Below, one piece after another: positions 1-64,000 of a stretch of DNA of 64,000 bases; the first letter of the stretch is position 1; each line of letters opens with the position of its first letter. The notes under the pieces are model-generated. The model saw only the letters and a program-made list of their open reading frames with translations. It was not told the origin of the DNA and made no database searches. The stretch lies in the IMG/VR virus record IMGVR_UViG_3300031949_000001, positions 1-64,000 of that record; one strand, written 5' to 3'. The position numbers and the translations under genes were made by a program. The stretch comes from a virus (taxonomy: Duplodnaviria > Heunggongvirae > Uroviricota > Caudoviricetes).

Positions 1-13
1 AAGGAATATCCAC

Positions 14-355
14 ATGAAGATCAACACCAAACGCCTTGCGTTGCTTGCGTATTACCTCCCCTCTGTGCCACCCGAAGAATTCAACATCGTTTCGTGGCGT
101 AAATGCGCAATCGGATGGGCAACGAAGGTTCCAGAATTTGTCAAACTCGGTTTTTATATGGATGAAAACAATCCAATAACTCCGGTCTATCATTCCTACG
201 AGAATTGGAAAGCCGTCCAAAAATTCTTCGGTCTGTCTGAATCGGAAGCAAACTACCTTTTCAGCATGTACAAATATAACTACTCACCTTATGTATCCCC
301 AATATTTGTTGCACGTCGTATTAAGAAATTCATCAAGACCAACAAGGAAGTCTAA
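14..355 (+). CDS. Hypothetical protein, CAIGW family, paralog 1
   Basis: AAGGA RBS. Shares KRLxLLAxYLxSVP, CAIGW(A), PEFxxLGF and NWxAVxKFFGL with 2134..2556. Confidence 0.8.
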   Translation: MKINTKRLALLAYYLPSVPPEEFNIVSWRKCAIGWATKVPEFVKLGFYMDENNPITPVYHSYENWKAVQKFFGLSESEANYLFSMYKYNYSPYVSPIFVARRIKKFIKTNKEV

Positions 356-400
356 CAAACTTCAAGTAACATAGCAACACTAAACTCAAGGAAACAAATC

Positions 401-730
401 ATGCAGAATGCCTACAAAGAACTTGCCGATGCGATGGAACGTGGTTGGGAAATGGCTCCCCACAATTGTTATTGGTTCTTCAATGACACTCATGGTGTAT
501 CTAATATTCCCATTGAAGAAGTTAAGTCTGCATGCGCCATGGGTCATGCCTTGCTCGGAATCAGTTCGACAGACGTGAACAACTTATATAGACTCTTTCC
601 AGTGCTCAAAACAAAAGCGCCTCATCCCGAATTCAAAGGCATCGAAACACTCGAAACCATTTTCAATCATATGCTCGATGAAGGTGCTTGGACCACTTCC
701 GATGCCATTGCTTGGCTCAGATCACTCTAA
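401..730 (+). CDS. Hypothetical protein, ADAMERGW family, paralog 1
   Basis: KELADAMERGW...CAMGHALLG...WTTxxxxxWLRS motif shared by five ORFs in 401-4083. Confidence 0.85.
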   Translation: MQNAYKELADAMERGWEMAPHNCYWFFNDTHGVSNIPIEEVKSACAMGHALLGISSTDVNNLYRLFPVLKTKAPHPEFKGIETLETIFNHMLDEGAWTTSDAIAWLRSL

Positions 731-805
731 AAAGGATTTTTTCACCATGGCACGCCATACAATCATCGCCGAAGCCGTAATCGCAACTTCATTAGGAGAA
801 CAACT

Positions 806-1150
806 ATGAGACAAGATGTTAAAGACCTAGCCGACTCAATGGAGCGCGGCTGGAAGCTCGCCCCCAAGAATTGCTTCTGGTATTTCAACAATGACAGCAG
901 GATTACCCGCATTCCATTCGAACAGGTATTCGCTGCGTGTGCGATGGGACATGCTATACTCGGCAAAGGAACCACGAACCTTGGAGAGATAAGCAAACTT
1001 TTTCCAATCCTTGACACCCAAGAGGTTCTCCTACCCGGTCTTCATATGAACACGGTGATGCTTTCCGAAGCCATTAACGATTTGTTGTTGCATGAAAATT
1101 GGTCAACGCCTCAGGTTGTCGCATGGCTCAGGACTCATCAAAACGATTAA
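806..1150 (+). CDS. Hypothetical protein, ADAMERGW family, paralog 2
   Basis: KDLADSMERGW...CAMGHAILG...WSTPQVVAWLRTH; AGGAG RBS. Confidence 0.85.
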   Translation: MRQDVKDLADSMERGWKLAPKNCFWYFNNDSRITRIPFEQVFAACAMGHAILGKGTTNLGEISKLFPILDTQEVLLPGLHMNTVMLSEAINDLLLHENWSTPQVVAWLRTHQND

Positions 1151-1158
1151 ACCGTCAA

Positions 1159-1380
1159 ATGAACAAACCATCTTGGACAGTTCTTTATAATATAGTCACT
1201 CCGGGTTCCCCTTGGATTGGAACAGGATGGGAATTTTTTGACGATAAAGAAGCAGCACAGTCCTGTTACAATCATCAAATCAAAATCGGGAACTACCCGA
1301 CGATGCGCCCATATTACGCTGGATACAAGGACGGTAAAGAATTTGATTACTGGCATCTTGGAGCAGCGCATCGGATGTAA
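1159..1380 (+). CDS. Hypothetical protein
   Basis: MNKPSWTVLY... fills the gap after paralog 2; start inferred. Confidence 0.6.
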   Translation: MNKPSWTVLYNIVTPGSPWIGTGWEFFDDKEAAQSCYNHQIKIGNYPTMRPYYAGYKDGKEFDYWHLGAAHRM

Positions 1381-1436
1381 TAATTGACATCCTAACAAAC
1401 TTCGATTAGAATAGCAACATCAACTGGAGAAACATT

Positions 1437-1748
1437 ATGGATCAAGCAACGAAAGAATACGCCGATGCAATGGAACGAGGCTGGGCGAAATGCCCAAAGA
1501 TGTGCAAATCGAGATTTTATATCGGTTTTCCCAACACACCTGAATCCTGTTGCGGTAATGGTCACGCCGCCCTCGGTAAGCACGGCGATGCAAGCCAGTG
1601 GTACACATTCGAGAAAACCGTTAAACATGTCATGGTCAAAAAGGATGCCGACACAATAGACCTTCCGACTGCAATCGACTTTCTTGCCATTGCAAACTGG
1701 ACAACACCTCAAATCGTGGAATGGATTCGTTCCCATAAGAATGATTAA
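1437..1748 (+). CDS. Hypothetical protein, ADAMERGW family, paralog 3
   Basis: KEYADAMERGW...CCGNGHAALG...WTTPQIVEWIRSH; upstream TTGACA-17-TAGAAT promoter. Confidence 0.85.
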   Translation: MDQATKEYADAMERGWAKCPKMCKSRFYIGFPNTPESCCGNGHAALGKHGDASQWYTFEKTVKHVMVKKDADTIDLPTAIDFLAIANWTTPQIVEWIRSHKND

Positions 1749-1760
1749 GAGGAAAAACAC

Positions 1761-2123
1761 ATGAGACAAGATGTTAAAGAACTAGCTGACGCAATGGAAA
1801 GAGGTTGGTCGATCCTTCCCCATATGTCTTTTTTTATGTTTTTCCAATCCGATCATCCCCGATTCAATCAATGGAACTTTCGAGAGTTCGAAGCAAACTC
1901 TGCCTGTGCTCAAGGTCATGCTCTGCTCGGCACTCCTAAAGCAAAGGGAATCAATGACCGTCACACATTCTTTCCGATTCTTATGGAACAAAAGGTGTTC
2001 TACAAGAGACCTTACAACTTCAGTGAGGAAATCTCTCTAGGAAGCGCTATCGACAAATTAGTCTCGATTGGATGGACCACCCCTCAAGTTGTCGAGTGGC
2101 TTCGTTCCCATCAAAACGATTAA
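1761..2123 (+). CDS. Hypothetical protein, ADAMERGW family, paralog 4
   Basis: KELADAMERGW...CAQGHALLG...WTTPQVVEWLRSH. Confidence 0.85.
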   Translation: MRQDVKELADAMERGWSILPHMSFFMFFQSDHPRFNQWNFREFEANSACAQGHALLGTPKAKGINDRHTFFPILMEQKVFYKRPYNFSEEISLGSAIDKLVSIGWTTPQVVEWLRSHQND

Positions 2124-2133
2124 GGAATTACCT

Positions 2134-2556
2134 ATGAAAAAGCCTAAACTGAAACGATTGAGCCTACTGGCTTGGTATTTGCGTTCCGTTCCAAGACAAT
2201 ATTTTGGTCTTATGTCTTGGTTGTACCTGAATGGAAGTAAATTTGTCAATGGACTCCTCAAGGATATCGAATGTGGCACGACTGCCTGTGCAATCGGGTG
2301 GGCGGGTCATATTCCTGAATTCCGTAATCTCGGCTTCGAACTTTTTTACAATGGTGTCACCTCGGTCGTCCCATCTTACAAAGGTCAAAAGAATTGGGAA
2401 GCCGTTGAAAAATTCTTCGGATTAACCAGTGCAGAAGCACTGCATCTTTTCAGCGCGCACCATTACTCCAAAGGAAACGGCACCCTACCTTTTGAAGTGG
2501 CAAACCGAATTGACAAGTTTGTTGCTGATCACTCATCCATACGCCTCGGGAACTAA
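2134..2556 (+). CDS. Hypothetical protein, CAIGW family, paralog 2
   Basis: Start moved to the ATG after the AAGGA RBS; homologous to 14..355. Confidence 0.8.
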   Translation: MKKPKLKRLSLLAWYLRSVPRQYFGLMSWLYLNGSKFVNGLLKDIECGTTACAIGWAGHIPEFRNLGFELFYNGVTSVVPSYKGQKNWEAVEKFFGLTSAEALHLFSAHHYSKGNGTLPFEVANRIDKFVADHSSIRLGN

Positions 2557-2557
2557 T

Positions 2558-3088
2558 ATGCTACCCCGTCTGAAAATTTTTCAGTATGATGCGAAGAACG
2601 AAACCGTTTCTACCTTCGCATCACTCGATGATACTGACGAGGATAAGACTCGTTGGATCGCTGCTGTTGATGATCTGACGGCGGATGCATTTGCTGCCTC
2701 TCGCGGCTGGACGCCTTCAGGTGGTGAAATATTTCATAACCATGCCTATGATACAGTAGCCGACTACAACGCTGCTGGAGTTGATATAATACTCTTCCCA
2801 ATGGAATCGATCAAGCTTGGAGATATATTTGAGGATTGTTCATTCGCGCCTCTATTGTGTACCGTCTCCGACTACAAAAATGATTTCCTTCAAGGAATTT
2901 CTTTAATCGATGGTCATTTACGCTCCTGTAGTGCTAAACATTGCGGAGTTCGTAAACTTACTATAGAGCAGGCTTTGGTTCTAAAGAACCACCAGGAAGA
3001 TATCCTAAAATATTGGGACAATCCTGAGACAGTAGTCTCACCCGAAGCCAAGGCATACCTTGATTTTTACATGAAACAGTGGGATTGA
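2558..3088 (+). CDS. Hypothetical protein with Cys-rich C-terminal domain
   Basis: IKxGDxFxDC...GISxxDG...SCSxxxC shared with 63059..63331. Confidence 0.7.
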   Translation: MLPRLKIFQYDAKNETVSTFASLDDTDEDKTRWIAAVDDLTADAFAASRGWTPSGGEIFHNHAYDTVADYNAAGVDIILFPMESIKLGDIFEDCSFAPLLCTVSDYKNDFLQGISLIDGHLRSCSAKHCGVRKLTIEQALVLKNHQEDILKYWDNPETVVSPEAKAYLDFYMKQWD

Positions 3089-3599
3089 AAAGATAACATA
3101 GTATATAAAGGAATTGACCCTAGTTAAACTTTAGGGTACAATAACCTCTTCTCTATTGAGGGAAGCACGCAGATGAAGATCAATTACCGAAAACTTACAA
3201 GTGGGTGGCGTTGGGAGATTCTCAGTGAAACTGGTGAGTGTCTGCAACATGGTTGGTCTAAGCTCAAATCCAGAGCAAAAATACAGGCGGAAGAATCTTT
3301 CATCAAACTGAAGACTGTCGGATCTGCTCCTCGGAAAGCATCATATTGTAGTTGACAGCATAACTTAGTTAAGGCACAATGGCAATATCAACTAATGGAG
3401 TAACAAATATGAAAACCGCAACCGATCATGCCAATGAATTAAGACATTCCCGCTGGAATCTTGAAGCTGGAATTCAACCACCATCTCTGGAGCAACTTCA
3501 CGCTCACTTAGCTCTTGTGTCAATTGCTATCGAGGTCTGGTTGCGAACACTTGATTCTGTGGACAATCATAGTTAAATATCAACTAATGGAGTAACATC

Positions 3600-3767
3600 A
3601 TGCTGAACATTTTTCTGATCGTCGTTGCAGTGGTCTTTTCTTGGCTCGCCGTTATCTGGAGTAAGAGTGGTATGGTGAACATGGTGTATAAGTTTGTGTT
3701 CTTCATGTTGATGTCTTGGAGCATTTTTCTCGTCCTTCAACAGTACGGCTACATCATCAAGGTGTAA
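3600..3767 (+). CDS. Small membrane protein (55 aa)
   Basis: GGAG RBS, two hydrophobic stretches; below the ORF-track cutoff. Confidence 0.6.
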   Translation: MLNIFLIVVAVVFSWLAVIWSKSGMVNMVYKFVFFMLMSWSIFLVLQQYGYIIKV

Positions 3768-3768
3768 C

Positions 3769-4083
3769 ATGGATCAAGCAGTTAAAGAATACGCAGCCGC
3801 AATGGAACGGGGCTGGAAGAAGTGTCCGAAGATGTGCCGAACATCTTTTTATGAAGGTTCACCCACCTCTCCTGAAGCCTGTTGTGGTAATGGTCATGCT
3901 GCCCTCGGAAAACATAACGACGCAGCCATGTGGTATCTTTTCGAAGAAACCATTGAACATATCAAGGTTAAGCGGGGTTTTGATACAATGGAGCTTTCAA
4001 CCGCAATCGATATTCTTTCCATCGAAGGCTGGACGACTCCTCGGATTGCCGCTTGGATTCGTAGTCATTTGGAAGATGAATGA
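3769..4083 (+). CDS. Hypothetical protein, ADAMERGW family, paralog 5
   Basis: Closest to 1437..1748 (CPKMC, CCGNGHAALGKH). Confidence 0.85.
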   Translation: MDQAVKEYAAAMERGWKKCPKMCRTSFYEGSPTSPEACCGNGHAALGKHNDAAMWYLFEETIEHIKVKRGFDTMELSTAIDILSIEGWTTPRIAAWIRSHLEDE

Positions 4084-4406
4084 TTAACTTTATCATAGGA
4101 TTGTACGTCGAACTCATCTGTCTCAAGGACAAGTTTCTTGCGCTCAACCACCAGGAAAAGTTTATTGTTCTAATGGGTATTGGTGGGATGATTTTGTGTG
4201 TTATTAGCACATACCCCGAACTGTCGGGTGTGCTCCTCGGAAAGCATTCCATTGTTTATGCTTTCATAACACTCGTGACGGCTGGTATCGGGCTCCTCCT
4301 CGGAATTATATTCGGCTTAGTTATTCTGAATGTTATACCTTTTATCAAGTGCGTAAGGGGATACATTTCTCACACAATCAGTCTCGGTCGTCAACATAGG
4401 AACTAA
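4080..4406 (+). CDS. Membrane protein
   Basis: Overlaps the upstream stop (ATGA); 2-3 hydrophobic segments. Confidence 0.65.
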   Translation: MINFIIGLYVELICLKDKFLALNHQEKFIVLMGIGGMILCVISTYPELSGVLLGKHSIVYAFITLVTAGIGLLLGIIFGLVILNVIPFIKCVRGYISHTISLGRQHRN

Positions 4407-4453
4407 CATCATAAAGAAGTGACAATTACCAAACCGAAATAGGTAGAGTTAAT

Positions 4454-4810
4454 ATGAGATTCACAACCATTGAAACAAGAACAACTTATGGCTTAATCGT
4501 TTCCGCACGGGAATTTGAACTCATTCTGGATCGGGATGATGAACTGCTTGCCGCAGGAAACTATGAGGCGTTACTGAGTTCCCTAATTGGAAACGTTCCG
4601 AACTTGTACGGGAGCCTGCGCTATCACAAGAACGATGGTCCTTATATTCGTTTCACATTGAAGCATGACCAACAAGCTCGCAGCACCGGCTTGGATACAA
4701 ATGCGATCAGCTTGGAGCAAATACATAGCATCGTGCGGGCTTACATCAATGAGCAGGAAGATATGATGAATATTGGTTTTAATTTATTCAAAGGAATCGA
4801 GGAATCATAA
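4454..4810 (+). CDS. Hypothetical protein
   Basis: ORF in the same operon direction. Confidence 0.6.
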   Translation: MRFTTIETRTTYGLIVSAREFELILDRDDELLAAGNYEALLSSLIGNVPNLYGSLRYHKNDGPYIRFTLKHDQQARSTGLDTNAISLEQIHSIVRAYINEQEDMMNIGFNLFKGIEES

Positions 4811-4854
4811 GGAATAATTACTAGTAATATAAAAAACAAAGATTGTTATTATTT

Positions 4855-4889
4855 GTGGTAAAAAGTGGGTAATTGTGGGAGAAAGTGGG
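4855..4889 (+). promoter_or_regulatory. MraZ-operator-like GTGG(G/T) direct-repeat array
   Basis: GTGGT-N5-GTGGG-N5-GTGGG-N5-GTGGG at exact 10-bp periodicity. Confidence 0.6.
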
Positions 4890-5309
4890 TTCCATTTTGT
4901 CGGAATATCTTAAAGATGAAGCTAAGGTTGTCGATCATGTGACAAAATGATTTTAATTCCCCTCACCGTTACACCCCCTAAACCCTTGATATTACTAGTA
5001 ATAATGTTTTTGAACAATTTTGTAATGGTCTGGATTGCTCCAGGTGTAGTATGACATACCGGCTACAGTGTGAACGAGCCTTATGCGTGGATCAAGCTCT
5101 GTCTCCGGATGTCGGTAGAAAGAAATTGGGCTGAGTGTCGGTGTCCAAGGACAAAAGTCCTCTGCGTGCTTCAATTTCTTTAACAATTCGGCGATGGTGA
5201 TGTCCATGAGGTTCCTCTCCTATGTCTCTATGGGTGTAAGACTGCTCAAGGATGCCTTAAGTGACATAAGGCATGCTTGAATAGACTCAGCCTAAGGGGC
5301 TTTTTGTTA

Positions 5310-5600
5310 ACAAAATGGCTCATAAATGGTTCAAATGGCTCGAAATTGGTTCGTTTTTTGTTTTATCGGGTATTTTGTAAAAAATTTTGTGAGGTTTGTC
5401 GAAAATGGGGTCGAAAGGTTAATTTAATTTTACAAAATGGCTCAAACTGATTGTTATAGCATTGTTAAACGATTGACAACACTTGTGAACATGGTCAAAC
5501 TTTAACAATTAACAATTTTTCACAATTGACCGGCGATTTTGTCAATGTTAAATGACTGTTAACAATTTTTTAATGAGCAGGCTGGCAATACTTCCGCCAG
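5310..5600. repeat. AT-rich noncoding region with short helically phased repeats
   Basis: AAATGG(C/T)T x4 at 10-11 bp spacing; several TTGTNAAC/TTGACAAC/TTAACAA motifs. Confidence 0.5.
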
Positions 5601-5654
5601 CATGAGACTATTATACATTAAAATCAATCGGATGTCAATGTTTTTTAATTTAAC

Positions 5655-5741
5655 ACAAAAGCGAAAACCCATACCTCTCCCCTCGGGGCGCTTGCGCCTT
5701 CGATCTGCAACCATTATAGCAAAAAACTTTGTTCAAGTCAA
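5655..5741 (-). ncRNA. Promoter-driven short RNA element, GRGAGGUAU family, copy A
   Basis: TTGACT-17-TATAAT, then hairpins and GGGGAGAGGTAT; nearly identical to copy E. Confidence 0.5.
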
Positions 5742-6059
5742 GCGAAAAGGCAACAAAAATCCTTTTCAACAACGAAAATCTTTAAAGTCTGTAAAACGTG
5801 AGACTTTTTCACTTTTGTGTCATCAATCTTTGACAATTTTTAACAATTTTGTTTTCTTCCTCTTGGAGTATGGACTTATTTGATGCCATACAAAGGATAC
5901 ATCGACAAAATCGAGAAGAATTTAACAAAAATCAACAACGGGTTTTACAATTTCCCTGATTCAAGGGCGTATGTGCTATTGTATCACAACCAGTTTCCTA
6001 ATGCAAGGATGCTCGCGACTGGCACCAACGGAGAGCCTTAAGCTTTCAAGTGTATTTAG

Positions 6060-6132
6060 TGTTGATCCATACCTCCCCACTGGTTTCTGATACCATGAAA
6101 GTGATTATACACTCTCATAGCCATTTTGTCAA
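6060..6132 (-). ncRNA. GRGAGGUAU element, copy B
   Basis: TTGACA-17-TATAAT, then ATGGTATCAGAAACCAGTGGGGAGGTAT. Confidence 0.5.
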
Positions 6133-6138
6133 GCGGGT

Positions 6139-6366
6139 TTAGTCGCCTTTGATGATAATTCGCTCTTCGAGACCATTCTCAGGTGCTGCCACGAACGAAT
6201 ACGGGTAGGTTTCGCTCTTAACCTCTGGTGCTTCGATGATATACACGCTCCCAATGCCTATCATGGGTGTCGTAGCGACACCCCTAACGATGCCTTTGAG
6301 GCGCTTGCCGTAGATCAGGTTGCGAACCCACACTGTAGCACCATCTTTGTACTTGAAATCGTCCAT
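6139..6366 (-). CDS. Hypothetical protein
   Basis: MDDFKYKDG..., last gene of a tightly packed minus-strand operon. Confidence 0.6.
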   Translation of the reverse strand: MDDFKYKDGATVWVRNLIYGKRLKGIVRGVATTPMIGIGSVYIIEAPEVKSETYPYSFVAAPENGLEERIIIKGD

Positions 6367-6367
6367 T

Positions 6368-6565
6368 TTATTTGTTCCTAAGAAATTTAACATGATTGTT
6401 GAACATTTCCACATCATCCCGATGAATCTTAATGAAATGGTAGTCATCCAGGTCGCCTATATAGCGCGCTCCAGAGGCTTCTAAATAGCGAACGCCATAC
6501 TGACACTGCAACCCGACCTTAGAGCGGCAGATGTCACCAAAATCGATGTAATCGTCGTTGTTCAT
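6368..6565 (-). CDS. Hypothetical protein
   Basis: Translationally coupled minus-strand operon. Confidence 0.6.
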   Translation of the reverse strand: MNNDDYIDFGDICRSKVGLQCQYGVRYLEASGARYIGDLDDYHFIKIHRDDVEMFNNHVKFLRNK

Positions 6566-6765
6566 TAGCTCGCTTTGATGATTTCGATGGGTACACCAGG
6601 AAAGTGACGCTCACAATACGCCTTTCCGTTGCCTTGTGCAACCCTAAATCCAAAATCGAGATTCTGCGCGCTCAATCCTGGCATGGTAGACGGTAGATCA
6701 GTCTGAATTGAGACATGATCAGCAAAATGTTTGTGCTCAACGATCTGGATGTAGAGTAATTTCAT
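6565..6765 (-). CDS. Hypothetical protein
   Basis: Coupled operon. Confidence 0.6.
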   Translation of the reverse strand: MKLLYIQIVEHKHFADHVSIQTDLPSTMPGLSAQNLDFGFRVAQGNGKAYCERHFPGVPIEIIKAS

Positions 6766-6771
6766 AATTTT

Positions 6772-6990
6772 TCAACTTTCTTCAAATTCTTGGTGCTGGC
6801 TGATGAACTCGACCGCTTCCCAATGCATTTTCTCGACTGCTGGAGACCTTAAGGCTTTGATTGGCTCACTTTCACTTCCCATAAACAAACGGGAGTTAAC
6901 CTCGCGTGTGAAGGAATTGCGCGAGGCTGAGACTGCACACAAGTGCTTAAATGCTTCCTTGAACAGCTTTTCGTAGTTTGGAGTTGACAT
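6772..6990 (-). CDS. Hypothetical protein
   Basis: Coupled operon. Confidence 0.6.
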   Translation of the reverse strand: MSTPNYEKLFKEAFKHLCAVSASRNSFTREVNSRLFMGSESEPIKALRSPAVEKMHWEAVEFISQHQEFEES

Positions 6991-6993
6991 TTT

Positions 6994-7266
6994 TCACTCT
7001 TGGAGGATGAATCTCTCGATCAATTTGTCGTCTATGCCTGGACGTGAGCTAATGTTGAGCGATTCGCTCCTGCCGTAGCATTCTGCATTGAGTTCTGGTG
7101 CTCTATAGAAGCCATACTCGCCATTATCGATGCTGAACGATACAAACCCAGCCGCGACAACCTTGCGCGCTCCAGCGACCTCTCTATGATTGAGCAAAGA
7201 CGCGAAAACAATGGGCATTTCCAGCCCGTTGCTCTCCACGATGATGTATTTGGTGTGATCGAACAT
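6994..7266 (-). CDS. Hypothetical phage protein
   Basis: Coupled operon; AAGF...CYGRSESL motif. Confidence 0.65.
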   Translation of the reverse strand: MFDHTKYIIVESNGLEMPIVFASLLNHREVAGARKVVAAGFVSFSIDNGEYGFYRAPELNAECYGRSESLNISSRPGIDDKLIERFILQE

Positions 7267-7267
7267 G

Positions 7268-7558
7268 TTACTCGACGGTTTCCTCGTCGTCTTCGTCGGA
7301 ATCCTCTTCCGTCAACTTGGCTTTGAGGTTATCGTTCCACTCTTGGATGCGCTGCTCACCAATCCAGGTGACTAGCGCCTTTTGTGCGCCGGGATTGTCT
7401 GACAGGAAGGACAGAAGTTGGCTCTCACCCATGAAGGTGGTGTGGTAACCTAGTACGCCTACGATGGTTTCCAGGCGCCTTACGCCATTGTCACTTTCAA
7501 ACTGGAACATCCGTTCCTGCTCGATATAGGCTTGAAGATTGCGTTCGACGGTTTTCAT
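7268..7558 (-). CDS. Hypothetical protein with acidic C-terminus
   Basis: Coupled operon. Confidence 0.65.
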   Translation of the reverse strand: MKTVERNLQAYIEQERMFQFESDNGVRRLETIVGVLGYHTTFMGESQLLSFLSDNPGAQKALVTWIGEQRIQEWNDNLKAKLTEEDSDEDDEETVE

Positions 7559-7813
7559 TTGAATTTGAATGTCTCTTTGAGTTGGGTTTCGGTGGGTTTC
7601 TTCCAGTTGAGGATTCTACCAGTTTCCACGTCGATGTCAAGCATCACGTAGTCACCATAATGGTCTTCCGGAAACCAACCAGGAACGTAATCATCGTACT
7701 CGGAACCGATTTGGCGCCCGTCTGAGTCGTGCAAGCTGGCGGCGAATAGATCGCGCTGCACTTCGCTGATATCGTGATCGTCTTGGCTTTCATTTCACAT
7801 TCCTTTGTAAATT

Positions 7814-7954
7814 TGGCTATCCTCGGAAGGCTTCGAACCCCCGTCCTCTTCGTTTACTCTACTCGTTTCCGGTTAACAAGCAGAGCCGCGACTTGGCTAG
7901 CACTTATCGCAGCTACGCTCCCGAAGTGCTCTAACCTACTAAGCTACGAGGACA
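7814..7954 (-). ncRNA. tRNA-like RNA whose anticodon loop is replaced by a two-hairpin insert
   Basis: Acceptor (T)GTCCTCG/CGAGGAT(A) then GCCA; D arm GCTT/GAGC; stem CTTCG/CGAAG encloses ~70 nt; T arm GGGGG-TTCGAAG-CCTTC. Confidence 0.75.
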
Positions 7955-7989
7955 AAGGAAGTATATCTTAAAACCGATCCTTTTGCAAG

Positions 7990-8571
7990 CTAAACTAACC
8001 AGTCTAGGCGGGCAGCGGAGAAGGAAGGCGTTGCGACAGGCTTGCGGTAAGTGGTCGAGCCACCTATCGTGTGACCCGGCTTGAGGACGCCTTTACATTC
8101 CAGGCAATGGTAGTTTTTTCCACCTAACTGCATCTTCTTGTGGCGAATAGCCCCGACCATGATGACGCGACAATTGCACGAGTACGTATATTGAGTCGTC
8201 TGGCGTGCCTTGGCGTTGCTCACGTCATACTGATGACAGCGATCAGCAGGAAGCCCGAAGGCGCTCATGACGCGCTGCCATTCGTTACCGTGGGGCTTGA
8301 TTCGCTGAGTGGGGTGGAGAGCGTACGCGATCAGGTGCGCGACCTCATGCCCGATTGTCTGCTTGACGTAGTTATCGAAGTTCTCAGCGCAAAGCGTTTG
8401 ATTGACCAGAACGTAATTGTTCCGATAATCCGCTTTGCCGCCTATGGTACCCCGAAGGTCGAACTTGACGACAGGCATCGCGAAATCTTTGGAGTAACGA
8501 ATCCGCGCTTTTTGAACGTAAGCGACAACAGCCAACTGAACTGCTCTGATCTGATCTTGCGTTAGTTTCAT
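7990..8571 (-). CDS. SprT-like zinc metalloprotease
   Basis: HEVAH...PHGNEW zinc motif plus YxCxC...CxxC. Confidence 0.9.
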   Translation of the reverse strand: MKLTQDQIRAVQLAVVAYVQKARIRYSKDFAMPVVKFDLRGTIGGKADYRNNYVLVNQTLCAENFDNYVKQTIGHEVAHLIAYALHPTQRIKPHGNEWQRVMSAFGLPADRCHQYDVSNAKARQTTQYTYSCNCRVIMVGAIRHKKMQLGGKNYHCLECKGVLKPGHTIGGSTTYRKPVATPSFSAARLDWLV

Positions 8572-8683
8572 GACTTCCTCTCAGTTGTTGAAGCAATTGT
8601 ACAGATAAACTTTGTTTAAGTCAAGTCTTGACTCGAACTAATTTTTACTATATACTCTCTTCATCGTTACCGAGGAAAATGAA

Positions 8684-8953
8684 ATGCTCCCGAGATTCTA
8701 TCACTGCGGTTGTTGCGAACAGTACCATGCCGTGGAATTCGATGGCGATTGCCGCGACGATTCCGCGCGCTTCAATCCCGAAGACCTGGACGAGCAGTAT
8801 GGCGATCATGGCTGGGAAGAAATCGATCAGGAAGACCTCGAAGACTATGAAGACTATGAAGACGGCATGTCAGATGCTGAAGCCGATGCGGATACGCTAC
8901 GCTCCGCAGGTTGGGGAACCGACGAAGATTATGGTGGGTGTCACGGGGATTAA
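8684..8953 (+). CDS. Acidic hypothetical protein with CGCC..H motif
   Basis: Own promoter TTGACT-17-TATACT and GAGG RBS; very D/E-rich. Confidence 0.7.
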   Translation: MLPRFYHCGCCEQYHAVEFDGDCRDDSARFNPEDLDEQYGDHGWEEIDQEDLEDYEDYEDGMSDAEADADTLRSAGWGTDEDYGGCHGD

Positions 8954-8974
8954 ATTTATCATTCAGTTCAAACC

Positions 8975-9059
8975 CCGTTTTTATAAGTGGATCTCCATAC
9001 CTCTCCACTGGTCGCCGATACCATAAAAGAATTATACCGGAAAACTTTGTTCATGTCAA
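8975..9059 (-). ncRNA. GRGAGGUAU element, copy C
   Basis: TTGACA-17-TATAAT, then ATGGTATCGGCGACCAGTGGAGAGGTAT. Confidence 0.5.
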
Positions 9060-9326
9060 CTACCAAATGTCTTCACTGTATAAATTCGGTGGCCATTTCA
9101 ACGCTTTGATTTGTCCCGCTGCGATTGCGACCCTTGCACCCGCTTTGCGCATCACGAAACGCCCGTCATTCAGTACAAAACCTTGCTCACCATTGATCGG
9201 TATCGGCTCGCCTGACTCAGCCATGAATTTGATGATGTGATGATGTCTTGCTGGCGGCGGGAGAGTCCAGACCTTATCATCGCGCCCAAGAATGCCAGCG
9301 GCAACGACTGTGAGACCTTCGGTCAT
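9060..9326 (-). CDS. Phage hypothetical protein
   Basis: RHHHI...QGFVLNDGRF...LYSEDIW; start approximate. Confidence 0.7.
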   Translation of the reverse strand: MTEGLTVVAAGILGRDDKVWTLPPPARHHHIIKFMAESGEPIPINGEQGFVLNDGRFVMRKAGARVAIAAGQIKALKWPPNLYSEDIW

Positions 9327-9511
9327 AATCCCAACCATTGGGTTATCCACGAGAAAGGCGGAACCTTTTCCCACAAGTAGTGCTCGAATGGGAAACTGAT
9401 TGTAATTCCCAGCAGAAAGCTACCGACCATGTTGATGGGTTTGTATTTGTGGTAACAGCGGATAAGAAATCCGCGTTCGTCTTTATGGGTATGGAACATT
9501 TCACTTCTCGG

Positions 9512-10102
9512 TTATCGAGTGTGTGTATTGTATTCTTTTATCTTACTCTCGTCAAGCTCACCGTCCTCAAATCTTGCACCAAATCCGCGTTTTTCTCGCC
9601 TCTCGTGCTCACTTTCGGACTTGTTAAATCGTGATCGAATTTCATCCGCTGATTCGACCTTTGATGGTCCTTCTTTTCGGGCGTCACCATAACCCTTGTT
9701 GATGATGGGCGGTCTCGTATAACCCTCCGTTGAGCCTTCGGGATTGTAAGGATTGACGGCTCGAATCTTCTCTCCGTGGTCTATCAGAAATTGGTTTTGA
9801 ATCTGATACGCGAGCTTTTCATTGTACTCACGTCCGAGTATGTCTTTCTGTCTTGGGCAATAGTTCTGCGTGAAATGGACAATCTCATGACACAATGCCG
9901 ACTGTCCAATTTTTGTTTTGAGGTCTATCCGATTATCTAGATAGATGTTGCCGTCAACACACGCGCCTAATACTGGTGATCCAATGATCTGTTTGAGTTC
10001 AGCAGCAGAGACGATTGAAACTACGGGCTTCCGGACTGAATCCATCGGCTCGATGCCGTATGAGTGCAGGAAGAGAAAACAGGCTGCGATTAGTTCGTCC
10101 AT
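9512..10102 (-). CDS. HExxH metallopeptidase-like protein (DUF6647-like)
   Basis: SALCHEIVHFTQ...EKLAYQIQ; related to 46819..47277. Confidence 0.65.
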   Translation of the reverse strand: MDELIAACFLFLHSYGIEPMDSVRKPVVSIVSAAELKQIIGSPVLGACVDGNIYLDNRIDLKTKIGQSALCHEIVHFTQNYCPRQKDILGREYNEKLAYQIQNQFLIDHGEKIRAVNPYNPEGSTEGYTRPPIINKGYGDARKEGPSKVESADEIRSRFNKSESEHERREKRGFGARFEDGELDESKIKEYNTHTR

Positions 10103-10144
10103 GCCCCGTACTCTACGCTAGTTTGGTACTAATTGCAATAGTGG

Positions 10145-10230
10145 TGGTGCTGGTGGTAGGATTCGAACCCACGAAGGCTTTCGCCGCTTGCTTACAAGGC
10201 AAGTCCCGTAGTCCACTTGGGTACACCAGC
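10145..10230 (-). tRNA. tRNA-Thr(UGU) with long variable arm
   Basis: GCTGGTG/CACCAGC-A-CCA; anticodon loop CTTGTAA; variable arm CGGCGAAAGCCTTC. Confidence 0.85.
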
Positions 10231-10235
10231 AAAGG

Positions 10236-10265
10236 AAAAACCTACCACCACCGAGAGCGGTAGGC
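10236..10265 (-). terminator. Intrinsic terminator after the large ncRNA
   Basis: CCTACC...GGTAGG followed by TTTTT on the minus strand. Confidence 0.65.
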
Positions 10266-10600
10266 TAAACCTATTTCAATGAAGTCTCGGTCCAGGACAC
10301 GGTCTTATCGTATCCGCGCTGCCACATACGTCCACTGTCATCGCTTCTACGGGTTTCCCCTCCACTGCCTTTCGGCGACAGTCCACTCGGATTCAAATCC
10401 ATTTCGCGCTTAAGCTGTGTGGTTCGGCTCAACGCTTACTATCCCCGGTAATAGAGGCTAACAATCTCGGGACCGCCTTAGTATTTCGGGTCATAACTCC
10501 CGTCTTACCTACGATCAGGCTTGACCGGTGGTTCAGTTCTGGTAAGCGATGCCCCAAAGGGACTTTCGTTTAGTTTCCGCTGTACAGCATTCTAAGGAAC
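10262..10600 (-). ncRNA. Candidate large structured ncRNA (~340 nt)
   Basis: ORF-free; many hairpins including GAAA tetraloops; 5'/3' closing helix; late-promoter-like AATAAATA upstream, terminator and tRNA downstream. Confidence 0.65.
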
Positions 10601-10642
10601 AGCGTCGCTCTTTACCGTCCATTGACCAGAGAAGTATTTATT

Positions 10643-10945
10643 CTACTGCATGTCAGTCATGTCGTCAAGCATTTGAGCGAAGGTCATAGCCGACTGCCGC
10701 CTTTTAATCGTTTTTTCAGTAACGACCGGAATGCTGGGACGCTTGTCAGAGTATTCGGCGTCCATCCAACAACTTTCGCACGGATAAGATTGACGCTTGA
10801 AACCGCGCCAAACGGGACAGTCATCATCACCATACTTACAACCGTGATTGATGCAACAGTGTTCAGAATGAACGCACCACTTCTCACCAACTGGCGCTAC
10901 GAATGGCGCCGTTGCTATGAGGTATGCGTTCCAGAGGGTTGTCAT
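10643..10945 (-). CDS. Cys-rich hypothetical protein
   Basis: HCCxxHGCKYGDDDCPV...CESC. Confidence 0.7.
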   Translation of the reverse strand: MTTLWNAYLIATAPFVAPVGEKWCVHSEHCCINHGCKYGDDDCPVWRGFKRQSYPCESCWMDAEYSDKRPSIPVVTEKTIKRRQSAMTFAQMLDDMTDMQ

Positions 10946-10947
10946 GC

Positions 10948-11151
10948 CTATACCTTGATGCCAATCGCGAAGGCGATGACTTCACCATCGGCACCCGCCT
11001 TGACGATTCGCTTGGTGCCGCGCTGATGCCAAGCGTTCTTTTTTCCATGCTTGGGCGTGGTAGCCTTCGGTCCCTTACGACCGTTCTTGCGCTGCGCGCT
11101 CCACTCTTTCGCGGCGCGGTTTTGCTTGGAACGCTTGCTGTTGGCAGACAT
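10948..11151 (-). CDS. Small basic protein (paralog of 47555..47743)
   Basis: AKxWSAQRKxGRKGPKAT motif; AGGAG RBS. Confidence 0.75.
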   Translation of the reverse strand: MSANSKRSKQNRAAKEWSAQRKNGRKGPKATTPKHGKKNAWHQRGTKRIVKAGADGEVIAFAIGIKV

Positions 11152-11503
11152 TTCATTTACTCCTGGTTAGAAAGAAAATTGAGGTTGCTGCAAGCAGCTT
11201 TATGTCTAGCAACGCTAGTTTATTTACGGGTTCAGACCCGAACACCCCATCAACAAAAACAGTATATCTTAGTTTTGTTTTTTAGTCAAGTTATTTTGTT
11301 TTTCGATTTCTGTAGTCAGTCTTAACCACAGGCTATCTTCGTATTTACCAATGTTATATCCTTCCGACTCAGCTTTGTGGATTTCATTGGACAATGCCAA
11401 TGCTTTTTCAATCTCGAAAGATTCTAGCACTAGCATAAGTTTTTGGGTAAACATTTATTTCTCCGTTGGTTAATAGACAGTATAACTTATTTTTATTCTG
11501 AAA

Positions 11504-11890
11504 TCAAACTAATCCGTGTAGAGCGTCATCCATGCTCTTCGGGTTATCGATGTCTTCGCCAACCAGCGTATTGTAGTCTGAACCATCGTCAGCAGATTCA
11601 ATATCATCCATTTGCTTCGGACCGTAGATGTCACCAGCTTCCGCTGCTGCATCCCAAAGCGCACCAACCGGCTCCTCGAAAACGGGATCATACTCCTCGA
11701 TGTCATCCGTGGTGTACTCGGAGACGCACGGATTCCCGTTGTGATCGATCCACATACGAAACACGTAATCCGAACCCGGATCATGCGAGAAGTGAAAGCT
11801 CCTCGCGTCGATGATCGCATCACCTTCGGACGCGAACGGCTCGGAAATATCGGGCGTGCCCGAACGCATGTACAGGTTAAAGTGTTTCAT
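11504..11890 (-). CDS. Acidic hypothetical protein
   Basis: Minus-strand operon; D/E-rich. Confidence 0.65.
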   Translation of the reverse strand: MKHFNLYMRSGTPDISEPFASEGDAIIDARSFHFSHDPGSDYVFRMWIDHNGNPCVSEYTTDDIEEYDPVFEEPVGALWDAAAEAGDIYGPKQMDDIESADDGSDYNTLVGEDIDNPKSMDDALHGLV

Positions 11891-12051
11891 CTGTTACCCT
11901 TTTCGGAGAAGTGAACCACCAGCCAATCATGTCGAAGCTGACATTGGAAGGGGAGCATGTAATCGTAAGGCAATGAATACCACTACGGATAGGGTTGTCA
12001 ATTGCACCCACGAAGACGAGATTTGTAGAGACAAGCATCATACTAGTAATC

Positions 12052-12582
12052 TTACTTGTTTTGTTTTTCGATGTCAAGCAGATGCCGAACCTTTTCGATT
12101 TCGACTGTGGTATGTGCGACACCACCAGCGTTAAGGTCGATGTACCACTGAAGCACTTCCGCCCGAGTCTTCAGATTGTTGACGTTCATCAGGAAATCAC
12201 AATGCGCCAACCGAAGCTTATCGGTGTACTCCTCACGCTTATGTCCGAACGCTGGAATCTCATTCCCTAGGAATCGTAGCACTGCCGAGATGCGTTGCTT
12301 CCCATCTACTAGTACCATTGGACCTTCAAAGGTTTGCATCCACCCCTTGCAGTTCCAATAGATCACGCGGCTCGACTTACCACCCTTCAGCATGAATTCG
12401 ACGTAACGGATTTGCTGCTCTTCCGACCAGACATGCCCACGCTGAAAATCGGGGTCCATCTCGAAGGTGTACATCCGCTCATCGCGATTGCTGGCAATCC
12501 AATTTTCGAGGTAATCCCAACCAACGTTAACTTCGTAGGAACCGGACCGCGTCATTTGTGGAATGTCAGCAAACTTAGGCAT
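12052..12582 (-). CDS. Stand-alone DUF262 (ParB/Srx-fold, GmrSD N-terminal-like) protein
   Basis: PDFQRGHVW and VDGKQR motifs. Confidence 0.85.
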   Translation of the reverse strand: MPKFADIPQMTRSGSYEVNVGWDYLENWIASNRDERMYTFEMDPDFQRGHVWSEEQQIRYVEFMLKGGKSSRVIYWNCKGWMQTFEGPMVLVDGKQRISAVLRFLGNEIPAFGHKREEYTDKLRLAHCDFLMNVNNLKTRAEVLQWYIDLNAGGVAHTTVEIEKVRHLLDIEKQNK

Positions 12583-12787
12583 TGGCGAGCCGCCCAGCGT
12601 CGAGTAGAACGGAACCGATGAGCCTATCCAGCCCATCGGCATCCGTTGCGTTATACTTTAGGACGTACATCCAATCGGACACGTCACGATACTGCTGCCC
12701 GTTGGACTCGTCATACTTCAGCGAGCAAAGCGCGTCAATGACGCCCTCTGCTTGCGCTTGTGTAAGATTGAGATTGAGTGTTACCAT
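12575..12787 (-). CDS. Hypothetical protein
   Basis: Coupled operon. Confidence 0.55.
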   Translation of the reverse strand: MVTLNLNLTQAQAEGVIDALCSLKYDESNGQQYRDVSDWMYVLKYNATDADGLDRLIGSVLLDAGRLANA

Positions 12788-12795
12788 TTTGGTGT

Positions 12796-13008
12796 TTAGC
12801 GGACCTTGGTAATGAACCCGTCAACGAGCGTCACGATGGCGTACCACGCATGCGGTGTGGGATAGTGCGGACCCTCGACGGTGAAGTTTCCGTTGACAGG
12901 ATCGGGCGCGTTGAACATATTGTTAGGCTGATAGATGGCGACCTTTTTGCCAGCAGCAACGGCTTCCTTGAGAGCTTTTTTCGTTTTGAAGTTGGTTTCG
13001 GTGTACAT
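12796..13008 (-). CDS. Phage hypothetical protein
   Basis: NFKTKKALKEAV...EGPHYPxPHxWYA; own promoter upstream. Confidence 0.75.
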   Translation of the reverse strand: MYTETNFKTKKALKEAVAAGKKVAIYQPNNMFNAPDPVNGNFTVEGPHYPTPHAWYAIVTLVDGFITKVR

Positions 13009-13084
13009 TTCGTTTAGCCTCTCTTGATGTAGCTATTATATCGATAAACTTTGTTCAGGTCAAGAGCTATTTTAATTGAATAAG

Positions 13085-13157
13085 ACAAAAGCGAAACCCC
13101 ATAGCGCTATGCGCTTCGACCGAAGGTCTATACCTCCTCGCTGGTTAATACACAACC
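13085..13157 (-). ncRNA. GRGAGGUAU element, copy D (no own promoter)
   Basis: AACCAGCGAGGAGGTATAGACCTTCGGTCGAAGCGCATAGCGCTATGG; hairpins match copy F. Confidence 0.5.
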
Positions 13158-14108
13158 GAACCCAGCGCCTCATACTCGGCAGTGTGCGCGTTCGGGAATT
13201 CGCGGTCGGGTGCGATAATCAACGCCACCAACTCCGCTGCTTCCTTGTTAGGAGCATCGACAGAGATGACAAGGTTACTGTACGCAACGCGAGAAATGGT
13301 TACATTGAATAGCATTTTAACCTCGATTGGTTTGGTGGCTGGGATTGCGCAGTATCGCCTTTATATCGACTCGCGTCAAGCGGTTTGTTTAGCGTGCTAT
13401 GCTATTCCTGATATTCGACTTCGGTGATCTCGCAGGTTTCACCTTGAGAGATAACCGATTCGCTCTTGAAATAGGCTTCGATTGTGTCATGATCGGAGAG
13501 TTTGGACGGGTCGTCAATTCCCGTATCCAGGTCCACGTCTTCGACTAGCCAGTAATCCCGGCACCAATCGGCGACCACTGCCTCAGCGTTCGCGTGCGAG
13601 TTCCCAGCATACAGAACGTCGATACCTGCCCCGGTCGAGATGATTGCGAGATGAATTTTCATAGTGGTAACCAGACTCCGATGATTGAATTATACCACGC
13701 GACTGTGGCGATTGTCATGCTTTCGCCCGCTCTTTTGAATCGAGCGAACATATAGACTTCTCCCTGCGGATTGCGGAAAATCCAAGGGCGTCGCAGTTGA
13801 TGCCGTGTCAAGTCCAGGCGCTTGCGTTTTGCCTGGAGTAGTGAATAGGTTGCTTCGTCGCCGGGCGGTGCGTAGTTACTAGTAATGATTGTCATACTCC
13901 TCCGACCTTTCGTGCTTCAACCTTTCGCTTGAGTTTGATACAGGCGCGTTTCGCGTTGCGTAGCGCCAATTTATGGAGCACTGCCTTTCCGTTTCGGTTG
14001 ATTGCGCGATATGTCCGTCCGCCAATCGTTTCGACTATGGTTTCATAAGTCCAACGATCAGGCGATACCTGCATCAACTTCCATTCCCAATGCGTGACTT
14101 CCATTTTA

Positions 14109-14843
14109 CTAGTAACTCCGAATTGTGAAACCGGTGGTGTCCCGCTTGGCGCGACCCTTTGCGTTCAGAACAATGATACTACCTTTCCTGTCCAAAAAGC
14201 GCAAGTCATTTTCGTCGCCATCCGCTACATTGTCCTGCGTCAACGCCCATGCTTTGACTTCCTTGGTACAAACCACGGTAATGGTATGTCCAAGAGTCTG
14301 TAACACGCGGCAAGTCGCATGATTGTTTTCGGCGGCGCTGAATGTCAGATGATAGTTAACCGGGAATCCCGGTTTGCCTTGCTGTAGCGCACGATACGCG
14401 ATTTTGGTGTAGTCATAGAATTGTATCGTCGGGAAGCGCTCGAACATATTGCGATGCTGCCCCATGCGAATCTTTTCCCAAGGCAAATCGCTTGTCCCGT
14501 TCGGGCGCACAACAAGCGTCAAGCCTAACTTGCAGGCACGCTTCTGTGCGTGGATGATATCCGCCTCAAGCAGAGACATGAAACGCTCACGTTGCTCGAA
14601 AAACATAACGGTGCGACGCTTGCGAGCATTCTGCACGCGGTTTGTCGTTTCACCTTTTTTGAACATTCCGCCACGCCCCGCAGTATTGAGACATGCTGCG
14701 ATGCAACCGAGCGAAGCGGACGGGCAAACTTGATAGCCTGACAGGGTGGACGGCGCCAAGTGTAGGATAACCGAGTAGTATCCGACCTTTTCACCCTTGC
14801 GGACCTTGATGTTAGCCTCAGTCAATAGATCGTAGCGTGCCAT
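14109..14843 (-). CDS. GP88-like phage protein with CX7CX3C (possible Fe-S enzyme)
   Basis: CPSASLGCIAACL, RPNGTSDL, QFYDYTK and YHLTFS motifs. Confidence 0.7.
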   Translation of the reverse strand: MARYDLLTEANIKVRKGEKVGYYSVILHLAPSTLSGYQVCPSASLGCIAACLNTAGRGGMFKKGETTNRVQNARKRRTVMFFEQRERFMSLLEADIIHAQKRACKLGLTLVVRPNGTSDLPWEKIRMGQHRNMFERFPTIQFYDYTKIAYRALQQGKPGFPVNYHLTFSAAENNHATCRVLQTLGHTITVVCTKEVKAWALTQDNVADGDENDLRFLDRKGSIIVLNAKGRAKRDTTGFTIRSY

Positions 14844-15072
14844 ATTTTACGATTGCTCCGTTTGTTGGTGCTCGCGACTTACAATATTGCTTAATACCGT
14901 TATCACAAGTGCCACGATGAGAATAATTCTCACAATCAAGAAGACTGTGGCTTCGAGTGGTCTAAGGATTGTGTCCATGCGTGTATAATACGCGAATCAG
15001 TTCATCCTGTCAAGCATTAAAATAATCAAAATAGGCTTGACGTGAACAAAGTTATTTGCTATACTGCTTCTC

Positions 15073-15315
15073 ATGGAATACGTGATCGAAATTGCAAAAA
15101 CAAACGGAACCGAAATGGTTTCGTTGAGCAAGGGCACTATCGTTACCACTACTCGCAGCATGGAATTCGCGAGCAAGTTTAAGGTGCGAGCCCGCGCCGA
15201 AACGATTGCAAAGCGCCTGCAAGGTGCGACCATTGCGCCTTACTATGGTGGCATTGTAGTCTCAAATAAGGCAACCGTGCAAGGTCCGCAAGCTGACCGT
15301 GTACGTCGGAATTAA
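15073..15315 (+). CDS. Hypothetical protein (probably leaderless mRNA)
   Basis: ATG lies 7 nt after the -10 of TTGACG-17-TATACT. Confidence 0.6.
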   Translation: MEYVIEIAKTNGTEMVSLSKGTIVTTTRSMEFASKFKVRARAETIAKRLQGATIAPYYGGIVVSNKATVQGPQADRVRRN

Positions 15316-15349
15316 CAGAATTTAAGGTTTCCTCCTGTGTGGCGTTTTT

Positions 15350-15384
15350 GGCGGGTCGAGCAGTAAGCTCCCCGCCGTTTTTTT
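15350..15384 (+). terminator. Intrinsic terminator
   Basis: GGCGGG..GAGC/GCTC..CCCGCC followed by a T run. Confidence 0.75.
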
Positions 15385-15399
15385 CAATTCTGTAATATA

Positions 15400-15482
15400 A
15401 AGTAGAAGTTGATACCTTCCCCCTCGGGGCGGGTTGGCCTTCGATCTATAACCATTATATCCTAGAACAATGTTCGAGTCAA
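15400..15482 (-). ncRNA. GRGAGGUAU element, copy E
   Basis: TTGACT-17-TATAAT, then AGATCGAAGGC..GCCCCGAGGGGGAAGGTAT. Confidence 0.5.
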
Positions 15483-16070
15483 GGATTATTTTTACTTAAA
15501 TATCCGGTTCTGGCGGCGCCTTGCATCAGCGCGAGCGCGACGCATGCGCAAGCTGATATCATCCTGTTGGGTGGTGTCATTCCAGCGGAAAAACCTGTAG
15601 ATCAGGCGCTTAAGCATTTTGTCCCTTGGTATCAACGTAACCGTGCCCCTTATTAGCACTCACATACAAGTCGGGACCATAACACTTGACGTAATCGACT
15701 TCCCCGTCATCGGACTGAATCTCAGACCAGTGCGAAAGGAATATCACCCGAAAAAGCTTACCGTCCGCCTCGCGCTTGAGAACTGAAGTTGAAAGCATTG
15801 TTAATTCCTTATGACGCTTATTTTACCAAGCTTACACCCGAGTTTCTGTTCGAGTTCAAATGTAGCGTCGAGAATTCCCCAACCGTCCTCGCTGTCGTTC
15901 AGGTCCAGATACATATGCTCGGTGCCTGCTTTGACATTCGTGTAACCTGCGGCGATTGCGCGCTCGCAAAGTTCCTTGACTGCAACTGGTCCGGTGTAAA
16001 CCCTTGAACGCTTCAGCATGTTTTGCTCCTGTCTCGATTTTGTTTATTATATCAGAAGGGTAGATCAGCG

Positions 16071-16325
16071 TCAAGCACTTCCAACTGCTTTGAAGTTCGA
16101 GCCTTCCTTACGTGCCTGCTCCATTTCCCACTCGTAATCAGCCAGAGCTTCGAGTTCGTGCGGATGAGGCTGGGCAACGCCATGATAATGCGGGTTGCGT
16201 TCCCAAGTATCGTAATCGGAAAGAAGCCATTGAGAATCAGGAAAATCCTCGCCTACGTTCCAAGCCCACTCGCGACATGCTTCGCCCGGAGTAGCCAGAT
16301 GATCGTTTTCGTCGTAGCCGAACAT
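16071..16325 (-). CDS. Hypothetical protein
   Basis: QWLLSDYDTWERNPHY; divergent promoter pair upstream. Confidence 0.65.
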   Translation of the reverse strand: MFGYDENDHLATPGEACREWAWNVGEDFPDSQWLLSDYDTWERNPHYHGVAQPHPHELEALADYEWEMEQARKEGSNFKAVGSA

Positions 16326-16442
16326 TCGTTTTGTTTCCCTTTCGTTAGTGTGAAGCTATTGTACGCTATTATTTTTATTAAGTCAAGCTTGCATTTTGAT
16401 TTTTATCAGTGTATAATAGCCGTCATCAATAGGAGAAACCCA

Positions 16443-16685
16443 ATGCAAGTTATTACCATGTATCGCTCGACCGATGGATCGTCTTTCGGTACCGAAGAAG
16501 CATGTAAGGCGCACGAGTTGATACTCGATGCTACCACACAAATCATGGAGCTTTTGGAGCGTGATGATTGGGTTCGCAGCAACGGCAATTTATGCGGTCC
16601 CGCCACCGATTTTGTGAGCCAATTGCTCAGTACCAATTTCGGGTCGAAAGTCTATACTATCCTGAGCACCGTTCATCGCAAATAA
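16443..16685 (+). CDS. Hypothetical protein
   Basis: AGGAG RBS and promoter upstream; start re-called. Confidence 0.65.
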   Translation: MQVITMYRSTDGSSFGTEEACKAHELILDATTQIMELLERDDWVRSNGNLCGPATDFVSQLLSTNFGSKVYTILSTVHRK

Positions 16686-16732
16686 CACTTGCGACAGAGC
16701 ATTAAGTTTGCTATAATGCCTTTGTTGGTTAA

Positions 16733-17281
16733 TTGGAGATGAAACGAATGAATACCGAACCGCGTTTTACCACAATCGAGCAGTTGGTTCCCTTCCTCAT
16801 GTCCCTGCGTTCGGCTCAGGTTGCGACCATTGTCGCCGTGACCGAAGTCAAGATGCGCAAGACTGGCAACCCTTTCATCGGGACTCGTAAGGTCCAGAAA
16901 CTCAAGGTGGAAGTCAACAACAATTACGAAAACAAGGTGAATGACGCCCGCGATGCTGAAGGCTCTGCGACCGATTTTGAAGCCAAGCCCTTGCAATGGG
17001 GTGAGCATGCGAGCGCTGCCGTGATCGAAAACAAGGGTGTGTTGTACCTGCAAACCATCGTCCTGGAGCGCGACGCTTCGCCTACCTACATCGATTTGCA
17101 CGGGAACTATGTTCCGTGGGAAAGCCTCAAGGAATTCATGCCACCGTATCGCCCGAACGCCCGCCAAGAACTGGAGCAAGAGGTTAAGGTTCGGACGTGG
17201 AAACTCACCAGCATTTACGCGCTGTGGATGGGCGACCGTCATATCTACAAGGCTTCTGGCATCGTGGGACCGCAAGCATGA
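16733..17281 (+). CDS. Phage hypothetical protein
   Basis: KMRKTGNP...YENKVN; codon usage consistent with neighbours. Confidence 0.75.
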   Translation: MEMKRMNTEPRFTTIEQLVPFLMSLRSAQVATIVAVTEVKMRKTGNPFIGTRKVQKLKVEVNNNYENKVNDARDAEGSATDFEAKPLQWGEHASAAVIENKGVLYLQTIVLERDASPTYIDLHGNYVPWESLKEFMPPYRPNARQELEQEVKVRTWKLTSIYALWMGDRHIYKASGIVGPQA

Positions 17282-17483
17282 AAACCTTTCTCAAATTCAT
17301 TGTAGCAATCGCCCTAGTGGTGGTTGCTGCTTTCTACCTCACTTTCGTCCTGATCGTGCTGGCTTGTATCATTGGGCTAGGCTTCTTGCTGATTTGTTAC
17401 TGGATTGTATCAGGCGTTCCGTTCTATAGTAAGAAGAACGGCAAGATTGTCGCCGAGTATCGCAGACTTCGGAGGGTGAAATA

Positions 17484-17747
17484 ATGTCAAATCGAGTCTT
17501 TCTTCTATCGACCACGTTCGTTGACTGTTCGGGCGAGTCCTATGGCTTTCGAGTCTCGGATGAGTATGACAAGGCATATTACAATTACCTTCAGTTGCCC
17601 GTCAAGGACGACATGGAAATCCTCAAGGTCGCAATCGAGACCGATGAGTTTTCACAATTCGCTGACTTTCTCCGAGACATCGAGTCGGGTTTGACAATTA
17701 ATGACACTTACTACGACTGGAGTCAGATAAAAGAATTCTTCGAATAG
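17484..17747 (+). CDS. Hypothetical protein
   Basis: GGAGG RBS. Confidence 0.65.
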   Translation: MSNRVFLLSTTFVDCSGESYGFRVSDEYDKAYYNYLQLPVKDDMEILKVAIETDEFSQFADFLRDIESGLTINDTYYDWSQIKEFFE

Positions 17748-17842
17748 TATTGCTTAATGCAGCCATTTCTGATAATATGGTTGCGTTAGGTGGAAAAGGT
17801 TCCCCTAAACACATTGTAGTCTAACCCTTTAAGGAGTTTAAC

Positions 17843-18124
17843 ATGAATTTCACCGTCGATCAGTTTTCCGAAGCAAACAGCGTCGAGAAGCCCGTTGCGT
17901 ATGGTTTCCTGCGCTTCCTCGCCGAACGTGGTTTCGCCACTACAACCAAGACCGACAAGGTTGCGGGCAAGCGCGGCAAGCCCAGCACGATTTACACGCT
18001 GACCGAAGGCGCCGTCGCCTTCCTGGGTTCCAGCGTCAAGGAATACGTGGCGCCTGTCGCCACTGTCGAAGCCGCCGTGGCTGTCGAAACCTCTCAGGTT
18101 GCCGAACAGTCCGCCGCTGTCTAA
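17843..18124 (+). CDS. Putative winged-helix DNA-binding protein
   Basis: GKRGKPSTIYTL wing-like motif; strong promoter and AAGGAG RBS. Confidence 0.55.
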   Translation: MNFTVDQFSEANSVEKPVAYGFLRFLAERGFATTTKTDKVAGKRGKPSTIYTLTEGAVAFLGSSVKEYVAPVATVEAAVAVETSQVAEQSAAV

Positions 18125-18204
18125 TCGAAGCGGAATATCTTGACAGAATTCAACGGTGCGGGTATTATACCTGCACCGTTTCTCATTAACAAGGACTAAC
18201 TATC

Positions 18205-18624
18205 ATGGCAGAAGAACTCAAAAGTTTTCATGTCGTTTGGACGTTGGATATCGACGCTGCCAATGCGCTCGACGCTGCAAGACACGCTCGTGAGATCCAG
18301 TCGAAGCCCGATAGCTGGGCAACATTTTTCCAGGTGAAGCCGTCGATTGGTAGTGGCAAGGTCGTGAGTGACGCCATGCTGCAAGATAAATACGGCTATG
18401 AGTCTATCGACCTCGAAGAGCAAGCGCAGCGCGAGGCGCTCGCGGGAGAACAGAATCAAGACATGCCCGAGCGTTTACAACAACTGCTGTGCGCTTCATG
18501 GGCGCGTCCCGAGGATGACTACGTTATCCCCGCCTTCTTGCTGCGCCATGCTCCGAAGACCTACACCGTGGTTATTCTCGTTGACCCGAAAGGCATCGCA
18601 GTAATCACGCACCGGGAAATTTGA
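18205..18624 (+). CDS. Hypothetical protein
   Basis: Own promoter and RBS. Confidence 0.65.
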   Translation: MAEELKSFHVVWTLDIDAANALDAARHAREIQSKPDSWATFFQVKPSIGSGKVVSDAMLQDKYGYESIDLEEQAQREALAGEQNQDMPERLQQLLCASWARPEDDYVIPAFLLRHAPKTYTVVILVDPKGIAVITHREI

Positions 18625-18719
18625 AAATGATACAAAACATGCGTTACAAACAATCTTTGTATTGCGAATGTGAAGATTGCGAATGTGAAGATTGAATCGG
18701 TTTTAAATGGGGAAATTCT

Positions 18720-18828
18720 TTAACTTTCCCGTACTTTAGGAACGGGAAAGTTAGAATCGATACCTCCCCACTACCACCTGATGGCATCGAATATAAATAA
18801 TTATACTCGATAACTTTGTTTAAGTCAA
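18720..18828 (-). ncRNA. GRGAGGUAU element, copy G, ending in a 12-bp hairpin
   Basis: TTGACT-17-TATAAT; TCGAT..AGTGGGGAGGTATCGA; then TAACTTTCCCGT/ACGGGAAAGTTA. Confidence 0.55.
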
Positions 18829-19556
18829 GCTCCTATCGTCCATCGCTTGCTTGAGGGTAGCGAGTTTTTCTTTGATTGCATCGCCTACAATAGCCCGCCC
18901 AACCTTTTCGATTGTCGCGATTTGCCCGAGAAGCCCTCGATATTGCTGAATGATCTCCTGATCGGTCATTGCGTTCGGATTCATCTTAATCATACAAGCC
19001 CCATTGAATAAGTCCAAAAATCCTCGGACGCTTTGAAAAACAGAAATTTAACGTTTACTTCCTCGTGGACTGCATCGGACTGGAAATTGATATAGAGCAA
19101 GCCCAGCATCTTAAATGCGCTCTCCCTCTCGTCTTGATCCATGCCTTCTACGTGCTCGTCCCATTCGCGATAAGCATCTGTAAATTCTTTGTATGAGACC
19201 TTACCGGGATATGGCATTTACTTTCCTAACACACTTTCAACTGCTTCGTTCAGAGCGATCACGAGCGCGCAAGCCTCATCGGCTGATACGGCACTGTGAA
19301 TGTGTTGGGGGTCGAAGCCGCGAGAACGAATAGCCTGACCCCGTAAGATCGCGAATTCCCACGCAACAAAGACGTTATAAACGTCCGAGTCATCAGTGAG
19401 ATGCGCGGGCTCTGCGTAAAATACAGGTTTCATGTTATTCCTTCGGGAAATCTTCGTTAGCGACTGGATTGTTGAGCATCCAGATATGGTATTGATACGG
19501 CTGGAGATCAACACGGACAACCGTGCCGAACCCAAGCAAAAGGAAAATCTGCTGCA

Positions 19557-19892
19557 TCATGCGTCAATCCTACCTATCGCGTACGCATCATCGGCGTACT
19601 CTTGCAGCGACTTGGTTGCCTTGAACCACATGTCGCGCTCGATCTTGAGACCGAAGCGAAGCTTGACGCTAGTAATCTCAGACAATGACGCATTGCCCAA
19701 CTCAGGCTCACCCATCCCCAAGTCACAGAGACCATAAAGCGTATCGCCATCGGCATCCAACTCGGTGAACAGCCAAGTAGCTGCACCCATCGGATTGAAG
19801 AGTTTGAGGACAGGTTTGACTTGATCGGCAGGTAAACGCGCCAAAGCGTTCTGTTCGAGGCGGGTGCGAATTTCCTTGGTGAGTATTTTCAT
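19557..19892 (-). CDS. DUF2958 family protein
   Basis: KLFNPxGAATW...YGLCDLGMGEPELG...IERD. Confidence 0.85.
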   Translation of the reverse strand: MKILTKEIRTRLEQNALARLPADQVKPVLKLFNPMGAATWLFTELDADGDTLYGLCDLGMGEPELGNASLSEITSVKLRFGLKIERDMWFKATKSLQEYADDAYAIGRIDA

Positions 19893-20010
19893 GGCTTTCC
19901 TCAGTTGATATAGAGAGTATACAGATAATATTTATAGAAGTCAAGCCTTGACATGATAAAGATATTAGCGTATAGTCTCATACATAGAAAATAACACCGG
20001 ATACTAAAAC

Positions 20011-20550
20011 ATGATCGATATCAAATCAATTCTCGCTCAACAACCACAGCGCCAAGATTCGTTGATGGATCAACTACAAGATTTGCGCATGGTCGCCAAT
20101 CGTTGCGGCATGTACGATGCTGCCGATTATTTGCGCACCTTGATCGAGGACAATCTGACACCGAAGTGTAAACTTCCGCATGCTCCATACACGCCGAACG
20201 ACTGTAAAGGATTCATGACTGACGGGGATGGTAATTTGATCCCGTTGGACAAAAGCGCCCGCGATCCTCAATGGATGCGCGAAGCTATCGCCTATCTTTT
20301 CGATGACTACAAAATCAGTGCGATCCAAGTCATCCGCAATGCATCAGGTTTGTCGCTGAAGGATTCGCTTCTCATCGCCACCCATCTCGAAAAGGATTAC
20401 AAGCTGGGTGTCTATGATCCTGCCAAGCATAGCTTCCTCGCTGAAAAGCCACTCGATACGCTCACTCCGCTTCAGAACGAAGTATATCACAAATTCACGG
20501 CACTGATCGAAGCGGAATACAGCGAACTGCTTGATCGTCTTGACAAGTAA
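20011..20550 (+). CDS. Hypothetical protein with L7/L12 C-terminal-like motif
   Basis: KISAIQVIRNASGLSLKDS. Confidence 0.6.
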   Translation: MIDIKSILAQQPQRQDSLMDQLQDLRMVANRCGMYDAADYLRTLIEDNLTPKCKLPHAPYTPNDCKGFMTDGDGNLIPLDKSARDPQWMREAIAYLFDDYKISAIQVIRNASGLSLKDSLLIATHLEKDYKLGVYDPAKHSFLAEKPLDTLTPLQNEVYHKFTALIEAEYSELLDRLDK

Positions 20551-20814
20551 GTTCAAAACAGGTACAATGTAGTTAATGTGATTGAGGAACGATGGCGCGA
20601 AGTAGGGACGCCGAAACCGCACAGAGCCTCGAAAGCAGAACACCGATGTAGTATGGATCGACAAAAGACGAAGGGTTGGCTCTCTTTGTTAACAAATCGA
20701 TCACCTAGCCAAAGGGAATCGGGGGCATTGCGCTCCCGGCATCGTTTAGTAGAATAGGTCAAGGCGCCGAGCACAATTAAATCGGTGTCCTTGTCCTATT
20801 CTCTTTAACATCCG

Positions 20815-20913
20815 TTGCTCCATAGCGCCATGCGCTTCGACCGAAAGTCGATACCTCTCCACTGGTTCCCGATACCATAAAAGAATTATACTAGTAAACT
20901 TTGTTTGTGTCAA
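20815..20913 (-). ncRNA. GRGAGGUAU element, copy F
   Basis: TTGACA-17-TATAAT; ATGGTATCGGGAACCAGTGGAGAGGTATCGACTTTCGGTCGAAGCGCATGGCGCT. Confidence 0.55.
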
Positions 20914-21154
20914 TTGATATCGGTACAAAGTCTTGCGTGTGCTGCTTTCTTTGCAAGAGACCTACGAACACGGCGCCTCGCCATGCGTCCCGAGAATCCA
21001 CCACCTAACCACATCTTTTTCTTGAAGTGTTTCATTGTATCCTTGTGAGAAAAAAGAGTGAGCTTCTTGGCGGTTTCGGTCCTATGTACTTCTGCCCTTA
21101 ATCCCGGAGCATACGTCACTCACAACACCAGTTTACTAGTAAACTTTGTTCTTG

Positions 21155-21478
21155 TCAAGTGACGAAAACCACCCAATCCCCAGCTTCGTCATACTCGGCA
21201 ACCAATTTGCCCTTACTCAAGGATTTCGGAAAGAAGCCAGGAAACAGATCACGCAATTTACCTACCATGCGGACATCCCAAGCCATAACTACGTTGTGGG
21301 CTTTTCCTGCGAGTTCCTTGATGGATACATCGAAGGGTTGACGCTCGGCGACCGAATGAAACATGGCAGTGACTGCCGCCTCGTATGGGTTTGCACCACC
21401 CACGCCATACATACCACCCCGCTCGATAGCGCTAAAGACCTCGCGGGCAACTTGTTCTTTGATGGTTTCGTACTTCAT
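21155..21478 (-). CDS. Hypothetical protein
   Basis: GGAG RBS; minus-strand operon. Confidence 0.65.
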   Translation of the reverse strand: MKYETIKEQVAREVFSAIERGGMYGVGGANPYEAAVTAMFHSVAERQPFDVSIKELAGKAHNVVMAWDVRMVGKLRDLFPGFFPKSLSKGKLVAEYDEAGDWVVFVT

Positions 21479-21482
21479 ATTA

Positions 21483-21863
21483 CTAGTACTCCGTTTTAAG
21501 AATCGTGCAAATCTTACCTTGGCTCAGGCGACATTTGCCATTCTTGTAACAAATCAACTCACCTTCCCACTCGAACACGTCACGCCTGACTTCACCAAAA
21601 ATCGCGTTCTTCGAGCGCGACTTGATTTGTGGCTTGTCGAAAACCTGCATCATGGTATCGTACAAATCGGGCGAGTCGGGTAACGTACCCCAATCCGCTG
21701 CCAGGATGCAATTGTCACCACCATATGAGGCAATGACAAACATGATTTTACCTTTGTAGCGGTGCCCCGGTTTTGGGTACAAATGCCCCCAGGTTGCCGC
21801 CATAACTTGCGCCCGATAGCGCGCCTCGACAGGTGCGAATGCATCAGCAAGGGACATTGTCAA
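21483..21863 (-). CDS. Hypothetical protein
   Basis: Coupled operon. Confidence 0.65.
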   Translation of the reverse strand: MTMSLADAFAPVEARYRAQVMAATWGHLYPKPGHRYKGKIMFVIASYGGDNCILAADWGTLPDSPDLYDTMMQVFDKPQIKSRSKNAIFGEVRRDVFEWEGELICYKNGKCRLSQGKICTILKTEY

Positions 21864-22059
21864 TCCTTTCGAGCTTTCCGTTGACCCAACGATAGTTGAC
21901 CGGCTCAGTGGATTCGACCACGCGAGTATCTGTTACCAGTGTCCAGCGCGAGAACAGATCGGCAACGTTTGCCGCCGCTTCCGCATGTGTCGCAAAGCGC
22001 AGTGCGTTGCCGCACCATTTGCCGCTCGCGTCCGCGATCACTTCAGGTTTGTATGACAT
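21844..22059 (-). CDS. Phage hypothetical protein
   Basis: MSYKPEV...NALRFAT. Confidence 0.65.
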   Translation of the reverse strand: MSYKPEVIADASGKWCGNALRFATHAEAAANVADLFSRWTLVTDTRVVESTEPVNYRWVNGKLERIDNVPC

Positions 22060-22069
22060 TTCGAATCCT

Positions 22070-22447
22070 TTACGCAATGTGAATCATATCATCGTCACCC
22101 ACGTACAACGTGCAGATGCTAGCATCATGCGCGAGCCGAGTCAACTCCTCGCCCGTGTAGGCTAAATCGCGGTCCCAAAAGCCTGCCCCGTGGTGATTGC
22201 GGGTAAGCCAAAAATCTTGCCCCGCTTGTTCGGGCGTTAAGCCTGAAGCGTTCAGGCAAGCCGCACCCTGCGAGGATTCGCAAAAGCGTTTGCAATCCTG
22301 GCGCATCTTATCCGTTGCTTCCGGTGACAGATTCTCGATTGTGAAACCTCTGTCGATGAATGACTGGTCGGTTTCGCCATCGGTTTCCGCCCATAGGGCG
22401 CACTTGACATAAGCAGCGAAAAACTTTTCAGCGTATGACATTGTCAA
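22070..22447 (-). CDS. Phage hypothetical protein
   Basis: GQDFWLTRNHHGAGFWDR motif. Confidence 0.75.
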   Translation of the reverse strand: MTMSYAEKFFAAYVKCALWAETDGETDQSFIDRGFTIENLSPEATDKMRQDCKRFCESSQGAACLNASGLTPEQAGQDFWLTRNHHGAGFWDRDLAYTGEELTRLAHDASICTLYVGDDDMIHIA

Positions 22448-22703
22448 CCCTTTGAGAAAATCTCTGTTACTGGCAACACTACCTCGTGCGTGTATCCGAC
22501 GATAACCACATTAGCGTAACGCTTATCTCGCTCATGCTTCGCGACAATCCGCGCTGCGACTAATTCGCCTAACCATTGGACACGTACTAATTGAGCAAAT
22601 TTCATAATAGGCGCATTCTATCCTATTATTTTTATCATGTCAAGCTTGTATTTTAATTTTAATGCGAGTATAATGGTTTCATTGAATCGAGAGGAGTACA
22701 CAA

Positions 22704-23075
22704 ATGGGCTGGTCCTGCTCTGCTGCTGCAAACTTCACCCTGGACGCGATTACCGAAATCCAGAAAAAACTGGGCAGCGTAACGTCCAATGGTCTCGTCC
22801 TGAACGGAAACCCCAATGCAGGCTTTTGGGAAGCGTCCCGTAAAGAGCACGACGATGGGTCGATCACTGGTAGCGTTTGGACAATGGTAGGCACCGATTC
22901 TTGCCGTCGTACTGGAACCTTTCGCATTAACGCCAACGGCACCATAGAGCGCTTTTCGAGCATACCGCGCCGCTTGCTGATCGAGGCGGAAAATGCTGGA
23001 GCGCGCAAGTTCCGTACAGTATACGGTATTTTTCAAGCGGACCGCGAGAACGTGAAGAAAGTACCGCTTGACTAA
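22704..23075 (+). CDS. Hypothetical protein
   Basis: Promoter plus GAGGAG RBS. Confidence 0.7.
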   Translation: MGWSCSAAANFTLDAITEIQKKLGSVTSNGLVLNGNPNAGFWEASRKEHDDGSITGSVWTMVGTDSCRRTGTFRINANGTIERFSSIPRRLLIEAENAGARKFRTVYGIFQADRENVKKVPLD

Positions 23076-23362
23076 ATAAAAGAAAAGGCGCATACTACTT
23101 CACATGAGTAACCGAGTCAAGAGCAAGCGCCGCATTGCCGCCAACCGTACCAGCGAGGATTTCCGCAAATGATGCTCACTTCCACCCAAAGGTTTATCGT
23201 AGCACAAATCGACTCACCCGTGTCACGATTTAACAGTTGTTGCTTCGCGACCGGCACTTTGACGATGGACGACTTAGCCCGTTGGTATTTCGTTTAGTGC
23301 TTGACGCGCTCCAATATCTTTGCTATGATAGCATCCATCAACTGAGGAGAGGAAACAAACAA

Positions 23363-23743
23363 ATGCGAAACTACATCGAAACCATCGAAATCCTCGGCTG
23401 GGGTGAGCCGAATTTCAGGGCAATCGCGCTCGCTCTTGCGAAGTCGAACCCCGCGCTTTTCATCGAATTGCACTATCTGACCGATGTCGCGAAAACCCCG
23501 CAATGGATTCGCACCGTGGTTGGACATGTGCGCGCCGATCAACTGATTGACGCCGTCAAAGAAACGCGCCGGGCGACTGGTCTTGGACTGAGCGACGCAA
23601 AGGCAATCGTTGACCATGCTTTTTACATTCTCGGACTGCGTGGTGTGCCGCACTTGACAATCAACTGTGCCGAACACCACGATTACATCAACCAGATTGT
23701 GACCTATGCCCGCTTCGTAGGGTGCAATCCTACCCCGAATTAG
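23363..23743 (+). CDS. Hypothetical protein with L7/L12 C-terminal-like motif
   Basis: IDAVKETRRATGLGLSDAKAIVD; start re-called after RBS. Confidence 0.65.
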   Translation: MRNYIETIEILGWGEPNFRAIALALAKSNPALFIELHYLTDVAKTPQWIRTVVGHVRADQLIDAVKETRRATGLGLSDAKAIVDHAFYILGLRGVPHLTINCAEHHDYINQIVTYARFVGCNPTPN

Positions 23744-23800
23744 CTTGACGCGCCCGAATATCTTTGCTATAATACTTCTGTCAATTGAGAGGAGTCAAGC

Positions 23801-24121
23801 ATGAGCAAAGAAGTCGGACCGCTGCCAGTGGTCGGAATGGGTTGCACCGAAATCGTAGGATCGGACCGCTACGCGGGAACGATTACCTGGGTTTCGCCGA
23901 GTCTCAAGGAATTCCGCTATACGCACGATGAGTGCAACATGATCGAAGGTTCGGGCATGTCCGAGCATCAAGTGTATGAATACACGACGGTTCCGGGCGC
24001 GCATGAGAGTACCGCCAAGCTTTCGCGCCGCGTGCTGGACAAAGGGCTGAATCGGTATCACAATACCGGAACGCCCGTGATCGTTGACTACCGTCGAGCC
24101 TACCGCGACCCGAGCTTCTGA
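23801..24121 (+). CDS. Phage hypothetical protein
   Basis: VGMGCT...SDRY...YRDPSF; promoter plus RBS. Confidence 0.75.
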   Translation: MSKEVGPLPVVGMGCTEIVGSDRYAGTITWVSPSLKEFRYTHDECNMIEGSGMSEHQVYEYTTVPGAHESTAKLSRRVLDKGLNRYHNTGTPVIVDYRRAYRDPSF

Positions 24122-24265
24122 TTTAACAGTTTTACCCCTCGGATACACCGCAGAAAGCGGCGCGGAATTCCGAGGGATTTTTTCATGCCCTCAAGATAAT
24201 CCTTGACGGGCGGGAATATCTTTGCTATAATGCTTTCCATGGTGAACGAACAAAGGAAAGCAGAG

Positions 24266-24838
24266 ATGACCGCAATGACCGCCATCCTCGAAATGCCGAA
24301 TGACCTTCCTTTCACAGTTGCACCCGCTGTCGGGCGTGACATTCGTTACAATGCTGTTGCTGATCCCGCCGATCATACTGCACACGCCATGCGTGGTCAA
24401 CTCGAAGATCGTGCAGACATTGTTAAATTCCTCGAAGCTGGCAACGCGACTGTCACAATCGTCAGCAAAAAATCGGGCACGCGCTACACGTTCAAATTCT
24501 CGCGCCCGAAGGTCGAAGCCAACCGTTCGCGCCCGATTTGGGTTAGCATCCTGTCGGGACAGAACAATGACAGCGATTACACATTCGCGGGCACGGTTTG
24601 GATTAACGCGATGGGATACGCTTTTCATCTTGGACGCGAGTCTACCATCAAAGCGACTGCACCGAGCATGCTGCTGCTGTCATGGTTCCTCAAGCATCTG
24701 AACGCAGGCAGCGACGCTGCTTTGACCCGTCAAGCAGAATTCTGGCATGAGGGGCGTTGTGGTCGTTGTGGTCGCACTCTGACCGTGCCCGGTTCTATTG
24801 CTTCAGGTTTCGGACCCGAGTGTATCACAAAAGTCTGA
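24266..24838 (+). CDS. DUF6011-like zinc-finger protein
   Basis: HEGRCGRCGRTLTVPGSIASGFGPEC. Confidence 0.8.
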   Translation: MTAMTAILEMPNDLPFTVAPAVGRDIRYNAVADPADHTAHAMRGQLEDRADIVKFLEAGNATVTIVSKKSGTRYTFKFSRPKVEANRSRPIWVSILSGQNNDSDYTFAGTVWINAMGYAFHLGRESTIKATAPSMLLLSWFLKHLNAGSDAALTRQAEFWHEGRCGRCGRTLTVPGSIASGFGPECITKV

Positions 24839-25355
24839 GGATACAAGGGGCTTGACAGCAAGCCCTTTTTCGTTTATAATAATACCATACTGAATCGAGA
24901 CAAGGCAAATGGAAACCAGACCGAACATTTTCACCGTCTACCCAGCCGAAGGGGTATTTAACAGTTTCTCGGAAGCTGTCAAGGGCTGGATCGATCAGGG
25001 TTGCCCGAAGCGTAAAGGGTCGAGCGTATGGGTAACGGAAGATGCTTTCGACGGGAGCGCTTACGTTACCGTTGGGCGGACCGTGACGCTGGAACGCGCA
25101 TAATGTACAAAATCGTTCGCTCGTATCAGAACACTTACGGGCATCGCGTAATCGCTCGTGGTTTGACGCTCGCCGAAGCACAGGAATATTGCCGCGACCC
25201 GGAAACGTCGAGCCGAACCTGCCAGAAAGCAGCAGGACGCGCCCGCACGCGCAAGATGGGACCGTGGTTTGACGGATACGACAAGGAATAATCCTTGACA
25301 AGTGGGGTGAATATATTTATAATTATCCCATAGTCGATTGAGAGAGTAAAAAGGT

Positions 25356-25715
25356 ATGAATAACGTGATGCCAGCAACGCCTGCAATGGTTCGCAACCGT
25401 CAACGCTCCGATATGGAAAAGGCTGCATTGTCCGGTAAGACCTATGAGGTTGCCGAGTATCACTATCGACAAGGTCTCATGTCCGAGCTTGAATATCGTT
25501 GGTTCAAATTTTTTTGGACGTGGAGTGCCGTCCGATTTGCAGCCACCGCTGGACGCAAGCATGACCGTGCCTTTGATCGACTTGGTACGACACTCTATCA
25601 CAAACGGATTGCTAAGGTGCGCCGGATGATCGCTCGCGCTGTTTACAATGAGCAAAAGCGTTGGGATGCACAAGTCGCTGAATGTAACGCAAAGGTTGCC
25701 AACATTCCCGCTTGA
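25356..25715 (+). CDS. Hypothetical protein
   Basis: TTGACA-17-TATAAT promoter upstream. Confidence 0.65.
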   Translation: MNNVMPATPAMVRNRQRSDMEKAALSGKTYEVAEYHYRQGLMSELEYRWFKFFWTWSAVRFAATAGRKHDRAFDRLGTTLYHKRIAKVRRMIARAVYNEQKRWDAQVAECNAKVANIPA

Positions 25716-25943
25716 CAAGTTCACCGAATTCGATTATAATAATACCATACTGAGAGAGGGAAGAGCAAATGGTGGAAATCAAAGGAATACCGGCGCATCC
25801 TGTGCTTCTCGCGATTTTGTTTCCCGTACTAGTAAAGGAGCAAGCTGAATTGGAACAACGCTTGCAAGCTTTGCTCTGTACCCCTTGGGGTATCGGGTTG
25901 TGTCCGGTCACACAACCGCAAGACTGCGACGAGTGGCTGTAGC

Positions 25944-26210
25944 ATGAGAAAATCTCTCATGCTACACGTCGAGCACTTTTTCAAAGGCAAGGATGCGCCT
26001 GCGACCGTGTCAATCTGGCAGATACTACCCGAGCATGTGGAGCCGAACGTGGTAGGCGATGCTCGCCGTACTGAGATTCTGGTGCAAGCGTACCTTACGA
26101 CCGAAGGCGACCCGAAGGCAGGACGCAAGCTTTACGCGCAGTGCGATGGCACAAACCCGGAAGAGCAAGACTACATGGTGGAGCAACAGATCGATGACAC
26201 AGTTCTCTGA
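25944..26210 (+). CDS. Hypothetical protein
   Basis: Operon context. Confidence 0.6.
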   Translation: MRKSLMLHVEHFFKGKDAPATVSIWQILPEHVEPNVVGDARRTEILVQAYLTTEGDPKAGRKLYAQCDGTNPEEQDYMVEQQIDDTVL

Positions 26211-26652
26211 CATTCCAGTAGGCGCGTACTTCACGCTTTTCCCCCACGTCGATAGTTCGCTTTGTGTCAAGCTGTCAAACGGGTCGAGTGCGCAAGGCTA
26301 TGGAGCGTATCGGTTCGTTAACGACCCAGTCGCTTGGGTGCCTTACCTGATAGCGCATTGGTGCGACGTGACGCCACGCTCCGATACCGTCATCATCCGC
26401 CGCGACCGCGATACCGGCGCCCCTATTGCTTTCGTGCCCGAGGGCGAAGCCAACCCCGGTATGTTGATATGTTACGCACACGTTGGACAACATAGTGAAG
26501 CCTGCCGCGCATATTATGCCAGCACAAAGCCTGCGCACTATTATGATGCGGATGTCGAGGCATTGGTGCGCGAGCTTGTGAGTGTAGGCTATGCCGTGCA
26601 TCTCGTCAAGCGCTTGCCAAGCTGGAGAGTATTGGCTAAGCGCAAGGCTTGA
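26194..26652 (+). CDS. Hypothetical protein
   Basis: CYAHVGQHS motif; start re-called. Confidence 0.6.
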   Translation: MTQFSDIPVGAYFTLFPHVDSSLCVKLSNGSSAQGYGAYRFVNDPVAWVPYLIAHWCDVTPRSDTVIIRRDRDTGAPIAFVPEGEANPGMLICYAHVGQHSEACRAYYASTKPAHYYDADVEALVRELVSVGYAVHLVKRLPSWRVLAKRKA

Positions 26653-27027
26653 CAAGTGTGAGGTATAGTAGTATAATACTCTCACACTAAGCGAGGGAAG
26701 AGAGATGAGGAGTTCACAGTTCGATACAATCACTACATCTGTCCGGTATGATGAGGCAGATAGTGTATGGTATTGGAACGTCAAGGTAGGCGAGTACAAT
26801 GAGCGTGAGGGGTGCGCCGGCACACGCAAGGCTGCGCTTGACAAGGTTAACGATGTAGTGGAGGAATGTATCTAGGCATGTAGTATACCATAGGCTAGAC
26901 GTGGGGGCTACCCCCGCCAGCCTGGAACGCTAGACGAATTCCTAAAAATGTTTTGAGGGGTGACCACTCTGTTTTATAATTTTTATTCTAGACCCCCCCG
27001 CCCTTATAAAAAGGGGTTGCAGTAATC

Positions 27028-27139
27028 AAAATCACAAAATGGAATTTGAGGATCGAAAAAATCGATCCGATGCAAAAAGAAAAATCACAAAATGGAATTT
27101 GAGGATCGAAAAAATCGATCCGATGCAAAAAGAAAAATC
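27028..27139 (+). repeat. 53-bp perfect tandem repeat (2 copies plus a partial)
   Basis: AAAATCACAAAATGGAATTTGAGGATCGAAAAAATCGATCCGATGCAAAAAGA at 27028 and 27081. Confidence 0.95.
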
Positions 27140-27222
27140 TCAAATAATTCGACCACATTCCTACATAATTGACCCGCCTTTTAAAATATGGGACTCCCAC
27201 AAAATTAAAAAATTATACCCAA

Positions 27223-27525
27223 ATGTTTACACTACCAACTAATGAAGAGCTACTTATTGAAATCAAAGCTTGCCGAAATTCTGGACAGATGTCAGAAGAA
27301 TTAGGTAATATGTTTTTTCAAATTTGTGATCAGTTCATAAATCTGAAGAAGTTTGAACATTTCACGGATGAATGGAAGAAGCCACGACAAGAATATGCTT
27401 TGGATTCTTTACAGCGAATGTGGCAACATTTCAATCCAGAAAAAAGTTCTAATCCGATGGGTTACTTCCGGTGTTGTGTTGGTTGTGCTATTGCTGCGTT
27501 TCGTAAAAAAGAGATGCAAGTATAA
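27223..27525 (+). CDS. Short T4 gp55-like late sigma factor homolog
   Basis: NEELLIEI...LGNMF...WQHFNPEKSSNPMGYF, resembling gp55 region 2. Confidence 0.7.
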   Translation: MFTLPTNEELLIEIKACRNSGQMSEELGNMFFQICDQFINLKKFEHFTDEWKKPRQEYALDSLQRMWQHFNPEKSSNPMGYFRCCVGCAIAAFRKKEMQV

Positions 27526-27745
27526 TATTGATATCCCCCTTTTTTAAAAGTTGGGACTCCTCCAAAAAATTTTTAGCTACCAAAATTTTTGATATCCCAG
27601 GACAAAATTGTATCACCAATTATATCGATTTACATCTTTCCGAAGATGAACGCTGATAAAATGAATCTACCGGTCAAAGGTATTTTTTTATGCCTTGATG
27701 CACCTACAATGTAATTGACACCAAAGAATTTACTCACAATTAAAA

Positions 27746-27772
27746 CAAAAAACCGCCTTCGGGCGGCTTTTT
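27746..27772. terminator. Bidirectional intrinsic terminator
   Basis: A run, CCGCC-TTCG-GGCGG, T run. Confidence 0.8.
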
Positions 27773-27789
27773 GTTAATATGATATTGAA

Positions 27790-28371
27790 TTATAGTAGAA
27801 TTAGGGTTTTGTTAGCAAGGTCTACTAGATTAGCTCCTATAATTTGATTTATTTGATTGTTAGCTAATTGAGAATTAACTTCATCAATAAAGCTTTGTAG
27901 TTGGTTTGCTGCTTGTTGCGTACGACCAGCGTCGATATGACGAATTGCGTTTCTAAGTCTCGCGACAAGTTGATTTTCGTGGAATGTTACGTCACCGTTA
28001 GCAATTCCATCGTCAAGCATTGTGCTTGCAGCATCAACATAATCAAGAGCGGATGCGACACCAACAAAGAAAGTAAAAATTTCAAGAATGGTGCCACTGC
28101 TTACAGCACCGTCTTCAACGATAACTGTAAACATGCCTGCTTGTGGTGGTTGTATGTAGTTGCTTCCAACTTGTGCGGTAGGTGCTAGGTTCATGGCATA
28201 CCAAGGCGAAAGAGTAACTCCGATTGGTTGTGCGCTAATATTTTTTACTATAACTTCGCTGACAACTAATGCTCCGAATTCACTATACATGATGTTACAT
28301 GGACCTAGAAAATATTGCGGGTCATTAATTGATAGTTCAGTGTATGCCCCTGTGCAGAATATCTGTGACAT
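27790..28371 (-). CDS. Putative virion or surface protein with FIMAH-like C-terminal helical domain
   Basis: AANQLQSFIDEV...LVDLANKTL; AATAAATA late-type promoter upstream. Confidence 0.55.
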   Translation of the reverse strand: MSQIFCTGAYTELSINDPQYFLGPCNIMYSEFGALVVSEVIVKNISAQPIGVTLSPWYAMNLAPTAQVGSNYIQPPQAGMFTVIVEDGAVSSGTILEIFTFFVGVASALDYVDAASTMLDDGIANGDVTFHENQLVARLRNAIRHIDAGRTQQAANQLQSFIDEVNSQLANNQINQIIGANLVDLANKTLILL

Positions 28372-29280
28372 AGTTTTTATCCTCAAAATGGTCACTACTG
28401 GAATATAGTGACACATGATATTTATTCCAGTTGGGGTTGACATTGGTTGTTTTTCTGTGGTAGACTAGATTCATTAGAATGGAGTACAATGTAAAAGGAA
28501 ACTGTATGAAGAGAGAATTAACTAATGACGGTCTGGCTTATGTGATCTCGCCATTTTTCGGTCAACCAGTAACTTTACTTTCCTTACGTCTAATAGACGA
28601 TAGGCTTAATGATAATTTCGAAGGAACCTTTAGGTCTCTTATTGACCGCAATGGTCATTTATGGGTTATGGACGCAAAAACACAAAAGATTATTGCAAAA
28701 CCTGATCTATGAGACAATGTTACGCATGTGATGGAACTGGCATCTTCGATTGGATTGACGTGAAGTTTGTTACTCACGCTCAGGCTATGGAGATAGGTGA
28801 AGAAGGAATGGAAGGTGAACGTATGGACATTCCCCGAACTGGTGTGTGTCCTATTTGTAATGGCAAAAAGGAAGTGAAATGAGTCCAATTAAACAAACTG
28901 ATCTACTTAGAGATTTAGATTATCTTCGGATTGATCTGGAACACCTGAAGTCATCTTTTCGTATTAAGATAGATGATATTCCTGAAGTCCGAGCATCGGA
29001 CCTACTATATGTAACCATTGTTATGGACCGACTGTTGAATATCGTTGAAACAATTCTCAAGGATGGTAAGTCATGACCTACAGATTTAGTATATCCTGTT
29101 CTCACTGCGGACATTTTGCTTGTGTTTGTTCAATTCTTGAAAATCACTTGGATGGTTGTCAGTTTCGACTTGCAGCCACTTGTTCCATTCCTGTAGAATG
29201 TGATCATGGGTTCGATGTTTGTCCAACTTGTGACCCATGCACGTGCGAATTAGTTAAGGCTAAAAAAGGAGTGAAATAAT

Positions 29281-29553
29281 ATGGCTGGAGATAGTGAAGC
29301 AATACACGCCCATCACGATGATACATGTGGTTGTGGTGTGGAATGGAGAAAATGGAGAGAACAACCTCATCAAGCATTTTATGACCATGGTCAACTTGCT
29401 TGTCCTACTTGTTGTTATGGTCCGGTGCATGGTTGGTTGCAAGGTCCAAGCGCTGGCGCTTGTGAGAACCTTCAATGCACGTCATGCGGTGATTGGTATT
29501 GGTGGGACGGTGCGAACCAGATAAAGTATTTGCGACATGGAGAAGGTGTATGA
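29281..29553 (+). CDS. Zn-ribbon hypothetical protein
   Basis: CPTC...GPSAG...CTSC. Confidence 0.6.
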   Translation: MAGDSEAIHAHHDDTCGCGVEWRKWREQPHQAFYDHGQLACPTCCYGPVHGWLQGPSAGACENLQCTSCGDWYWWDGANQIKYLRHGEGV

Positions 29554-31055
29554 TCTATACTGTACAAAAATGTATGTTGATTCGTGAATATAATCTGTAC
29601 ATATACAAACTTCGTTGTAACGGTGAGTATATGGTTTCTAGTGTTGACGAAAAACAAATCATGAATATCTTTAAAGAATTCTGTCTTGCAAAAACAGCCG
29701 CAACCCTTCATGACGAAACAACGCTGATTGTTTGTCAATATTATTGTCAAAAAGGTCATTATCGTCTCACCAAGCGTTATGATTGGTGTGATCAGGTTAC
29801 TTATAAGATTTGGAAAAAGGGTTGGTTTGGAGTTTGGGTAGAAAAGGCGTCGAATCGCACACACTCGATCCACGCCGACTACGCGTTGGAGCGCCTCGCT
29901 GATTTTGTAATGAATGGAGAGAAAGAGTTTTATAATGATGAAACTGTAGTTGCGAGTTGTTAATGAAGGTTACAACTACATGACTAGGTATGTTAAACAA
30001 CGGGAGAAGGTCAGGAAGAATAGGAAATGATATTTAAAAGGGTGTAAAAATGTTGGAAATAATAATTAAAATCATTGAATGGTGTGATCTGCGTGGTCCG
30101 TTCAAGAAAAAGGAAATAGAATCAACACCTTTCGTGCCTAAGTTTAGGGTTGTTAGATCTTATGGTGCGTTTTATGTCGAAAAGGAGTTTACTTCTGGAA
30201 CAATTGACTCGGGGGGTAATATTTTTTTCACCGTTGATGGAATGGTTTATACTTGTTCTCGATGGGATGTAAATCTCAAGTTTGAGAATTCCGAAGATGC
30301 CTGTGCGCTTGCTAATAAATTGAACGCTGGTCAAACATACTTTCCAGAATATGACATACGAGGTTATAAAGTCATTGACTGTGCTTGCCTGGAGAAACCA
30401 AGTGAATAAACAAGAGATGGCGTGGTTACTGACAAAAGGGGTGAACATGAACCGTACGAGTCCGGAAACATTGAAGATGGTTTTACAAATCGCTCAAATG
30501 TATTTGGAAAAGAACCGGGCGACTATGATTGGCGATGACCTAGCCCTTTATTCTATTATGTTGACGCTGGTAGAAGCAGTTGCCTATCTGATGGAAAAAG
30601 ATGGGCTTGAAAGATCGGACTGAGCAAGGTAAAGCTTTGAGAGCCTGATATGGATGATATTGAGTACACATATATTGGTCGAGCAGCTAAATTAAGGCGC
30701 GAACGGACAGCCTTGGGTGAAGAGCCCGGTGATGTATCACTAGTTGAACATGTCAGGACATTGAGTGAAACGCTTGAGGCACTTCTAAGAGCATTAGATA
30801 GTGCTATAACCGAATAGGACTATAAAGAACAATTATGAACATGACAGGTATGGCTCCTCTCACCCCGGTGAGAATTATTTTGGTGATCGATAAGGTTGAT
30901 TACATCATCAAACCATTAAGGGACATGACAGGCTATGAGTCCGCAACACTTACGATGCTTTTGTTTGCCATCTGGCACAAGCACGGATACAACATGGATA
31001 TCAAGAGCTATGTTGAAGAACATGGGCTATGGAGACATTTGGAAAAGGTTGGACC

Positions 31056-31469
31056 ATGAAAAAGAAGATGACGAGACAGGAAATCTTTGACAAGGTTGCG
31101 AAGCATTTGCTGACACAGAACGCCAAAGCCAGAGGCGACGTAGAGACCGGTGGACCGTCTGGTTGTTTGTATTATGACTCCGAGACCGGTCGCAAGTGTG
31201 CTATTGGTTGCTTAATCCCTCAGGATCAGTACGATCCTAGAATGGAAGATCAAGGATGCGTCAATAATAATGAAATGGTTATAGATGTTTTGAAATCTAT
31301 CGGCATTGATTGTGGGTGTAATGGAGCCGATTATTTTTTCATTCAGTCATTGCAAAAAATACATGATAACAATGCCGTCTCGGTTTGGAAAAATCGATTA
31401 ATAACGTTTGCTGCTAGTTGGGATTTGGACTTTCCGCTAGTTGGGATTTGGACTTTCCGGAGTTTCTAA
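31056..31469 (+). CDS. Phage hypothetical protein
   Basis: QEIFDKVAKHLLTQ...CAIGCLIP...LQKIHD. Confidence 0.75.
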   Translation: MKKKMTRQEIFDKVAKHLLTQNAKARGDVETGGPSGCLYYDSETGRKCAIGCLIPQDQYDPRMEDQGCVNNNEMVIDVLKSIGIDCGCNGADYFFIQSLQKIHDNNAVSVWKNRLITFAASWDLDFPLVGIWTFRSF

Positions 31470-33521
31470 AATGAAAAAAACAATTATTGTTAGAGCAAAA
31501 GATCCAGAGCGCTTTCTACGAATCCTTAACATGACGACTGAAGCTGTTATGCTATTGGTTGAAGATATATACCGTCAATATGATTTGCATATAAGAATTA
31601 ATTGGTATGCAACCACAGTTGGTTCTCCATGGTGTGATCATAAAGATTATCACTACGTCTTCATGAATGTGCCCACCGCGTTTCAAATGGTGGATTATCA
31701 ACGTCTTTGTGTGAATGATGAATTCATCAAAGAGCCACCAACAAGCGAAGAAATCTTTTTCGGGGAATTCAGAAAATAATGTTCGTCCTATACAACACAG
31801 TCTTTCCAGTCCTGAAGCAAGACATTTTGAATTTGTTGAAAGAGAACAATGTTGATCCAGTCCGGATTGTAAACGCTTTAGCCAGTGCAGCCGGCGAGTG
31901 GGCGAGTTATTGGCTGTACGACTGCGGAGCCTATAGATCCGACCTTGAGCTTGTTCCGATGGAAGGCGAAAATGTCCATTCTGTAAAAATGATATTCCAT
32001 GAATACAACACTTTTATTAAAATGGATAGGCTTTTAAAAACGTTGGGTTTCATCCAAAACAAAACAGGAAGACAAAATGAAGATAACAATTAATCAAGTA
32101 GTATATGAACAGTTCCAAGCGTTCATGATTGCCTATGATGCAATGATGCAAGACGCTCGAAAACTTAATAATGAGTATCAACCTCTTAGCTCTCCGGTTC
32201 TGATGAACGATGCAGGTAGTAAAGAATATTATGAGCATGAGCAAAAAATGAATGCTGTCCAGCACAGAACTTATCGATTCGGTCAAGTGGTTCTGGAGAA
32301 TGTATTTGTCACTAGCTATAAGGCAATTCATAACAATCGTTTTCAAATAAAAGATGGACATGTTGTTCCGATCTATGTTGATCTGGAAATCGAATTTTCC
32401 TATTGGTTAAAATAGGAGCTATCATGAACGAACGTGGATATGAAATTGTAACTCAGAAAATTTACGACACGATTATTTCTCCGTGGTTTGGAAAGATTAA
32501 TGTAAATTCAGACGAAGAATATAAAAGAAGTATGTTTACTGATCCAGAGACAAATACTCGTTCCATTGTGATAGACGGCAAGAAGTATCGTATGGCTGAT
32601 CTCCTACCTTTTGCGGTCAAAGCAATGAAAGAATTTGGTGAACAGCTTGGGATATCAATGTGAATAAAGTTATAGAAGAACGGGATGGATTGGCTGATAT
32701 TCTTGGAAAAATGGAATATCAAATTATTGAAGGGGCGACTGGAGTTAAACGTTGTCCAAGAAAAGTTCCCGAAGAGCAGTCTATATACGCCTATGGTAAT
32801 TCGCCTGCTGCGGTAAATCTGTTTGATATTCTTCAGAAGGCACCAAAATCTGTACGTTCTCACATGACTCGGATTATGACTCGATATAGCACGATCCTTA
32901 ACAAGTTAACGATAGGAGACAGTACAGAACGCTATGTTGCAAAAACGATGTTGCTTGATTCGATTGATGAAGTTGAAAGGCATCCAGACCTAGAATATAT
33001 GGCTGGAACCCACACGTGTAATGTCTTAAAGACACGACACAAAGAATGGTTGAGAGGTTATAATGTTGGTAAACAAAGAACAATGTCACCACACGGGTGA
33101 AGTTTATTATGATTTGGGTATGGACAATTATTACTGTGCTGATTGTTCAAAAGGTATGGGTGTTCAATATTATCGTCTCGCTAAGAAGTATGAGGCGTTG
33201 GAGAAACTAAGTATGATCGAAACAAAGCCATTATATGCGGTCGGTGATTATCTTGTGAGACGCTTCAGAGATATTCCGTCTTTGAAGAAGTATGTAGGTT
33301 CGGATGCAACCGAAGAAAATTTATTGGAAATTATTGTCGAAACTCTTAAAACTGTTCCCGAGGGTTATGAATTTTTCCAATTCATGAACTTTACTTTGGG
33401 TGCAACGTTTGTTGTTTACAAAAAGATAAAAAATAATTAAAATAAAAATTATGAGGGAAAGTACTTGTAACTGGCATGTGCTACGGGTATAGTTAACAAA
33501 ATTTAATTTAAGGAGAACATA

Positions 33522-34136
33522 ATGTCTGCTCTGATTATCGGATTTATATGGTTGTTGAATCTTGGTATTTCTTACTGGAACTGTCGTGTTGTTGGTCTAA
33601 TATGGAATTCCTCCAAAGAAATGGGTGGTGGGGTTCGTTTCATGACCTGGATGGGTGCAATTATGGGAGCCAGTGGCTTCTCATGGTGTTTGCTTATTCT
33701 TCTTTTTATAGGTGGTGGTATATTATTTCCCACGCACGTTACCCCTCAAATGGTTAATTCCGGCTTGTCCTTAGGCTATTTAGTTATCCTTCCGGGTATT
33801 CTTTTTTCTGGTTTTGCGATCTGGATTGATTCTTTGGTACAAGCCTGGAGACGCCGTGATATGGTCAGTATGGGTGTTGCTGCTTGGAACACATTTGCAC
33901 AAATCACAAATACAGTAAGTGCATTCCGTGATGTTCCGATGGCTTTCAAGGAAGTTGGTAAATTATTTAGTGGTGGTGGAGACGCTCGCGGTAAGGCTGT
34001 CATGTTGGTAATTGTTCTTGTGGCTGTGTCCGTTCTTGGTGGTATCATTATTGCCGCCTCGATTATCAGCCATTACGCTAAACAAGAATTAGACGATTTG
34101 TATGGTCTACGTTCTGATGCAAGAGGTTCTCGATGA
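33522..34136 (+). CDS. Multi-pass membrane protein
   Basis: About 5 hydrophobic helices; AAGGAG RBS. Confidence 0.75.
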   Translation: MSALIIGFIWLLNLGISYWNCRVVGLIWNSSKEMGGGVRFMTWMGAIMGASGFSWCLLILLFIGGGILFPTHVTPQMVNSGLSLGYLVILPGILFSGFAIWIDSLVQAWRRRDMVSMGVAAWNTFAQITNTVSAFRDVPMAFKEVGKLFSGGGDARGKAVMLVIVLVAVSVLGGIIIAASIISHYAKQELDDLYGLRSDARGSR

Positions 34137-34522
34137 AAGTTAAAGTAACCATTACACGTCAAGAATTAAATGCTATAATACGGAATTATATCGCTACTGC
34201 TATTCCAGGTAGTAATGTTCTAGGTAGTTTAGAATTTGTAGGTGAAAATACCGGCATTGAATGGCGCGATGATGGTAAGCTAAATCGCGCCTCGACGCTT
34301 AATTGTGTTGAAGCAATGGTGACATGTGCTGCGCCCAGCCATTCGACTTGAAAAAGGTCTTTGGTTGGTCTATTTACATTCAGAAAGTCTATATGGATTT
34401 CCCGGATTAAACGCTGTAGAAGCTTGGAATAAATACAAAAGCTGGCTCAACCGAACCTGAATCTTGACATCACCCGCGCCCTGTAGTATAATTTCGCCTT
34501 CTTACCTGAACTGGAGCATCAA

Positions 34523-35461
34523 ATGAGACATTTGATTGGGTTTTTCTGTTTTCTTTTATCGCTGGCAGCTAATGCCGATGCGGTGGACGAGCTAATGGAA
34601 CCGTATTTGATTATTGATATTCCACAATGCTGCGACATTAGCCAGCAGGAAAGATTTGATATCACAGATTTTATTTCTCCTTCTCATCCTTACAACTTTA
34701 CATCGGTCAGACTTAAAGCGGCTAATGTTCTTGTGATAGACCAAGAAACCGGAGAAATTCTCTTCTCAAAAAAAGCAGATGAAATCGTTTCTATCGCTTC
34801 AGTCACCAAACTTATGACTGCTATGGTTGTATTGGACGCTGATCTTTCTATGGACGAAATAATAACAATCACTCGGGCAGATGTTAATTGGCTAAAAAGA
34901 ACCCGTTCTCGTCTTCAAGAAGGAACAAAGCTCTCTCGTGCTGCAATAATGCGCTTGGCACTTATGAGTTCTGATAATCGCGCCGCTCATGCTCTTGCGC
35001 GAACTTATCCGGCAGGCTTCAAAGCGTTCATTATTGCTATGAATGATAAGGCACAAAACCTGGGAATGATGAACAGTGAGTTCTTCGATCCAACAGGTTT
35101 GACTCCTAAGAATACAAGCACGGCGCGTGATCTTGCTATAATGGTTGGAGCGGCTTATGGCTATGATGAAATCCGAGAGTTTAGTACAACTGAGCGTTAC
35201 ACGATAAAGCTCTCTAAGAAGCGTAACGCACGTCCTACACGGTTCATGAATTCGAACGCATTGATCCATACTCACCAATGGAAAATTGGTTTGAGTAAGA
35301 CGGGCTATATTTCGGATGCTGGTAGGTGTGTTGTTATGCAAGCACAAATTTCAGATCGTCCGGTTATCATTATTTTAATGGATAGCCTGACAAAAAGAAC
35401 TCGCGTGAAAGATGCCAATGCTTTAAAAGCTTGGTTGCAAACTATTTTGGAAGGAATTTAA
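34523..35461 (+). CDS. pbpG: Peptidase S11 D-alanyl-D-alanine endopeptidase (PBP7-like)
   Basis: Signal peptide; SxxK (ASVTK), SDN and KTG motifs; FFDPTGL; own TTGACA-17-TATAAT promoter. Confidence 0.9.
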   Translation: MRHLIGFFCFLLSLAANADAVDELMEPYLIIDIPQCCDISQQERFDITDFISPSHPYNFTSVRLKAANVLVIDQETGEILFSKKADEIVSIASVTKLMTAMVVLDADLSMDEIITITRADVNWLKRTRSRLQEGTKLSRAAIMRLALMSSDNRAAHALARTYPAGFKAFIIAMNDKAQNLGMMNSEFFDPTGLTPKNTSTARDLAIMVGAAYGYDEIREFSTTERYTIKLSKKRNARPTRFMNSNALIHTHQWKIGLSKTGYISDAGRCVVMQAQISDRPVIIILMDSLTKRTRVKDANALKAWLQTILEGI

Positions 35462-35677
35462 CATGTTGAAAGTTACCATAAGTTTTGGACCGGAAGAGAT
35501 TGAAGAAATTTTCAGATGGTTTGTTCAGACTCACTATCCTGATTTGAATCCAGGTTCAGTTAAGACTAATATCGATACTCTTGATAGGGGTGGTGGCACA
35601 TACGTTTCTAGCATCACGGTAACCTGTACCAAAGACAAAAAGCCAGAAATCACGTCTGTTATACGGGATCACTAATC

Positions 35678-36100
35678 ATGAAAAAAGTGAGTGTATATCA
35701 CGGTGAAGTGAGTGCCGTTCGCGGTCTAGAAAGTTTTATCTTTGTTCTTTTTGATGAAGCCAATAATCCAATCATAGAAACAACAGTTTCTATGGAAAAT
35801 TTGGGAGCCTTGTTATTTGGGGATCGGGTAAAATGTGTTTATATCCCAACAGGTGTTGACAGAATTGGAAAAAAGACACAGACTAAACAGGAAGAAGTCT
35901 TCGTGAAATTCGGACCATGGGAAGAGCGCGAGGCTGATGTAGATGTTGCCCTTGCTCCATTTGAAGTCGATGGTTGGTTTGCTAACCGTCGCAATTTGCA
36001 GAGTCCTATGACTTTCATAAGACATGAAAATGGAAACAAACTTCAAGGTGCTTACTACGATGTTCGTTTTGAGAGATACGTTGATAATTCAATAGAGTGA
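35678..36100 (+). CDS. Hypothetical protein
   Basis: Operon context. Confidence 0.6.
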   Translation: MKKVSVYHGEVSAVRGLESFIFVLFDEANNPIIETTVSMENLGALLFGDRVKCVYIPTGVDRIGKKTQTKQEEVFVKFGPWEEREADVDVALAPFEVDGWFANRRNLQSPMTFIRHENGNKLQGAYYDVRFERYVDNSIE

Positions 36101-36646
36101 GGTTAATCATGGGTGATGTTATTCCACTACCACGTAGACAAACATTAGAAGAATTGTTTTTCAACTATGTTTATCTCCTGGGTAAAAGAGATTATGAAAA
36201 GGATATTTGCTTTCGAGACAATCCATATCCTTATGATTCGATGGAACGAGAAGTATGGAATAGCGGTTGGTGGCCAGATTGGACGTAAATGTCAATGAAA
36301 CTATACGATGAATCCGAATATGGTTCGGAAACTCTAGTCTCGCTTAAGCAAGAAGGTGAAAAGGCTTACAATGATGGTAAAAACATTGGTGATAATCCCT
36401 ATCCGTTTGCCACTGTAGATTTCAAGTTTTGGGACGCTGGTTGGTGGGAGACGTTTTACGCAAAGACAAAATTCTTTGTTGAAAGTCTTCATGCTATCTC
36501 TGAAAATCAACAATATTGTGATTCATTCACCGAAGATAGCAAATATGGCAAAGCCAAAGTGTTTGATCTGAATGCTGAGAGAAAAATGAGGAGCAACAAA
36601 AGAGGACTAAATATAAAAACTAACCCTCCTTTGGAATAAAAGCCTG

Positions 36647-37075
36647 ATGAAACTTGAAAGACGCGCCGGAATGCTCCCATACTTTGTCCATCCAGACGGG
36701 AAGATTGAATTTCTATTGATGGTTCCAACTAACCCTAAACTAACTGATAAGCCTCAGATCGCTAAGGGTTGGATTGATGAGGGAGAAGATCCATACAAGA
36801 CAGCCCGCCGAGAAGCCAAGGAAGAACTTGGTTTAAAAAAGAAAAATATGAAACGTATTCCATTACACTTGGGATTATGGGATAAAACAGAAATTTTTAT
36901 AGTTGAAGTTATCGCAAAAGAAAAGTTCAAACCAGTCGATAAAGAGGAAGTACGAAGAGTTCTTTGGATGACGACGGAAGAATTCCGAAAATCTGGTCGA
37001 AGATCCAATCGAGCAGTCATTGAATTGGCTAATATTATAGCCAAGCGCATTCGAGAAATTGAAAACGAGAAATAA
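36647..37075 (+). CDS. NUDIX hydrolase
   Basis: Nudix box GWIDEGEDPYKTARREAKEELGL. Confidence 0.9.
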   Translation: MKLERRAGMLPYFVHPDGKIEFLLMVPTNPKLTDKPQIAKGWIDEGEDPYKTARREAKEELGLKKKNMKRIPLHLGLWDKTEIFIVEVIAKEKFKPVDKEEVRRVLWMTTEEFRKSGRRSNRAVIELANIIAKRIREIENEK

Positions 37076-37077
37076 TC

Positions 37078-37899
37078 ATGATACCTGATGTTCGGAGCAA
37101 TGTCTTACATTTGCCAGCAAATGAAGACGGTCGGGATTTTATTATTGGAGATTTACACGGCTGCTACGATGAACTACTAGCCGCGATGACCTACGTCAAG
37201 TTCGACTATGCTAAAGACAGAATGATTTGTGTTGGTGATTTAATAGACCGAGGTAAAAAATCATACGAATGTTTGAAGCTCCTTGATAATCCATGGTTCT
37301 TTTCGACTTTTGGGAATCATGAAGAGATGATGTACAAATCGATCATGACTGGAGACCCCGACTGGATTAGCCAATGGAAAAAGTATGGTGGTATGTGGGC
37401 GTGGGATTGGAATTTTGTCGCAACAGTTGATCGGTGGGATTTGGTAAAGAAATATTTGAAAAATTTACCGTTGATTATTACCGTTGGAGAAGGCAAGGAT
37501 CGATATAATGTTTTACATGCTGAAATTCACAATGGTTTAACTCCGGTGACTGATGAAAGTATTGACAAATGGGAATTTAAGAATTGTAATCCGGCTTATA
37601 TACGTGAAAAGATACTTTGGGGTAGAGCCATTATAGAAGGTAGGTTATATAACAAAGCGCATGAGATTCAAAAAGACATGTCGATAACGTACTGCGGTCA
37701 TACGCCAGTTGAGAAAGTAGTTCGTAAGGGCGCTCAAGTTTATATCGACACAGGTATTGTGTTTGGAGATTATTTAACGATGGTTGAACACAAGACACAA
37801 AAACTGATCAAGTACTACCCTGTCGGTGAGAGATTTGTTGAAAGCTATCTTGCTGATGTTGTAGATCGAGATTTAAATAAGTGGACACCAAATGGCTAA
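37078..37899 (+). CDS. Metallophosphoesterase (lambda/PphA-type Ser/Thr phosphatase family)
   Basis: GDLHG, GDLIDRG, GNHE, GHTP and IDTG motifs. Confidence 0.92.
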   Translation: MIPDVRSNVLHLPANEDGRDFIIGDLHGCYDELLAAMTYVKFDYAKDRMICVGDLIDRGKKSYECLKLLDNPWFFSTFGNHEEMMYKSIMTGDPDWISQWKKYGGMWAWDWNFVATVDRWDLVKKYLKNLPLIITVGEGKDRYNVLHAEIHNGLTPVTDESIDKWEFKNCNPAYIREKILWGRAIIEGRLYNKAHEIQKDMSITYCGHTPVEKVVRKGAQVYIDTGIVFGDYLTMVEHKTQKLIKYYPVGERFVESYLADVVDRDLNKWTPNG

Positions 37900-38338
37900 A
37901 ATTTTAATGTTGATGGTAGTGCTTTTCTATATGTCGGTTTGTGGTGCGGTGGATCTTTCTAAGTTGGATAGTGGGCAGGCTCCTGGTTCGGGTTGTGAAA
38001 ATGTAGCACAATATTTTTTCAGTGTAGCCAAATTTGAAAGAGATAAAGGTGTTGATGTGCGCTTACCAAAGATGGTTTTAGTTGCTAATTTTGAATATAA
38101 CATTAACTCAAAATTAATTTTTGCTCTAGGAAGACCTTACTTCGATGAACTTCTAGCCTTCTTTCAGAAAGGTGTTGATGACGTGTGGCGCCTTAAAGAC
38201 ATTCCAGCCGAAGAATTCAGAGAGATGATTCGTGTAAATTGTGAAGCAACGAAGGCTGAAACATCGGAATTTATTTCTTTTGATACTTTGTACGCTTTTC
38301 GTAAACAATCAAAAGAACTTATTCAACCACAAAATTAA
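37892..38338 (+). CDS. Exported hypothetical protein
   Basis: N-terminal signal-like hydrophobic segment. Confidence 0.6.
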   Translation: MAKILMLMVVLFYMSVCGAVDLSKLDSGQAPGSGCENVAQYFFSVAKFERDKGVDVRLPKMVLVANFEYNINSKLIFALGRPYFDELLAFFQKGVDDVWRLKDIPAEEFREMIRVNCEATKAETSEFISFDTLYAFRKQSKELIQPQN

Positions 38339-39139
38339 AATGCTTTTTTGGAGAACTGCGTGGAAGCCCACACACGAGGAGAAGCTTTCCCTAATTTTAC
38401 CTGATTGTGACAGCCTGAAAAACTCTCTTCAGAAATGGAGAAAGCGCAACTTCATCATTGCGTATTGCTCGGAAACTTTCGTTATATATGTTTTTGTTGA
38501 AGGTGATATAGGTTTTAATATCGAAGGCTGGCAGTATTTTAACGTTGAAACAGTTAACAACTGTGGTCCTATTGAGGTATTGACTTTTCCTCCATTAGCG
38601 GGTAAAATAATATTTCATGATTCGAGAACTTAAATGGATCTTTCTTTTTTAGATGAAAGCAAGTTTGAATATAAAGACACTGGCTTGATCTTTGAAGCCG
38701 TTGATATGAGTACTTGGTTATGTCGCGAAAAGAGAATGTGGCTAATTTGTTGTTTTGGTAATTGGAAAACAGCGAAGTATGTTAATCGAGAGACAGTCTA
38801 TACTGACTACGATTCGTTTGAAAAGGCTTGTGATGCGATTGTTAAATCATAAAGGATAATAATGAGTTTCTATCAAAAATCAAATAGTATGCAAGTGGCT
38901 TTGGATCGCATCTCTATATCTATGTTTGGGCGTTCGATAACCGAAGCGTTGGAGAAGAAGATATGCGTAATGTGTGCTTCTTCAGTCTATGATGTTGAAG
39001 AAGATAAGTGGGGATTTAGGGACAATCTATCACTGGTGGAATATCAAATTAGTGGAGTTTGTCAGGCTTGCCAAGACCCTATTTTCGGACTTGGAGAATA
39101 TGCTGAGAAATTCAGTAAAGACGAGATGTAGGAAAAAGC

Positions 39140-39168
39140 TTGACAAGGCATAAATAGTCTTGTATAGT
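39140..39168 (+). promoter_or_regulatory. sigma70 promoter of tRNA cluster leader 1
   Basis: TTGACA-17-TATAGT. Confidence 0.8.
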
Positions 39169-39217
39169 ATCAAAACTGAGAACGCGGGCATCCCGTCAAA
39201 CTGTTTAAGGAATAAAC

Positions 39218-39325
39218 ATGGTTACGCTTAAAGTCATCACTAACGCAGCAGAACATACATTTGCAGAGGCATTTACTGCCCCTGCGGAACCTGTTCGCGC
39301 CCTTGAGGATGGTCCTGGTGTGTAA
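39218..39325 (+). CDS. Putative leader peptide (35 aa)
   Basis: AAGGA RBS; MVTLKVITNAAEHTFAEAFTAPAEPVRALEDGPGV; directly followed by a terminator. Confidence 0.5.
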   Translation: MVTLKVITNAAEHTFAEAFTAPAEPVRALEDGPGV

Positions 39326-39342
39326 GTAACCAAAGATCAACC

Positions 39343-39390
39343 AAAAAGGGCGCTTAGAAATAAGTGCCCTTTTTATTTGCTCTTTTAAAA
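39343..39390 (+). terminator. Intrinsic terminator followed by a boxA-like site
   Basis: AAAAAGGGCGCT/AGTGCCCTTTTT, then TGCTCTTTTAAAA. Confidence 0.7.
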
Positions 39391-39403
39391 TTCGGAAAAC
39401 TAT

Positions 39404-39477
39404 GGTGGTATTAGTGTAGCGGCTCTGCACATTTGCCTGTGAAGCAAAAAGTTTGGGATCGACCCCCAAATATCACC
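39404..39477 (+). tRNA. tRNA-His(GUG)
   Basis: G-1, C73, loop CTGTGAA; no encoded CCA. Confidence 0.85.
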
Positions 39478-39524
39478 CTTGTTGTTTGATGATAAATACC
39501 AGACAACAAAGGTGATAGAGAGCC

Positions 39525-40178
39525 ATGATTCATTATTTGTATCGAACTACGAATGTTTTGACGGGAAAATATTATCTCGGTATGCACTCAACGAAAAATC
39601 TTGACGATGGGTATATTGGGTCGGGTAAAATTTTACGACGTTCGATTAAGAAATATGGTTTGATAAATCATTTAAAGGAAGTATTTTTGTTTGTAAAAAC
39701 TAGAGAAGAATTAGTACAAAAAGAAAAAGAATTAATTACAGAAGAATTGTTAAAAGATCCATCAATAATGAATTTACGTTTAGGTGGTGAGGGTGGTGGT
39801 AATTGGACGAATGAACAACAACGAAAAAACAACGAAAAATCACAACAAGCGCAACGGAAGTTGATTGAAAATAACCCTCAATGGGTTGAATCGCGGTCGA
39901 GAAAACTTAGTGAGGCGCATAAACGTGCGTATGATAGTGGTAAAAGACCAAAAAAGCAACCACTTGATTGGACCGGACGGAAGCATTCTGAAGAAACGAA
40001 AGAGAAGCTTTCTAGGATTAAAAAAGGAATCTATGCAGATGGAAAAAATCCAAAAGCAAAGAAAGTAAAAGACGATGAAGAAAATATTTTTGCGACCTAT
40101 AAGGAATGTGGTATGTATCACAACATACATCCAGAAACGGTAGCAAGAAGAATAGCAAAAGGTTTGTACAGTGTTTAA
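39525..40178 (+). mobile_element. Free-standing GIY-YIG homing endonuclease (Seg-like) with NUMOD3 motif
   Basis: YLYRTTN...YYLGMH...YIGSG; GRKHSEETKEKLS; sits inside a tRNA cluster. Confidence 0.88.
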
Positions 40179-40182
40179 TAGT

Positions 40183-40256
40183 GTGTGCGTGTTGTAATGG
40201 TAGCAACCGATCTTGTGACGGTCGTAGAGCGAGTTCGAATCTCGTCGTTCACTCCA
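40183..40256 (+). tRNA. tRNA-His(GUG), divergent
   Basis: Loop TTGTGAC; U73; no G-1; CCA. Confidence 0.7.
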
Positions 40257-40267
40257 ATAAACATTAT

Positions 40268-40342
40268 GCTGTTCTAGCTGAGATGGATTAGCGCGAGTCT
40301 GAAAAGCTCGAAAGGGTGGATCGTTACCACCGGATGGCACCA
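40268..40342 (+). tRNA. tRNA-Phe(GAA)
   Basis: Cloverleaf; loop CTGAAAA; CCA. Confidence 0.85.
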
Positions 40343-40346
40343 ACGA

Positions 40347-49222: not shown

Positions 49223-49561
49223 ATGAGTACGATTTTAGACGTTAATTTAGACAACTTTCAGGCAGAAGTTAAAGAACATAAAGGTCCAGTTCTTGTGGAC
49301 TTTTGGGCGCCTTGGTGTGCTCCATGCCGCATGATGGCACCTATTCTTGAGCAAGTAGCCGCTGAAATGGGCGATAAAATCAAAGTCGTGAAAATAAACA
49401 TTGACGAAAACCCCGATCTTGCTGTACGATATTACGTTAGAGGTATTCCAGCATTTGCCGTCCTTCGAGATGGAGCAATTCTAAGTGCTCAAATGGGTGC
49501 TCAACCCAAAGCAGTATTTCAGATGTTTGTTGAACGCGCATTGTCGGATAACCCTATTTAA
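49223..49561 (+). CDS. trxA: Thioredoxin
   Basis: VLVDFWAPWCAPC...VRGIP. Confidence 0.93.
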   Translation: MSTILDVNLDNFQAEVKEHKGPVLVDFWAPWCAPCRMMAPILEQVAAEMGDKIKVVKINIDENPDLAVRYYVRGIPAFAVLRDGAILSAQMGAQPKAVFQMFVERALSDNPI

Positions 49562-50517
49562 AGAAACTGCAACAAAGAGAAAATACAACTATATAACCCC
49601 ATAATACAGAAGGAGTAACACCATGGAAACCGCACAGATCGTTTACAAGCCGCTCGTCAAAGATGTAATGAATGGTTGGGTCAAAGTCCCAGCAGGAGCT
49701 AAGGTTCGCGTTCGCAAGAATCGTCGTCATCAAGACGTGATTCAACAGCGCACGACATTCGTTACCACACGTAGCGTTGAATACTTTGCATCGGGTCGCA
49801 TCGGCGTAAGCTGGAAGCGCAACGGCTACAAGGCTTCAACAATCGTTGCCGCGTAATCGAAACTACCAAACACTGAAAATGGGGCTTAATTGCTCCATTT
49901 TTTTCTTGACATATGTTTTGAACAAGAGTATTATGATCGTCTTTCAACAAACCGAAGGAATGATCATGGATGTGACTATTGACCAATTCTCAATGTATGT
50001 TTCAAAAGCCTTGCGAAAGGCTAGTGTAAATAAAAACCGAAAAATCGTAGTCAACGGAAGTGCATCCGGCATCGAAGTAATTCTCGAAGCTCAGCGCTTT
50101 CATGTATCAAATCCCAAAGCCCTCAAGGCAGAGGCTCAAGCACGATTCGAAGAGTTGTGGAAATGTAATCCGAGTTATCCCGATCCCACTTATCTCGCCA
50201 GCGTCGCGTACGAAGAAACAATAAGAAAGTACCCCGCAAATGGAAGCAGAACTACAGAGACTTGAACTATTGATACACCACATGGGTGTAAGTAAAGAGA
50301 TGGTGACAAAGGCGTTTTTAGATGCTTGTAAAGATTATGCCGAAAGAGAAGGCTTTGATTTAGAAAACGGTTGCATGGCTATTCATCGAGCCGTAGTTCC
50401 ATCATTGGTGGAATTTGATGAAGCAAAAGAACACATAATTATTCATGATGGAAATAAATTCCCCCTTAATTCAGTTGTATTTTTTACCGAAGATTATCTA
50501 CTAGACAAAGGATAGAA

Positions 50518-51657
50518 ATGATAGAGTTTATTGGTGGTCGTAATTATTTTTACGATTTTAATAAGATTGTAGAAAAAGCTACTACCGAGTACTCTGGTCC
50601 TACGCTCTATCTAAGTGAATCCGGCATCGAACAAAAGATTCGTATGTTCAAAGATGCTCTGCCGTCTATCAAACCACACTATGCCGTTAAGGCTAACCCA
50701 AGCATTCGCGTTCTGGAAATTCTGGAACGGGAACATTGTAATTTTGAAGTTGCTTCTTATGAAGAATTTAAAATTCTCCAACAAATGGGTGTTGGTGTGG
50801 ATCGAATCCTTTACAGCAATCCAATCAAACCAGCCTGGATGATGCGCCAGCTCGATATGGAACACGTCGGCTGTTTCGTGGCTGATAACCTCAATGAAAT
50901 TAAGAGAATTGTTGCTGTTAACAGCAACATCGCCATTTATTTGCGTATGCATTTAGGAGATGACGCCTCAGGAAGTGTCATACCTCTTTCTGGAAAATTT
51001 GGTGCATCACCGGTCAATATCGCCGATATTATTAAATATTGCGGTTCTAATCGTGTTAATCTTTGTGGATTGGGCTTCCATGTCGGCTCTCAATGTCTTG
51101 ATCCGTTAAGCTGGAGAGATGGAATCCAAACAGCCAAGCATTACTTTGATGTGATGAAAGAAGAAGGGTTGACACCTTACTTCTTAAATATCGGTGGTGG
51201 TTTTCCTGTGTATTACAAGCAGACTCTAGGAAACACGTTCAGAAACATAACGAGCACTATCAACAAAGAAATAGCCGGAATGGATGAATATCGTATTGTC
51301 GCCGAACCGGGTCGATTCCTGGTGGCTGACTGTGGCGTTTTTGTTGCTCAAGTCATCAACGTGACCGTTCGAAATGGTATGAATTGGGCGTATCTTGATG
51401 CTGGGTTGTTTAATGGTCTATTCGAAATCCATGAAGGTATTGAGTATGAAATCCGTTCGAATGCATCTGGTGAACGCAGAATGTGGACATTAGCCGGTCC
51501 GACATGTGATTCGTTTGATATTATTACCAAAAAAGCTAACCTACCTACCAATCTAAAAGAAGGCGATTTCCTTTATTTTATGAACGGTGGCGCTTACACA
51601 ACCGCCTATGCAACGACCTTCAATGGTTTTCCGCTACCACAAGTTGAATTTCTATAA
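50518..51657 (+). CDS. Fold-type III PLP-dependent ornithine/lysine decarboxylase
   Basis: HYAVKAN, KFG, HVGSQ, GGGF, EPGR, GPTCDSFD and GAYT motifs. Confidence 0.92.
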   Translation: MIEFIGGRNYFYDFNKIVEKATTEYSGPTLYLSESGIEQKIRMFKDALPSIKPHYAVKANPSIRVLEILEREHCNFEVASYEEFKILQQMGVGVDRILYSNPIKPAWMMRQLDMEHVGCFVADNLNEIKRIVAVNSNIAIYLRMHLGDDASGSVIPLSGKFGASPVNIADIIKYCGSNRVNLCGLGFHVGSQCLDPLSWRDGIQTAKHYFDVMKEEGLTPYFLNIGGGFPVYYKQTLGNTFRNITSTINKEIAGMDEYRIVAEPGRFLVADCGVFVAQVINVTVRNGMNWAYLDAGLFNGLFEIHEGIEYEIRSNASGERRMWTLAGPTCDSFDIITKKANLPTNLKEGDFLYFMNGGAYTTAYATTFNGFPLPQVEFL

Positions 51658-51708
51658 CTGTTTTCGCTTTGGATATAAATACCTGAAGTATAACGGGAGG
51701 ATTATCCA

Positions 51709-54700
51709 ATGGTTACAGTAACAAGTCTTGACCAATACAAGTCAAAAATTTCATTCGGTGGCGGTGATAACGACGCAGCCGTAATAGGTGGCGTGAATAC
51801 TGCTCTATTGGGCAAAAACTGGACAGTTCATGACGCGCTTGCGAATACATCTGGCACACAAGCAGCCGCTTTCGGCTCTACTTTAGTTGGTGGTAACGCA
51901 AGTGGTCTTGCAAACGATGCTACAGTATATACAGCTACTATTACTGTAGATGGCGCTGCGACACCTATTTCCATCGCTGGTAATGCTGCCCAAACATTTA
52001 CTACTTTGATCAATGAAATTAACACTGATCTTGCCGCCGCAGCCGTCGCATCTCTCCTTGGAAACACAATCCTCGTTACAAGCGCATCAACCGGTTTGAC
52101 ATCTACTATTTCCATGGTAGATGCACCAGTATTCGGAGTGTCTCTCCCGTTGTTCGCTTCCGTGTCTGGTTTTGCAAGATTCAATTCTCCAGTAAACGGT
52201 ATTCTTGGAAAAACTTACACCACCGCTGTTGATGGTGGAGCCGCTTCTGGTTATCAAGAAGTAAACGTTGGTGGAGCTAAGGTTGCCGGCTCAGCCTCTG
52301 GCTTGACAAACACCGCCGCCGCTCTTTACAAAGCTACCATCACTGTAGATGGTGTTGCAACCCCAATTTCTATTGCTGGTAATGCTGCCCAAACATATGG
52401 CACCGTATTGTCAGAACTTAACACAGACTTGGGTGCTTCAGCCGTTGCATCTTTAATTAACGGTAACATAAGAGTAACCTCTGCAACTACTGGTGTTAAT
52501 TCTACCATTGCAATTCTGGATACTCCAGCAACATTCGGATCACAAACAGTTAATGTTGGTGGTAACAAGACCGGAGCATCCGCAACTAACCTTGTAACTG
52601 ATACGGCTGGTTTTGATACAGTCACTTTCACCGCTCCTCCAGTAGGTGGTGGTGCAACTGGTCTTGCGGTTGATACTTCGGGTTATCAAGTTGTAGATAC
52701 TGGTGGTGGCCATGTGGGTGGAGATGCAACAGGTTTGACAAATGATGGAACAGATTATACCGCAGATGTTGTTATTGATAGTGTTACATATCCAGTTTCG
52801 GCAATTGGTAGTGCAAACCAAACATATACATTACTTTTGGGAACAATTAATGCAGCAATTGGTGCAAATGGTTTAGCTGCTATTGTTTCTGGAAACATTC
52901 GAGTTACTAGCTCTTCGACTGGTATAAGTTCAACTGTTGCTATTACAGATACTGGTGCAAATCATTTGTTCGCGTCATTGACTGGTTTTGTGGCAATTGA
53001 TGCTGCTGTTGATGGAACGACAACCAACTATACCGCTACTATTACAATTGATGCCACTGGATATCCAGTGATTGCAAATGGTGAAACAAACCAAACGTTT
53101 ACGCTATTGCTCGCCACGATTCAAGCAGCTATTGGTGCATTTGGTACGGTAGCAATCGTTGGTAGCACAATCAAAGTCACGAGTGCAACAACTGGTACAG
53201 GTTCAACAGTCGCTATTGTTGATACTGGTGCAAATCATCTATTTGATAATTTGATGAATTGGATGTCAACAGATGCTGGTACTCCTGGAACAACAACCGA
53301 TTACACCGCTACGCTTACAATCAACGGTACTGGTTATCCGGTTACAGCCAATGGTCAAACAAACCAAACATACACTTTATTAATCGCTACGCTTCAAGCG
53401 GCGGTCGGCGTGAATGGTACAGTAGGATTGGTCGGCGGAAACGTCAAAGTAACAGCAGCAGGTACACCGGGCGTTGCCTCCATTGTAGCAATTACTGCTG
53501 GTACACTTTTTGCCGCCCCATTGAATGGTTTTGTTGCTGTTCTAGCAGCGGTAGACGGAACATCTCCTGTATTCGCTTCTCTAACAGGATATGTGGCAGT
53601 TAATACAGCGGTTGCCGGTGTGGGTGCTAGTACTTTTGGTGGTTATCAAAACGTCTTTGTTGCAGGTAATAAAATTGGTAGTAGCCTTACTGGTCTAAGT
53701 AATGAGACAGCCGGTCGCCAAGATGTTGTGTTTGTTTACCAAAAGGTAGCTTCAGATTTTACTGGTCTCGCAAATGATGCCACGGCATACACTGCGGATA
53801 TAACAGTTGATGGTGTAGTTACTCCTATCTCAGTTGTTGGTTCTACCGCGCAAACATTCACCACATTACTTTCACAAATTAATACCGACTTAGGTATTGC
53901 AGCAACAGCAACATTGTTCAACGGAGTCCTTCGTGTAACAAGCGCAACAACTGGCGTTTCATCAACCGTTGAAATCGCTGATTCTGGTGCTCATCCACTA
54001 TTCGCAAGCATTGCAAATTACTATTTGGTTGCTCCAGCAGTCGCAGGTACTGCTCAAGCATACACATTCCAGGTTCTATTCGACAATGGAGTTATCAACG
54101 GATATCAAGTTGTAAATGTTGGTGCTAATAAAGTTAGCTCCTCTCTAACTAATCTTGTTGGAGTTACAACTTATACAGCAACTGTTACAGTTGATGGTGT
54201 AGGTCATCCAGTTTCGATTTTGGGTTCAACCGCTCAAACGTATGGCGAATTGGTTGCTCAGATTGAAGCAGACCTAGCTAATACCGCAGTAGTTGGACTA
54301 TCGGGTGGTAATATTCGTATCGAGTCTGTTTCAACGGGTTCAGTTTCAACTGTAGCAATAACTGCTGGTACTCTTTTTGCTGCTCCATTGAATGGATTTG
54401 TAGGATTGGTAGCAGCAATTCCAGGAGTAGTTATTGATGTTTCAGTAGCTGGCTCTGTATCTCAAACATACACTGCTCTACTAGCTGCAATTAATGTCGA
54501 TTTGGGTGCTTCCGGAGTTGCGACATTGAATAACGGTAACGTGCGTATTACAAGTGCTACAACTGGTCCAACATCCGCAGTAGTCATTCGTAATGCTGGT
54601 ACATTGTTTGCAACCGGAAGTGCGCTTACTGATTGTACCGGTCCTGGACCATCAGTCCCAGGCGCAGCAGTAACGCCAGTAACTAAGTACTACGTGGTTG

Positions 54701-54879
54701 CTACTGTCGAAGATGGTAAGTTCTCATATCAGCGTTGGACGACATGGGACGCTGGTCTACACACCGGTACCCTACCTGGACCATTGTTTGGTTTCAGCCG
54801 AAATCCACTTCATGCAGGCGCTATCTACATGTACTCCGATTACGATGTCAGCAATTTAGAGTCGTTAACCTTTGCGTAA
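51709..54879 (+). CDS. Large Gly/Ala/Thr/Val-rich repeat protein, probably structural
   Basis: TATAAATA late promoter; about 8 copies of YTATITVDG...QT(Y/F)...NIRVTSATTG. Confidence 0.75.
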   Translation: MVTVTSLDQYKSKISFGGGDNDAAVIGGVNTALLGKNWTVHDALANTSGTQAAAFGSTLVGGNASGLANDATVYTATITVDGAATPISIAGNAAQTFTTLINEINTDLAAAAVASLLGNTILVTSASTGLTSTISMVDAPVFGVSLPLFASVSGFARFNSPVNGILGKTYTTAVDGGAASGYQEVNVGGAKVAGSASGLTNTAAALYKATITVDGVATPISIAGNAAQTYGTVLSELNTDLGASAVASLINGNIRVTSATTGVNSTIAILDTPATFGSQTVNVGGNKTGASATNLVTDTAGFDTVTFTAPPVGGGATGLAVDTSGYQVVDTGGGHVGGDATGLTNDGTDYTADVVIDSVTYPVSAIGSANQTYTLLLGTINAAIGANGLAAIVSGNIRVTSSSTGISSTVAITDTGANHLFASLTGFVAIDAAVDGTTTNYTATITIDATGYPVIANGETNQTFTLLLATIQAAIGAFGTVAIVGSTIKVTSATTGTGSTVAIVDTGANHLFDNLMNWMSTDAGTPGTTTDYTATLTINGTGYPVTANGQTNQTYTLLIATLQAAVGVNGTVGLVGGNVKVTAAGTPGVASIVAITAGTLFAAPLNGFVAVLAAVDGTSPVFASLTGYVAVNTAVAGVGASTFGGYQNVFVAGNKIGSSLTGLSNETAGRQDVVFVYQKVASDFTGLANDATAYTADITVDGVVTPISVVGSTAQTFTTLLSQINTDLGIAATATLFNGVLRVTSATTGVSSTVEIADSGAHPLFASIANYYLVAPAVAGTAQAYTFQVLFDNGVINGYQVVNVGANKVSSSLTNLVGVTTYTATVTVDGVGHPVSILGSTAQTYGELVAQIEADLANTAVVGLSGGNIRIESVSTGSVSTVAITAGTLFAAPLNGFVGLVAAIPGVVIDVSVAGSVSQTYTALLAAINVDLGASGVATLNNGNVRITSATTGPTSAVVIRNAGTLFATGSALTDCTGPGPSVPGAAVTPVTKYYVVATVEDGKFSYQRWTTWDAGLHTGTLPGPLFGFSRNPLHAGAIYMYSDYDVSNLESLTFA

Positions 54880-54894
54880 TAAGAAATAAAGCGG

Positions 54895-54988
54895 CGGAAG
54901 GAAGGGGATTTGGACCCCTGACACGATGTATGAGATCGTATGTCCAGCCCTTAACTGGATGCCTTAAACCAGGCTCAGCCATCCTTCC
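54895..54988 (-). tRNA. tRNA with Ser-type body and AAG (Leu) anticodon
   Basis: GGAAGGA/TCCTTCC, G73, long variable arm, loop TTAAGGG; followed by CCG. Confidence 0.75.
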
Positions 54989-55371
54989 GTCCTTATTTAT
55001 CGATGTCAAGAATCCAACCCGAGATGATTATCTTGACATTTCTCAAATAGAAGAGTAGAATCGCTAATCGTTGTGATTCTACTCTTTTTATTTGAGGATA
55101 ATATGGAAACGCTTAGACTGTTTGGATTGAAACAAATTGGTGGATCGGAACTCCTAATTGCCGATCTTTTCTTCTCAAAGAAAGAAGCCGCCAAGAAAGA
55201 GCGCATTAAGCGCAATCAAAAAGACAAAGACGGGATTGAAATCCTTGATTTCGTTGTTACCCGTGGTCCGGACCATATGGATGGATTTTCCCGCCCATCA
55301 ACCTACCGTACTGAACCTGGACGTAAGGGTGTTAAGCGTGGTACCAAATCCATGATGAAGGCGTTCGGAAA

Positions 55372-55731
55372 ATGAAATTCATTTGTGTGATGAAACAAAA
55401 CGGAGAGGGTTGTGATTACACAATCGGTTGTGGAATGAGATTTTTTACACTCAACGCGGAAACGCCCGAGGAAGCTACCGATAAAATAATCAAAAAGCTC
55501 GATTTTGAGGATTATGAATCTGGTAATTCTAATCCTGGATACCATTGTAAAGATGGTGAGCAGGAATTATCCATATGGCGGCTGTTTGAAATCAAAGCAG
55601 AATATAATTTGCTTGAATTGCTTCATCAATGGGAAGTAAATTTTAATGAAGCAGAAAACACAAGAAAGACAGCCAAAAAAGAAGCAGAAGATAGAGTGAA
55701 ATACGAAGAACTAAAACGTAAGTTTGGCTAA
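55372..55731 (+). CDS. Hypothetical protein
   Basis: GEGCDYTIGCG motif. Confidence 0.65.
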   Translation: MKFICVMKQNGEGCDYTIGCGMRFFTLNAETPEEATDKIIKKLDFEDYESGNSNPGYHCKDGEQELSIWRLFEIKAEYNLLELLHQWEVNFNEAENTRKTAKKEAEDRVKYEELKRKFG

Positions 55732-55735
55732 AATG

Positions 55736-55810
55736 GGGTCTGTAGCTTAAAGAAGAAGCGGCGTGCTCATAACACGAGGAGTGTTGGTTTGAGTCCAACC
55801 GGACCCACCA
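55736..55810 (+). tRNA. tRNA-Met or Ile2 (CAU)
   Basis: Loop CTCATAA; CCA. Confidence 0.8.
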
Positions 55811-55821
55811 AGGAGAAATAT

Positions 55822-56301
55822 ATGGAATATAATATCGTACCAGACTATAACATCAAATACGAAAGGCGTATTTCTCGCTTTTGGGGATTTGATATCGATA
55901 AGGTTGAAAAACTTAAGAATGCTAAATTCGTTTGTGAAGTTGCCATTCGTACGCGAGGCGGAAGCTGGTCTGATAATCCTGTTGCTATCTTTTGGCAAGA
56001 AACGCCACCAGATTTGACCTACAGCAATTATTTCGGTTTGTTGGAGCAGATGGGTAGTCTGTATATCACAAGTGGTCAGGAAGCCGTAGAAGACGGCTTG
56101 ACGGGTATTGTTGCAGCCAATGGTGACGTAGTGTATAGTGCATATCGTCATGATTTTCGTTACAGCCCGGATAAAACTGTATGGATTGATGGAGGGCGAG
56201 ACTATGTTCGCTGTAGTGGTGCTGCTGCTGGTTTCGTCACTCTGAAGTTTGTTAAAGACAAACTAGTTGTAGATGGAATAGTAAATAGTGATTTGCAGTA
56301 A
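55822..56301 (+). CDS. Phage hypothetical protein
   Basis: YSAYRHDF...IDGGRDY; AAGGAG RBS. Confidence 0.75.
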   Translation: MEYNIVPDYNIKYERRISRFWGFDIDKVEKLKNAKFVCEVAIRTRGGSWSDNPVAIFWQETPPDLTYSNYFGLLEQMGSLYITSGQEAVEDGLTGIVAANGDVVYSAYRHDFRYSPDKTVWIDGGRDYVRCSGAAAGFVTLKFVKDKLVVDGIVNSDLQ

Positions 56302-56329
56302 CTAACCTAGAAGGAGTCGTAGAAATAAA

Positions 56330-56626
56330 ATGATTAACCCTAATGATCCAATTGACGTAGATGTTTTTGATGAAACAGACCACGCTCAATTGTTTGACCT
56401 AAATTGGACCGCAAAATCCATAGAAGACGTTAGAAATCTTGTTAAAACTAACACAATGTCACCGATAGAAATTGCCGTTCTGATAGCAAATAGTCCAGTT
56501 TTATGTGAAGAATGTGATGATCCAATTGATGACCGCCGAAGGCACTTAGAACCAGGAACAAAGCATTGTACCGATTGTCGCGAATTTTTAGATAAGAAAA
56601 CACGGTTGACAGGAATAACGCATTAA
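56330..56626 (+). CDS. TraR/DksA-type C4 zinc-finger protein
   Basis: CEECDDPIDDRRR...PGTKHCTDC. Confidence 0.75.
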   Translation: MINPNDPIDVDVFDETDHAQLFDLNWTAKSIEDVRNLVKTNTMSPIEIAVLIANSPVLCEECDDPIDDRRRHLEPGTKHCTDCREFLDKKTRLTGITH

Positions 56627-56647
56627 GCTATACTGCTTGCCCCGTAA

Positions 56648-57169
56648 GTGAATAAAGAAAAGGTTAAGGAAATGTTTAAGGTTGTAGAACATCTACGTCC
56701 ATATGCTCTAGTGTTAGTCGGTCTTCCTGGGACTGGCAAGTCTACTTTTGTCTCTCAACTCCCCCCACATTTCGTTGTTTTGTCTACTGACAACGTTATG
56801 GAGCGTCTGGCTAAGGAATTGGAAGTATCTTATAACGAAGCCTTCAATCTTGTTGGTTGGGAAGCGGCTGAACATCAGTATTACGAAGAATTTGCCGCTG
56901 CCACTGCGGCAGGTAAGGATATCGTTATCGATCAGACCAATGTGAGTATAAAGGTTCGTCGTCGTAAACTCTCACGTATTCCGGCTCACTACCACAAAGT
57001 AGCGGTTATCTTCACTCTTCCGGAAGATGTCCTGGCGGAACGGCTCACTGTGCGTGAAGCAAAGACCGGCAAGAAGATTCCACCACATATCATGGCGGAT
57101 ATGATCGAACGTTGGGAAGATCCAACCAAGGCAGAGGGCTTTGATAACATTGTTATTTTTAAAGATTAA
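56648..57169 (+). CDS. P-loop kinase (AAA_33 / polynucleotide-kinase-like)
   Basis: GLPGTGKST, STD, IDQTN, EGFD. Confidence 0.88.
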   Translation: MNKEKVKEMFKVVEHLRPYALVLVGLPGTGKSTFVSQLPPHFVVLSTDNVMERLAKELEVSYNEAFNLVGWEAAEHQYYEEFAAATAAGKDIVIDQTNVSIKVRRRKLSRIPAHYHKVAVIFTLPEDVLAERLTVREAKTGKKIPPHIMADMIERWEDPTKAEGFDNIVIFKD

Positions 57170-57220
57170 AAAGAAAATATTATAAATACTCCCATAACCC
57201 AAATTTCGGGAGTTTAAAAA

Positions 57221-57580
57221 ATGATCAAAGCCATTCTTTCTTGTTTCGAAACAAGAATGAGAACATTTATAACCTTAATTTCGTTGATCACTGGATTGTT
57301 TGGAATTATTAGTGGTCTTTATTCCGCCGCCTCGTGGGCGGATTCTCGTTATGCTCATGCTGCTGATGTCAATAGGCGATTGGATGGTATACAACGGGAT
57401 AGTCTAATAATCCGCCGCCAACAACTAGACGATAAAATCTTCGAACTAAAACTCCAAAAACCGAAAACAGACGCGGTGCAAGCTTTGATCGAACGCTACA
57501 CAAACCAAATGCAGGCACTTGACGAGCAAATTACTAATATGATAGACTCACAGAACGCTAGCAATAAACCAAATCGCTAA
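57221..57580 (+). CDS. Late single-pass membrane coiled-coil protein
   Basis: TATAAATA promoter; N-terminal TM helix. Confidence 0.55.
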   Translation: MIKAILSCFETRMRTFITLISLITGLFGIISGLYSAASWADSRYAHAADVNRRLDGIQRDSLIIRRQQLDDKIFELKLQKPKTDAVQALIERYTNQMQALDEQITNMIDSQNASNKPNR

Positions 57581-57598
57581 GCAAGTTCTGGAGGTTTT

Positions 57599-57841
57599 AT
57601 GCCGATTCGAGAATATAAATGCTCAGATTGTGCCCACCGTTTCGAAACAATTCAAAAACTCAGTGATCCCGTCTTGACAAACTGCCCTAAATGCGGGCAT
57701 GATACGTTACTCAAACTGATATCTGCTGCGGGTTTTCAATTGAAAGGTACGGGTTGGTATAGCACTGATTTTAAAACACCTACTACTCTTCCTACTGTCG
57801 ATACTACAACAATCGTTGATAAACCACCCACACTAACATGA
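57599..57841 (+). CDS. FmdB-family zinc-ribbon protein
   Basis: MPIREYKCSDC...CPKCG...FQLKGTGWYSTD. Confidence 0.9.
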   Translation: MPIREYKCSDCAHRFETIQKLSDPVLTNCPKCGHDTLLKLISAAGFQLKGTGWYSTDFKTPTTLPTVDTTTIVDKPPTLT

Positions 57842-58190
57842 TACAACTTTACACTATCCATAAGTTTATAAGAAACAAACTATTTAAAGCGCCATATAAT
57901 TCTTTGTCGGTAGAAGAGACGAAATATTATTCAATTCATCCAGTTGAATTGTATTATGAGTGTGTACGATTGGCACAGCTTCATTTATCTGAAATTCATG
58001 CCGCCAATCCAAGCACCAAATATTCATTATTGCTTGATAGATATACTGTCGTCTTTCGTCCAGTTGATAGTATAGAAAACGTAAGTAATTATCCAGGACT
58101 TGAACTCTTGGACGACGGTGATGAAAGATATGCTGTCGCTTGGTTGGTTGTTCCGGTTTTAAACAACGAAGAAATAAATGAAGAAGTCCC

Positions 58191-58219
58191 TTGACTTTTA
58201 GTTTCGGACTATATATACT
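58191..58219 (+). promoter_or_regulatory. sigma70 promoter of tRNA cluster leader 2
   Basis: TTGACT-17-TATACT. Confidence 0.75.
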
Positions 58220-58295
58220 GTACAGACGTTGTTAATTCCGTTTGAATTAACTGGTGGAGGCGGTCTGGAAACCAGACGCCCTTTTGGAGATTAAA

Positions 58296-58376
58296 ATGTT
58301 TACAGCAACTCAGACAAAGCGTATTGCGAATGTGGTCGATAATCAAAGACCACAGGGGTTTTTCGTGTCTAAGTAA
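58296..58376 (+). CDS. Putative leader peptide (26 aa)
   Basis: GGAG RBS; MFTATQTKRIANVVDNQRPQGFFVSK; terminator follows. Confidence 0.5.
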   Translation: MFTATQTKRIANVVDNQRPQGFFVSK

Positions 58377-58400
58377 GCTGAAACTAAGCAAGCAAACATG

Positions 58401-58458
58401 AAAAGCCCTAGAGATAGGGCTTTTTTATTTGTATGTTTTTGTTGACTGCTCTTTAAAA
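58401..58458 (+). terminator. Intrinsic terminator followed by a boxA-like site
   Basis: AAAAGCCCT/AGGGCTTTTTT, then TGCTCTTTAAAA. Confidence 0.75.
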
Positions 58459-58584
58459 ATTTGGTAGCATATATAAGCTTTACTATCCAGTTTGTAGGAT
58501 GGGTAAGTGTTGTCACCGGCTAGTGGATAACCCTCGGGTCTTACGGTTAGCGTTGTGTTAACTGTTCACTAAAAGGAGATTATC

Positions 58585-58929
58585 ATGAACACATTTTACG
58601 GAAATTGGGGATGTAAAGAGGACGTTGCTGGCGATTTTGCTGTTGATATGAAGGCTTTGCGAGGAGTGAAGATTCTGTTCGCTTGGTATAGCTATGAAGA
58701 CTATTCTGGTTCGGCATTCGTGTTGTTTCAGAAGGGACGAAAGTTGTATGAAGTGCATGGAGGGCATTGCTCTTGTAATGGTCTGGAAGGTCAATGGGAA
58801 CCGACAGTAGTTTCAACCGCTGAGTTGTTGTATCGTTTAGAGAATGGGGAGTGTTACTATTTTCCGAGCGATCACAAGGACGAAATGGTTGCATTTTTGA
58901 AGGGAGGAATGAAAAGCAATCGTCAGTAG
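58585..58929 (+). CDS. Phage hypothetical protein
   Basis: YEDYSG...HCSCNGLEGQWEP. Confidence 0.75.
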   Translation: MNTFYGNWGCKEDVAGDFAVDMKALRGVKILFAWYSYEDYSGSAFVLFQKGRKLYEVHGGHCSCNGLEGQWEPTVVSTAELLYRLENGECYYFPSDHKDEMVAFLKGGMKSNRQ

Positions 58930-58976
58930 TAACATGGTTTTGCTAGTTGTACCGGTACAAGAACAACTAGCATTTT

Positions 58977-59050
58977 GGTCCCTTGATGTAATGGTAACGT
59001 GCTTCGTTTACACCGAAGATTCAACAGTTCGATTCTGTTAGGGACTACCA
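58977..59050 (+). tRNA. tRNA-Val(UAC)
   Basis: Loop TTTACAC; CCA. Confidence 0.88.
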
Positions 59051-59055
59051 ACTAT

Positions 59056-59129
59056 TCCCGATTAGTATAATGGCAACACGCGCGCCTTGTAAGCTTGAAA
59101 TGAGGGTTCGATTCCTTCATCGGGAACCA
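59056..59129 (+). tRNA. tRNA-Thr(UGU)
   Basis: Loop CTTGTAA; C2:G71; CCA. Confidence 0.8.
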
Positions 59130-59343
59130 AATTTAAGGAGGATGTCATGGATCAGTCAGAAGATTTGGATTTATTTAGCGTAATGAAAATGGACCCACCT
59201 ACAGGTCAAATCTTCAAGCTGAAATTGGTTGAAAGATTTGGTAATGTAAAAACTGAGGAGGATGCTATGACACCGCTAAACGCAAATGGAAACGACACTA
59301 CGGTCTCCGAGTAATAGGAAAAACCGAAGATGATAAGGATGTA

Positions 59344-59598
59344 GTGTTCGGAAGTGATGTTTTTAATCTCTGTGATTCACAGGGGATGCCATTAGATTCA
59401 GTTCTAGATCGGCTAAAAGAAGATGAGAAGCTAGTAAGCTGGTGTGATTATTTCGAAGCTGGAGTTGATCATGGCTGGAAATGGGACCGAATCTTCAGCA
59501 TGATTGAATATTCTCTGGACGACATTTATGGAAGAGAGTATTCTGGAGAAGTGTTAAAGAGATTGAGGGTTTATATAAGAGGAAAATTAAATGTATGA
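59344..59598 (+). CDS. Small protein with AlaRS-like helical motif
   Basis: GSDVFNLCDSQGMPLD resembles the AlaRS GxxAFxLYDTYGFPxD motif. Confidence 0.5.
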   Translation: MFGSDVFNLCDSQGMPLDSVLDRLKEDEKLVSWCDYFEAGVDHGWKWDRIFSMIEYSLDDIYGREYSGEVLKRLRVYIRGKLNV

Positions 59599-59885
59599 AA
59601 TCATTTTTATGGGAGTTGTTTTTGTGATAGGATGTGTTTTTGTGTTTTACCCGCGACATCCGAAAGGCGATTCAAGACGTAATTTAGAGTTTTTAGTAAT
59701 TAATAGTTTCTTTAAGAGACCAAAAGCGGCTGAGAAAAATTTAGATAAATTTGTTCGACAAAGACTTGAACAAATTTTGAAAGATGAAACGGATTGAAGT
59801 TTTACGTGGTCAGGAGAGTAAACGGAGAATGGGCACCGAAAAGCCTTTGAAGCTTAGTAGGAGATACCTCACCCGCCACATTTTT

Positions 59886-59960
59886 GGGACCGTAGTTCAG
59901 TGGTAGAATGCTACAATGACACTGTAGAGGTCGAAAGTCCGATTCTTTCCGGTCCTACCA
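59886..59960 (+). tRNA. tRNA-Val(GAC)
   Basis: Loop ATGACAC; CCA. Confidence 0.88.
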
Positions 59961-60290
59961 ATTTGGAGAATAGTAATGATTTTAACGTTTAAGTGTAGAA
60001 ATTGTGGTTCGGATATAACCACAAAAGATTTCAAAGATAAAGTTGCAGAGGCTTGCGATTCTTGTGGTATTATTTGGGAAGCTAAACCAGATGGAACGGT
60101 TGAATTAGAACTGACGCAATTAGTTGGTGGTAAGTTCGGAGAAGATGGCGTGTGTGATAAGAGTTTACGCTGGAGTGTGTTTCCAGAAATACTACGGAAA
60201 GCTGTGTTGAAAGATGTGCGTGAAGAATTTTATGAAAAAGAAGTTCAGGTAATGGAAAAAGAAGATGCCTGGATGCGTAAGTAGTACAAT

Positions 60291-60367
60291 GGGAGTGTCG
60301 TATAACGGCTCATTACATTCGGCTCTTAACCGATAAAATTAGGGTTCAATTCCCTACGCTCCTACCA
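60291..60367 (+). tRNA. tRNA-Lys(CUU)
   Basis: Loop CTCTTAA; CCA. Confidence 0.85.
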
Positions 60368-60372
60368 AATTT

Positions 60373-60469
60373 GGGACAATAGTTCAAAAGTAGAACGGTA
60401 ATCTCGGCGTTCATAGACGTGTGATATTAGTCCAGACAGATACGGGTGAGAGTCCTGTTTGTTCCACCA
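60373..60469 (+). ncRNA. tRNA-like RNA with elongated anticodon arm
   Basis: GGGACAA/TTGTTCC-A-CCA; D arm GTTC/GAAC; long irregular arm tipped by CATA; T loop TGAGAGT. Confidence 0.65.
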
Positions 60470-60477
60470 AAGTTTAA

Positions 60478-60548
60478 CTCCTGTCTGATGGACAGCATTT
60501 AGGTTGCGAGCCTAAATTGGGTCGGTTCGATCCCGACACAGGGGTCCA
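60478..60548 (+). tRNA. Compact tRNA-Arg(GCG)
   Basis: 71 nt; 3-bp D stem with 5-nt loop; 6-bp anticodon stem; loop TTGCGAG; CCA. Confidence 0.65.
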
Positions 60549-60789
60549 ATTTTTAAGGAAAGACAATGAATAAAGTGAAAATAGTGAAAGGCGAAAATTG
60601 GATTTTTTTGAACAATAAAGACACTGGATATGTTTTTTGTGGTGTTGAGGATGAATTTCCATCAGGATTAATTTTGGATTTAGCTTGGGCGCTTAAAGAG
60701 GAGCTAAAGAATGATAGGAGATTTTCAGAAGACGAAAAAGAAGCAATCCTCGATGAAGTAGAAAAACATGCTAGCATGATTATAGAAAT

Positions 60790-60864
60790 GGCTTCTTAGC
60801 TCATCGGTAGAGCGTCGTCTTGATAAGGCGGGGGCGGAAGGTTCGATTCCTTCAGGAGCTACCA
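60790..60864 (+). tRNA. tRNA-Ile(GAU)
   Basis: Loop TTGATAA; CCA. Confidence 0.88.
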
Positions 60865-61113
60865 GTTAACGGAGAGAAACATGACAGAGGAACCTAGTAT
60901 TTTTATTGATATTGTTGCGGAACCTACAAAATCGATTGTTTTGAAAAAGAATGGACCGGATTGGTTTACTCTTTGGGTTTGGGATATTGATCCAACCAAA
61001 CCGACTTGCTGGTGCGAAGGCGATTCGTATCACTTCAACGCAGAAATGGTTCAAGAAATTCAAATCTCGAAAAAAGATTCGCTTGACAAGTTAGGTGTAA
61101 AGTAGTACATTAC

Positions 61114-61184
61114 GCCCCTACCAAGGGATGGAGGCAGAACTTCTAATTCAGCCGTTGCAGGTCCGAATCCTGCTGGGGGTGCCA
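61114..61184 (+). tRNA. Compact tRNA-Arg(UCU)
   Basis: 71 nt; same compact fold as 60478..60548; loop CTTCTAA; G73; CCA. Confidence 0.7.
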
Positions 61185-61641
61185 TTTTAAGGAGAGAAAA
61201 GATGTTTGTGAAACGATCCGTTACTTGGGAAGCTTTTGATAGAGATTGGTGTCCCACTTGTGTGAAGAAAGTTGTGATGAAACATATTCAGACAAACTTG
61301 CCGGGTATCGCTGCACAACAGTGTCCCGAATGTAAAACTGGTTATCAGGCAAACTACCTCGAAGACGGAGAGGATTTGTTGGATGTGCCCGAACATTTGA
61401 AATTCGAAGAGGTCTAAGGGAATATATGAGAACAAAGAAAACATATGCGTTAGATTTAGTGGATGATATTATTTCCGATTATTTTTACTATAACCGAAAA
61501 GACGATGATGTGTTGGGTCGAAATGATATGAAAGCGTTAATTGAAAGCGGCGAATTAACGGCTGATGAAATCGTTGAAAGGTTTCGTGAAGGTATTAATG
61601 ATGCTATGGCAAATTTCAATTTGCTGAAGTGAGAAGACTAA

Positions 61642-62088
61642 ATGAGTACTCTGGAATTTTGGGAAATTTTGGTTCCAACGACTCGTCCTGACGGGAGACC
61701 GATCAAGGTTCGTTACCACAAAGTTTGGGATAAAATGATCAATGGCATTGCCGGTGGTTGTACAGTGTTGAAACCAACCAAAGGCAAGTGGGTTGCTCCT
61801 GATGGGGCAATATTTGAAGAAAGAATGATTCCGATCAGGATCGGATGTACAAAAGAACAGATTGACATCATCATCGATTTGACCTTAGAATACTATGACC
61901 AGAAGGCGGTTATTGCATATAGAATCAGTAACGAAGTCATTCTGAGACATAGGAGCAGTCATGGTAAAGAGCGAATTGATCAAAAGATTGGAGCAGCTAA
62001 TAAAGCAGTGGAGAGAACCGACAGGTTGGATTGCACTGACGGGCTTGCACAACACCAGCAACGAGATGAAGGAATATCTCAGGGGTAA
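61642..62088 (+). CDS. Phage hypothetical protein
   Basis: WEILVP...ERMIPIRI...YYDQKAV. Confidence 0.7.
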   Translation: MSTLEFWEILVPTTRPDGRPIKVRYHKVWDKMINGIAGGCTVLKPTKGKWVAPDGAIFEERMIPIRIGCTKEQIDIIIDLTLEYYDQKAVIAYRISNEVILRHRSSHGKERIDQKIGAANKAVERTDRLDCTDGLAQHQQRDEGISQG

Positions 62089-62367
62089 GGAAGCGGCTGC
62101 TGAAGATTGTTCTAGAGATTTGCAGGATGTGATTGATGAAGCAAAAGACTGAACTCAGACTTTTGCAAGCGAATCTATGTGTCGATTTAGAAGGTAGAAA
62201 ATGAATAATAAATTACCAATTTTTTGTATCTTTTAATGCGAGACTACTTGCCAACTGGTGTGGTCTGTAGTATAATCGCCGAAGTTGAAAAAGTAAAAGG
62301 TGAGCCAGAGTTCACTAACAAAGAACTTGCTGAGATGGCTCAGCGATATAGTAAAGAGATAGACAAT

Positions 62368-62460
62368 TCCACGGTACTCTAATGGTAATGAGGACGCACT
62401 GTTAATGCGTTGCAATCCGTCTTGAACGGTATGGAGGTTCGAGTCCTCCCTGTGGAGCCA
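62368..62460 (+). tRNA. tRNA-Asn(GUU) with long variable arm
   Basis: U1:A72, G73, loop CTGTTAA; 22-nt variable region with CCGT/ACGG hairpin. Confidence 0.85.
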
Positions 62461-62464
62461 AAGC

Positions 62465-62555
62465 ACACTAAAGAGAGCATGGTTCAATTCCATGCCAATG
62501 ACCATAAGCCTACGGGTAGCTGGTAGGAAGCATATTGGTGGATGCGACTTAGTGT
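62465..62555 (+). ncRNA. Circularly permuted tRNA-like module
   Basis: ACACTAA/TTAGTGT closing stem; T arm CATGG-TTCAATT-CCATG precedes CCAATG-ACCA; partner strand CATATTGG and a D-like TGGATGCGAC follow. Confidence 0.5.
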
Positions 62556-63058
62556 AAGAATAATGCCGGAACACTACCGGTATGTAGGTATATGGATTCG
62601 GCGCCGAGATCTAAGTACTGAAAAACAAATTGTGGGCGGTTTCTGGTTCCCTCCCAGCCCAAAACCAGAACAATTTAATAAGGAGATACAATGAAAAACG
62701 TAGTTTATACTGAAAAAGAATGGATCAAAAGATGGAATGAGCTTGTTTTAAGTTCCAGTGAAATATTCTATCCAGCAGTAGTAGACGCCCCCGAAAAAAT
62801 GGAAGGTGCAATGTTCGTTGGAAATGTGGATCAAAAGACCAACATATTTGTTAAAAAATAGCATGAATGGAGAAGATAATGATATCAGGTAAAGAGTGGG
62901 ATGATGTAAACACGTTGTTATCTTTTTTGCGGTCTTCAAATGTTGTGAATCTTGTTGATGAATACTACAAGCAATACAACAACGAGGCTCCTGCCATGTT
63001 ACTATCTGATCAGATGGCGATAGTTCAGCGTGATTTGAATGCTGGAAGTAGAAATTAA

Positions 63059-63331
63059 ATGGAAGAAATTAAAGTAGGTGATGCGTTTTTGGATTGTTGT
63101 TACCGTCCAGTGAGATGCACAACGATTGATGAAGAAGAGATTGAAGGTATTTCAATACTCGATGGAACTGAATGTTCTTGCAGCATAGCATATTGTGTAG
63201 TCAGTAAGATTAACGAGGAAGAAGTTCTGGCAACAGTAGCAGCTTTCGAAAAGGATGGAGAACGAGGTTTGATGCGACTTCGTGGTTGGACCGAAGAAAG
63301 CATTGACAACTTTATGAAGGAATGGCGCTAA
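63059..63331 (+). CDS. Cys-rich hypothetical protein (paralog of the 2558..3088 C-domain)
   Basis: IKVGDAFLDC...GISILDG...SCSIAYC. Confidence 0.7.
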   Translation: MEEIKVGDAFLDCCYRPVRCTTIDEEEIEGISILDGTECSCSIAYCVVSKINEEEVLATVAAFEKDGERGLMRLRGWTEESIDNFMKEWR

Positions 63332-63633
63332 TGGCAACAATTAAACAACGTATTCCAAATTGGGCAGATATACCAGCGAAAACCTCAGAGTTTAACTCTT
63401 TGGAAGAATTGCTAAAAATAGATTTTGTGGAGCATTTCAAAGGTCTAAATAATTTTTATAGATATAGTATATCCAAAGAAGTTTATCAATTTCATAAATC
63501 ATCTTTCTTGATGTGTGAATTGGACGAAGGAAAAAAGTGGTGGGTGGTCGGTTTTCTTGATGATGCCGACGAATTGGTTTTGAAGCTTCCTAAATGGGAG
63601 CCAATTAACGAACAGGAGAGTAAAATGACATAG
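63331..63633 (+). CDS. Hypothetical protein
   Basis: Operon context; start re-called. Confidence 0.6.
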   Translation: MATIKQRIPNWADIPAKTSEFNSLEELLKIDFVEHFKGLNNFYRYSISKEVYQFHKSSFLMCELDEGKKWWVVGFLDDADELVLKLPKWEPINEQESKMT

Positions 63634-64000
63634 GTACCAGAGCAATTTGAAGACGCAATTATCGTGATTCACTACAACAAGGCTCATAATCAGGATCAAA
63701 ACATCCCGCCTTGGGTGGTGAAAGTGAAAGGTGAAAGCTACTATGTGTGGCACTTCACTGTGGAACCGGGAGTTGGATTTTCGTCTAAGGAAACACCGGC
63801 TAATCCCCACACTAAAGCATCTCTCAAATTTAAAGGGAATCTACGCTTTGAAGAAAATGAAGGTAAGTTAGAGGCGGTGATTTATGATGGGAAAACTGAA
63901 GGAAATCATCCTTCATGGTTGAATAAGGAAAAGAAATGACATTAGATAATGTAATGTGGATTGTATCGGCTTTGTACATAGGCGGATTGGTATTAATGCT

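Follow-up and report, generated by a model that had tools for sequence, protein, structure and literature searches.

Polypurine 5' stabilizers, or STAB-SD elements, are exemplified by B. thuringiensis cryIIIA and by phage SP82 early RNA, and the strong Shine-Dalgarno (SD) sequence of B. subtilis hbs is grouped with them. These elements carry an SD-like purine tract near the 5' end that is unused for initiation, sometimes together with a 5' hairpin; strong SD sites bind ribosomes, and the bound ribosome shields the RNA, which protects the coding mRNA downstream (PMC5737220). In phiKZ, PAK_P3, YuA and other phages, abundant and genus-conserved short RNAs arise by premature termination just behind a promoter, from units in which promoter and terminator lie close together (PMC10914365).

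Sibling sRNAs such as Qrr1-5, LhrC1-5 and the csRNAs are paralogous copies that share one exposed conserved region within a variable remainder, and some sRNA genes sit at the ends of operons and borrow the operon terminator. In the csRNAs and LhrC the seeds are C/U-rich anti-SD sequences. The lambda nut and HK022 put sites are antitermination RNAs of early transcripts, present in two copies, each with a small hairpin and a conserved single-stranded block ahead of terminators. The ops element read by RfaH is a leader element co-oriented with transcription; in ops12 (GGCGGTAGCGTG) the loop G4-A7 is GGTA, flanked by a base pair, with T6 flipped out, and the C3:G8 pair is architectural only, a swapped pair working partly (PMC5995543).

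The window analyzed here is a stretch of 64,000 nucleotides from the 379-kb (378,912-bp) genome of an uncultivated soil or sediment phage. Its minus strand contains GRGAGGTAT five times (at 5671, 6069, 8997, 18760 and 20851) against 0.59 expected, and none of 100 shuffles of the window reached at least five; degenerate cores are also present at 13130 (GAGGAGGTAT) and 15412 (GGAAGGTAT), so that all seven minus-strand cores reported in an earlier note on this DNA were found. An eighth copy (H), on the minus strand at genome position 360,712, was the sole addition across the whole genome. Similarity among the copies reaches well past the 9-mer. Type 1, the hairpin class, comprises B, C, D, F and G in the window, all five recovered by a 37-nt covariance model at E = 1e-4 to 7e-13, while A and E form type 2. 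The window copies are as follows.

5655..5741, minus strand: copy A, type 2; -35 at 5741-5736, -10 at 5718-5713, predicted start A5706; bulged hairpin from U5703 to A5683; purine tract 5682-5671 with GAGGTAT at 5677-5671; U-rich tail 5670-5655; a further promoter downstream at 5638-5610.
6065..6132, minus strand: copy B, type 1; promoter 6132-6104, predicted start A6096; hp1 6095-6081; tract 6080-6067 with GAGGTAT at 6075-6069; covariance model score 51.7 bits, E 7.5e-13.
8943..9059, minus strand: copy C, type 1; promoter 9059-9031, predicted start A9024; hp1 9023-9009; GAGGTAT 9003-8997; hairpin 8978-8943 common to the convergent plus-strand gene 8684-8953.
13085..13157, minus strand: copy D, type 1; own promoter absent in this strain; 25.5 bits; hp1 13157-13143, overlapping the stop codon of gene 13145-13315; GAGGTAT 13136-13130; hp2 13128-13118; hp3 13115-13103; U-rich tail 13102-13085; next promoter 13063-13035.
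15342..15482, minus strand: copy E, type 2; promoter 15482-15454, predicted start A15447; hairpin from U15444 to A15424; core GAAGGTAT at 15419-15412; the convergent plus-strand gene 15073-15315 has its terminator in the hairpin near 15372-15345.
18724..18828, minus strand: copy F, type 1 with a 6-8-nt leader; promoter 18828-18800; hp1 18786-18772 (UGCC/GGUA); GAGGTAT 18766-18760; hairpin 18750-18724; fold z = -4.6; opposite the plus-strand operon 16748-18624.
20824..20913, minus strand: copy G, type 1; promoter 20913-20885, predicted start A20878; hp1 20877-20863; GAGGTAT 20857-20851; hp2 20850-20838; hp3 20836-20824; opposite the plus-strand gene 20011-20550.

The unit consists of a 4-bp hairpin (hp1) with a 7-nt loop, closed by U-A, and the 12 nt that follow the closing A take it to the end of the purine tract, G-U-R-G-R-G-A-G-G-U-A-U. 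This register is kept in all copies except one, 32 copies have a 7-nt loop, 21 have 7 nt between -10 and hairpin, and loop insertions of 17 and 37 nt leave the stem intact. The loop start (AUC), AGU and GAGGUAU are invariant in sequence and rigidly spaced, apart from an A at position 27, within GAGGUAU, in copy E and two relatives, whereas the stem is free in sequence and everything downstream of the tract varies freely, ending at the terminator region of the preceding operon. The hairpins claimed earlier are real: hp1 (TGGT/ACCA, GCCA/TGGT, GGTT/AACC) is present in all type-1 copies, and GAC-YTTCG-GTC and AGCGC/GCGCT are limited to D, G and one strain variant of E, which in related strains carries a D-type hp2 and hp3 insert. 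By itself the 4-bp hairpin is marginally stable, and when the window copies are folded singly most of them do no better than shuffles; the exceptions, E and F, reflect downstream hairpins that dominate the fold. A second helix placing the core in the terminator loop looked attractive in C, in relative L131 and in the pair formed by D and its orthologue in L126 (AGUG/CACU vs AGCG/CGCU). It was rejected because overall pairing (-5.29 kcal/mol) was no better than that of shuffled sequence (-4.81 kcal/mol); pairing of the tract with the downstream strand before the U run occurs in some copies only (C and those of L131 and L120).

Around 33 distinct hairpin-class copies were collected from syntenic relatives and other metagenome contigs, with orthologous sites conserved in relatives of 94, 80, 66 and 60% GP88 identity, and the motif recurs in another large phage, represented by a 179-kb contig (52% complete), as well as in additional metagenome contigs. 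The earlier note had named a lack of discrete transcripts and of conservation beyond this genome as grounds for refuting its proposal; the family is conserved outside this genome, and that refutation fails. Among 14 copies, 92.9% of stem cells were paired, with 14 double-change cells and G-U pairs present; among 32 distinct copies from relatives, 100% were paired, with 36 double-change cells; in each case none of 500 shuffles did as well. Because the stem covaries freely and admits G-U pairs, the structure acts as RNA and not as duplex DNA, and the family is very probably real at the RNA level.

The proposal of an undescribed multicopy family gained support from this evidence of action in the transcript sense together with the lack of an Rfam match. 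Rfam 15 returned only tRNAs, both in the window at gathering scores and in 5000-21500 at E<=1. The motif matched nothing in 185,579 bacterial genomes or in cultured phages; none of the phage records searched is a cultured member of the clade, and XacN1, the sole relative found in culture (32% identical across part of a sheath protein), does not contain it. It was likewise absent from 80 GP88-bearing viral loci, which belong to unrelated phages. Viral contigs scanned for exact patterns of the core, type-2 leader and promoter spacer yielded chance matches only, and an exact-protein look-up of one window protein gave no match. The multicopy motif is in none of the catalogues searched. Large phages have hardly been explored for structured non-coding RNAs, and here one with clean covariation, rigid geometry, high copy number and a fixed place in early operons extends across a whole clade.

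As noted earlier, a consensus sigma-70 promoter (TTGAC-17-TATAAT) lies upstream of six of the seven window copies. The exception is D, whose orthologues in L118 and L126 have one and whose rebuilt hairpin is kept despite the promoter's absence. In most copies the predicted transcript begins with pppA-U at the hairpin base, the hairpin running from +2; the remaining copies have a short leader able to pair further downstream. In several relatives, L121 and L122 among them, a clear terminator made of a hairpin plus U tract lies 50-70 nt past the core. In the window, the hairpins downstream of C, E and F have no good U tract in the RNA direction, and thus termination there may be leaky. Judged from sequence, the units probably yield discrete short transcripts, of which the starts, ends and abundance are predictions.

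Every copy comes after the final gene of an early operon on the main strand and precedes a convergent island or the next promoter. Copies were said to sit at convergence points, and C, E, F and G do face the 3' ends of the plus-strand genes listed with them; A and B face the plus-strand block 14-4810. No co-oriented gene lies between B, C, E, F or G and the convergent gene, and behind A, D and H another promoter precedes the next gene. The convergent layout with common terminator hairpins is also found in L120, L121, L122 and L139. This 3'-end placement is the same as that of the operon-end sRNA genes, and like the sibling sRNAs the paralogous copies combine one conserved exposed region with remainders that vary.

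The SD likeness of the core is uneven among the copies, and no start codon lies at usable distance from it. An AUG lies 1 nt after GGAGGU in 25 of 38 script matches (some 33 genuine type-1 copies and a few false matches), opening unconserved mini-frames of 2-10 codons, and other copies have AUC or AUA there. Duplex energies of the tract with the 16S 3' tail range from -7.2 to -13.2 kcal/mol. Compared with 429 phage ribosome-binding sites, anti-SD pairing is stronger than 99.5% for B, D and F and than 96% for E, average for C, G and H (24-31st percentile), and at the 13th percentile for A; the invariant UAU forms no pairs with 16S.

The reading we prefer, with a probability of about 0.4, is that the units specify early RNAs, short and protected at the 5' end, which expose an extended SD mimic and are bound by 30S or by a protein. 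Each unit would be a small early RNA gene fired by a consensus host-type promoter; the 5' hairpin would protect the RNA end, and the purine tract would serve as a ligand resembling an extended SD site with no usable start codon. Binding near the 5' end would involve either the 16S anti-SD of 30S or a protein reading the AUC loop and GAGGUAU, and its outcome would be a stable, abundant decoy or a stabilizing 5' cap for RNA transcribed behind. That the partner is 30S or its anti-SD is possible though doubtful. Like STAB-SD elements, the units lack a start codon at functional spacing, but they are not 5' UTRs of coding mRNA, most copies having no gene behind, and a stabilizer with no cargo makes little functional sense. 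Furthermore, the invariant GAGGUAU exceeds the part that pairs with 16S, and SD strength varies between copies. SD sites serve the phage's genes genome-wide, with no difference between genome regions, so that sequestration of 30S subunits would harm the phage too. The predicted transcripts resemble the phiKZ-type RNAs in having a promoter with a close terminator; however, each of those comes from a single 5'UTR locus and they are unrelated in sequence, whereas here one motif with a covarying hairpin occurs eight times per genome. Relative to the csRNAs and LhrC the seed polarity is opposite, an SD-plus-AUG look-alike, and no targets complementary to the core or the variable tails were found in the phage genome.

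A bolder version, unlikely as it stands, is that this clade of very large soil and sediment phages floods the cell early with about eight kinds of tiny 5'-protected RNAs, SD-plus-AUG decoys that would re-allocate or shield the host initiation machinery by engaging, in trans, either the anti-SD of 16S or some factor that recognizes initiation regions. We know of no phage that takes over host translation initiation through a trans-acting RNA decoy, and if the RNAs do bind 30S or an initiation factor they would represent a new kind of host-takeover tool.

The main rival, which we also judge improbable, makes the unit a cis-acting signal to RNA polymerase, an ops-like pause or antitermination site. 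The nascent hairpin and the purine hybrid would cause a hairpin-stabilized pause, non-template GAGGTAT would fold like the ops mini-hairpin and recruit an elongation factor of host or phage origin, and the modified polymerase would cross operon-end terminators and opposite-strand islands into the next operon. The invariant R-G-A-GGTA-T-S-G fits eight of the first ten ops positions, with the GGTA loop and G2 invariant, and the two differences form a pair, A:T instead of the closing C:G. The hairpin-to-U33 distance is fixed at 12 nt, the geometry of class I pause hairpins, a G follows U33 in 25 of 38 copies, and the units lie just before operon-end terminators, as lambda nutR precedes tR1. However, conservation does not extend to T11 and G12, the pause bases of ops, just 24 of 38 copies have G at position -10, the unit includes an RNA hairpin that ops lacks, and no homologue of NusG or RfaH is encoded by the phage. 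With lambda nut and HK022 put the unit has in common a small hairpin and a conserved single-stranded block ahead of terminators, but it has no boxA (CGCUCUUA-like) pyrimidine block, its single-stranded block is purine-rich, and its loop is 7 nt starting AUC rather than the 5-nt GNRA-like loop of boxB; there are eight copies and not two, many with no co-oriented target to read into. Downstream operons carry their own promoters, polymerase reading through from A and B would transcribe about 12 kb of plus-strand genes in antisense, and the exact juxtaposition of start site and hairpin base is given no role. Should the units license RNA polymerase, they would constitute a processive-antitermination signal of a new kind, with a shape related to that of ops. 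Either way, the 37-nt model is a specific marker for finding such phages and annotating their early transcription units.

Recognition by a specific phage or host RNA-binding protein instead of the ribosome, reading the AUC loop and GAGGUAU at a fixed distance, would make the unit, for example, a translational repressor site, an operator mimic, or a decoy that occupies a nuclease or defense sensor. The rigidly spaced invariant AUC, AGU and GAGGUAU on a freely varying stem, the marginal stability of the hairpin and the similar GGAAGUAU in the 5600-5580 hairpin loop would all suit such a protein. We nevertheless hold this to be unlikely: no phage CsrA, Hfq or S21 was found, neighboring genes match no Pfam or PHROGs family, and no real phage gene has the same operator ahead of its start codon.

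Cis-antisense silencing of the 3' ends of convergent plus-strand genes, of the kind that lambda OOP exerts on cII, is less probable still. C, E, F and G face such genes and share terminator hairpins with them, and the same holds in L120, L121, L122 and L139, but behind A, D, H and many of the copies in relatives comes a co-oriented promoter rather than a convergent gene, conservation lies in the 5' module and not in the overlapping part, and orthologous copies are wholly different downstream.

That the units are leaderless micro-peptides (MVSxTSGEV...), or duplex-DNA signals such as an operator, nick site or polar site, both raised in the earlier note, is very improbable: most copies have an in-frame ATG at the predicted start and the conserved blocks lie about 10 bp apart, yet the peptides are refuted by loss of the start codon in relatives (ATA, ATT or ATC in four copies), by third positions frozen in the GAG, GUA and AGU codons, with no synonymous change across about 40 copies, by free amino acid replacement at codons 4, 5 and 7 and by stops ranging from 0 to >40 codons, and a DNA site is disfavored by free stem covariation with G-U pairs, which are C-A mismatches on the other strand.

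Several other resemblances were rejected. A CRISPR-repeat mimic (an RNA anti-CRISPR) does not agree with stems that differ within one genome (UGGU/ACCA, UGCC/GGUA, GGUU/AACC), and the 185,579 bacterial genomes gave no match; a sarcin-ricin-loop mimic fits the GGAGAGG copies only; and the bases required for PyrR, CsrA, TRAP or anticodon-loop likeness are not conserved. In copy A, a strain SNP at 5678 (A to G, RNA sense) is present in three metagenome runs, and the nearby hairpin at 5600-5580, in whose loop GGAAGUAU is seen, is also promoter-proximal.

The GAGGUAU elements of the early region are copies of a real RNA motif, a unit made of a small 5' hairpin followed by a purine tract (the core) ending in GAGGUAU, which was found in none of the catalogues and collections searched and, as far as these show, is limited to a single clade of large, uncultivated phages. 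The earlier note had claimed seven minus-strand copies in the window, and this observation was borne out, with its degenerate copies D and E both real; GRGAGGTAT, a 9-mer expected 0.59 times, is present five times on the window's minus strand, and the whole genome adds one copy only (H). The copies take two forms:

5655-5741, minus strand: copy A, type 2
6065-6132, minus strand: copy B, type 1
8943-9059, minus strand: copy C, type 1
13085-13157, minus strand: copy D, type 1
15342-15482, minus strand: copy E, type 2
18724-18828, minus strand: copy F, type 1
20824-20913, minus strand: copy G, type 1
genome 360,712, minus strand, outside the window: copy H, type 2
Type 1 layout: U-NNN, a 7-nt loop beginning AUC, N'N'N'-A, then G-U-R-G-R-GAGGUAU-S-G
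Type 2 layout: leader AGAUCGAA, a GGC...GCC hairpin with variable loop, CCGA, then the tract as in type 1

If UCG pairs with CGA, type 2 hairpins share with type 1 both the closing U-A pair and the register. Among about 33 distinct type 1 and 8 type 2 copies, GGUAU ends 12 nt after the closing A in all but one, where the spacing is 11 nt, and the loop is 7 nt long in 32 copies, while two others carry loop insertions of 17 and 37 nt with the stem still intact. Stem sequences vary as UGGU/ACCA, UGGU/ACUA, UGCC/GGUA, UACC/GGUA, UUCC/GGAA, UGAC/GUCA, UGCU/AGCA and UCGC/GCGA. Across 14 copies, 92.9% of cells were paired and 14 cells showed double-sided changes, a result equaled in none of 500 shuffles; 32 distinct copies from relatives were 100% paired with 36 double changes, in an alignment that was fitted to the model and so leans towards structure, and slid controls collapsed. 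Judged from its base pairs, the hairpin works in the transcript sense, because its G-U pairs would be C-A mismatches on the opposite strand. In 21 copies the stem begins 7 nt past the -10 element, and the predicted transcript should therefore begin pppA-U at the hairpin foot. Predicted starts in the window include A5706 (copy A), A6096 (B), A9024 (C), A15447 (E) and A20878 (G).

Six window copies, the number given in the earlier note, follow a promoter that matches TTGAC-17-TATAAT perfectly or nearly so; copy D has none of its own, while its orthologues in related strains do. Ordinary genes (13063, 8624, 355884 and 356387) are served by this promoter class as well, so the unit is not defined by its promoter. 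Units always follow the last gene of a main-strand run, in the window as in relatives L120, L121, L122, L126 and L139 (L numbers denote loci or contigs holding units). C, E, F and G are followed by the hairpin that terminates a convergent island on the opposite strand, and A, D and H by the next promoter within about 30 nt. Clear hairpin-plus-U terminators lie 50-70 nt behind the core in some relatives, and in C, E and F the orientation of the downstream hairpins suits mainly the opposite strand. Small RNA genes that rely on the terminator of an operon have this layout. A location of the core in a terminator-hairpin loop was also tested and was unsupported in general.

Relatives were found through graded homologues of the GP88-like protein encoded at 14109-14843, and further copies were sought by pattern scan and then by covariance model. 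Conservation beyond this genome was found in syntenic relatives, in a second large phage and in metagenome contigs: the contigs of four GP88 homologues (94, 80, 66 and 60% identity) are syntenic with a unit at corresponding places, the second large phage record (179 kb, 52% complete) holds two copies, and the searched loci gave 37 matches altogether, syntenic relatives counted, from about a dozen metagenome contigs. Between orthologues the promoter and first ~35 nt are kept, and the remainder is replaced even between 94%-identical strains. Two additional small hairpins lie behind the core in D, G and one strain variant of E, a U-rich tail is common to A and D, and contig joints of other strains lie within units, exchanging these extra-hairpin and U-tail modules. 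No known RNA family matched, the motif was not found in XacN1 or cultured phages, and across 185,579 species of bacteria and archaea the representative genomes gave 10 pattern hits, a chance number, all without the stem.

Among the candidate functions of the unit, an RNA that mimics a Shine-Dalgarno (SD) site is the most likely. Its tract (UAAGGAGGU in one relative) looks like an extended SD site, of which positions 23-31 can pair with the final nine bases of E. coli-type 16S rRNA, and the computed anti-SD pairing of B, D and F exceeds in strength that of 99.5% of ribosome-binding sites in the phage. No start codon lies at a usable distance from the tract. The cryIIIA STAB-SD and the SP82 polypurine element are 5' stabilisers of like make-up. 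A 5'-terminal hairpin joined to an SD-like tract without a usable start is the composition of known 5' stabilisers (PMC5737220). On this reading the units would give short, abundant, 5'-protected early RNAs, bound either by 30S subunits or by a protein that recognises the AUC loop and GAGGUAU. Such RNAs might serve as decoys, or they might be stabilising caps for any sequence transcribed downstream of them. Against SD mimicry, however, SD strength is uneven among copies, the invariant UAU is left unexplained, and the phage's own SD sites are used genome-wide.

Second in standing is an ops-like RNA polymerase pause or antitermination signal, which would explain the placement at operon ends. The sequence R-G-A-GGTA-T-S-G agrees with the RfaH ops element at 8 of the first 10 positions, and both mismatches fall in the architectural C3:G8 pair, which becomes A:T with the GGTA loop unchanged (PMC5995543); the constant 12-nt hairpin-to-U spacing resembles a class I pause. 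However, the ops pause bases are missing from the units, no NusG-family gene was found in the phage, the operons further downstream carry promoters of their own, read-through starting at A and B would be antisense for about 12 kb, and the juxtaposition of start site and hairpin would be without purpose. A decoy for a specific protein and cis-antisense control are further possibilities. CsrA, Hfq and S21 were not found in the phage, nor were complementary targets of the units within its genome. The earlier suggestions of a DNA signal and of peptide coding are rejected, the latter on a start ATG that becomes ATA, ATT or ATC in four copies, GAG, GUA and AGU codons without any synonymous change beside codons that alter the amino acid, and frame ends scattered from 0 to >40 codons downstream.

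The phage record, whose first 64 kb make up the window, totals 378,912 bp and is estimated to be 94% complete. No close cultured phage was found, the best match being a weak sheath-protein similarity to Xanthomonas phage XacN1; soil and freshwater-sediment metagenomes contain DNA near-identical to this region. Because the record ends repeat one another (window 1-130 versus genome 378777-378912, position 64 equaling 378841), the contig probably closes on itself or bears a terminal repeat. Other sediment-metagenome contigs join across window 13092-15494, 15617-15805 and 11272-11767; these reveal variant strains in which modules are deleted or swapped, several of the variants having breakpoints inside D and E.

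The early region, as predicted from sequence, covers 5.5-26 kb plus about 345-371 kb and is transcribed mostly from the minus strand by consensus sigma-70-type promoters, many sharing the spacer AACAAAGTT between -35 and -10. This spacer class (window 5713-21158 and genome 355884-360672) serves RNA units and ordinary early genes, and occurs too in relatives L120, L122, L126, L139 and L146. An extra consensus promoter (5638-5610, minus strand) immediately behind copy A leads into a hairpin, GCUGGC-GGAAGUAUU-GCCAGC (region 5580-5640, minus strand), with a core-like loop; in relative L131 a promoter precedes a similar start, AUGCUGGC.... The promoter-dense, ORF-poor stretch at 4810-6139 may hold a second small-RNA family. 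Behind a unit of the second large phage (IMGVR_UViG_3300035181_001013, L124 1540-1620) lie two ~37-nt direct repeats that each contain a small inverted repeat, followed in turn by a separately promoted gene. Between a plus-strand operon and copy F, a possible 19-codon frame (18636-18695, plus strand) would end in CECEDCECED, made from a tandem 15-nt repeat. An Rfam tRNA match (7818-7953, minus strand, 41.8 bits) is isolated within the early region, and its 136-nt span far exceeds tRNA length, so that a large insert is implied. A tRNA-like RNA with a GCGCCA end (L117 6780-6900, equivalent to genome about 360,780-360,900, minus strand) immediately precedes copy H.

Follow-up and report, generated by a model that had tools for sequence, protein, structure and literature searches.

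Remodelled tRNA genes of a jumbo-phage array may be a mixture of three kinds rather than one system

The first 64 kb (64,000 nucleotides, here termed the window) of the 378,912-bp genome of an uncultured IMG/VR jumbo phage raise the question of why a phage should carry, alongside about 22 ordinary tRNA genes, variant forms in which whole parts of the tRNA are remodelled. A preliminary description of the window listed 11 such elements and proposed that they form one tRNA-mimic or tRNA-armour system. All 11 are present where it placed them, as judged by ARAGORN, Rfam, and hand reading (11/11), and a 12th, at 42819, was missing from its list. The proposal of one system is not supported: the set is mixed, with decoders that are conserved, a single non-decoder that is conserved too, and young pieces specific to the lineage. 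Our preferred reading, which we hold with about even confidence, is that the "repertoire" is a mixture of three kinds that arose from the fast evolution of jumbo-phage tRNA arrays.

ARAGORN identifies 28 tRNAs in the window, and 29 in intron mode, which gains 7814–7954 (−). Rfam RF00005 gives 25 matches over the gathering threshold and, with permissive filters, also 7818–7953 (−) (41.8 bits, 69-nt insert) and 42819–42890 (37.7 bits). Two of the listed elements, 40558 and 44054, are missed by ARAGORN and score only 16.6 and 18.9 bits in Rfam. Non-canonical T loops are also seen in several "normal" tRNAs of the phage. Below, G000 denotes the window's phage genome and L-numbers denote loci of relatives (G002 is L032); Xanthomonas phage XacN1 is a distant relative.

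Decoding tRNAs with extra arms or compact D regions

Five of the remodelled genes have the features of decoders:

10145..10230 (−), 86 nt: tRNA-Thr(UGU) with a 12-nt GAAA-capped variable arm (ARAGORN; Rfam, 54.8 bits)
48395..48489 (+), 95 nt: tRNA-Ile(UAU) with a long variable arm and A73 (ARAGORN; Rfam, 45.6 bits)
60478..60548 (+), 71 nt: compact tRNA-Arg(GCG) with U73 and CCA (ARAGORN)
61112..61184 (+), 73 nt: compact tRNA-Arg(UCU) with a short D arm (ARAGORN)
62368..62460 (+), 93 nt: tRNA-Asn(GUU) with an extra variable arm (Rfam, 53.8 bits)

The long variable arms described for the Thr, Ile-UAU, and Asn genes are real by ARAGORN, Rfam, and hand reading, and shortened D regions are seen in both Arg genes described as compact (60478 and, in the earlier numbering, 61114). 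Each of the five retains a 7-nt anticodon loop, the anticodon itself, and, in acceptor and discriminator, the features of its own amino acid, and would be a functional decoding tRNA. Comparison with relatives shows, at the level of sequence, that these genes are conserved and under structural selection; they would represent phage-specific tRNA families, long kept, often next to a normal copy with the same anticodon.

The Asn gene provides the deepest alignment. It has U1-A72 and G73 and a variable arm, UCCGUCUUGAACGGUAUG, that is conserved in sequence, an invariance that is partly a product of the search pattern. The arm motif occurs in 5 IMG/VR viral and 37 metagenome contigs and in 0 of 185,579 cellular genomes; the extra-arm Asn type is a phage-only family, with a further member in L016. 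Among 29 distinct sequences, 99.0% of cells are paired, versus 72.5% after shuffling; 174 cells have both sides changed (double compensatory); and covariation is present at every acceptor and anticodon-stem pair. A normal Asn-GUU adjoins the extra-arm variant in G000, G001, G002, G004, and L058, and Asn-GUU tRNAs with other arms are present in XacN1 and L070. In XacN1, the extra-arm Thr and Asn tRNAs are the sole copies.

The Thr gene has a Thr-type acceptor (G1-C72, C2-G71, A73). The syntenic Thr-UGU genes of L008, L013, and L015 are without the extra arm, and extra-arm Thr-UGU is found again in XacN1, G001, L051, and L056; XacN1 and G001 have no other phage Thr-UGU. The long-arm Ile-UAU tRNA is conserved in syntenic L039:12107-12201 and in G002, where compensatory changes are seen; extra-arm Ile-UAU is found in three lineages, one of them syntenic. 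In Arg-GCG, the D stem follows directly after the acceptor (CUG/CAG, 5-nt loop), an architecture repeated in L016:2645-2718 with compensatory anticodon- and T-stem changes and copied in L058 at 98.6% identity. In Arg-UCU, the anticodon stem is 7 bp long and contains a conserved A-A mismatch, and the acceptor register is ambiguous; its L058 counterpart is only ~77% identical within flanks that are >90% identical, with the loop CUUCUAA kept and compensatory stem changes.

A survey of 505 distinct tRNAs from 51 sources places extra arms on Asn-GUU, Thr-UGU (5/18), Ile-UAU (3/5), Cys (3/9), Met (5/35), Gly-UCC (2/12), Gln, and Lys, and on none of the surveyed Ala, Asp, Glu, Phe, Pro, Trp, Ile-GAU, Thr-GGU/CGU, or Val-UAC/GAC tRNAs. 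In the same tally, with motif-selected Asn excluded, the bias toward U36 is weak (16/150 versus 12/253). Leu tRNAs in the same arrays have lost their arm 14 times, and this, together with the missing Thr-UGU arm in three syntenic relatives, indicates that the variable region may simply be labile.

What the altered architecture might do is suggested by the anticodons on which extra arms cluster: among them are Thr-UGU, Asn-GUU, and Lys, reported in the literature as targets of the PARIS nuclease AriB. This enzyme, which also reads the D loop, cuts Lys-UUU, Thr-UGU, and Asn-GUU tRNAs between positions 40 and 41 (PMC12409363), and the variable loop gives T5 tRNA-Tyr its resistance to PtuAB (PMC13096335). 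The AriB site UAAUCA shows no clear depletion, being present in 6/30 extra-arm Asn tRNAs versus 5/9 normal Asn tRNAs. Defence tRNases (PARIS AriB, OLD, PtuAB) would read the inner-corner surface of the tRNA, namely the D loop, the 3′ side of the anticodon stem, and the variable region. We tentatively infer, with somewhat less than even confidence, that an extra arm or a shrunken D region alters this surface, so that translation would continue while host tRNAs are being cleaved. Nuclease evasion is plausible given the position of extra arms on AriB-target anticodons and the presence in the phage of tRNA-repair enzymes and a Ro60 homologue; the conserved variants may aid escape from tRNA-cutting bacterial enzymes. 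Of the remodelled genes, only those with a variable arm gain indirect support for nuclease resistance in this way.

A conserved non-decoder and lineage-specific pieces

The remaining elements depart further from a decoding tRNA:

7814..7954 (−): tRNA-shaped RNA (Rfam, 41.8 bits; ARAGORN intron mode)
40556..40682 (+): tRNA-frame RNA (40558) between tRNA-Pro and tRNA-Phe (sequence reading; Rfam, 16.6 bits)
42819..42893 (+): tRNA-like gene outside the earlier list (Rfam, 37.7 bits; missed by ARAGORN)
44054..44184 (+): tRNA-derived RNA (hand reading; Rfam, 18.9 bits)
54893..54988 (−): class-II tRNA-like gene (ARAGORN only)
60373..60469 (+): tRNA-like RNA with A-CCA (Rfam, 37.1 bits)
62465..62560 (+): ~100-nt module (fold)

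The RNA at 7814, a putative conserved tRNA-shaped non-decoder, has an 8-bp acceptor with G-CCA and normal D and T arms, and its anticodon stem encloses ~69 nt that fold as two hairpins; it cannot decode. Homologues in L008, L015, and L083 bring the family to four members, all located 3′ of an SprT-like gene, in which 5/5 pairs of the second insert hairpin are compensatory. The hairpin loops carry the palindromes GCUAGC and UCCGGA/UUCGAA. The RNA probably arises by tRNA-processing cleavage of the SprT operon transcript and would act via its two hairpin loops on a partner.

By sequence comparison, 40558, 44054, 54893, 60373, and 62465 are lineage-specific tRNA-derived pieces without counterpart in the relatives compared, except for 62465 in one; they would be young insertions, in some cases probably a by-product of turnover in the array. 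Specifically, 40558 has an 8-bp acceptor (2 G-U), a D arm with GG, and a canonical T arm, is without CCA and without a 7-nt anticodon loop, and contains ~50 extra nt including the palindrome GCCUUGCAAGGC; no homologue was detected among the relatives' loci compared. The RNA at 44054 has a perfect 7-bp acceptor, A73, CCA, D and T arms, and the T loop UUCGAAU. Its earlier description as an expanded anticodon arm remains one of two readings; in the other, the supposed variable-arm hairpin would represent a canonical anticodon arm, with CAU as anticodon in the loop AUCAUAA, and the ~50 extra nt would separate the D and anticodon stems. It is absent from syntenic L039, where a deaminase gene directly follows tRNA-Pro(CGG). 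The element overlaps ORF 44119-44673 if that frame is read from a GTG start.

The gene at 54893 had been described, at 54895, as a Ser body with an AAG anticodon, and indeed its acceptor (GGAAGG/CCTTCC) and G73 are as in the phage's own tRNA-Ser, all phage Leu tRNAs having A73. Its anticodon loop is Leu-type (AAG, G37), its T loop is UCCAAAU, and its 3′ end is GCC then G (no full CCA). It has no tRNA match in Rfam and no promoter-like site, and it forms a ~140-nt insertion relative to L039, antisense to its neighbours. In 60373, the D loop is without GG, the T loop is UGAGAGU, and 40 nt replace the anticodon arm (36 nt in place of 13 in the Rfam alignment of 60373-60466); it is absent from L016 and from L058, which is 91–98% identical and has Lys and Arg-GCG 7 nt apart. 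The element at 62465, earlier described as a permuted module, is no permuted decoder: in its fold, an 8-bp helix closes off three hairpins, of which the first is T-arm-like (GGUUCAAUUCC), the second capped, and the third D-arm-like. It is 95% conserved in L058, where two substitutions leave the T-like stem paired via G-U, and recurs only in this near-identical relative, being absent from L016; it has no YrlA match in Rfam.

The additional gene at 42819 has the anticodon loop CAUUAGG (A33, UUA), a non-canonical T loop, and a G-CCA end, and its 5′ and 3′ ends are similar to those of a 109-nt insert-bearing tRNA-like gene of XacN1. L039 has no room for a copy, since a gene begins 12 nt after its syntenic Thr-GGU.

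Alternative explanations

The preliminary description argued against decay on the ground that stems stay paired despite divergence. This is shown only for 7814, 48395, 60478, 61112, and 62368, for which relatives exist; 54893, 60373, and 44054 are absent from relatives, and 40558 has no detectable homologue. Five to six of the remodelled genes are therefore not simple decay, since relatives indicate purifying selection on structure. As an account of the whole set, relaxed constraint is unlikely. It holds that, because phage tRNAs supplement rather than replace those of the host, inserts, lost D nucleotides, and odd loops build up neutrally, the odd elements being pseudogenes or array junk generated by duplication, homing-endonuclease activity, and recombination. 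The absence of 60373, 54893, and 44054 from close or syntenic relatives fits it, as do the restriction of the Thr extra arm to this lineage, the gain and loss of arms in both directions, the lack of a promoter-like site and an Rfam match at 54893, and the odd T loops of "normal" tRNAs, which are compatible with relaxed constraint. It is opposed by the one Asn arm sequence kept across 29 sequences while all other stems covary, by compensatory changes in the Ile-UAU, Arg-GCG, Arg-UCU, and 7814 families, by intact anticodon loops and discriminators, and by the sole-copy status of the extra-arm Thr and Asn tRNAs of XacN1.

Three further explanations invoke phage-encoded or host proteins, and the gene context bears on each:

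56648..57169 (+): AAA_33/KTI12-type kinase, PNK-like (Pfam PF13671, 9.2e-22)

This kinase is possibly the tRNA-repair partner of an intein-bearing RNA ligase just past the window, which G000 encodes at 74.9–82.3 kb with PTH2 and a Thg1-like protein. G000 also encodes a Ro60 homologue, a 540-aa TROVE protein (~319.6–321.2 kb) with a tRNA-Sec-like RNA ~570 nt upstream, and TROVE is also present in G001. It is rather improbable that 62465 especially, and perhaps 7814, 40558, and 60373, are Y-RNA-like partners of this protein, tethering it, YrlA-like, to nucleases or tRNA enzymes. Phages do carry YrlA RNAs, whose tRNA-like domain is defined by a hairpin order (T, acceptor-like, D) that 62465 shares; however, in our own reading 62465 is without the YrlA-conserved motif GNCGAAN(0-1)G (PMC4201824). 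In addition, YrlA and Y-RNA covariance models match none of the elements, the TROVE gene lies ~257 kb or more away, the topology of 7814, 60373, 40558, and 44054 is that of an ordinary tRNA whose acceptor end is free, and XacN1 has odd tRNAs and no TROVE match. We give equally little weight to decoys, a version of the preliminary proposal in which the non-decoders would bind and sequester anticodon nucleases, toxins, or tRNA-modifying enzymes, the decoders being simply resistant. The retained acceptor, D, and T arms are read by many tRNA-binding proteins, tRNA-repair genes are nearby, and abundant phage tRNAs blunt tRNase defences (PMC13096335, PMC11555353), but the anticodon loop or stem required by most known anticodon nucleases is missing, and among non-decoders only 7814 is conserved. 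Least probable are introns, excised by an endonuclease, with the phage kinase and ligase rejoining the halves into working tRNAs, much as yeast (Trl1) and T4 (Pnkp/Rnl1) do with their healing-and-sealing enzymes. The inserts do lie in or beside anticodon arms, the phage does encode a PNK-like kinase and an RNA ligase, and ARAGORN does model 7814 with an intron; yet the inserts, at 36–70 nt, fall far below the size of group I introns, no PF01974 splicing endonuclease was found in the phage genome, the ARAGORN anticodon differs per 7814 homologue (Asn, Arg, Ser), no excision yields a canonical loop in 4/4 members, and the 7814 insert is itself conserved and covarying.

Comparison with known systems

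The mixture favoured here resembles several known systems in part. Nematode nev-tRNAs and other eukaryotic tRNAs, reportedly described by Hamashima et al. in 2016 (cited in PMC5389517), have class-I anticodons (Gly or Ile) on long-variable-arm bodies, and the phage tRNAs likewise combine a long variable arm with class-I species; unlike these Leu-bodied, mistranslating eukaryotic tRNAs, they have Asn, Thr, Cys, or Gly features in both acceptor and discriminator. The T4 species 1 and 2 RNAs (rnaC, rnaD) are stable small non-decoding RNAs processed with the tRNAs of the T4 cluster and, compared by description, are like the non-decoding RNAs inside this array; they are not known to enclose an inserted domain within a complete tRNA frame.

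YrlA is a helix-closed tRNA mimic (T, acceptor-like, and D hairpins) found in Ro60-encoding phages (PMC4201824), and 62465 alone shares its topology; it differs in that it matches no YrlA covariance model, is without the conserved Ro-binding motif, and does not adjoin the TROVE gene. The irregular tRNAs of Mukai et al. 2017 comprise allo-tRNAs and 8/4 tRNA-Ser and tRNA-His from bacteria and phages (PMC5389517). Like allo-tRNAs, 54893 combines Ser identity (long arm, G73) with a Leu anticodon, and non-canonical cloverleaves occur in phage tRNA clusters in both cases (PMC5389517); the acceptor/T branch, by definition 8/4 or 9/3 in allo-tRNAs, is 7/5 in 54893 and in the extra-arm tRNAs, and the extra-arm tRNAs retain the identity set of their own anticodon. 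T5 counters PARIS AriB with tRNA-Lys(UUU), Thr(UGU), and Asn(GUU), phage copies of the defence-cut isoacceptors (PMC11555353, PMC12409363), and Retron-Eco7/Septu PtuAB with a tRNA-Tyr whose resistance sits in the variable loop (PMC13096335). Two of these isoacceptors, Thr-UGU and Asn-GUU, are also recurrent extra-arm species in this phage group; the T5 variants are point changes in a normal architecture, whereas here, as known from sequence, a whole arm is added or the D region is shortened.

Inventory of tRNAs and tRNA-like elements

The source record, a phage genome of an estimated 94% completeness, spans 378,912 bp, of which the window is the first 64,000. ARAGORN predicts 58 tRNA genes in the record. 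The window holds 28 of them, or 29 when introns are allowed, and some 22 of these look near-normal, in line with the roughly 20 of the preliminary description. Rfam RF00005 gives 25 window matches above the gathering threshold of 29 bits, to which permissive filters add 7818–7953 (minus strand) and 42819–42890. No tmRNA was found by ARAGORN tmRNA mode in the whole genome, and RF00023 has no match in the window. All remodelled elements of the preliminary description are present at its positions, and we added one, 42819. Named by window start coordinate, with RF00005 scores where matched, they are:

7814 (match at 7818–7953, minus strand): non-decoding tRNA-shaped RNA with a 69-nt insert between its anticodon-stem strands; 41.8 bits
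10145: Thr-UGU with an extra variable arm; 54.8 bits
40558: non-decoding tRNA-shaped RNA; 16.6 bits, below gathering
42819 (42819–42890): tRNA-like element with A33, anticodon UUA, and an odd T loop; 37.7 bits
44054: tRNA-like element with a possible CAU anticodon; 18.9 bits, below gathering
48395: Ile-UAU with an extra variable arm; 45.6 bits
54893: Ser body with an AAG anticodon
60373: non-decoding tRNA-shaped RNA, 36 nt in place of 13, D loop without GG, T loop without UUC; 37.1 bits
60478: compact Arg-GCG
61112: compact Arg-UCU
62368: Asn-GUU with an extra variable arm; 53.8 bits
62465: hairpin module

The long variable arms described for Thr-UGU, Ile-UAU, and Asn-GUU are visible in both Rfam and ARAGORN drawings. 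In particular, the three depart from the class-I rule of a 4–5-nt variable region by forming 3–5-bp hairpins there, and their acceptor and discriminator features still match Thr, Ile, and Asn. The Ser body of 54893 is borne out by an acceptor stem and G73 that are those of the phage's own tRNA-Ser, and both compact Arg tRNAs indeed have shortened D regions. The remodelled anticodon arms proposed for 7814 and 60373 stand; 44054 may keep a canonical CAU arm, and an Rfam partial alignment suggests that its extra arm lies between the D and anticodon stems. A single unifying "system" across the remodelled tRNAs is not supported.

Both 40558 and 44054 also escape ARAGORN; read by hand, they have acceptor, D, and T arms. 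Elements 54893, 60478, and 61112 have no Rfam tRNA match at E up to 5–10. Decoding competence was judged by a 5-bp anticodon stem, a 7-nt loop, U33, and a purine at position 37, features that are present in 10145, 48395, 62368, 60478, 61112, and 54893, and possibly in 44054 (loop AUCAUAA). Such a loop is absent from 7814, 40558, and 60373, and 42819 has A33. ARAGORN also reports a class-I-sized "tRNA-Tyr(AUA)" at 42384–42458, whose loop CAAUACA, like that of 42819, has A33 for U33.

Relatives were gathered by protein look-ups and DNA patterns. Compared locus L058 is 91–98% identical to window 57.8–67.6 kb, loci L016–L018 are syntenic with 59.8–72 kb at lower identity than L058, L039 is syntenic with 34.5–52 kb at ~70% DNA identity, and L008–L015 and L083 cover the SprT neighbourhood (7.8–10.2 kb). 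Xanthomonas phage XacN1, linked through a 32%-identical tail-sheath fragment, is the sole cultured relative, and a distant one. Its tRNA region and that of the window phage have almost no protein similarity in common, so XacN1 supports the trait and not orthology. Megablast and blastn of the arrays against the phage collection gave ordinary tRNA matches only and no close cultured relative; IMG/VR scans seeded with the 1056-aa and 162-aa proteins gave no match, and one seeded with the terminase gave only fragments without tRNAs. Self-BLAST of the genome with 11 odd elements returned self-matches only, and comparison of the ends of six odd elements with the tRNAs of the phage itself revealed no close paralogue.

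Several further features were noted. A NUMOD3-motif homing-endonuclease-like gene (39525–40178) between two tRNA-His genes recalls SegB, a driver of tRNA-locus amplification in the tRNA region of T4/T6 (PMC13096335). Suppressor-type tRNAs recur, with amber tRNA-CUA outside the window (G000:268404–268479, minus strand), in XacN1 (two copies, L002:7048–7206), and in IMG/VR record G002 (L032:693), and with two opal tRNA-UCA in IMG/VR record G001 (L028:794–1006); despite the tRNA-CUA elsewhere in the genome, recoding of TAG to Gln opened no longer frames in the window and was rejected. Window 6000–26000 has a G+C of ~0.49 (~0.40 elsewhere) and short, mostly minus-strand genes, including a GP88-family protein (14109–14843) and the SprT-like gene, and relatives carry a GmrSD_N-domain gene at the equivalent block. 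A PLP-dependent ornithine/arginine-type decarboxylase (50518–51657) within the tRNA region and an AdoMet decarboxylase within that of a relative (L016:3362–3715) suggest phage-encoded polyamine synthesis.

Extra-arm class-I tRNAs are conserved phage-only families

Among textbook bacterial tRNAs, a long variable arm is carried only by those for Leu, Ser, Tyr, and Sec. A table of 505 distinct tRNAs, drawn from 51 sources, shows extra arms on Asn-GUU, Thr-UGU (5/18), Ile-UAU (3/5), Cys-GCA (3/9), Met-CAU (5/35), Gly-UCC (2/12), Gln, and Lys, with single cases on a few other species. In the same table, extra arms are absent from Ala (15 tRNAs), Asp (21), Glu (24), Phe (15), Pro (35), and Trp (13), and from Ile-GAU (24), Thr-GGU/CGU (14), and Val-UAC/GAC (23). 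The typical arm is a 3–4-bp stem with a GAAA-type loop cap. Ser-like D arms occur in the Thr, Cys, and Gly forms, yet acceptor and discriminator features remain those of the cognate amino acid (A73 in Thr, U73 in Cys and Gly), identity elements being counted by established E. coli rules. The converse also occurs: 14 Leu tRNAs in these arrays lack the long arm and keep A73.

The Asn-GUU family is the most extensive case. Its members carry U1-A72 and G73, typical of tRNA-Asn, and an arm that is a fixed hairpin, UCCGUCUNGAACGG. A search pattern comprising the variable arm and the start of the T arm matched 42 phage-type contigs (five IMG/VR records, G001–G005, and 37 metagenome contigs) and had no match in 185,579 cellular species genomes. 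Among the 29 distinct sequences, 99% of cells are paired, as against 72.5% after shuffling and at most 51% with partner columns slid, and double changes occur at 7/7 acceptor pairs and 5/5 anticodon-stem pairs (174 cells). Outside the arm the molecule has almost wholly diverged; the invariance of the arm itself is partly ascertainment, because the search pattern fixes its sequence. Bodies of other tRNAs also bear this arm, namely six Gln-UUG and two Met-CAU. A normal-sized Asn-GUU shares the array with the extra-arm form in at least five phages, which argues for separate roles.

Ile-UAU, Thr-UGU, Arg-GCG, and Arg-UCU are the other conserved decoders of altered architecture. Extra-arm Ile-UAU is also present in syntenic L039 and in G002, with changes in the stems and retention of the anticodon loop and A73; the exact anticodon-arm pattern gave three chance matches, none with tRNAs. 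Extra-arm Thr-UGU recurs in XacN1, G001, L051, and L056, and in XacN1 and G001 it is the sole phage Thr-UGU. The window's Thr-UGU gene is normal-sized in all three syntenic relatives, indicating rapid gain and loss of the arm. The odd 5′ half of Arg-GCG is kept in L016 with compensatory anticodon- and T-stem changes, and the window and L058 copies of Arg-UCU show 23% divergence within >90%-identical flanks, with loop and pairs kept.

In XacN1 the extra-arm species are Lys-CUU, Gly-UCC, Thr-UGU, Cys-GCA, and Asn-GUU; its genome paper lists 26 "canonical" tRNAs per repeat and does not mention the arms (PMC5852040). Metagenome sources of the extra-arm families span soil, freshwater, marine, and gut, and our literature search found no published description of extra-arm class-I tRNAs. 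We conclude that these tRNAs, above all Asn, constitute conserved phage-only families.

Possible roles of the added arm

Targets of the PARIS tRNase AriB are Lys-UUU, Thr-UGU, and Asn-GUU; the cut falls between positions 40 and 41, and the D loop is read by the second subunit (PMC12409363). The added arm would emerge between these two contact points and, more generally, would sit where Toprim/OLD-type and PtuAB-type tRNases are expected to grip (D loop, 3′ anticodon stem, and variable region), while synthetases, EF-Tu, and the ribosome would still accept the tRNA. The overlap of the extra-arm species in the 505-tRNA table with the AriB target set (PMC12409363) is correlative. The AriB site UAAUCA is present in 6/30 extra-arm and 5/9 normal tRNAs, no clear difference, and the bias of extra arms toward U36 is weak (16/150 versus 12/253, tallied without the motif-selected Asn). 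The main rival explanation is neutral lability of the variable region, to be set beside the rapid turnover of the Thr-UGU arm on one side and the shared arm and paired divergence of the Asn family on the other. Nuclease evasion through a remodelled variable and D region is the best-supported mechanism, with a likelihood we put somewhat short of even. That extra-arm Asn-GUU, Thr-UGU, Ile-UAU, Lys, Cys, and Met tRNAs serve as a widespread phage-only counter-defence by sterically blocking tRNases we hold to be unlikely. The sequence-fixed Asn arm might additionally recruit a phage protein.

The window encodes a PNK-like kinase, and G000:74964–82318 (L041:10964–18318), among tRNAs just beyond the window, encodes a PTH2 peptidyl-tRNA hydrolase, a Thg1-like 3′–5′ polymerase, and an RNA ligase containing an intein with a LAGLIDADG endonuclease; a 2H phosphoesterase had no Pfam confirmation at E ≤ 0.001. 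The phage appears to invest in repairing and rescuing tRNAs. Should the arm prove protective against tRNA-cutting immunity, it would represent a new, easily tested evasion principle. It would also illustrate, in a natural case, the extent of architectural change in tRNA that the translation machinery tolerates, which is useful for tRNA engineering. Since XacN1 is cultured and carries five extra-arm tRNAs, the question is open to bench work now.

Non-decoding and lineage-specific RNAs

Homologues of 7814 lie downstream of the SprT-like gene in L008–L012, L015, and L083, and are absent from the L013 and P0024 contigs, where the following gene begins immediately. Neither of two family patterns matched anything in IMG/VR, and the second had no match in cellular genomes either. 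The structure was drawn by hand; RNAalifold on three sequences mis-folded the D arm. The insert comprises two hairpins, of which the second has four different stem sequences, paired in 4/4 members, with 5/5 pairs compensatory. The first-hairpin loop contains an invariant palindrome, GCUAGC, and the second-hairpin loop contains UCCGGA, UUCGAA, or, in the window copy, CCGG, a paired change of C/G to U/A preserving the palindrome. Speculatively, such loops would suit loop–loop dimerisation or a dimeric binding protein.

An intron-bearing tRNA was considered for the inserts, which measure 36–70 nt. Removal of an intron should restore a canonical loop, and a ribozyme fold of at least 200 nt or a splicing endonuclease should be present. 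ARAGORN intron models disagree between 7814 homologues, no splicing endonuclease (PF01974) was found in the genome, and Rfam gave no ribozyme family. Because no excision gives one consistent loop and no splicing endonuclease is encoded, 7814 is not an intron-bearing tRNA. In related arrays, at L037:13596 (IMG/VR record G005) and L033:5678 (G002), ARAGORN separately models a tRNA-Leu(UAA) whose intron measures 226 nt (group-I size) and a "tRNA-Ser" whose insert measures 1109 nt. An Asn-type frame (UCC...GGA-G-CCA) at L016:7768–7915 has a three-hairpin insert of ~72 nt in its anticodon loop, at a site that holds a normal tRNA-Asn in the window's genome (G000:67199).

Other elements are lineage-specific. 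Element 60373 is absent from L058 (Lys to Arg-GCG spacing 7 nt) and L016, and 40558 has no homologue among the compared loci. Element 54893 has a Leu-type loop with AAG and G37, yet G73, the phage's Leu tRNAs all having A73; it is a ~140-nt insertion relative to L039, antisense to its neighbours, with an aberrant T loop and no promoter-like site. It resembles allo-tRNAs in its long arm, G73, and Leu anticodon, and was rejected as one on its 7-bp acceptor and 5-bp T stem, which are not an 8/4 or 9/3 branch (Mukai 2017). L039 lacks 44054 and its upstream tRNA-Glu. The layout at L053:6690–6770 resembles a circularly permuted tRNA gene: first come a T arm and a 3′ acceptor strand (UCUCUCG), then, 17 nt downstream, the matching 5′ acceptor strand and a D arm similar to the 5′ end of 44054. 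The 185-nt spacer between tRNA-Pro(CGG) and tRNA-Glu (43790–43974) has a long closed multi-stem fold (−46.6 kcal/mol), and L039, with 42 nt from tRNA-Pro(CGG) to a deaminase gene, lacks room for it.

A 540-aa TROVE/Ro60 homologue is encoded at G000:319563–321185 (minus strand; L086:5564–7186), and ~570 nt upstream on the same strand is a tRNA-Sec-like RNA (G000:321755–321843; L086:7756–7844; 32.4 bits, below gathering). The two are a candidate phage Ro/Y-RNA pair. A TROVE protein is also encoded by G001, and XacN1 has no TROVE match. The conserved 7814 RNA, and the putative pairing of tRNA mimics with a phage Ro60, supply further candidates for the small class of tRNA-shaped regulatory RNAs.

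The 62465 module is 95% conserved in L058, where two changes in the T-like stem preserve its pairing by way of G-U; L016 lacks the module. It has no RF02553 or RF01053 match, and the YrlA motif GNCGAAN(0-1)G was not found in it by eye. Its T-like, capped, and D-like hairpins follow one another inside a closing helix, and this order, alone among the elements, is that of the YrlA tRNA-like domain, with T, acceptor-like, and D hairpins within a closing helix (PMC4201824). The two differ in setting: YrlA adjoins the Ro60 (rsr) gene, whereas 62465 lies ~257 kb from the TROVE gene.

Follow-up and report, generated by a model that had tools for sequence, protein, structure and literature searches.

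The minus strand at positions 10527-10239 encodes, as judged by comparison of its homologs, a real and conserved structured RNA. In five diverged lineages it is situated between a promoter of its own and a tRNA-Thr(UGU) gene. It represents a novel RNA family, though of a general kind already known; it shows no homology to the RNAs compared with it and has an unusual fixed partnership with a single anticodon. The analysis covered the first 64 kb of a virus record of 378,912 bp, a stretch termed here the window. Structured RNAs which combine junctions and pseudoknots with long invariant unpaired stretches almost always prove to be specific binders or catalysts. New structured RNA classes are now rare and the large phages have been little mined. 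An earlier note on the window had proposed a structured RNA of no assignable family beside a tRNA. This proposal and the conservation of the RNA were upheld by the comparison, while the anatomy drawn for it, a molecule of 340 nt with a late promoter and a boxA, was not.

Organization of the locus and distribution of its homologs

The minus strand from 10231 to 10639, about 400 nt, contains no credible ORF. Stop codons were found in every frame of both strands, and each minus-strand frame holds two or three kinds of stop. The homologous gap was left empty by gene callers in every related contig, in agreement with the earlier description of the stretch as ORF-free. A protein-coding gene, even one with recoded stops, was rejected on the basis of the stops in all frames and of frame-breaking indels of 10 and 31 nt inside the conserved core. 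The G+C content is 0.51 at the locus and 0.44 in the whole window. The features identified at the locus, all on the minus strand, are as follows.

10945-10643, minus: upstream ORF P0001, the end of which falls inside the promoter
10640..10668, minus: sigma-70-type promoter TTGACG-17-TAGAAT, 10 of 12 matches, overlapping the last codons and the stop of P0001
10631..10639, minus: start-site region AAATAC, putative start; AAATA is invariant in all lineages (alignment A1, columns 1-5)
10531..10633, minus: lineage-specific 5' extension of about 105 nt, holding the boxA-like motif, CTAAAC, the GAAAGTCCC hairpin and CGCTTAC
10527-10239, minus: conserved RNA body of about 290 nt, common to the five lineages
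10512..10527, minus: hairpin a, CGGUCA-AGCC-UGAUCG, the first conserved element, present in all five lineages
10480..10509, minus: hairpin b, two-tiered, outer GGUA...UACY and inner CGGG/CCCG, with changes in the inner stem
10443..10472, minus: helix A, UCCCG...CGGGG with an inner GAG/CUC hairpin, opening the highly conserved core GGUCCCGAGA
10406..10435, minus: helix B, two-tiered, with an 11-nt loop CGAAYYAYACA (10416-10426) and compensatory changes
10382..10405, minus: linker GAAAUGGAUUUGAAUCCGAGUGGA, in which GAUUUGA and CCGA are invariant (alignments A1 and A2), with no supported pairing
10335..10381, minus: three-way junction of closing helix D1, GAAA-capped arm D2 and variable arm D3
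10297..10334, minus: single strand UGGNCGYA followed by hairpin E (GCGCGG...CCGUGU), read by hand
10286..10291, minus: pseudoknot 5' strand ACCGAG, pairing with the 3' hairpin loop CUCGGU
10239..10266, minus: terminator-like 3' hairpin of 11 bp, the loop of which (CUCGGU, 10250-10255) is the pseudoknot 3' strand
10231-10240, minus: U-run after the 3' hairpin
10145..10230, minus: tRNA-Thr(UGU) with a long variable arm and no promoter of its own

The homologs were reached through the contigs of relatives of the downstream protein P0002 and through a small ORF upstream of the RNA in contig L015. P0002 has 196 aa and a HExxH motif and belongs to no Pfam family; its relatives in metagenomes show 52-85% identity (85% in L015 and 63% in L016). 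The five lineages are represented by the window and the metagenome contigs L015, L016, L029 and L033. L030-L032 are identical to L029, and L021-L025 are near-identical copies of the window. The core of the RNA is 65-94% identical among lineages, while the flanking protein falls to 63% amino-acid identity or is replaced. There is one copy per genome, and a covariance model search of the 379-kb genome detected no paralog. In the 40.7-kb contig which carries P0007, a matching gap of 605 nt was observed.

Wider searches retrieved no further lineage. In IMG/VR, neither a search with four DNA patterns nor two scans guided by proteins yielded anything beyond the five, and a scan with the upstream ORF P0001 recovered only loci without the RNA. 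A metagenome scan returned the known lineages and two chance matches only. Two scans of 185,579 species genomes were made, of which the first was empty and the second gave 21 chance matches. BLAST against 50,697 phage records produced tRNA matches only, and the covariance model detected no homolog in five other large phage records.

All five lineages have a common order of promoter, AAATA, RNA, 3' hairpin and tRNA-Thr(UGU). A promoter matching that of the window was detected independently at the equivalent position in L015, L029 and L033, and L016 has the version TTGACG-17-TAAGCT. The resulting consensus, TTGACG-17-TA(G/A)(A/G)(A/C)T, is placed at the end of the upstream ORF. The -35 hexamer TTGACG is invariant in all five lineages, despite the upstream gene of the window being a different one from that of its relatives. 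This site had been taken as a late-type promoter; the T4-late-like motif AATAAATA is matched at only 6 of 8 positions in L016 and L029, and the site is better read as a sigma-70-type promoter. No promoter-like site was found between the RNA and the tRNA in the window or its relatives, so the tRNA must be transcribed through the RNA, and the two are predicted to be co-transcribed. The gene beyond the tRNA is served by a separate promoter-like site, TTGCAA-17-TAnAGT, which is conserved and lies immediately ahead of the ATG. Many of the conserved pairs of the RNA are G·U pairs which would be A·C mismatches on the opposite strand; they fit the minus strand only and thus identify it as the RNA strand.

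Architecture and covariation of the conserved RNA

The evidence for structure at the locus is comparative and not thermodynamic. The minimum free energy of folding had a z-score of -0.49 against shuffled sequence and gave no folding-energy signal; the window sequence alone therefore provides no proof of structure. Comparison of the lineages also redefined the limits of the molecule. The 5' extension is absent from L016, L029 and L015 and is shared with L033 only as TTACCAGAACT and a hairpin. The -10 box of L016 and L029 is followed after about 12 nt by the first conserved hairpin. The proposed boxA-like element TGTTCCTTAGAA lies in this non-conserved extension, together with the 5' partners (CGCTTAC, CTAAAC and AAGTC) of all three proposed long-range pairs. 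GTAAGCG, which had been paired with CGCTTAC, belongs to the conserved local helix B. In place of a 340-nt molecule closed by long-range helices, the conserved RNA comprises the 3' part of about 290 nt.

The 5' end of the conserved body is formed by two hairpins. Hairpin a shows compensatory changes, with UCA/UGA in the window, CUA/UAG in L016 and UAA/UUA in L015. In hairpin b, the inner stem of the window, CGGG/CCCG, is replaced by GGAG/CUCC in L029 and by CGGA/UCCG in L033, while L016 and L015 have a different hairpin in this position. The outer five pairs of helix A are uninformative because they are invariant, and its inner stem shifts register in L029. Helix B shows a change from G-C to A-U in L015 and from A-U to C-G in L029, and near-identical variants of the window differ in it by a change from U·G to C-G. 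Its loop is terminal, and the sequence ACA at the 3' edge of the loop is invariant, adjoins the closing pair and is followed by a purine.

The three-way junction is closed by helix D1, which is CUGUC/GACAG in the window, GUGUC/GACAC in L016 and UUGCC/GGCAG in L029. Two GAAA-capped hairpins had been noted from the window, GCC-GAAA-GGC (10367-10376) and GGG-GAAA-CCC (10351-10360), and both proved to be real; in the related lineages they persist with compensatory or length changes. The first, D2, becomes GUC-GAAA-GAC in L016 and L029. The second, D3, holds an insert of 8 nt in the window and L029, 18 nt in L033 and L015, and 39 nt in L016, and its stem ranges from 3 to about 15 pairs. These indels of 10 and 31 nt fall inside the stem-loop, and the junction strands which flank the insert, AGUGGAG and CGUAGAAGCGA, are invariant. 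In hairpin E, the 3' strand GUGU is kept, while the GCGC found opposite it in the window, L016 and L029 gives way to ACAC in L033 and L015, exchanging G·U for A-U pairs. The hairpin GGATACG/CGTGTCC proposed for this region can form in the window and L016 only; the version which holds in all five lineages is RCRC:GUGU (GCGCGG:CCGTGT in the window, 10319-10297). The pseudoknot is formed by CCGGG:CCCGG in L029, and L033 and L015 have GCCAG:CUGGU, which reflects a coordinated loss of one base on either side. Across the lineages, the pseudoknot is paired in 97% of cells and includes two compensatory pairs.

Covariation was quantified on two alignments against a control in which the 3' partner was slid by 1-3 columns. 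In the MAFFT alignment (A2), 84.7% of the cells of 46 pairs were standard-paired compared to 36-42% in the slid controls, and both sides changed in 10 pairs compared to 3-6. In the alignment realigned to the covariance model (A3), the values for 39 pairs were 93.1% compared to 35-42%, with changes on both sides in 11 pairs compared to 0-4; this alignment is fitted to the model and leans towards structure, though the pseudoknot columns are unpaired in the model. The covariation score was 0.216 in A2 (at most 0.117 when slid) and 0.289 in A3 (at most 0.109 when slid), and neither value was reached in any of 500 shuffles; these statistics rest on five lineages of one narrow clade with few independent events. 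Hairpin E was left uncounted, as its pairing was read by hand and its alignment columns are out of register. Both compensatory pairs beyond the controls and length-variable stems with fixed flanks were found across the five lineages. The covariation and conservation bear out the structured RNA which had been proposed from the window alone.

The small, clade-restricted family and the unremarkable folding energy would also fit a structured spacer or leader without a function of its own, the hairpins of which are kept for transcript stability or RNase processing. The pattern of conservation makes this improbable. Long unpaired runs (GGUCCCGAGA, GAUUUGA, AGUGGAG and GAAGCGA) are invariant at a core identity of 65-94% while the flanks have diverged or been replaced, and a multi-helix junction with a pseudoknot exceeds the needs of a stability hairpin.

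The 3' hairpin and the tRNA-Thr(UGU) gene

The 3' hairpin and the pseudoknot are kept in all five lineages, and the stem of the hairpin is built from three unrelated sequences (CCUACC/GGUAGG, CCAAGCC/GGCUUGG and CCCUACGA/UCGUGGGG). Three lineages (the window, L016 and L033) have the U-run; L029 and L015 lack it, although their core is fully conserved (216-259 bits). The hairpin qualifies as a terminator in the window and L016; in L033 it has a 9-nt loop followed by UUUUU. The terminator described from the window is accordingly present there as a hairpin with a U-run, but is canonical in only two to three of the five lineages. Since hairpin and pseudoknot are universal and termination is not, the conserved role of the hairpin appears to be structural. 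The sequence comparison favours a structural 3' end of a stable RNA and disfavours a termination switch as the conserved function. The strong terminator of the window must still limit the amount of tRNA.

A tRNA-Thr gene had been reported downstream and was confirmed at 10145-10230. A tRNA-Thr(UGU) occupies this slot in all five lineages, 7-10 nt beyond the 3' hairpin in four of them (in the window, six bases after the hairpin with its U-run) and about 85 nt beyond it in L015, which has 80 additional nt at the joint. The gene is of the long-arm type in the window and L015, whereas L016, L029 and L033 have an ordinary tRNA-Thr unrelated to it. The core RNA of L015 is 93.6% identical to that of L033, yet its tRNA is of the window type. 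The tree of the RNA does not follow the tRNA type, which indicates that the slot was refilled by recombination, each time with the same anticodon. The partnership has thus outlasted a swap to an unrelated tRNA with the same anticodon, and the function of the RNA is probably tied to tRNA-Thr. Shared ancestry could also explain the constant neighbour, as the five lineages belong to one narrow clade. Duplexes predicted between the RNA and tRNA-Thr, or a nearby tRNA look-alike, were no better than those of shuffled sequences. The RNA is situated in an early region, in which there is also a tRNA-Thr look-alike.

The favoured reading, judged about as likely as not, is a stand-alone folded non-coding RNA, which would be transcribed jointly with tRNA-Thr into a two-part precursor and released from it by RNase P. 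A host-type sigma-70 polymerase would start at the conserved promoter overlapping the end of the upstream gene. The RNA made would comprise the two 5' hairpins, helices A and B, the linker, the three-way junction, hairpin E and the 3' hairpin locked by the pseudoknot. A polymerase not stopped at this hairpin would run straight into the tRNA-Thr(UGU) gene, and a cut by RNase P at the 5' end of the tRNA would separate the two. The product would be an RNA of about 300-400 nt ending in a protected hairpin with a short tail, the cut supplying its 3' end where there is no terminator. In the lineages with a U-run (window, L016 and L033), the hairpin might also act as a leaky terminator which sets the amount of tRNA made per RNA. 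The invariant junction strands and loops may form a binding surface for a partner tied to tRNA-Thr(UGU) or to translation. We infer the release by RNase P, the stability of the RNA, the nature of its partner and the transcript ends from sequence.

The same layout could belong to an attenuator similar to a riboswitch or T-box, in which the core senses a ligand, or tRNA-Thr(UGU) through the ACA of loop B, and gates the synthesis of the tRNA. A promoter is followed by a conserved 5' domain, a variable 3' part with a hairpin and U-run, and a promoter-less gene. In the window, the hairpin with UUUUU forms a strong intrinsic terminator directly before this gene, which is the classic layout of a regulatory leader. 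The covariation between a pseudoknot strand and the loop of the terminator recalls those riboswitches in which the pseudoknot reaches the expression platform. Specific evidence is limited to one lead, the threonine codon ACA, invariant at the 3' edge of the 11-nt loop and followed by a purine. Downstream lie two different tRNA bodies of the same anticodon. Against this, the presence of ACA in a loop is a weak test of coincidence, and the U-run is missing in L029 and L015 despite their fully conserved core. No upstream segment forms a positionally conserved alternative pairing with either arm of the terminator, leaving no candidate antiterminator. The pairing of core bases 31-39 with the 3' arm of the terminator suggested by RNAalifold was rejected, as most of its pairs are G·U and it does not hold for L029 or L033. 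When the transcript was folded only up to the hairpin loop, the pseudoknot helix formed in just one of five lineages. The pseudoknot uses the terminator loop and not the 5' arm, so hairpin and pseudoknot need not exclude each other. Among the five lineages, no column of the RNA was found to track the tRNA type. Taken with the T-box results given below, an attenuator is possible but doubtful. The version in which the core binds tRNA-Thr(UGU) by the ACA loop, or senses another threonine-decoding signal, and the pseudoknot sets the read-through into the tRNA gene is a slightly more doubtful one. If true, it would be a riboswitch- or T-box-like element in control of a tRNA, of which no earlier example is known, and could belong to a counter-measure against host attack on tRNA-Thr. 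An RNA that senses or handles tRNA-Thr(UGU) would represent both a new mechanism of phage tRNA supply and a new module of RNA-tRNA recognition.

Comparison with known RNA families

The locus and its relatives were compared with Rfam 15 by cmscan. The 4227 models included GOLLD, ROOL, RNase P, tmRNA, T-box, 6S and all riboswitch and ribozyme classes. At the gathering threshold only tRNAs were detected. The region 10100-10750 of the window matched only tRNA at E ≤ 10, and tRNA was likewise the sole match at E ≤ 5 in L015, L016 and L033 and in L032, which represents the L029 lineage. The RNA had been considered unassignable to a family before this check was run, and it has remained so.

A highly diverged member of a known family, such as RNase P RNA, tmRNA or its message-like half, GOLLD or ROOL, is accordingly very improbable, as size and domain order do not fit and no such model matched the window at E ≤ 10. 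The resemblance of GAAAGTCC...GACTT to the P4 helix of RNase P, which had been offered as a hint, is a point for it. This sequence was rejected as P4: it sits in the non-conserved extension and matched no model. Bacterial P4 consists of CR-I (GAAAGUCCGG) with a bulged U and CR-V, while AAGTC/GACTT is a plain 5-bp match without the bulged U, and is absent from L016, L029 and L015. ARAGORN detected no tmRNA in the window or its relatives. A short frame considered as a tmRNA-like tag ends in ..AARIR*, ..AARMR* or ..AARGE*. Its reading is different in L033, L015 has it open, and it was rejected as neither conserved nor tag-like. It is the only frame with a positionally conserved stop, and this stop lies inside hairpin E.

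A T-box was rejected since no model matched (Rfam, E ≤ 10) and there is no conserved UGGN bulge; UGGU precedes the core in four of the five lineages, but the window has CGGU. Like a T-box (RF00230), the RNA resembles a leader of about 300 nt with a terminator hairpin; ACA, which matches the tRNA anticodon and is followed by a purine, is at most a candidate specifier codon. It differs in preceding a tRNA gene instead of a synthetase or biosynthesis gene, in carrying the codon in a terminal loop, and in possessing neither the T-box sequence nor the Stem I platform. As in riboswitches in general, an aptamer-like domain lies upstream of the same gene, here tRNA-Thr(UGU), in all five lineages; a terminator in all members with an exclusive antiterminator was not found among them. 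The ZTP, fluoride and preQ1 riboswitches likewise have a conserved domain pseudoknotted to the region of an intrinsic terminator. In the present RNA, by contrast, the pseudoknot involves the terminator loop instead of the 5' arm and the U-run is not universal.

Phages also carry ribozymes directly beside tRNA genes. Theta ribozymes adjoin phage tRNAs and are proposed to process the tRNA trailers (PMC10879173). With this precedent, the complexity of the junction, its invariant unpaired nucleotides and the pseudoknot could point to a self-cleaving or otherwise catalytic RNA which processes the RNA-tRNA precursor. In another large phage (L009), a long-arm tRNA-Thr is preceded at a distance of 24 nt by a hammerhead-like core. 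The flanking ribozymes (theta or HDV-like, PMC10879173, and hammerheads) are thought to shape the tRNA precursor as well, but are self-cleavers of 50-100 nt with known cores. No such core is present here, the body of about 290 nt is far larger, no ribozyme family matched at E ≤ 10, no candidate cleavage site could be named, and RNase P already accounts for the 5' processing of the tRNA. We therefore regard catalysis as quite unlikely. Hammerheads and other small self-cleavers were rejected specifically, as no model matched, the junction strands are AGUGGAG and CGUAGAAGCGA and not CUGANGA...GAAA, and the CUGAUCG of hairpin a is not conserved.

The nearest general resemblance is to GOLLD and ROOL, structured phage RNAs which adjoin tRNAs and are in some cases covalently linked to them in the transcript (bioRxiv 10.1101/2024.12.08.627333). 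The earlier note had drawn this comparison, and its theme of a phage RNA beside a tRNA stands, while homology and size do not agree. GOLLD (RF01998) and ROOL (RF03087), ornate RNAs of phages and prophages, are likewise pseudoknotted and multi-domain and lie near a tRNA gene. They show no sequence or model similarity to the present RNA, measure 500-800 nt or more compared to about 300 nt here, and lie near tRNA islands, whereas this RNA is fixed to a single tRNA (Thr-UGU) and is found in five lineages only. Its anatomy, with its own promoter, a body of about 290 nt, a 3' hairpin locked by a pseudoknot and an exclusive partnership with tRNA-Thr(UGU), is open to test.

If it is a stand-alone RNA, it would be a compact addition to the unexplained tRNA-associated phage RNAs, which comprise GOLLD, ROOL and species 1 and 2 (rnaC and rnaD) of the T4 tRNA cluster. 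The T4 species are small stable RNAs of about 120-140 nt. They are simpler, are co-transcribed with tRNAs and are cut from the precursor by tRNA-processing enzymes. The present RNA shows no BLAST similarity to them and differs in having its own promoter and a single tRNA partner.

Promoter and start region of the RNA

Three features were located at the 5' side of the conserved structured RNA.

window 10663-10668 (-): -35 hexamer TTGACG, invariant in the window and in the metagenome contigs L015, L016, L029 and L033
L033:3222-3345: tandem duplication of ~62 bp, spanning the -10 box and start region (TAGAATAAATACC...)
window 10537-10626 (-): 29-codon ATG frame (MDGKERRCSLECC...), inside the lineage-specific 5' extension

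The upstream ORF is of two unrelated kinds, and in both the -35 hexamer falls within the final codons. As a result of this position, both ORFs end in Leu-Asp-(Asp/Glu)..., which is a promoter constraint imprinted on the protein C-termini. Due to the tandem duplication, the RNA of L033 possesses a long A-rich 5' extension. For the short frame in the 5' extension of the window, no ribosome-binding site was visible, and the frame was not conserved among the other lineages.

The tRNA-Thr slot and the L015 mosaic

A tRNA gene lies on the 3' side of the RNA, and in two other contigs further elements were distinguished next to such a gene.

window 10145-10230 (-): tRNA-Thr(UGU), 3' of the RNA, with a class-II-like long variable arm (GGC-GAAA-GCC)
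L015:5795-5876: joint between RNA and tRNA, ~80 extra nt with another CCGAG-containing hairpin
L009:1440-1550 (+): hammerhead-like element of the 343-kb phage, 5' of its long-arm tRNA-Thr

The long-arm tRNA-Thr(UGU) was also present in five IMG/VR contigs (L007, L008, L009, L010 and L011), among which are phages with complete genomes of 343 kb and 461 kb. In L016, L029 and L033, the same slot is occupied by an ordinary tRNA-Thr(UGU) unrelated to the long-arm type. L015 has a mosaic structure: on the left, the ORF and RNA resemble those of L033; on the right, the tRNA and the homolog of P0002 (the protein encoded downstream of the tRNA) resemble those of the window. The ~80-nt joint is a recombination scar between RNA and tRNA. 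L015 also showed a 136-nt tRNA-like match 2.2 kb downstream.

The L009 element is composed of a stem I (ACGCA/UGCGU), a core of CUGAUGAG-stem II-CGAAAC and a 9-bp stem III with a large insert, and the cut is predicted after GUA, 24 nt upstream of the tRNA. Its sole match in Rfam was the type III hammerhead, at a sub-threshold score (18.8 bits, E = 0.14).

P0002 and the gene neighbourhood

The gene 3' of the tRNA is preceded by a promoter-like site, and other genes of the region are placed as follows.

window 10103-10136 (-): TTGCAA-17-TAGAGT, 5' of the P0002 gene, ending 8 nt from the ATG
window 7990-8571 and 12052-12642 (-): neighbourhood genes of the RNA, including those for the SprT-like and GmrSD N-terminal domain proteins

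P0002 contains an HExxH motif and showed no match to a Pfam family. The promoter-like site was conserved in six lineages, including those with a different upstream neighbour. This suggests that the P0002 gene is transcribed from a promoter of its own, into an mRNA with little or no leader. In the window, the RNA is surrounded by small early-type genes, among them the two listed, and in the relatives it is flanked by the same gene set.

What the first reader, a model, noticed from the sequence alone, without database searches (positions are those of the whole stretch)
60478..61184. Two Arg-anticodon tRNAs share an identical compact, tRNA-Pyl-like architecture
Seen: both are 71 nt. Each has a 7-bp acceptor, no 8-9 linker, a 3-bp D stem with a 5-nt A(T/G)GGA loop, a 2-nt linker, a 6-bp anticodon stem, a 4-nt variable loop and a normal T arm, yet their sequences differ. 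Known: small D loops with 6-bp anticodon stems characterise tRNA-Pyl and mitochondrial tRNA-Ser(UCN). Matching geometry in two genes suggests a real structural class. GCG is also an unusual Arg anticodon in proteobacteria.
Basis: partly seen in the sequence, partly recalled or inferred. Interest (0 to 1): 0.72.

Follow-up and report, generated by a model that had tools for sequence, protein, structure and literature searches.

The report
Shrunken-core arginine tRNAs in a phage
A 379-kb uncultured phage carries two arginine tRNA genes that lack four nucleotides of the normally invariant tRNA core yet are conserved, which suggests working tRNAs of a shape not described for bacteria or their phages and scored below threshold by the standard Rfam tRNA model.

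Summary
tRNA-Arg(GCG) at 60478-60548 and tRNA-Arg(UCU) at 61114-61184 are both 71 nt with CCA. They share one geometry: 7-bp acceptor, no 8-9 connector, 3-bp D stem, 5-nt A(U/G)GGA loop, 2 unpaired nt, 6-bp anticodon stem, 4-nt variable loop and a T arm.

Aligned with canonical phage tRNA-Arg genes, they are an ordinary tRNA-Arg minus nucleotides 8-11, with a Watson-Crick 26:44 pair added.

- A sequence-free structural descriptor finds exactly these two in 379 kb and none in shuffles.
- The UCU gene differs at 2 of 71 nt from a relative whose flanks differ by about 20% (P = 3e-5).
- The GCG gene is identical in related phages from other metagenomes, where homology ends 2 nt after its CCA.
- An unrelated viral contig has the same design with compensatory changes.
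- Another tRNA array holds compact Trp and Met tRNAs that ARAGORN and Rfam miss.
- Arginine identity elements (A20, C35, G/U36, C3-G70) are kept. The phage has no ArgRS gene. The UCU gene is its only AGA reader.

They are most likely working tRNAs charged by the host ArgRS (confidence 0.63). I found no paper on this class. This scan noted the same class before on two other phage genomes.

The parts
60478..60548 (+). Compact tRNA-Arg(GCG), 71 nt including the encoded CCA. Acceptor 60478-84 pairs with 60538-44. D stem 60485-87 pairs with 60493-95. D loop AUGGA 60488-92. Unpaired CA 60496-97. 6-bp anticodon stem 60498-503 with 60511-16. Anticodon loop 60504-10, anticodon 60506-08. Variable loop 60517-20. 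T arm 60521-37. Discriminator U 60545. CCA 60546-48.
   Evidence: ARAGORN; MFE fold; descriptor; model R1 81.8 bits; no difference over 60480-60550 in related phages from other metagenomes; no RF00005 tRNA match listed, and the best same-clan match, tRNA-Sec, is 17.9 bits against a cut-off of 47
61114..61184 (+). Compact tRNA-Arg(UCU), 71 nt including the encoded CCA. Acceptor 61114-20 pairs with 61174-80 (G1.U72, U6.G67). D stem CCA/UGG 61121-23 with 61129-31. D loop AGGGA 61124-28. Unpaired AG 61132-33. 6-bp anticodon stem 61134-39 with 61147-52 (A.A at 61136/61150). Anticodon 61142-44. Variable loop 61153-56. T arm 61157-73 (C55 at 61163). Discriminator G 61181. CCA 61182-84.
   Evidence: ARAGORN, with its register 2 nt too early; MFE fold; descriptor; ortholog L033 with 2/71 differences against about 20% in the flanks; Rfam tRNA 19.3 bits, under the cut-off of 29
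60488..60492 (+). D loop AUGGA of the GCG gene. In canonical numbering it is 15, 17, G18, G19, A20, so it keeps the elbow contacts (G18, G19) and the main bacterial arginine determinant A20.
   Evidence: Alignment to canonical phage tRNA-Arg; A, G, G, A invariant in A5; identity set from PMC9976931
61124..61128 (+). D loop AGGGA of the UCU gene, with the same assignment (G18, G19, A20).

Best explanation
Both are working, phage-encoded elongator tRNA-Arg genes with a compact core.

Anatomy (shown). Relative to canonical tRNA-Arg genes of other large phages, nucleotides 8, 9, 10 and 11 are absent. The acceptor stem therefore runs directly into a 3-bp D stem made of 12:23, 13:22 and 14:21. Positions 24-25 are left unpaired. 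Positions 26:44 are Watson-Crick, which reads as a sixth anticodon-stem pair. The 3' strand from G19 to the anticodon keeps its canonical length, so the elbow contacts (G18, G19 with the T loop) and the elbow-to-anticodon distance can be kept.

Mechanism (inferred).
- They are transcribed with the + strand array of tRNAs and small ORFs.
- RNase P cuts at G1 or C1, and the encoded CCA is used.
- The host ArgRS charges them through A20, C35, G/U36 and C3-G70.
- They read AGA (UCU anticodon) and CGC/CGU (GCG anticodon) in phage mRNAs.

In canonical tRNA, U8 and A9 lie beside A14 and the 12:23 pair. This is textbook tRNA-Phe geometry, taken from my own knowledge. A direct 7-to-12 join is therefore sterically plausible.
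For: 1. Geometry beyond chance: 2 descriptor hits in 379 kb, 0 in shuffles.

2. Alignment to canonical relatives. The 72-nt tRNA-Arg genes in L003, L007 and L009 equal the compact form plus 'uggu' after the acceptor stem. They share the D-arm letters CCAAGGGAUGG.

3. Purifying selection.
- UCU gene: 2/71 differences from L033, while the flanking 442 nt differ at 19.7% (binomial P = 2.9e-5). One change restores U55. The other turns U6.G67 into U6:A67.
- GCG gene: 0 differences over 60480-60550 in contigs of three other metagenome runs. There the next 400 nt are replaced by 172 unrelated nt. No indel is listed inside either tRNA.

4. Covariation on four sequences: 97.6% of cells are paired, and 14 of 21 pairs change on both sides. 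That includes 2 of 3 D-stem pairs and all 6 anticodon-stem pairs. Slid controls give 38-52% paired.

5. Independent lineage. L008:302-368 has the same design with a different anticodon stem and acceptor. It shares no DNA or protein similarity with this genome.

6. The 26:44 pair is Watson-Crick in both compact genes, against 6 of the 54 other tRNAs of the genome.

7. Arginine identity. A20, C35, G/U36, C3-G70 and G73 or U73 match the bacterial set in PMC9976931. The UCU gene also shares G1.U72, G73 and CCA with the phage's canonical Arg tRNAs.

8. Demand. AGA makes up 23% of Arg codons in long ORFs, and the compact UCU gene is the phage's only AGA reader.

9. The same geometry occurs in Trp and Met tRNAs of another array, where ARAGORN lists no other Trp or Met tRNA.
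Against: - There is no experimental evidence of transcription, processing or charging.
- The UCU gene has C at invariant position 55. That C is not listed as different in the relatives. It also has an A.A mismatch in the anticodon stem, which L033 shares.
- The GCG gene has U73 and C1:G72, unlike the phage's other Arg tRNAs (G73).
- Folding energies are no better than those of shuffled sequences (z = -1.05 and -0.49).
- Only three independent sequences support the Arg covariation, and that alignment was fitted to the model.
- The GCG gene has no sequence-divergent ortholog, so its D-stem register rests on paralogy with the UCU type. ARAGORN draws a different register: a CUG connector with an AUG/CAU stem.
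Confidence: 0.63

Rival explanations
1. They are conserved tRNA-like RNAs that do not serve in decoding. They might act as decoys or competitive substrates for host tRNA-targeting defence nucleases, or as regulators of a tRNA-binding enzyme. In this reading the arginine anticodon loop is the bait, and the altered core prevents use in translation.
For: - Conservation shows function but not which function.
- C55, the A.A mismatch and U73 are odd for a translating tRNA.
- Phage tRNAs are known to counter tRNA-cleaving defences (abstracts of PMC10264068 and PMC11555353, seen).
- The GCG gene is redundant with the canonical ACG gene at 72055-72129 of the genome.
Against: - The ArgRS determinants (A20, C35, G/U36, C3-G70), the encoded CCA, U33 and A37 are all retained. 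A decoy for an anticodon nuclease would not need A20 or an intact acceptor end.
- The UCU gene is the phage's only AGA reader, while AGA is its second most used Arg codon.
- In L043 ARAGORN lists no other Trp or Met tRNA besides the compact genes.
Confidence: 0.17
2. They are decaying pseudogenes. In this reading, canonical tRNA-Arg genes suffered a 4-nt deletion and are drifting.
For: - Rfam scores fall below the family cut-offs.
- The UCU gene has C55 and an A.A mismatch.
- The genome holds other, canonical Arg tRNAs.
Against: - Conservation is 97-100% against flanks that are about 20% diverged or replaced outright.
- The same deletion geometry occurs in two paralogs and in unrelated contigs, always with a Watson-Crick 26:44 pair.
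- Compensatory substitutions keep every helix paired.
- The descriptor finds no near-misses in shuffled sequence.
Confidence: 0.07
3. The selected feature is the DNA rather than the RNA. Examples would be a recombination or attachment site, or a homing-endonuclease target or scar in the tRNA array.
For: - tRNA arrays in phages are hot spots for homing-endonuclease cassettes (earlier scan notes).
- An HNH gene lies next to the compact tRNAs in L043.
- In relatives, homology breaks 2 nt after the CCA of the GCG gene.
Against: - The changes that do occur are RNA-compensatory: U6.G67 to U6:A67, and the L008 stems. That pattern points to selection on RNA pairing.
- No endonuclease gene flanks either gene in the window.
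- No repeat or att-like duplication was seen, though I did not search for one systematically.
Confidence: 0.03

Closest known systems
Mammalian mitochondrial tRNA-Ser(UCN) (type I mt-tRNA; review PMC7609411)
   Same: Shortened acceptor-to-D connector, small D loop, 6-bp anticodon stem and short variable loop. G18G19 and the T-loop motif are retained, so an L shape with a compact core is expected.
   Different: It has one connector nucleotide, where these genes have none. It has a 3-nt variable loop, against 4 here (3 in L008). It is a mitochondrial serine tRNA with a co-evolved synthetase. The genes here are phage arginine tRNAs that keep bacterial ArgRS determinants.
tRNA-Pyl, especially the Methanomethylophilus alvus type (PMC7609411)
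   Same: No nucleotide between the acceptor and D stems (M. alvus type), a 4-5-nt D loop, a 6-bp anticodon stem, a short variable loop and a compact core.
   Different: tRNA-Pyl has a CUA anticodon, lacks G18G19 and the T-Psi-C motif, and is read by PylRS. The genes here have Arg anticodons and keep GG. The GCG gene keeps UUCGA in its T loop, while the UCU gene reads UCCGA (C55). They also have two unpaired nucleotides after a 3-bp D stem.
Canonical tRNA-Arg(UCU/ACG/UCG) genes of other large phages (L003, L007, L009; 72 nt)
   Same: The same D-arm letters CCAAGGGAUGG and anticodon loop CUUCUAA, a similar acceptor and T arm, G73 and an encoded CCA.
   Different: The canonical genes carry UGGU at positions 8-11, a 4-bp D stem (GUCC/GGGC) and a mismatched 26:44. 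The compact genes lack those four nucleotides and pair 26:44.
Engineered D-arm-less 'mini HisT' used by E. coli (PMC11551756)
   Same: [quoted passage not shown] The paper states that all known bacterial tRNAs are canonical.
   Different: It is synthetic, lacks the whole D arm (nucleotides 11-25) and is predicted to be Y-shaped. It needed a pnp mutation in the host. The genes here are natural and keep a D hairpin with the GG elbow contacts.

Membership tests
Canonical class I tRNA (Rfam RF00005) | Score at or above the Rfam gathering threshold (29 bits) | tested here: not met
   The UCU gene scores 19.3 bits with the D arm skipped. For the GCG gene no RF00005 match is listed, and its best same-clan match is tRNA-Sec at 17.9 bits against a cut-off of 47
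Canonical class I tRNA (Rfam RF00005) | Two connector nucleotides (8, 9) and a 4-bp D stem (3-4 bp in some tRNAs) with a 7-11-nt loop | tested here: not met
   0 connector nucleotides, a 3-bp stem and a 5-nt loop. Four nucleotides are missing relative to canonical relatives
Canonical class I tRNA (Rfam RF00005) | 7-bp acceptor stem, 7-nt anticodon loop with U33 and R37, and a 5-bp T stem with a 7-nt loop | tested here: met
   The exception is C55 in the T loop of the UCU gene (U55 in its ortholog L033)
Bacterial tRNA-Arg (ArgRS substrate) | A20 in the D loop, C35, G36 or U36, a discriminator of A/G (or U), and C3-G70 (PMC9976931, Table 1) | tested here: met
   The A directly after GG is invariant. 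Anticodons are GCG and UCU. C3:G70 is invariant. The discriminators are U73 and G73
Bacterial tRNA-Arg (ArgRS substrate) | Aminoacylation with arginine | not testable with these tools
   This needs an in vitro charging assay or acid-gel Northern blots
tRNA-Pyl | CUA anticodon; no G18G19 and no T-Psi-C motif | tested here: not met
   The anticodons are GCG and UCU. The D loops are A(U/G)GGA. The T loops are UUCGAUC and UCCGAAU
tRNA-Pyl | 0-1 connector nucleotide, small D loop, 6-bp anticodon stem and short variable loop | tested here: met
   The variable loop is 4 nt here and 3 nt in L008
mt-tRNA-Ser(UCN)-type compact core | Short connector, small D loop and 6-bp anticodon stem, with G18G19 and the T loop retained | tested here: met
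   Here the connector is 0 nt rather than 1
mt-tRNA-Ser(UCN)-type compact core | Mitochondrial origin and serine identity | tested here: not met
   The genes lie in a phage genome and carry Arg anticodons and Arg determinants

The most novel reading that the evidence does not exclude
Compact-core tRNAs may be a recurrent, phage-borne structural class covering several isotypes (Arg here; Trp and Met in L043). In this reading they are selected because the altered core escapes host factors that read the canonical tRNA core. Such factors could be tRNA-cleaving defence nucleases, or quality control such as PNPase. The tRNAs would still be charged by host synthetases and used by the ribosome. That would add tRNA shape, not only anticodon-loop sequence, to the phage-host conflict. 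It would also provide natural compact scaffolds for tRNA engineering.
Probability: 0.2. Interest if true: 0.85.

Novelty: new variant of a known kind. Interest (0 to 1): 0.7.

Why it matters
[quoted passage not shown] Compact cores are textbook only for tRNA-Pyl and for mitochondrial tRNAs.

Conserved phage tRNAs for an ordinary amino acid that lack nucleotides 8-11 would have three consequences:
- They would show that bacterial ArgRS, RNase P, EF-Tu and the ribosome accept such a core in nature.
- They would expose a blind spot in annotation. Rfam scores them below threshold, and ARAGORN misses some and mis-registers one. Phage tRNA inventories and codon-coverage arguments are therefore incomplete.
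- They would give a concrete, testable system for two questions: which core contacts are dispensable, and whether tRNA shape matters in phage-defence conflicts.

Tried and rejected
- Cultured phages: blastn against INPHARED found no match for the 921-bp region. The two tRNAs alone gave only short T-arm or anticodon-arm hits.
- Neighbouring proteins gave no useful loci. The 148-aa ORF led to L001, which has no tRNAs. The 77-aa ORF matched only itself. The 102-aa ORF has two homologs.
A viral scan with their alignment found nothing.
- Terminase relatives L012-L014 and the other records hold no further compact copy.
- Pattern scans for the GCG type in viral contigs gave 0 hits, or only canonical tRNAs and chance hits.
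- A broader UCU-type pattern in viral contigs added only chance hits.
- The metagenome scan was swamped by a gut-bacterial coding sequence, but it did yield L033 and L043.
- The genome-contig scan gave one chance hit in a Bacillus genome with no model match.
- No RNA holder was listed among the sequencing runs, so expression could not be examined.
- A phage ArgRS catalytic domain (PF00750) is absent in six-frame search.
- ARAGORN's register for the UCU gene (start 61112, UA connector) was rejected. It has 2 acceptor mismatches, and 3 in L033.
- A possible seventh anticodon-stem pair (25:45) appears in the MFE folds of both window genes, but L008 does not keep it.
- TAG recoding of the genome: reading TAG as sense lengthens ORFs less than reading TGA or TAA as sense does, so there is no signal.
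- Three literature searches found no description of compact phage tRNAs. The library is incomplete, so this is not proof of absence.

Full report
**Setting.** The window is the first 64 kb of a 378,912-bp IMG/VR virus record that CheckV rates as 94% complete. ARAGORN finds 28 tRNA genes in the window and 56-58 in the genome. In the part examined (56-64 kb) the tRNA genes lie on the + strand between small ORFs. INPHARED holds no similar cultured phage.

**The observation.** ARAGORN calls tRNA-Arg(gcg) at 60478-60548, with the anticodon at position 29. It calls tRNA-Arg(tct) at 61112-61184, with the anticodon at position 31. In 53 of the other 54 genes the anticodon lies at position 33-37 (32 in the irregular Arg(acg) gene at c300290-300372).

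Read directly from the sequence, both genes parse as:
- 7-bp acceptor stem and no connector
- 3-bp D stem (CUG/CAG in one, CCA/UGG in the other)
- 5-nt D loop (AUGGA, AGGGA)
- 2 unpaired nucleotides
- 6-bp anticodon stem and 7-nt loop
- 4-nt variable loop
- 5-bp T stem and 7-nt T loop
- acceptor 3' strand, discriminator and CCA.

RNAfold returns this cloverleaf as the minimum-energy fold for both. The z-scores against shuffles are weak (-1.05 and -0.49).

A descriptor that fixes only helix and loop lengths, plus U33 and R37, finds exactly these two sites on both strands of the genome. It finds none in three shuffled genomes.

The Rfam tRNA model does not reach its threshold. The UCU gene scores 19.3 bits with the D arm skipped. 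The best hit for the GCG gene is tRNA-Sec at 17.9 bits.

The 61114 register pairs 7/7 in the window, in L033 and in L008. ARAGORN's register has two mismatches in the window and three in L033.

There is an A.A mismatch at 61136/61150, and there is a C at invariant position 55 (61163).

**What the architecture is.** A pattern scan with the D arm of the UCU gene found five canonical 72-nt tRNA-Arg(UCU) genes in other large viral contigs: L002/L005, L003, L007 and L009. It also found one further compact gene, L008:302-368.

The covariance-model alignment shows the relationship exactly. The canonical genes read acceptor-UGGU-CCAAGGGAUGGGC-A. The compact genes read acceptor-CCAAGGGAUGG-AG/UA-G.

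The compact form is therefore the canonical form without nucleotides 8-11.
- What remains of the D stem is 12:23, 13:22 and 14:21.
- Positions 24-25 have lost their partners.
- Positions 26:44, a mismatch in the canonical relatives, are Watson-Crick in every compact Arg gene.
- Among the other 54 tRNAs of this genome, 26:44 is Watson-Crick in only 6.

The '6-bp anticodon stem and 4-nt variable loop' is thus the normal 5-bp stem and 5-nt variable region with 26:44 paired. The number of nucleotides from G19 to position 32 is unchanged.

In canonical tRNA, U8 pairs with A14 and A9 lies on the 12:23 pair. This is textbook tRNA-Phe geometry, from my own knowledge. Residue 7 is therefore already close to residue 12, so removing the 8-11 detour is geometrically plausible.

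**Evidence that the genes are kept by selection.**

(a) L033 is a 2.7-kb metagenome contig from a related phage. It aligns to 60833-63872 at 84-93% identity. Its copy of the UCU gene differs at 2 of 71 positions, while the surrounding 442 nt differ at 19.7% (P = 2.9e-5). One change gives the canonical U55. The other turns U6.G67 into U6:A67.

(b) Contigs from three further sediment metagenome runs carry a relative.
- 60480-60550 has no difference.
- Homology stops at 60550, 2 nt after the CCA, and 400 nt are replaced by 172 unrelated nt.
- Homology resumes at 60951 with dense differences up to 61101.
- No difference is listed between 61102 and 61199.
- Some rows of that table were not shown, so identity of the UCU gene there is likely but not certain.
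- No insertion or deletion is listed inside either tRNA.
- These are independent assemblies, so the 4-nt shortness is not an assembly artefact.

(c) On the four compact Arg sequences, 97.6% of cells pair. Fourteen of 21 pairs change on both sides, including two of three D-stem pairs and all six anticodon-stem pairs. Slid controls pair at 38-52%. The alignment was fitted to the model and holds only three independent sequences, so this counts as support, not proof.

(d) L008 shares no DNA or translated similarity with this genome. It has the same design with a fully paired, different anticodon stem (GUGGGA/UCCUAC) and a perfect acceptor stem. ARAGORN misses it.

**The class is wider than arginine.** It found two more compact genes in L043, a metagenome contig with a 22-gene tRNA array.
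- tRNA-Trp(CCA) lies at 3541-3608 on the minus strand, with the 0/3/5/2/6 geometry.
- tRNA-Met(CAT) lies at 3464-3532 on the minus strand, with a 1-nt connector.
- Both fold as compact cloverleaves.
- Both sit in a 'gap' of the array next to an HNH gene.
- ARAGORN and Rfam miss both.
- ARAGORN lists no other Trp or Met tRNA in that array.

Two earlier notes of this scan (e1-5611309 and e1-6016265) describe the same class in two other phage genomes. I treat them as leads. The L043 and L008 results are my own partial test, and they agree.

**Function.** The bacterial arginine identity set is A20, C35, G/U36, the discriminator and C3-G70 (PMC9976931).
- All four compact Arg sequences keep an A directly after G18G19, C35, G36 or U36, and C3:G70.
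- The compact Trp gene of L043 has G at the A20 position, as expected if A20 is kept for ArgRS.
- The UCU gene also shares G1.U72, G73 and CCA with the phage's canonical Arg tRNAs.
- The phage encodes no ArgRS catalytic domain, so charging would be by the host enzyme.
- In 149 long ORFs AGA makes up 23% of arginine codons and CGU+CGC make up 49%.
- The compact UCU gene is the only AGA reader among the phage's tRNAs.
- Each gene is followed directly by a Shine-Dalgarno sequence and the next ORF. This fits co-transcription and processing out of a polycistronic RNA.

I therefore favour working elongator tRNAs (0.63). Less likely are a conserved non-decoding tRNA-like RNA such as a decoy (0.17), pseudogenes (0.07) and a DNA-level element (0.03).

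**Comparison with known systems.** The features of tRNA-Pyl and of mitochondrial tRNA-Ser(UCN) were taken from the review PMC7609411.
- The zero-nucleotide connector matches M. alvus tRNA-Pyl.
- The combination of a small D loop, a 6-bp anticodon stem, and retained G18G19 and T loop matches mt-tRNA-Ser(UCN).
- The genes are members of neither family. The anticodon, the identity elements and the origin all differ.
- They are best described as tRNA-Arg genes with a new compact-core variant.

PMC11551756 states that all known bacterial tRNAs are canonical. It also shows that E. coli can use an engineered D-arm-less tRNA. Three literature searches found no description of such phage tRNAs.

From my own knowledge, bacteria normally use ACG, read as ICG, for CGU, CGC and CGA. 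The host here is unknown. Canonical GCG-anticodon Arg tRNAs occur in a few other viral contigs (L059, L064/L065). No cellular genome among 185,579 species representatives carries the compact UCU-type D arm.

**Limits.** The public collections could be scanned only with fixed patterns, so the true frequency of the class is unknown. The D-stem register of the GCG gene rests on paralogy, because its known orthologs are identical.

Noticed in passing
window 60373-60466 (+): This tRNA-like gene lies between tRNA-Lys(CUU) and the compact Arg(GCG). It scores 37.1 bits on the Rfam tRNA model, with 36 nt where the model expects 13 in the anticodon arm. It has a good 7-bp acceptor stem and CCA. Its D loop (AAAAGUA) lacks GG and its T loop (UGAGAGU) lacks UUC. 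ARAGORN does not call it. In related phages 60410-60550 shows only 2 differences. RNAfold gives no clear cloverleaf, and I could not assign an anticodon.
   Followed up: partly
L043:3464-3608 (-) and L043:2881-2975 (-): Compact tRNA-Trp(CCA) and tRNA-Met(CAT) sit in a gap of a 22-tRNA array beside an HNH-like ORF (2983-3432). ARAGORN and Rfam miss both. A further odd 95-nt tRNA-like gene scores 26.6 bits on Rfam tRNA-Sec and has a UUUAUAU anticodon loop. The contig also carries a DNA methylase, an ApaLI-like nuclease and an IS1595 transposase.
   Followed up: partly
G000:C1:268404-268479 (-), outside the window: This canonical-looking tRNA has a CUA (amber-reading) anticodon and scores 61.4 bits on the Rfam tRNA model. 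TAG ends only 9 of 149 long ORFs. Reading TAG as sense lengthens frames no more than reading the other stop codons as sense does.
   Followed up: partly
window 62368-62460 (+), 48395-48489 (+), 10145-10230 (-), 54893-54988 (-): Four tRNAs of 86-96 nt carry a long extra arm. Three have anticodons that normally belong to short-arm tRNAs: Asn GUU (a 19-nt insert in the variable region in the Rfam alignment), Ile UAU and Thr UGU. The fourth is Leu AAG. Their identity may not follow the anticodon.
   Followed up: no
window 42384-42458 (+); window 7814-7954 (-); G000:C1:253241-253343 (-): tRNA-Tyr has an AUA anticodon (A34). Two tRNA genes are called only when introns are allowed: Asn GUU with a 41-nt insert, and Ile AAU with a 7-nt insert.
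   Followed up: no
G000:C1:300290-300372 (-), outside the window: This second tRNA-Arg(ACG), 83 nt, has an irregular anticodon stem and an extra arm in ARAGORN's drawing. It may be a further non-standard Arg tRNA or a decayed one.
   Followed up: no
window 56648-57169 (+): This 173-aa P-loop kinase matches AAA_33 (E = 9e-22) and KTI12-like families. That is the family of polynucleotide-kinase-type enzymes, which hints at RNA or tRNA repair within the tRNA region.
   Followed up: no
window 1-28000 versus 28001-64000: Base composition shifts at about 28 kb. GC falls from 0.44-0.50 with negative GC skew to 0.38-0.42 with strongly positive skew. The second stretch coincides with the + strand block rich in tRNAs and small ORFs.
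   Followed up: no
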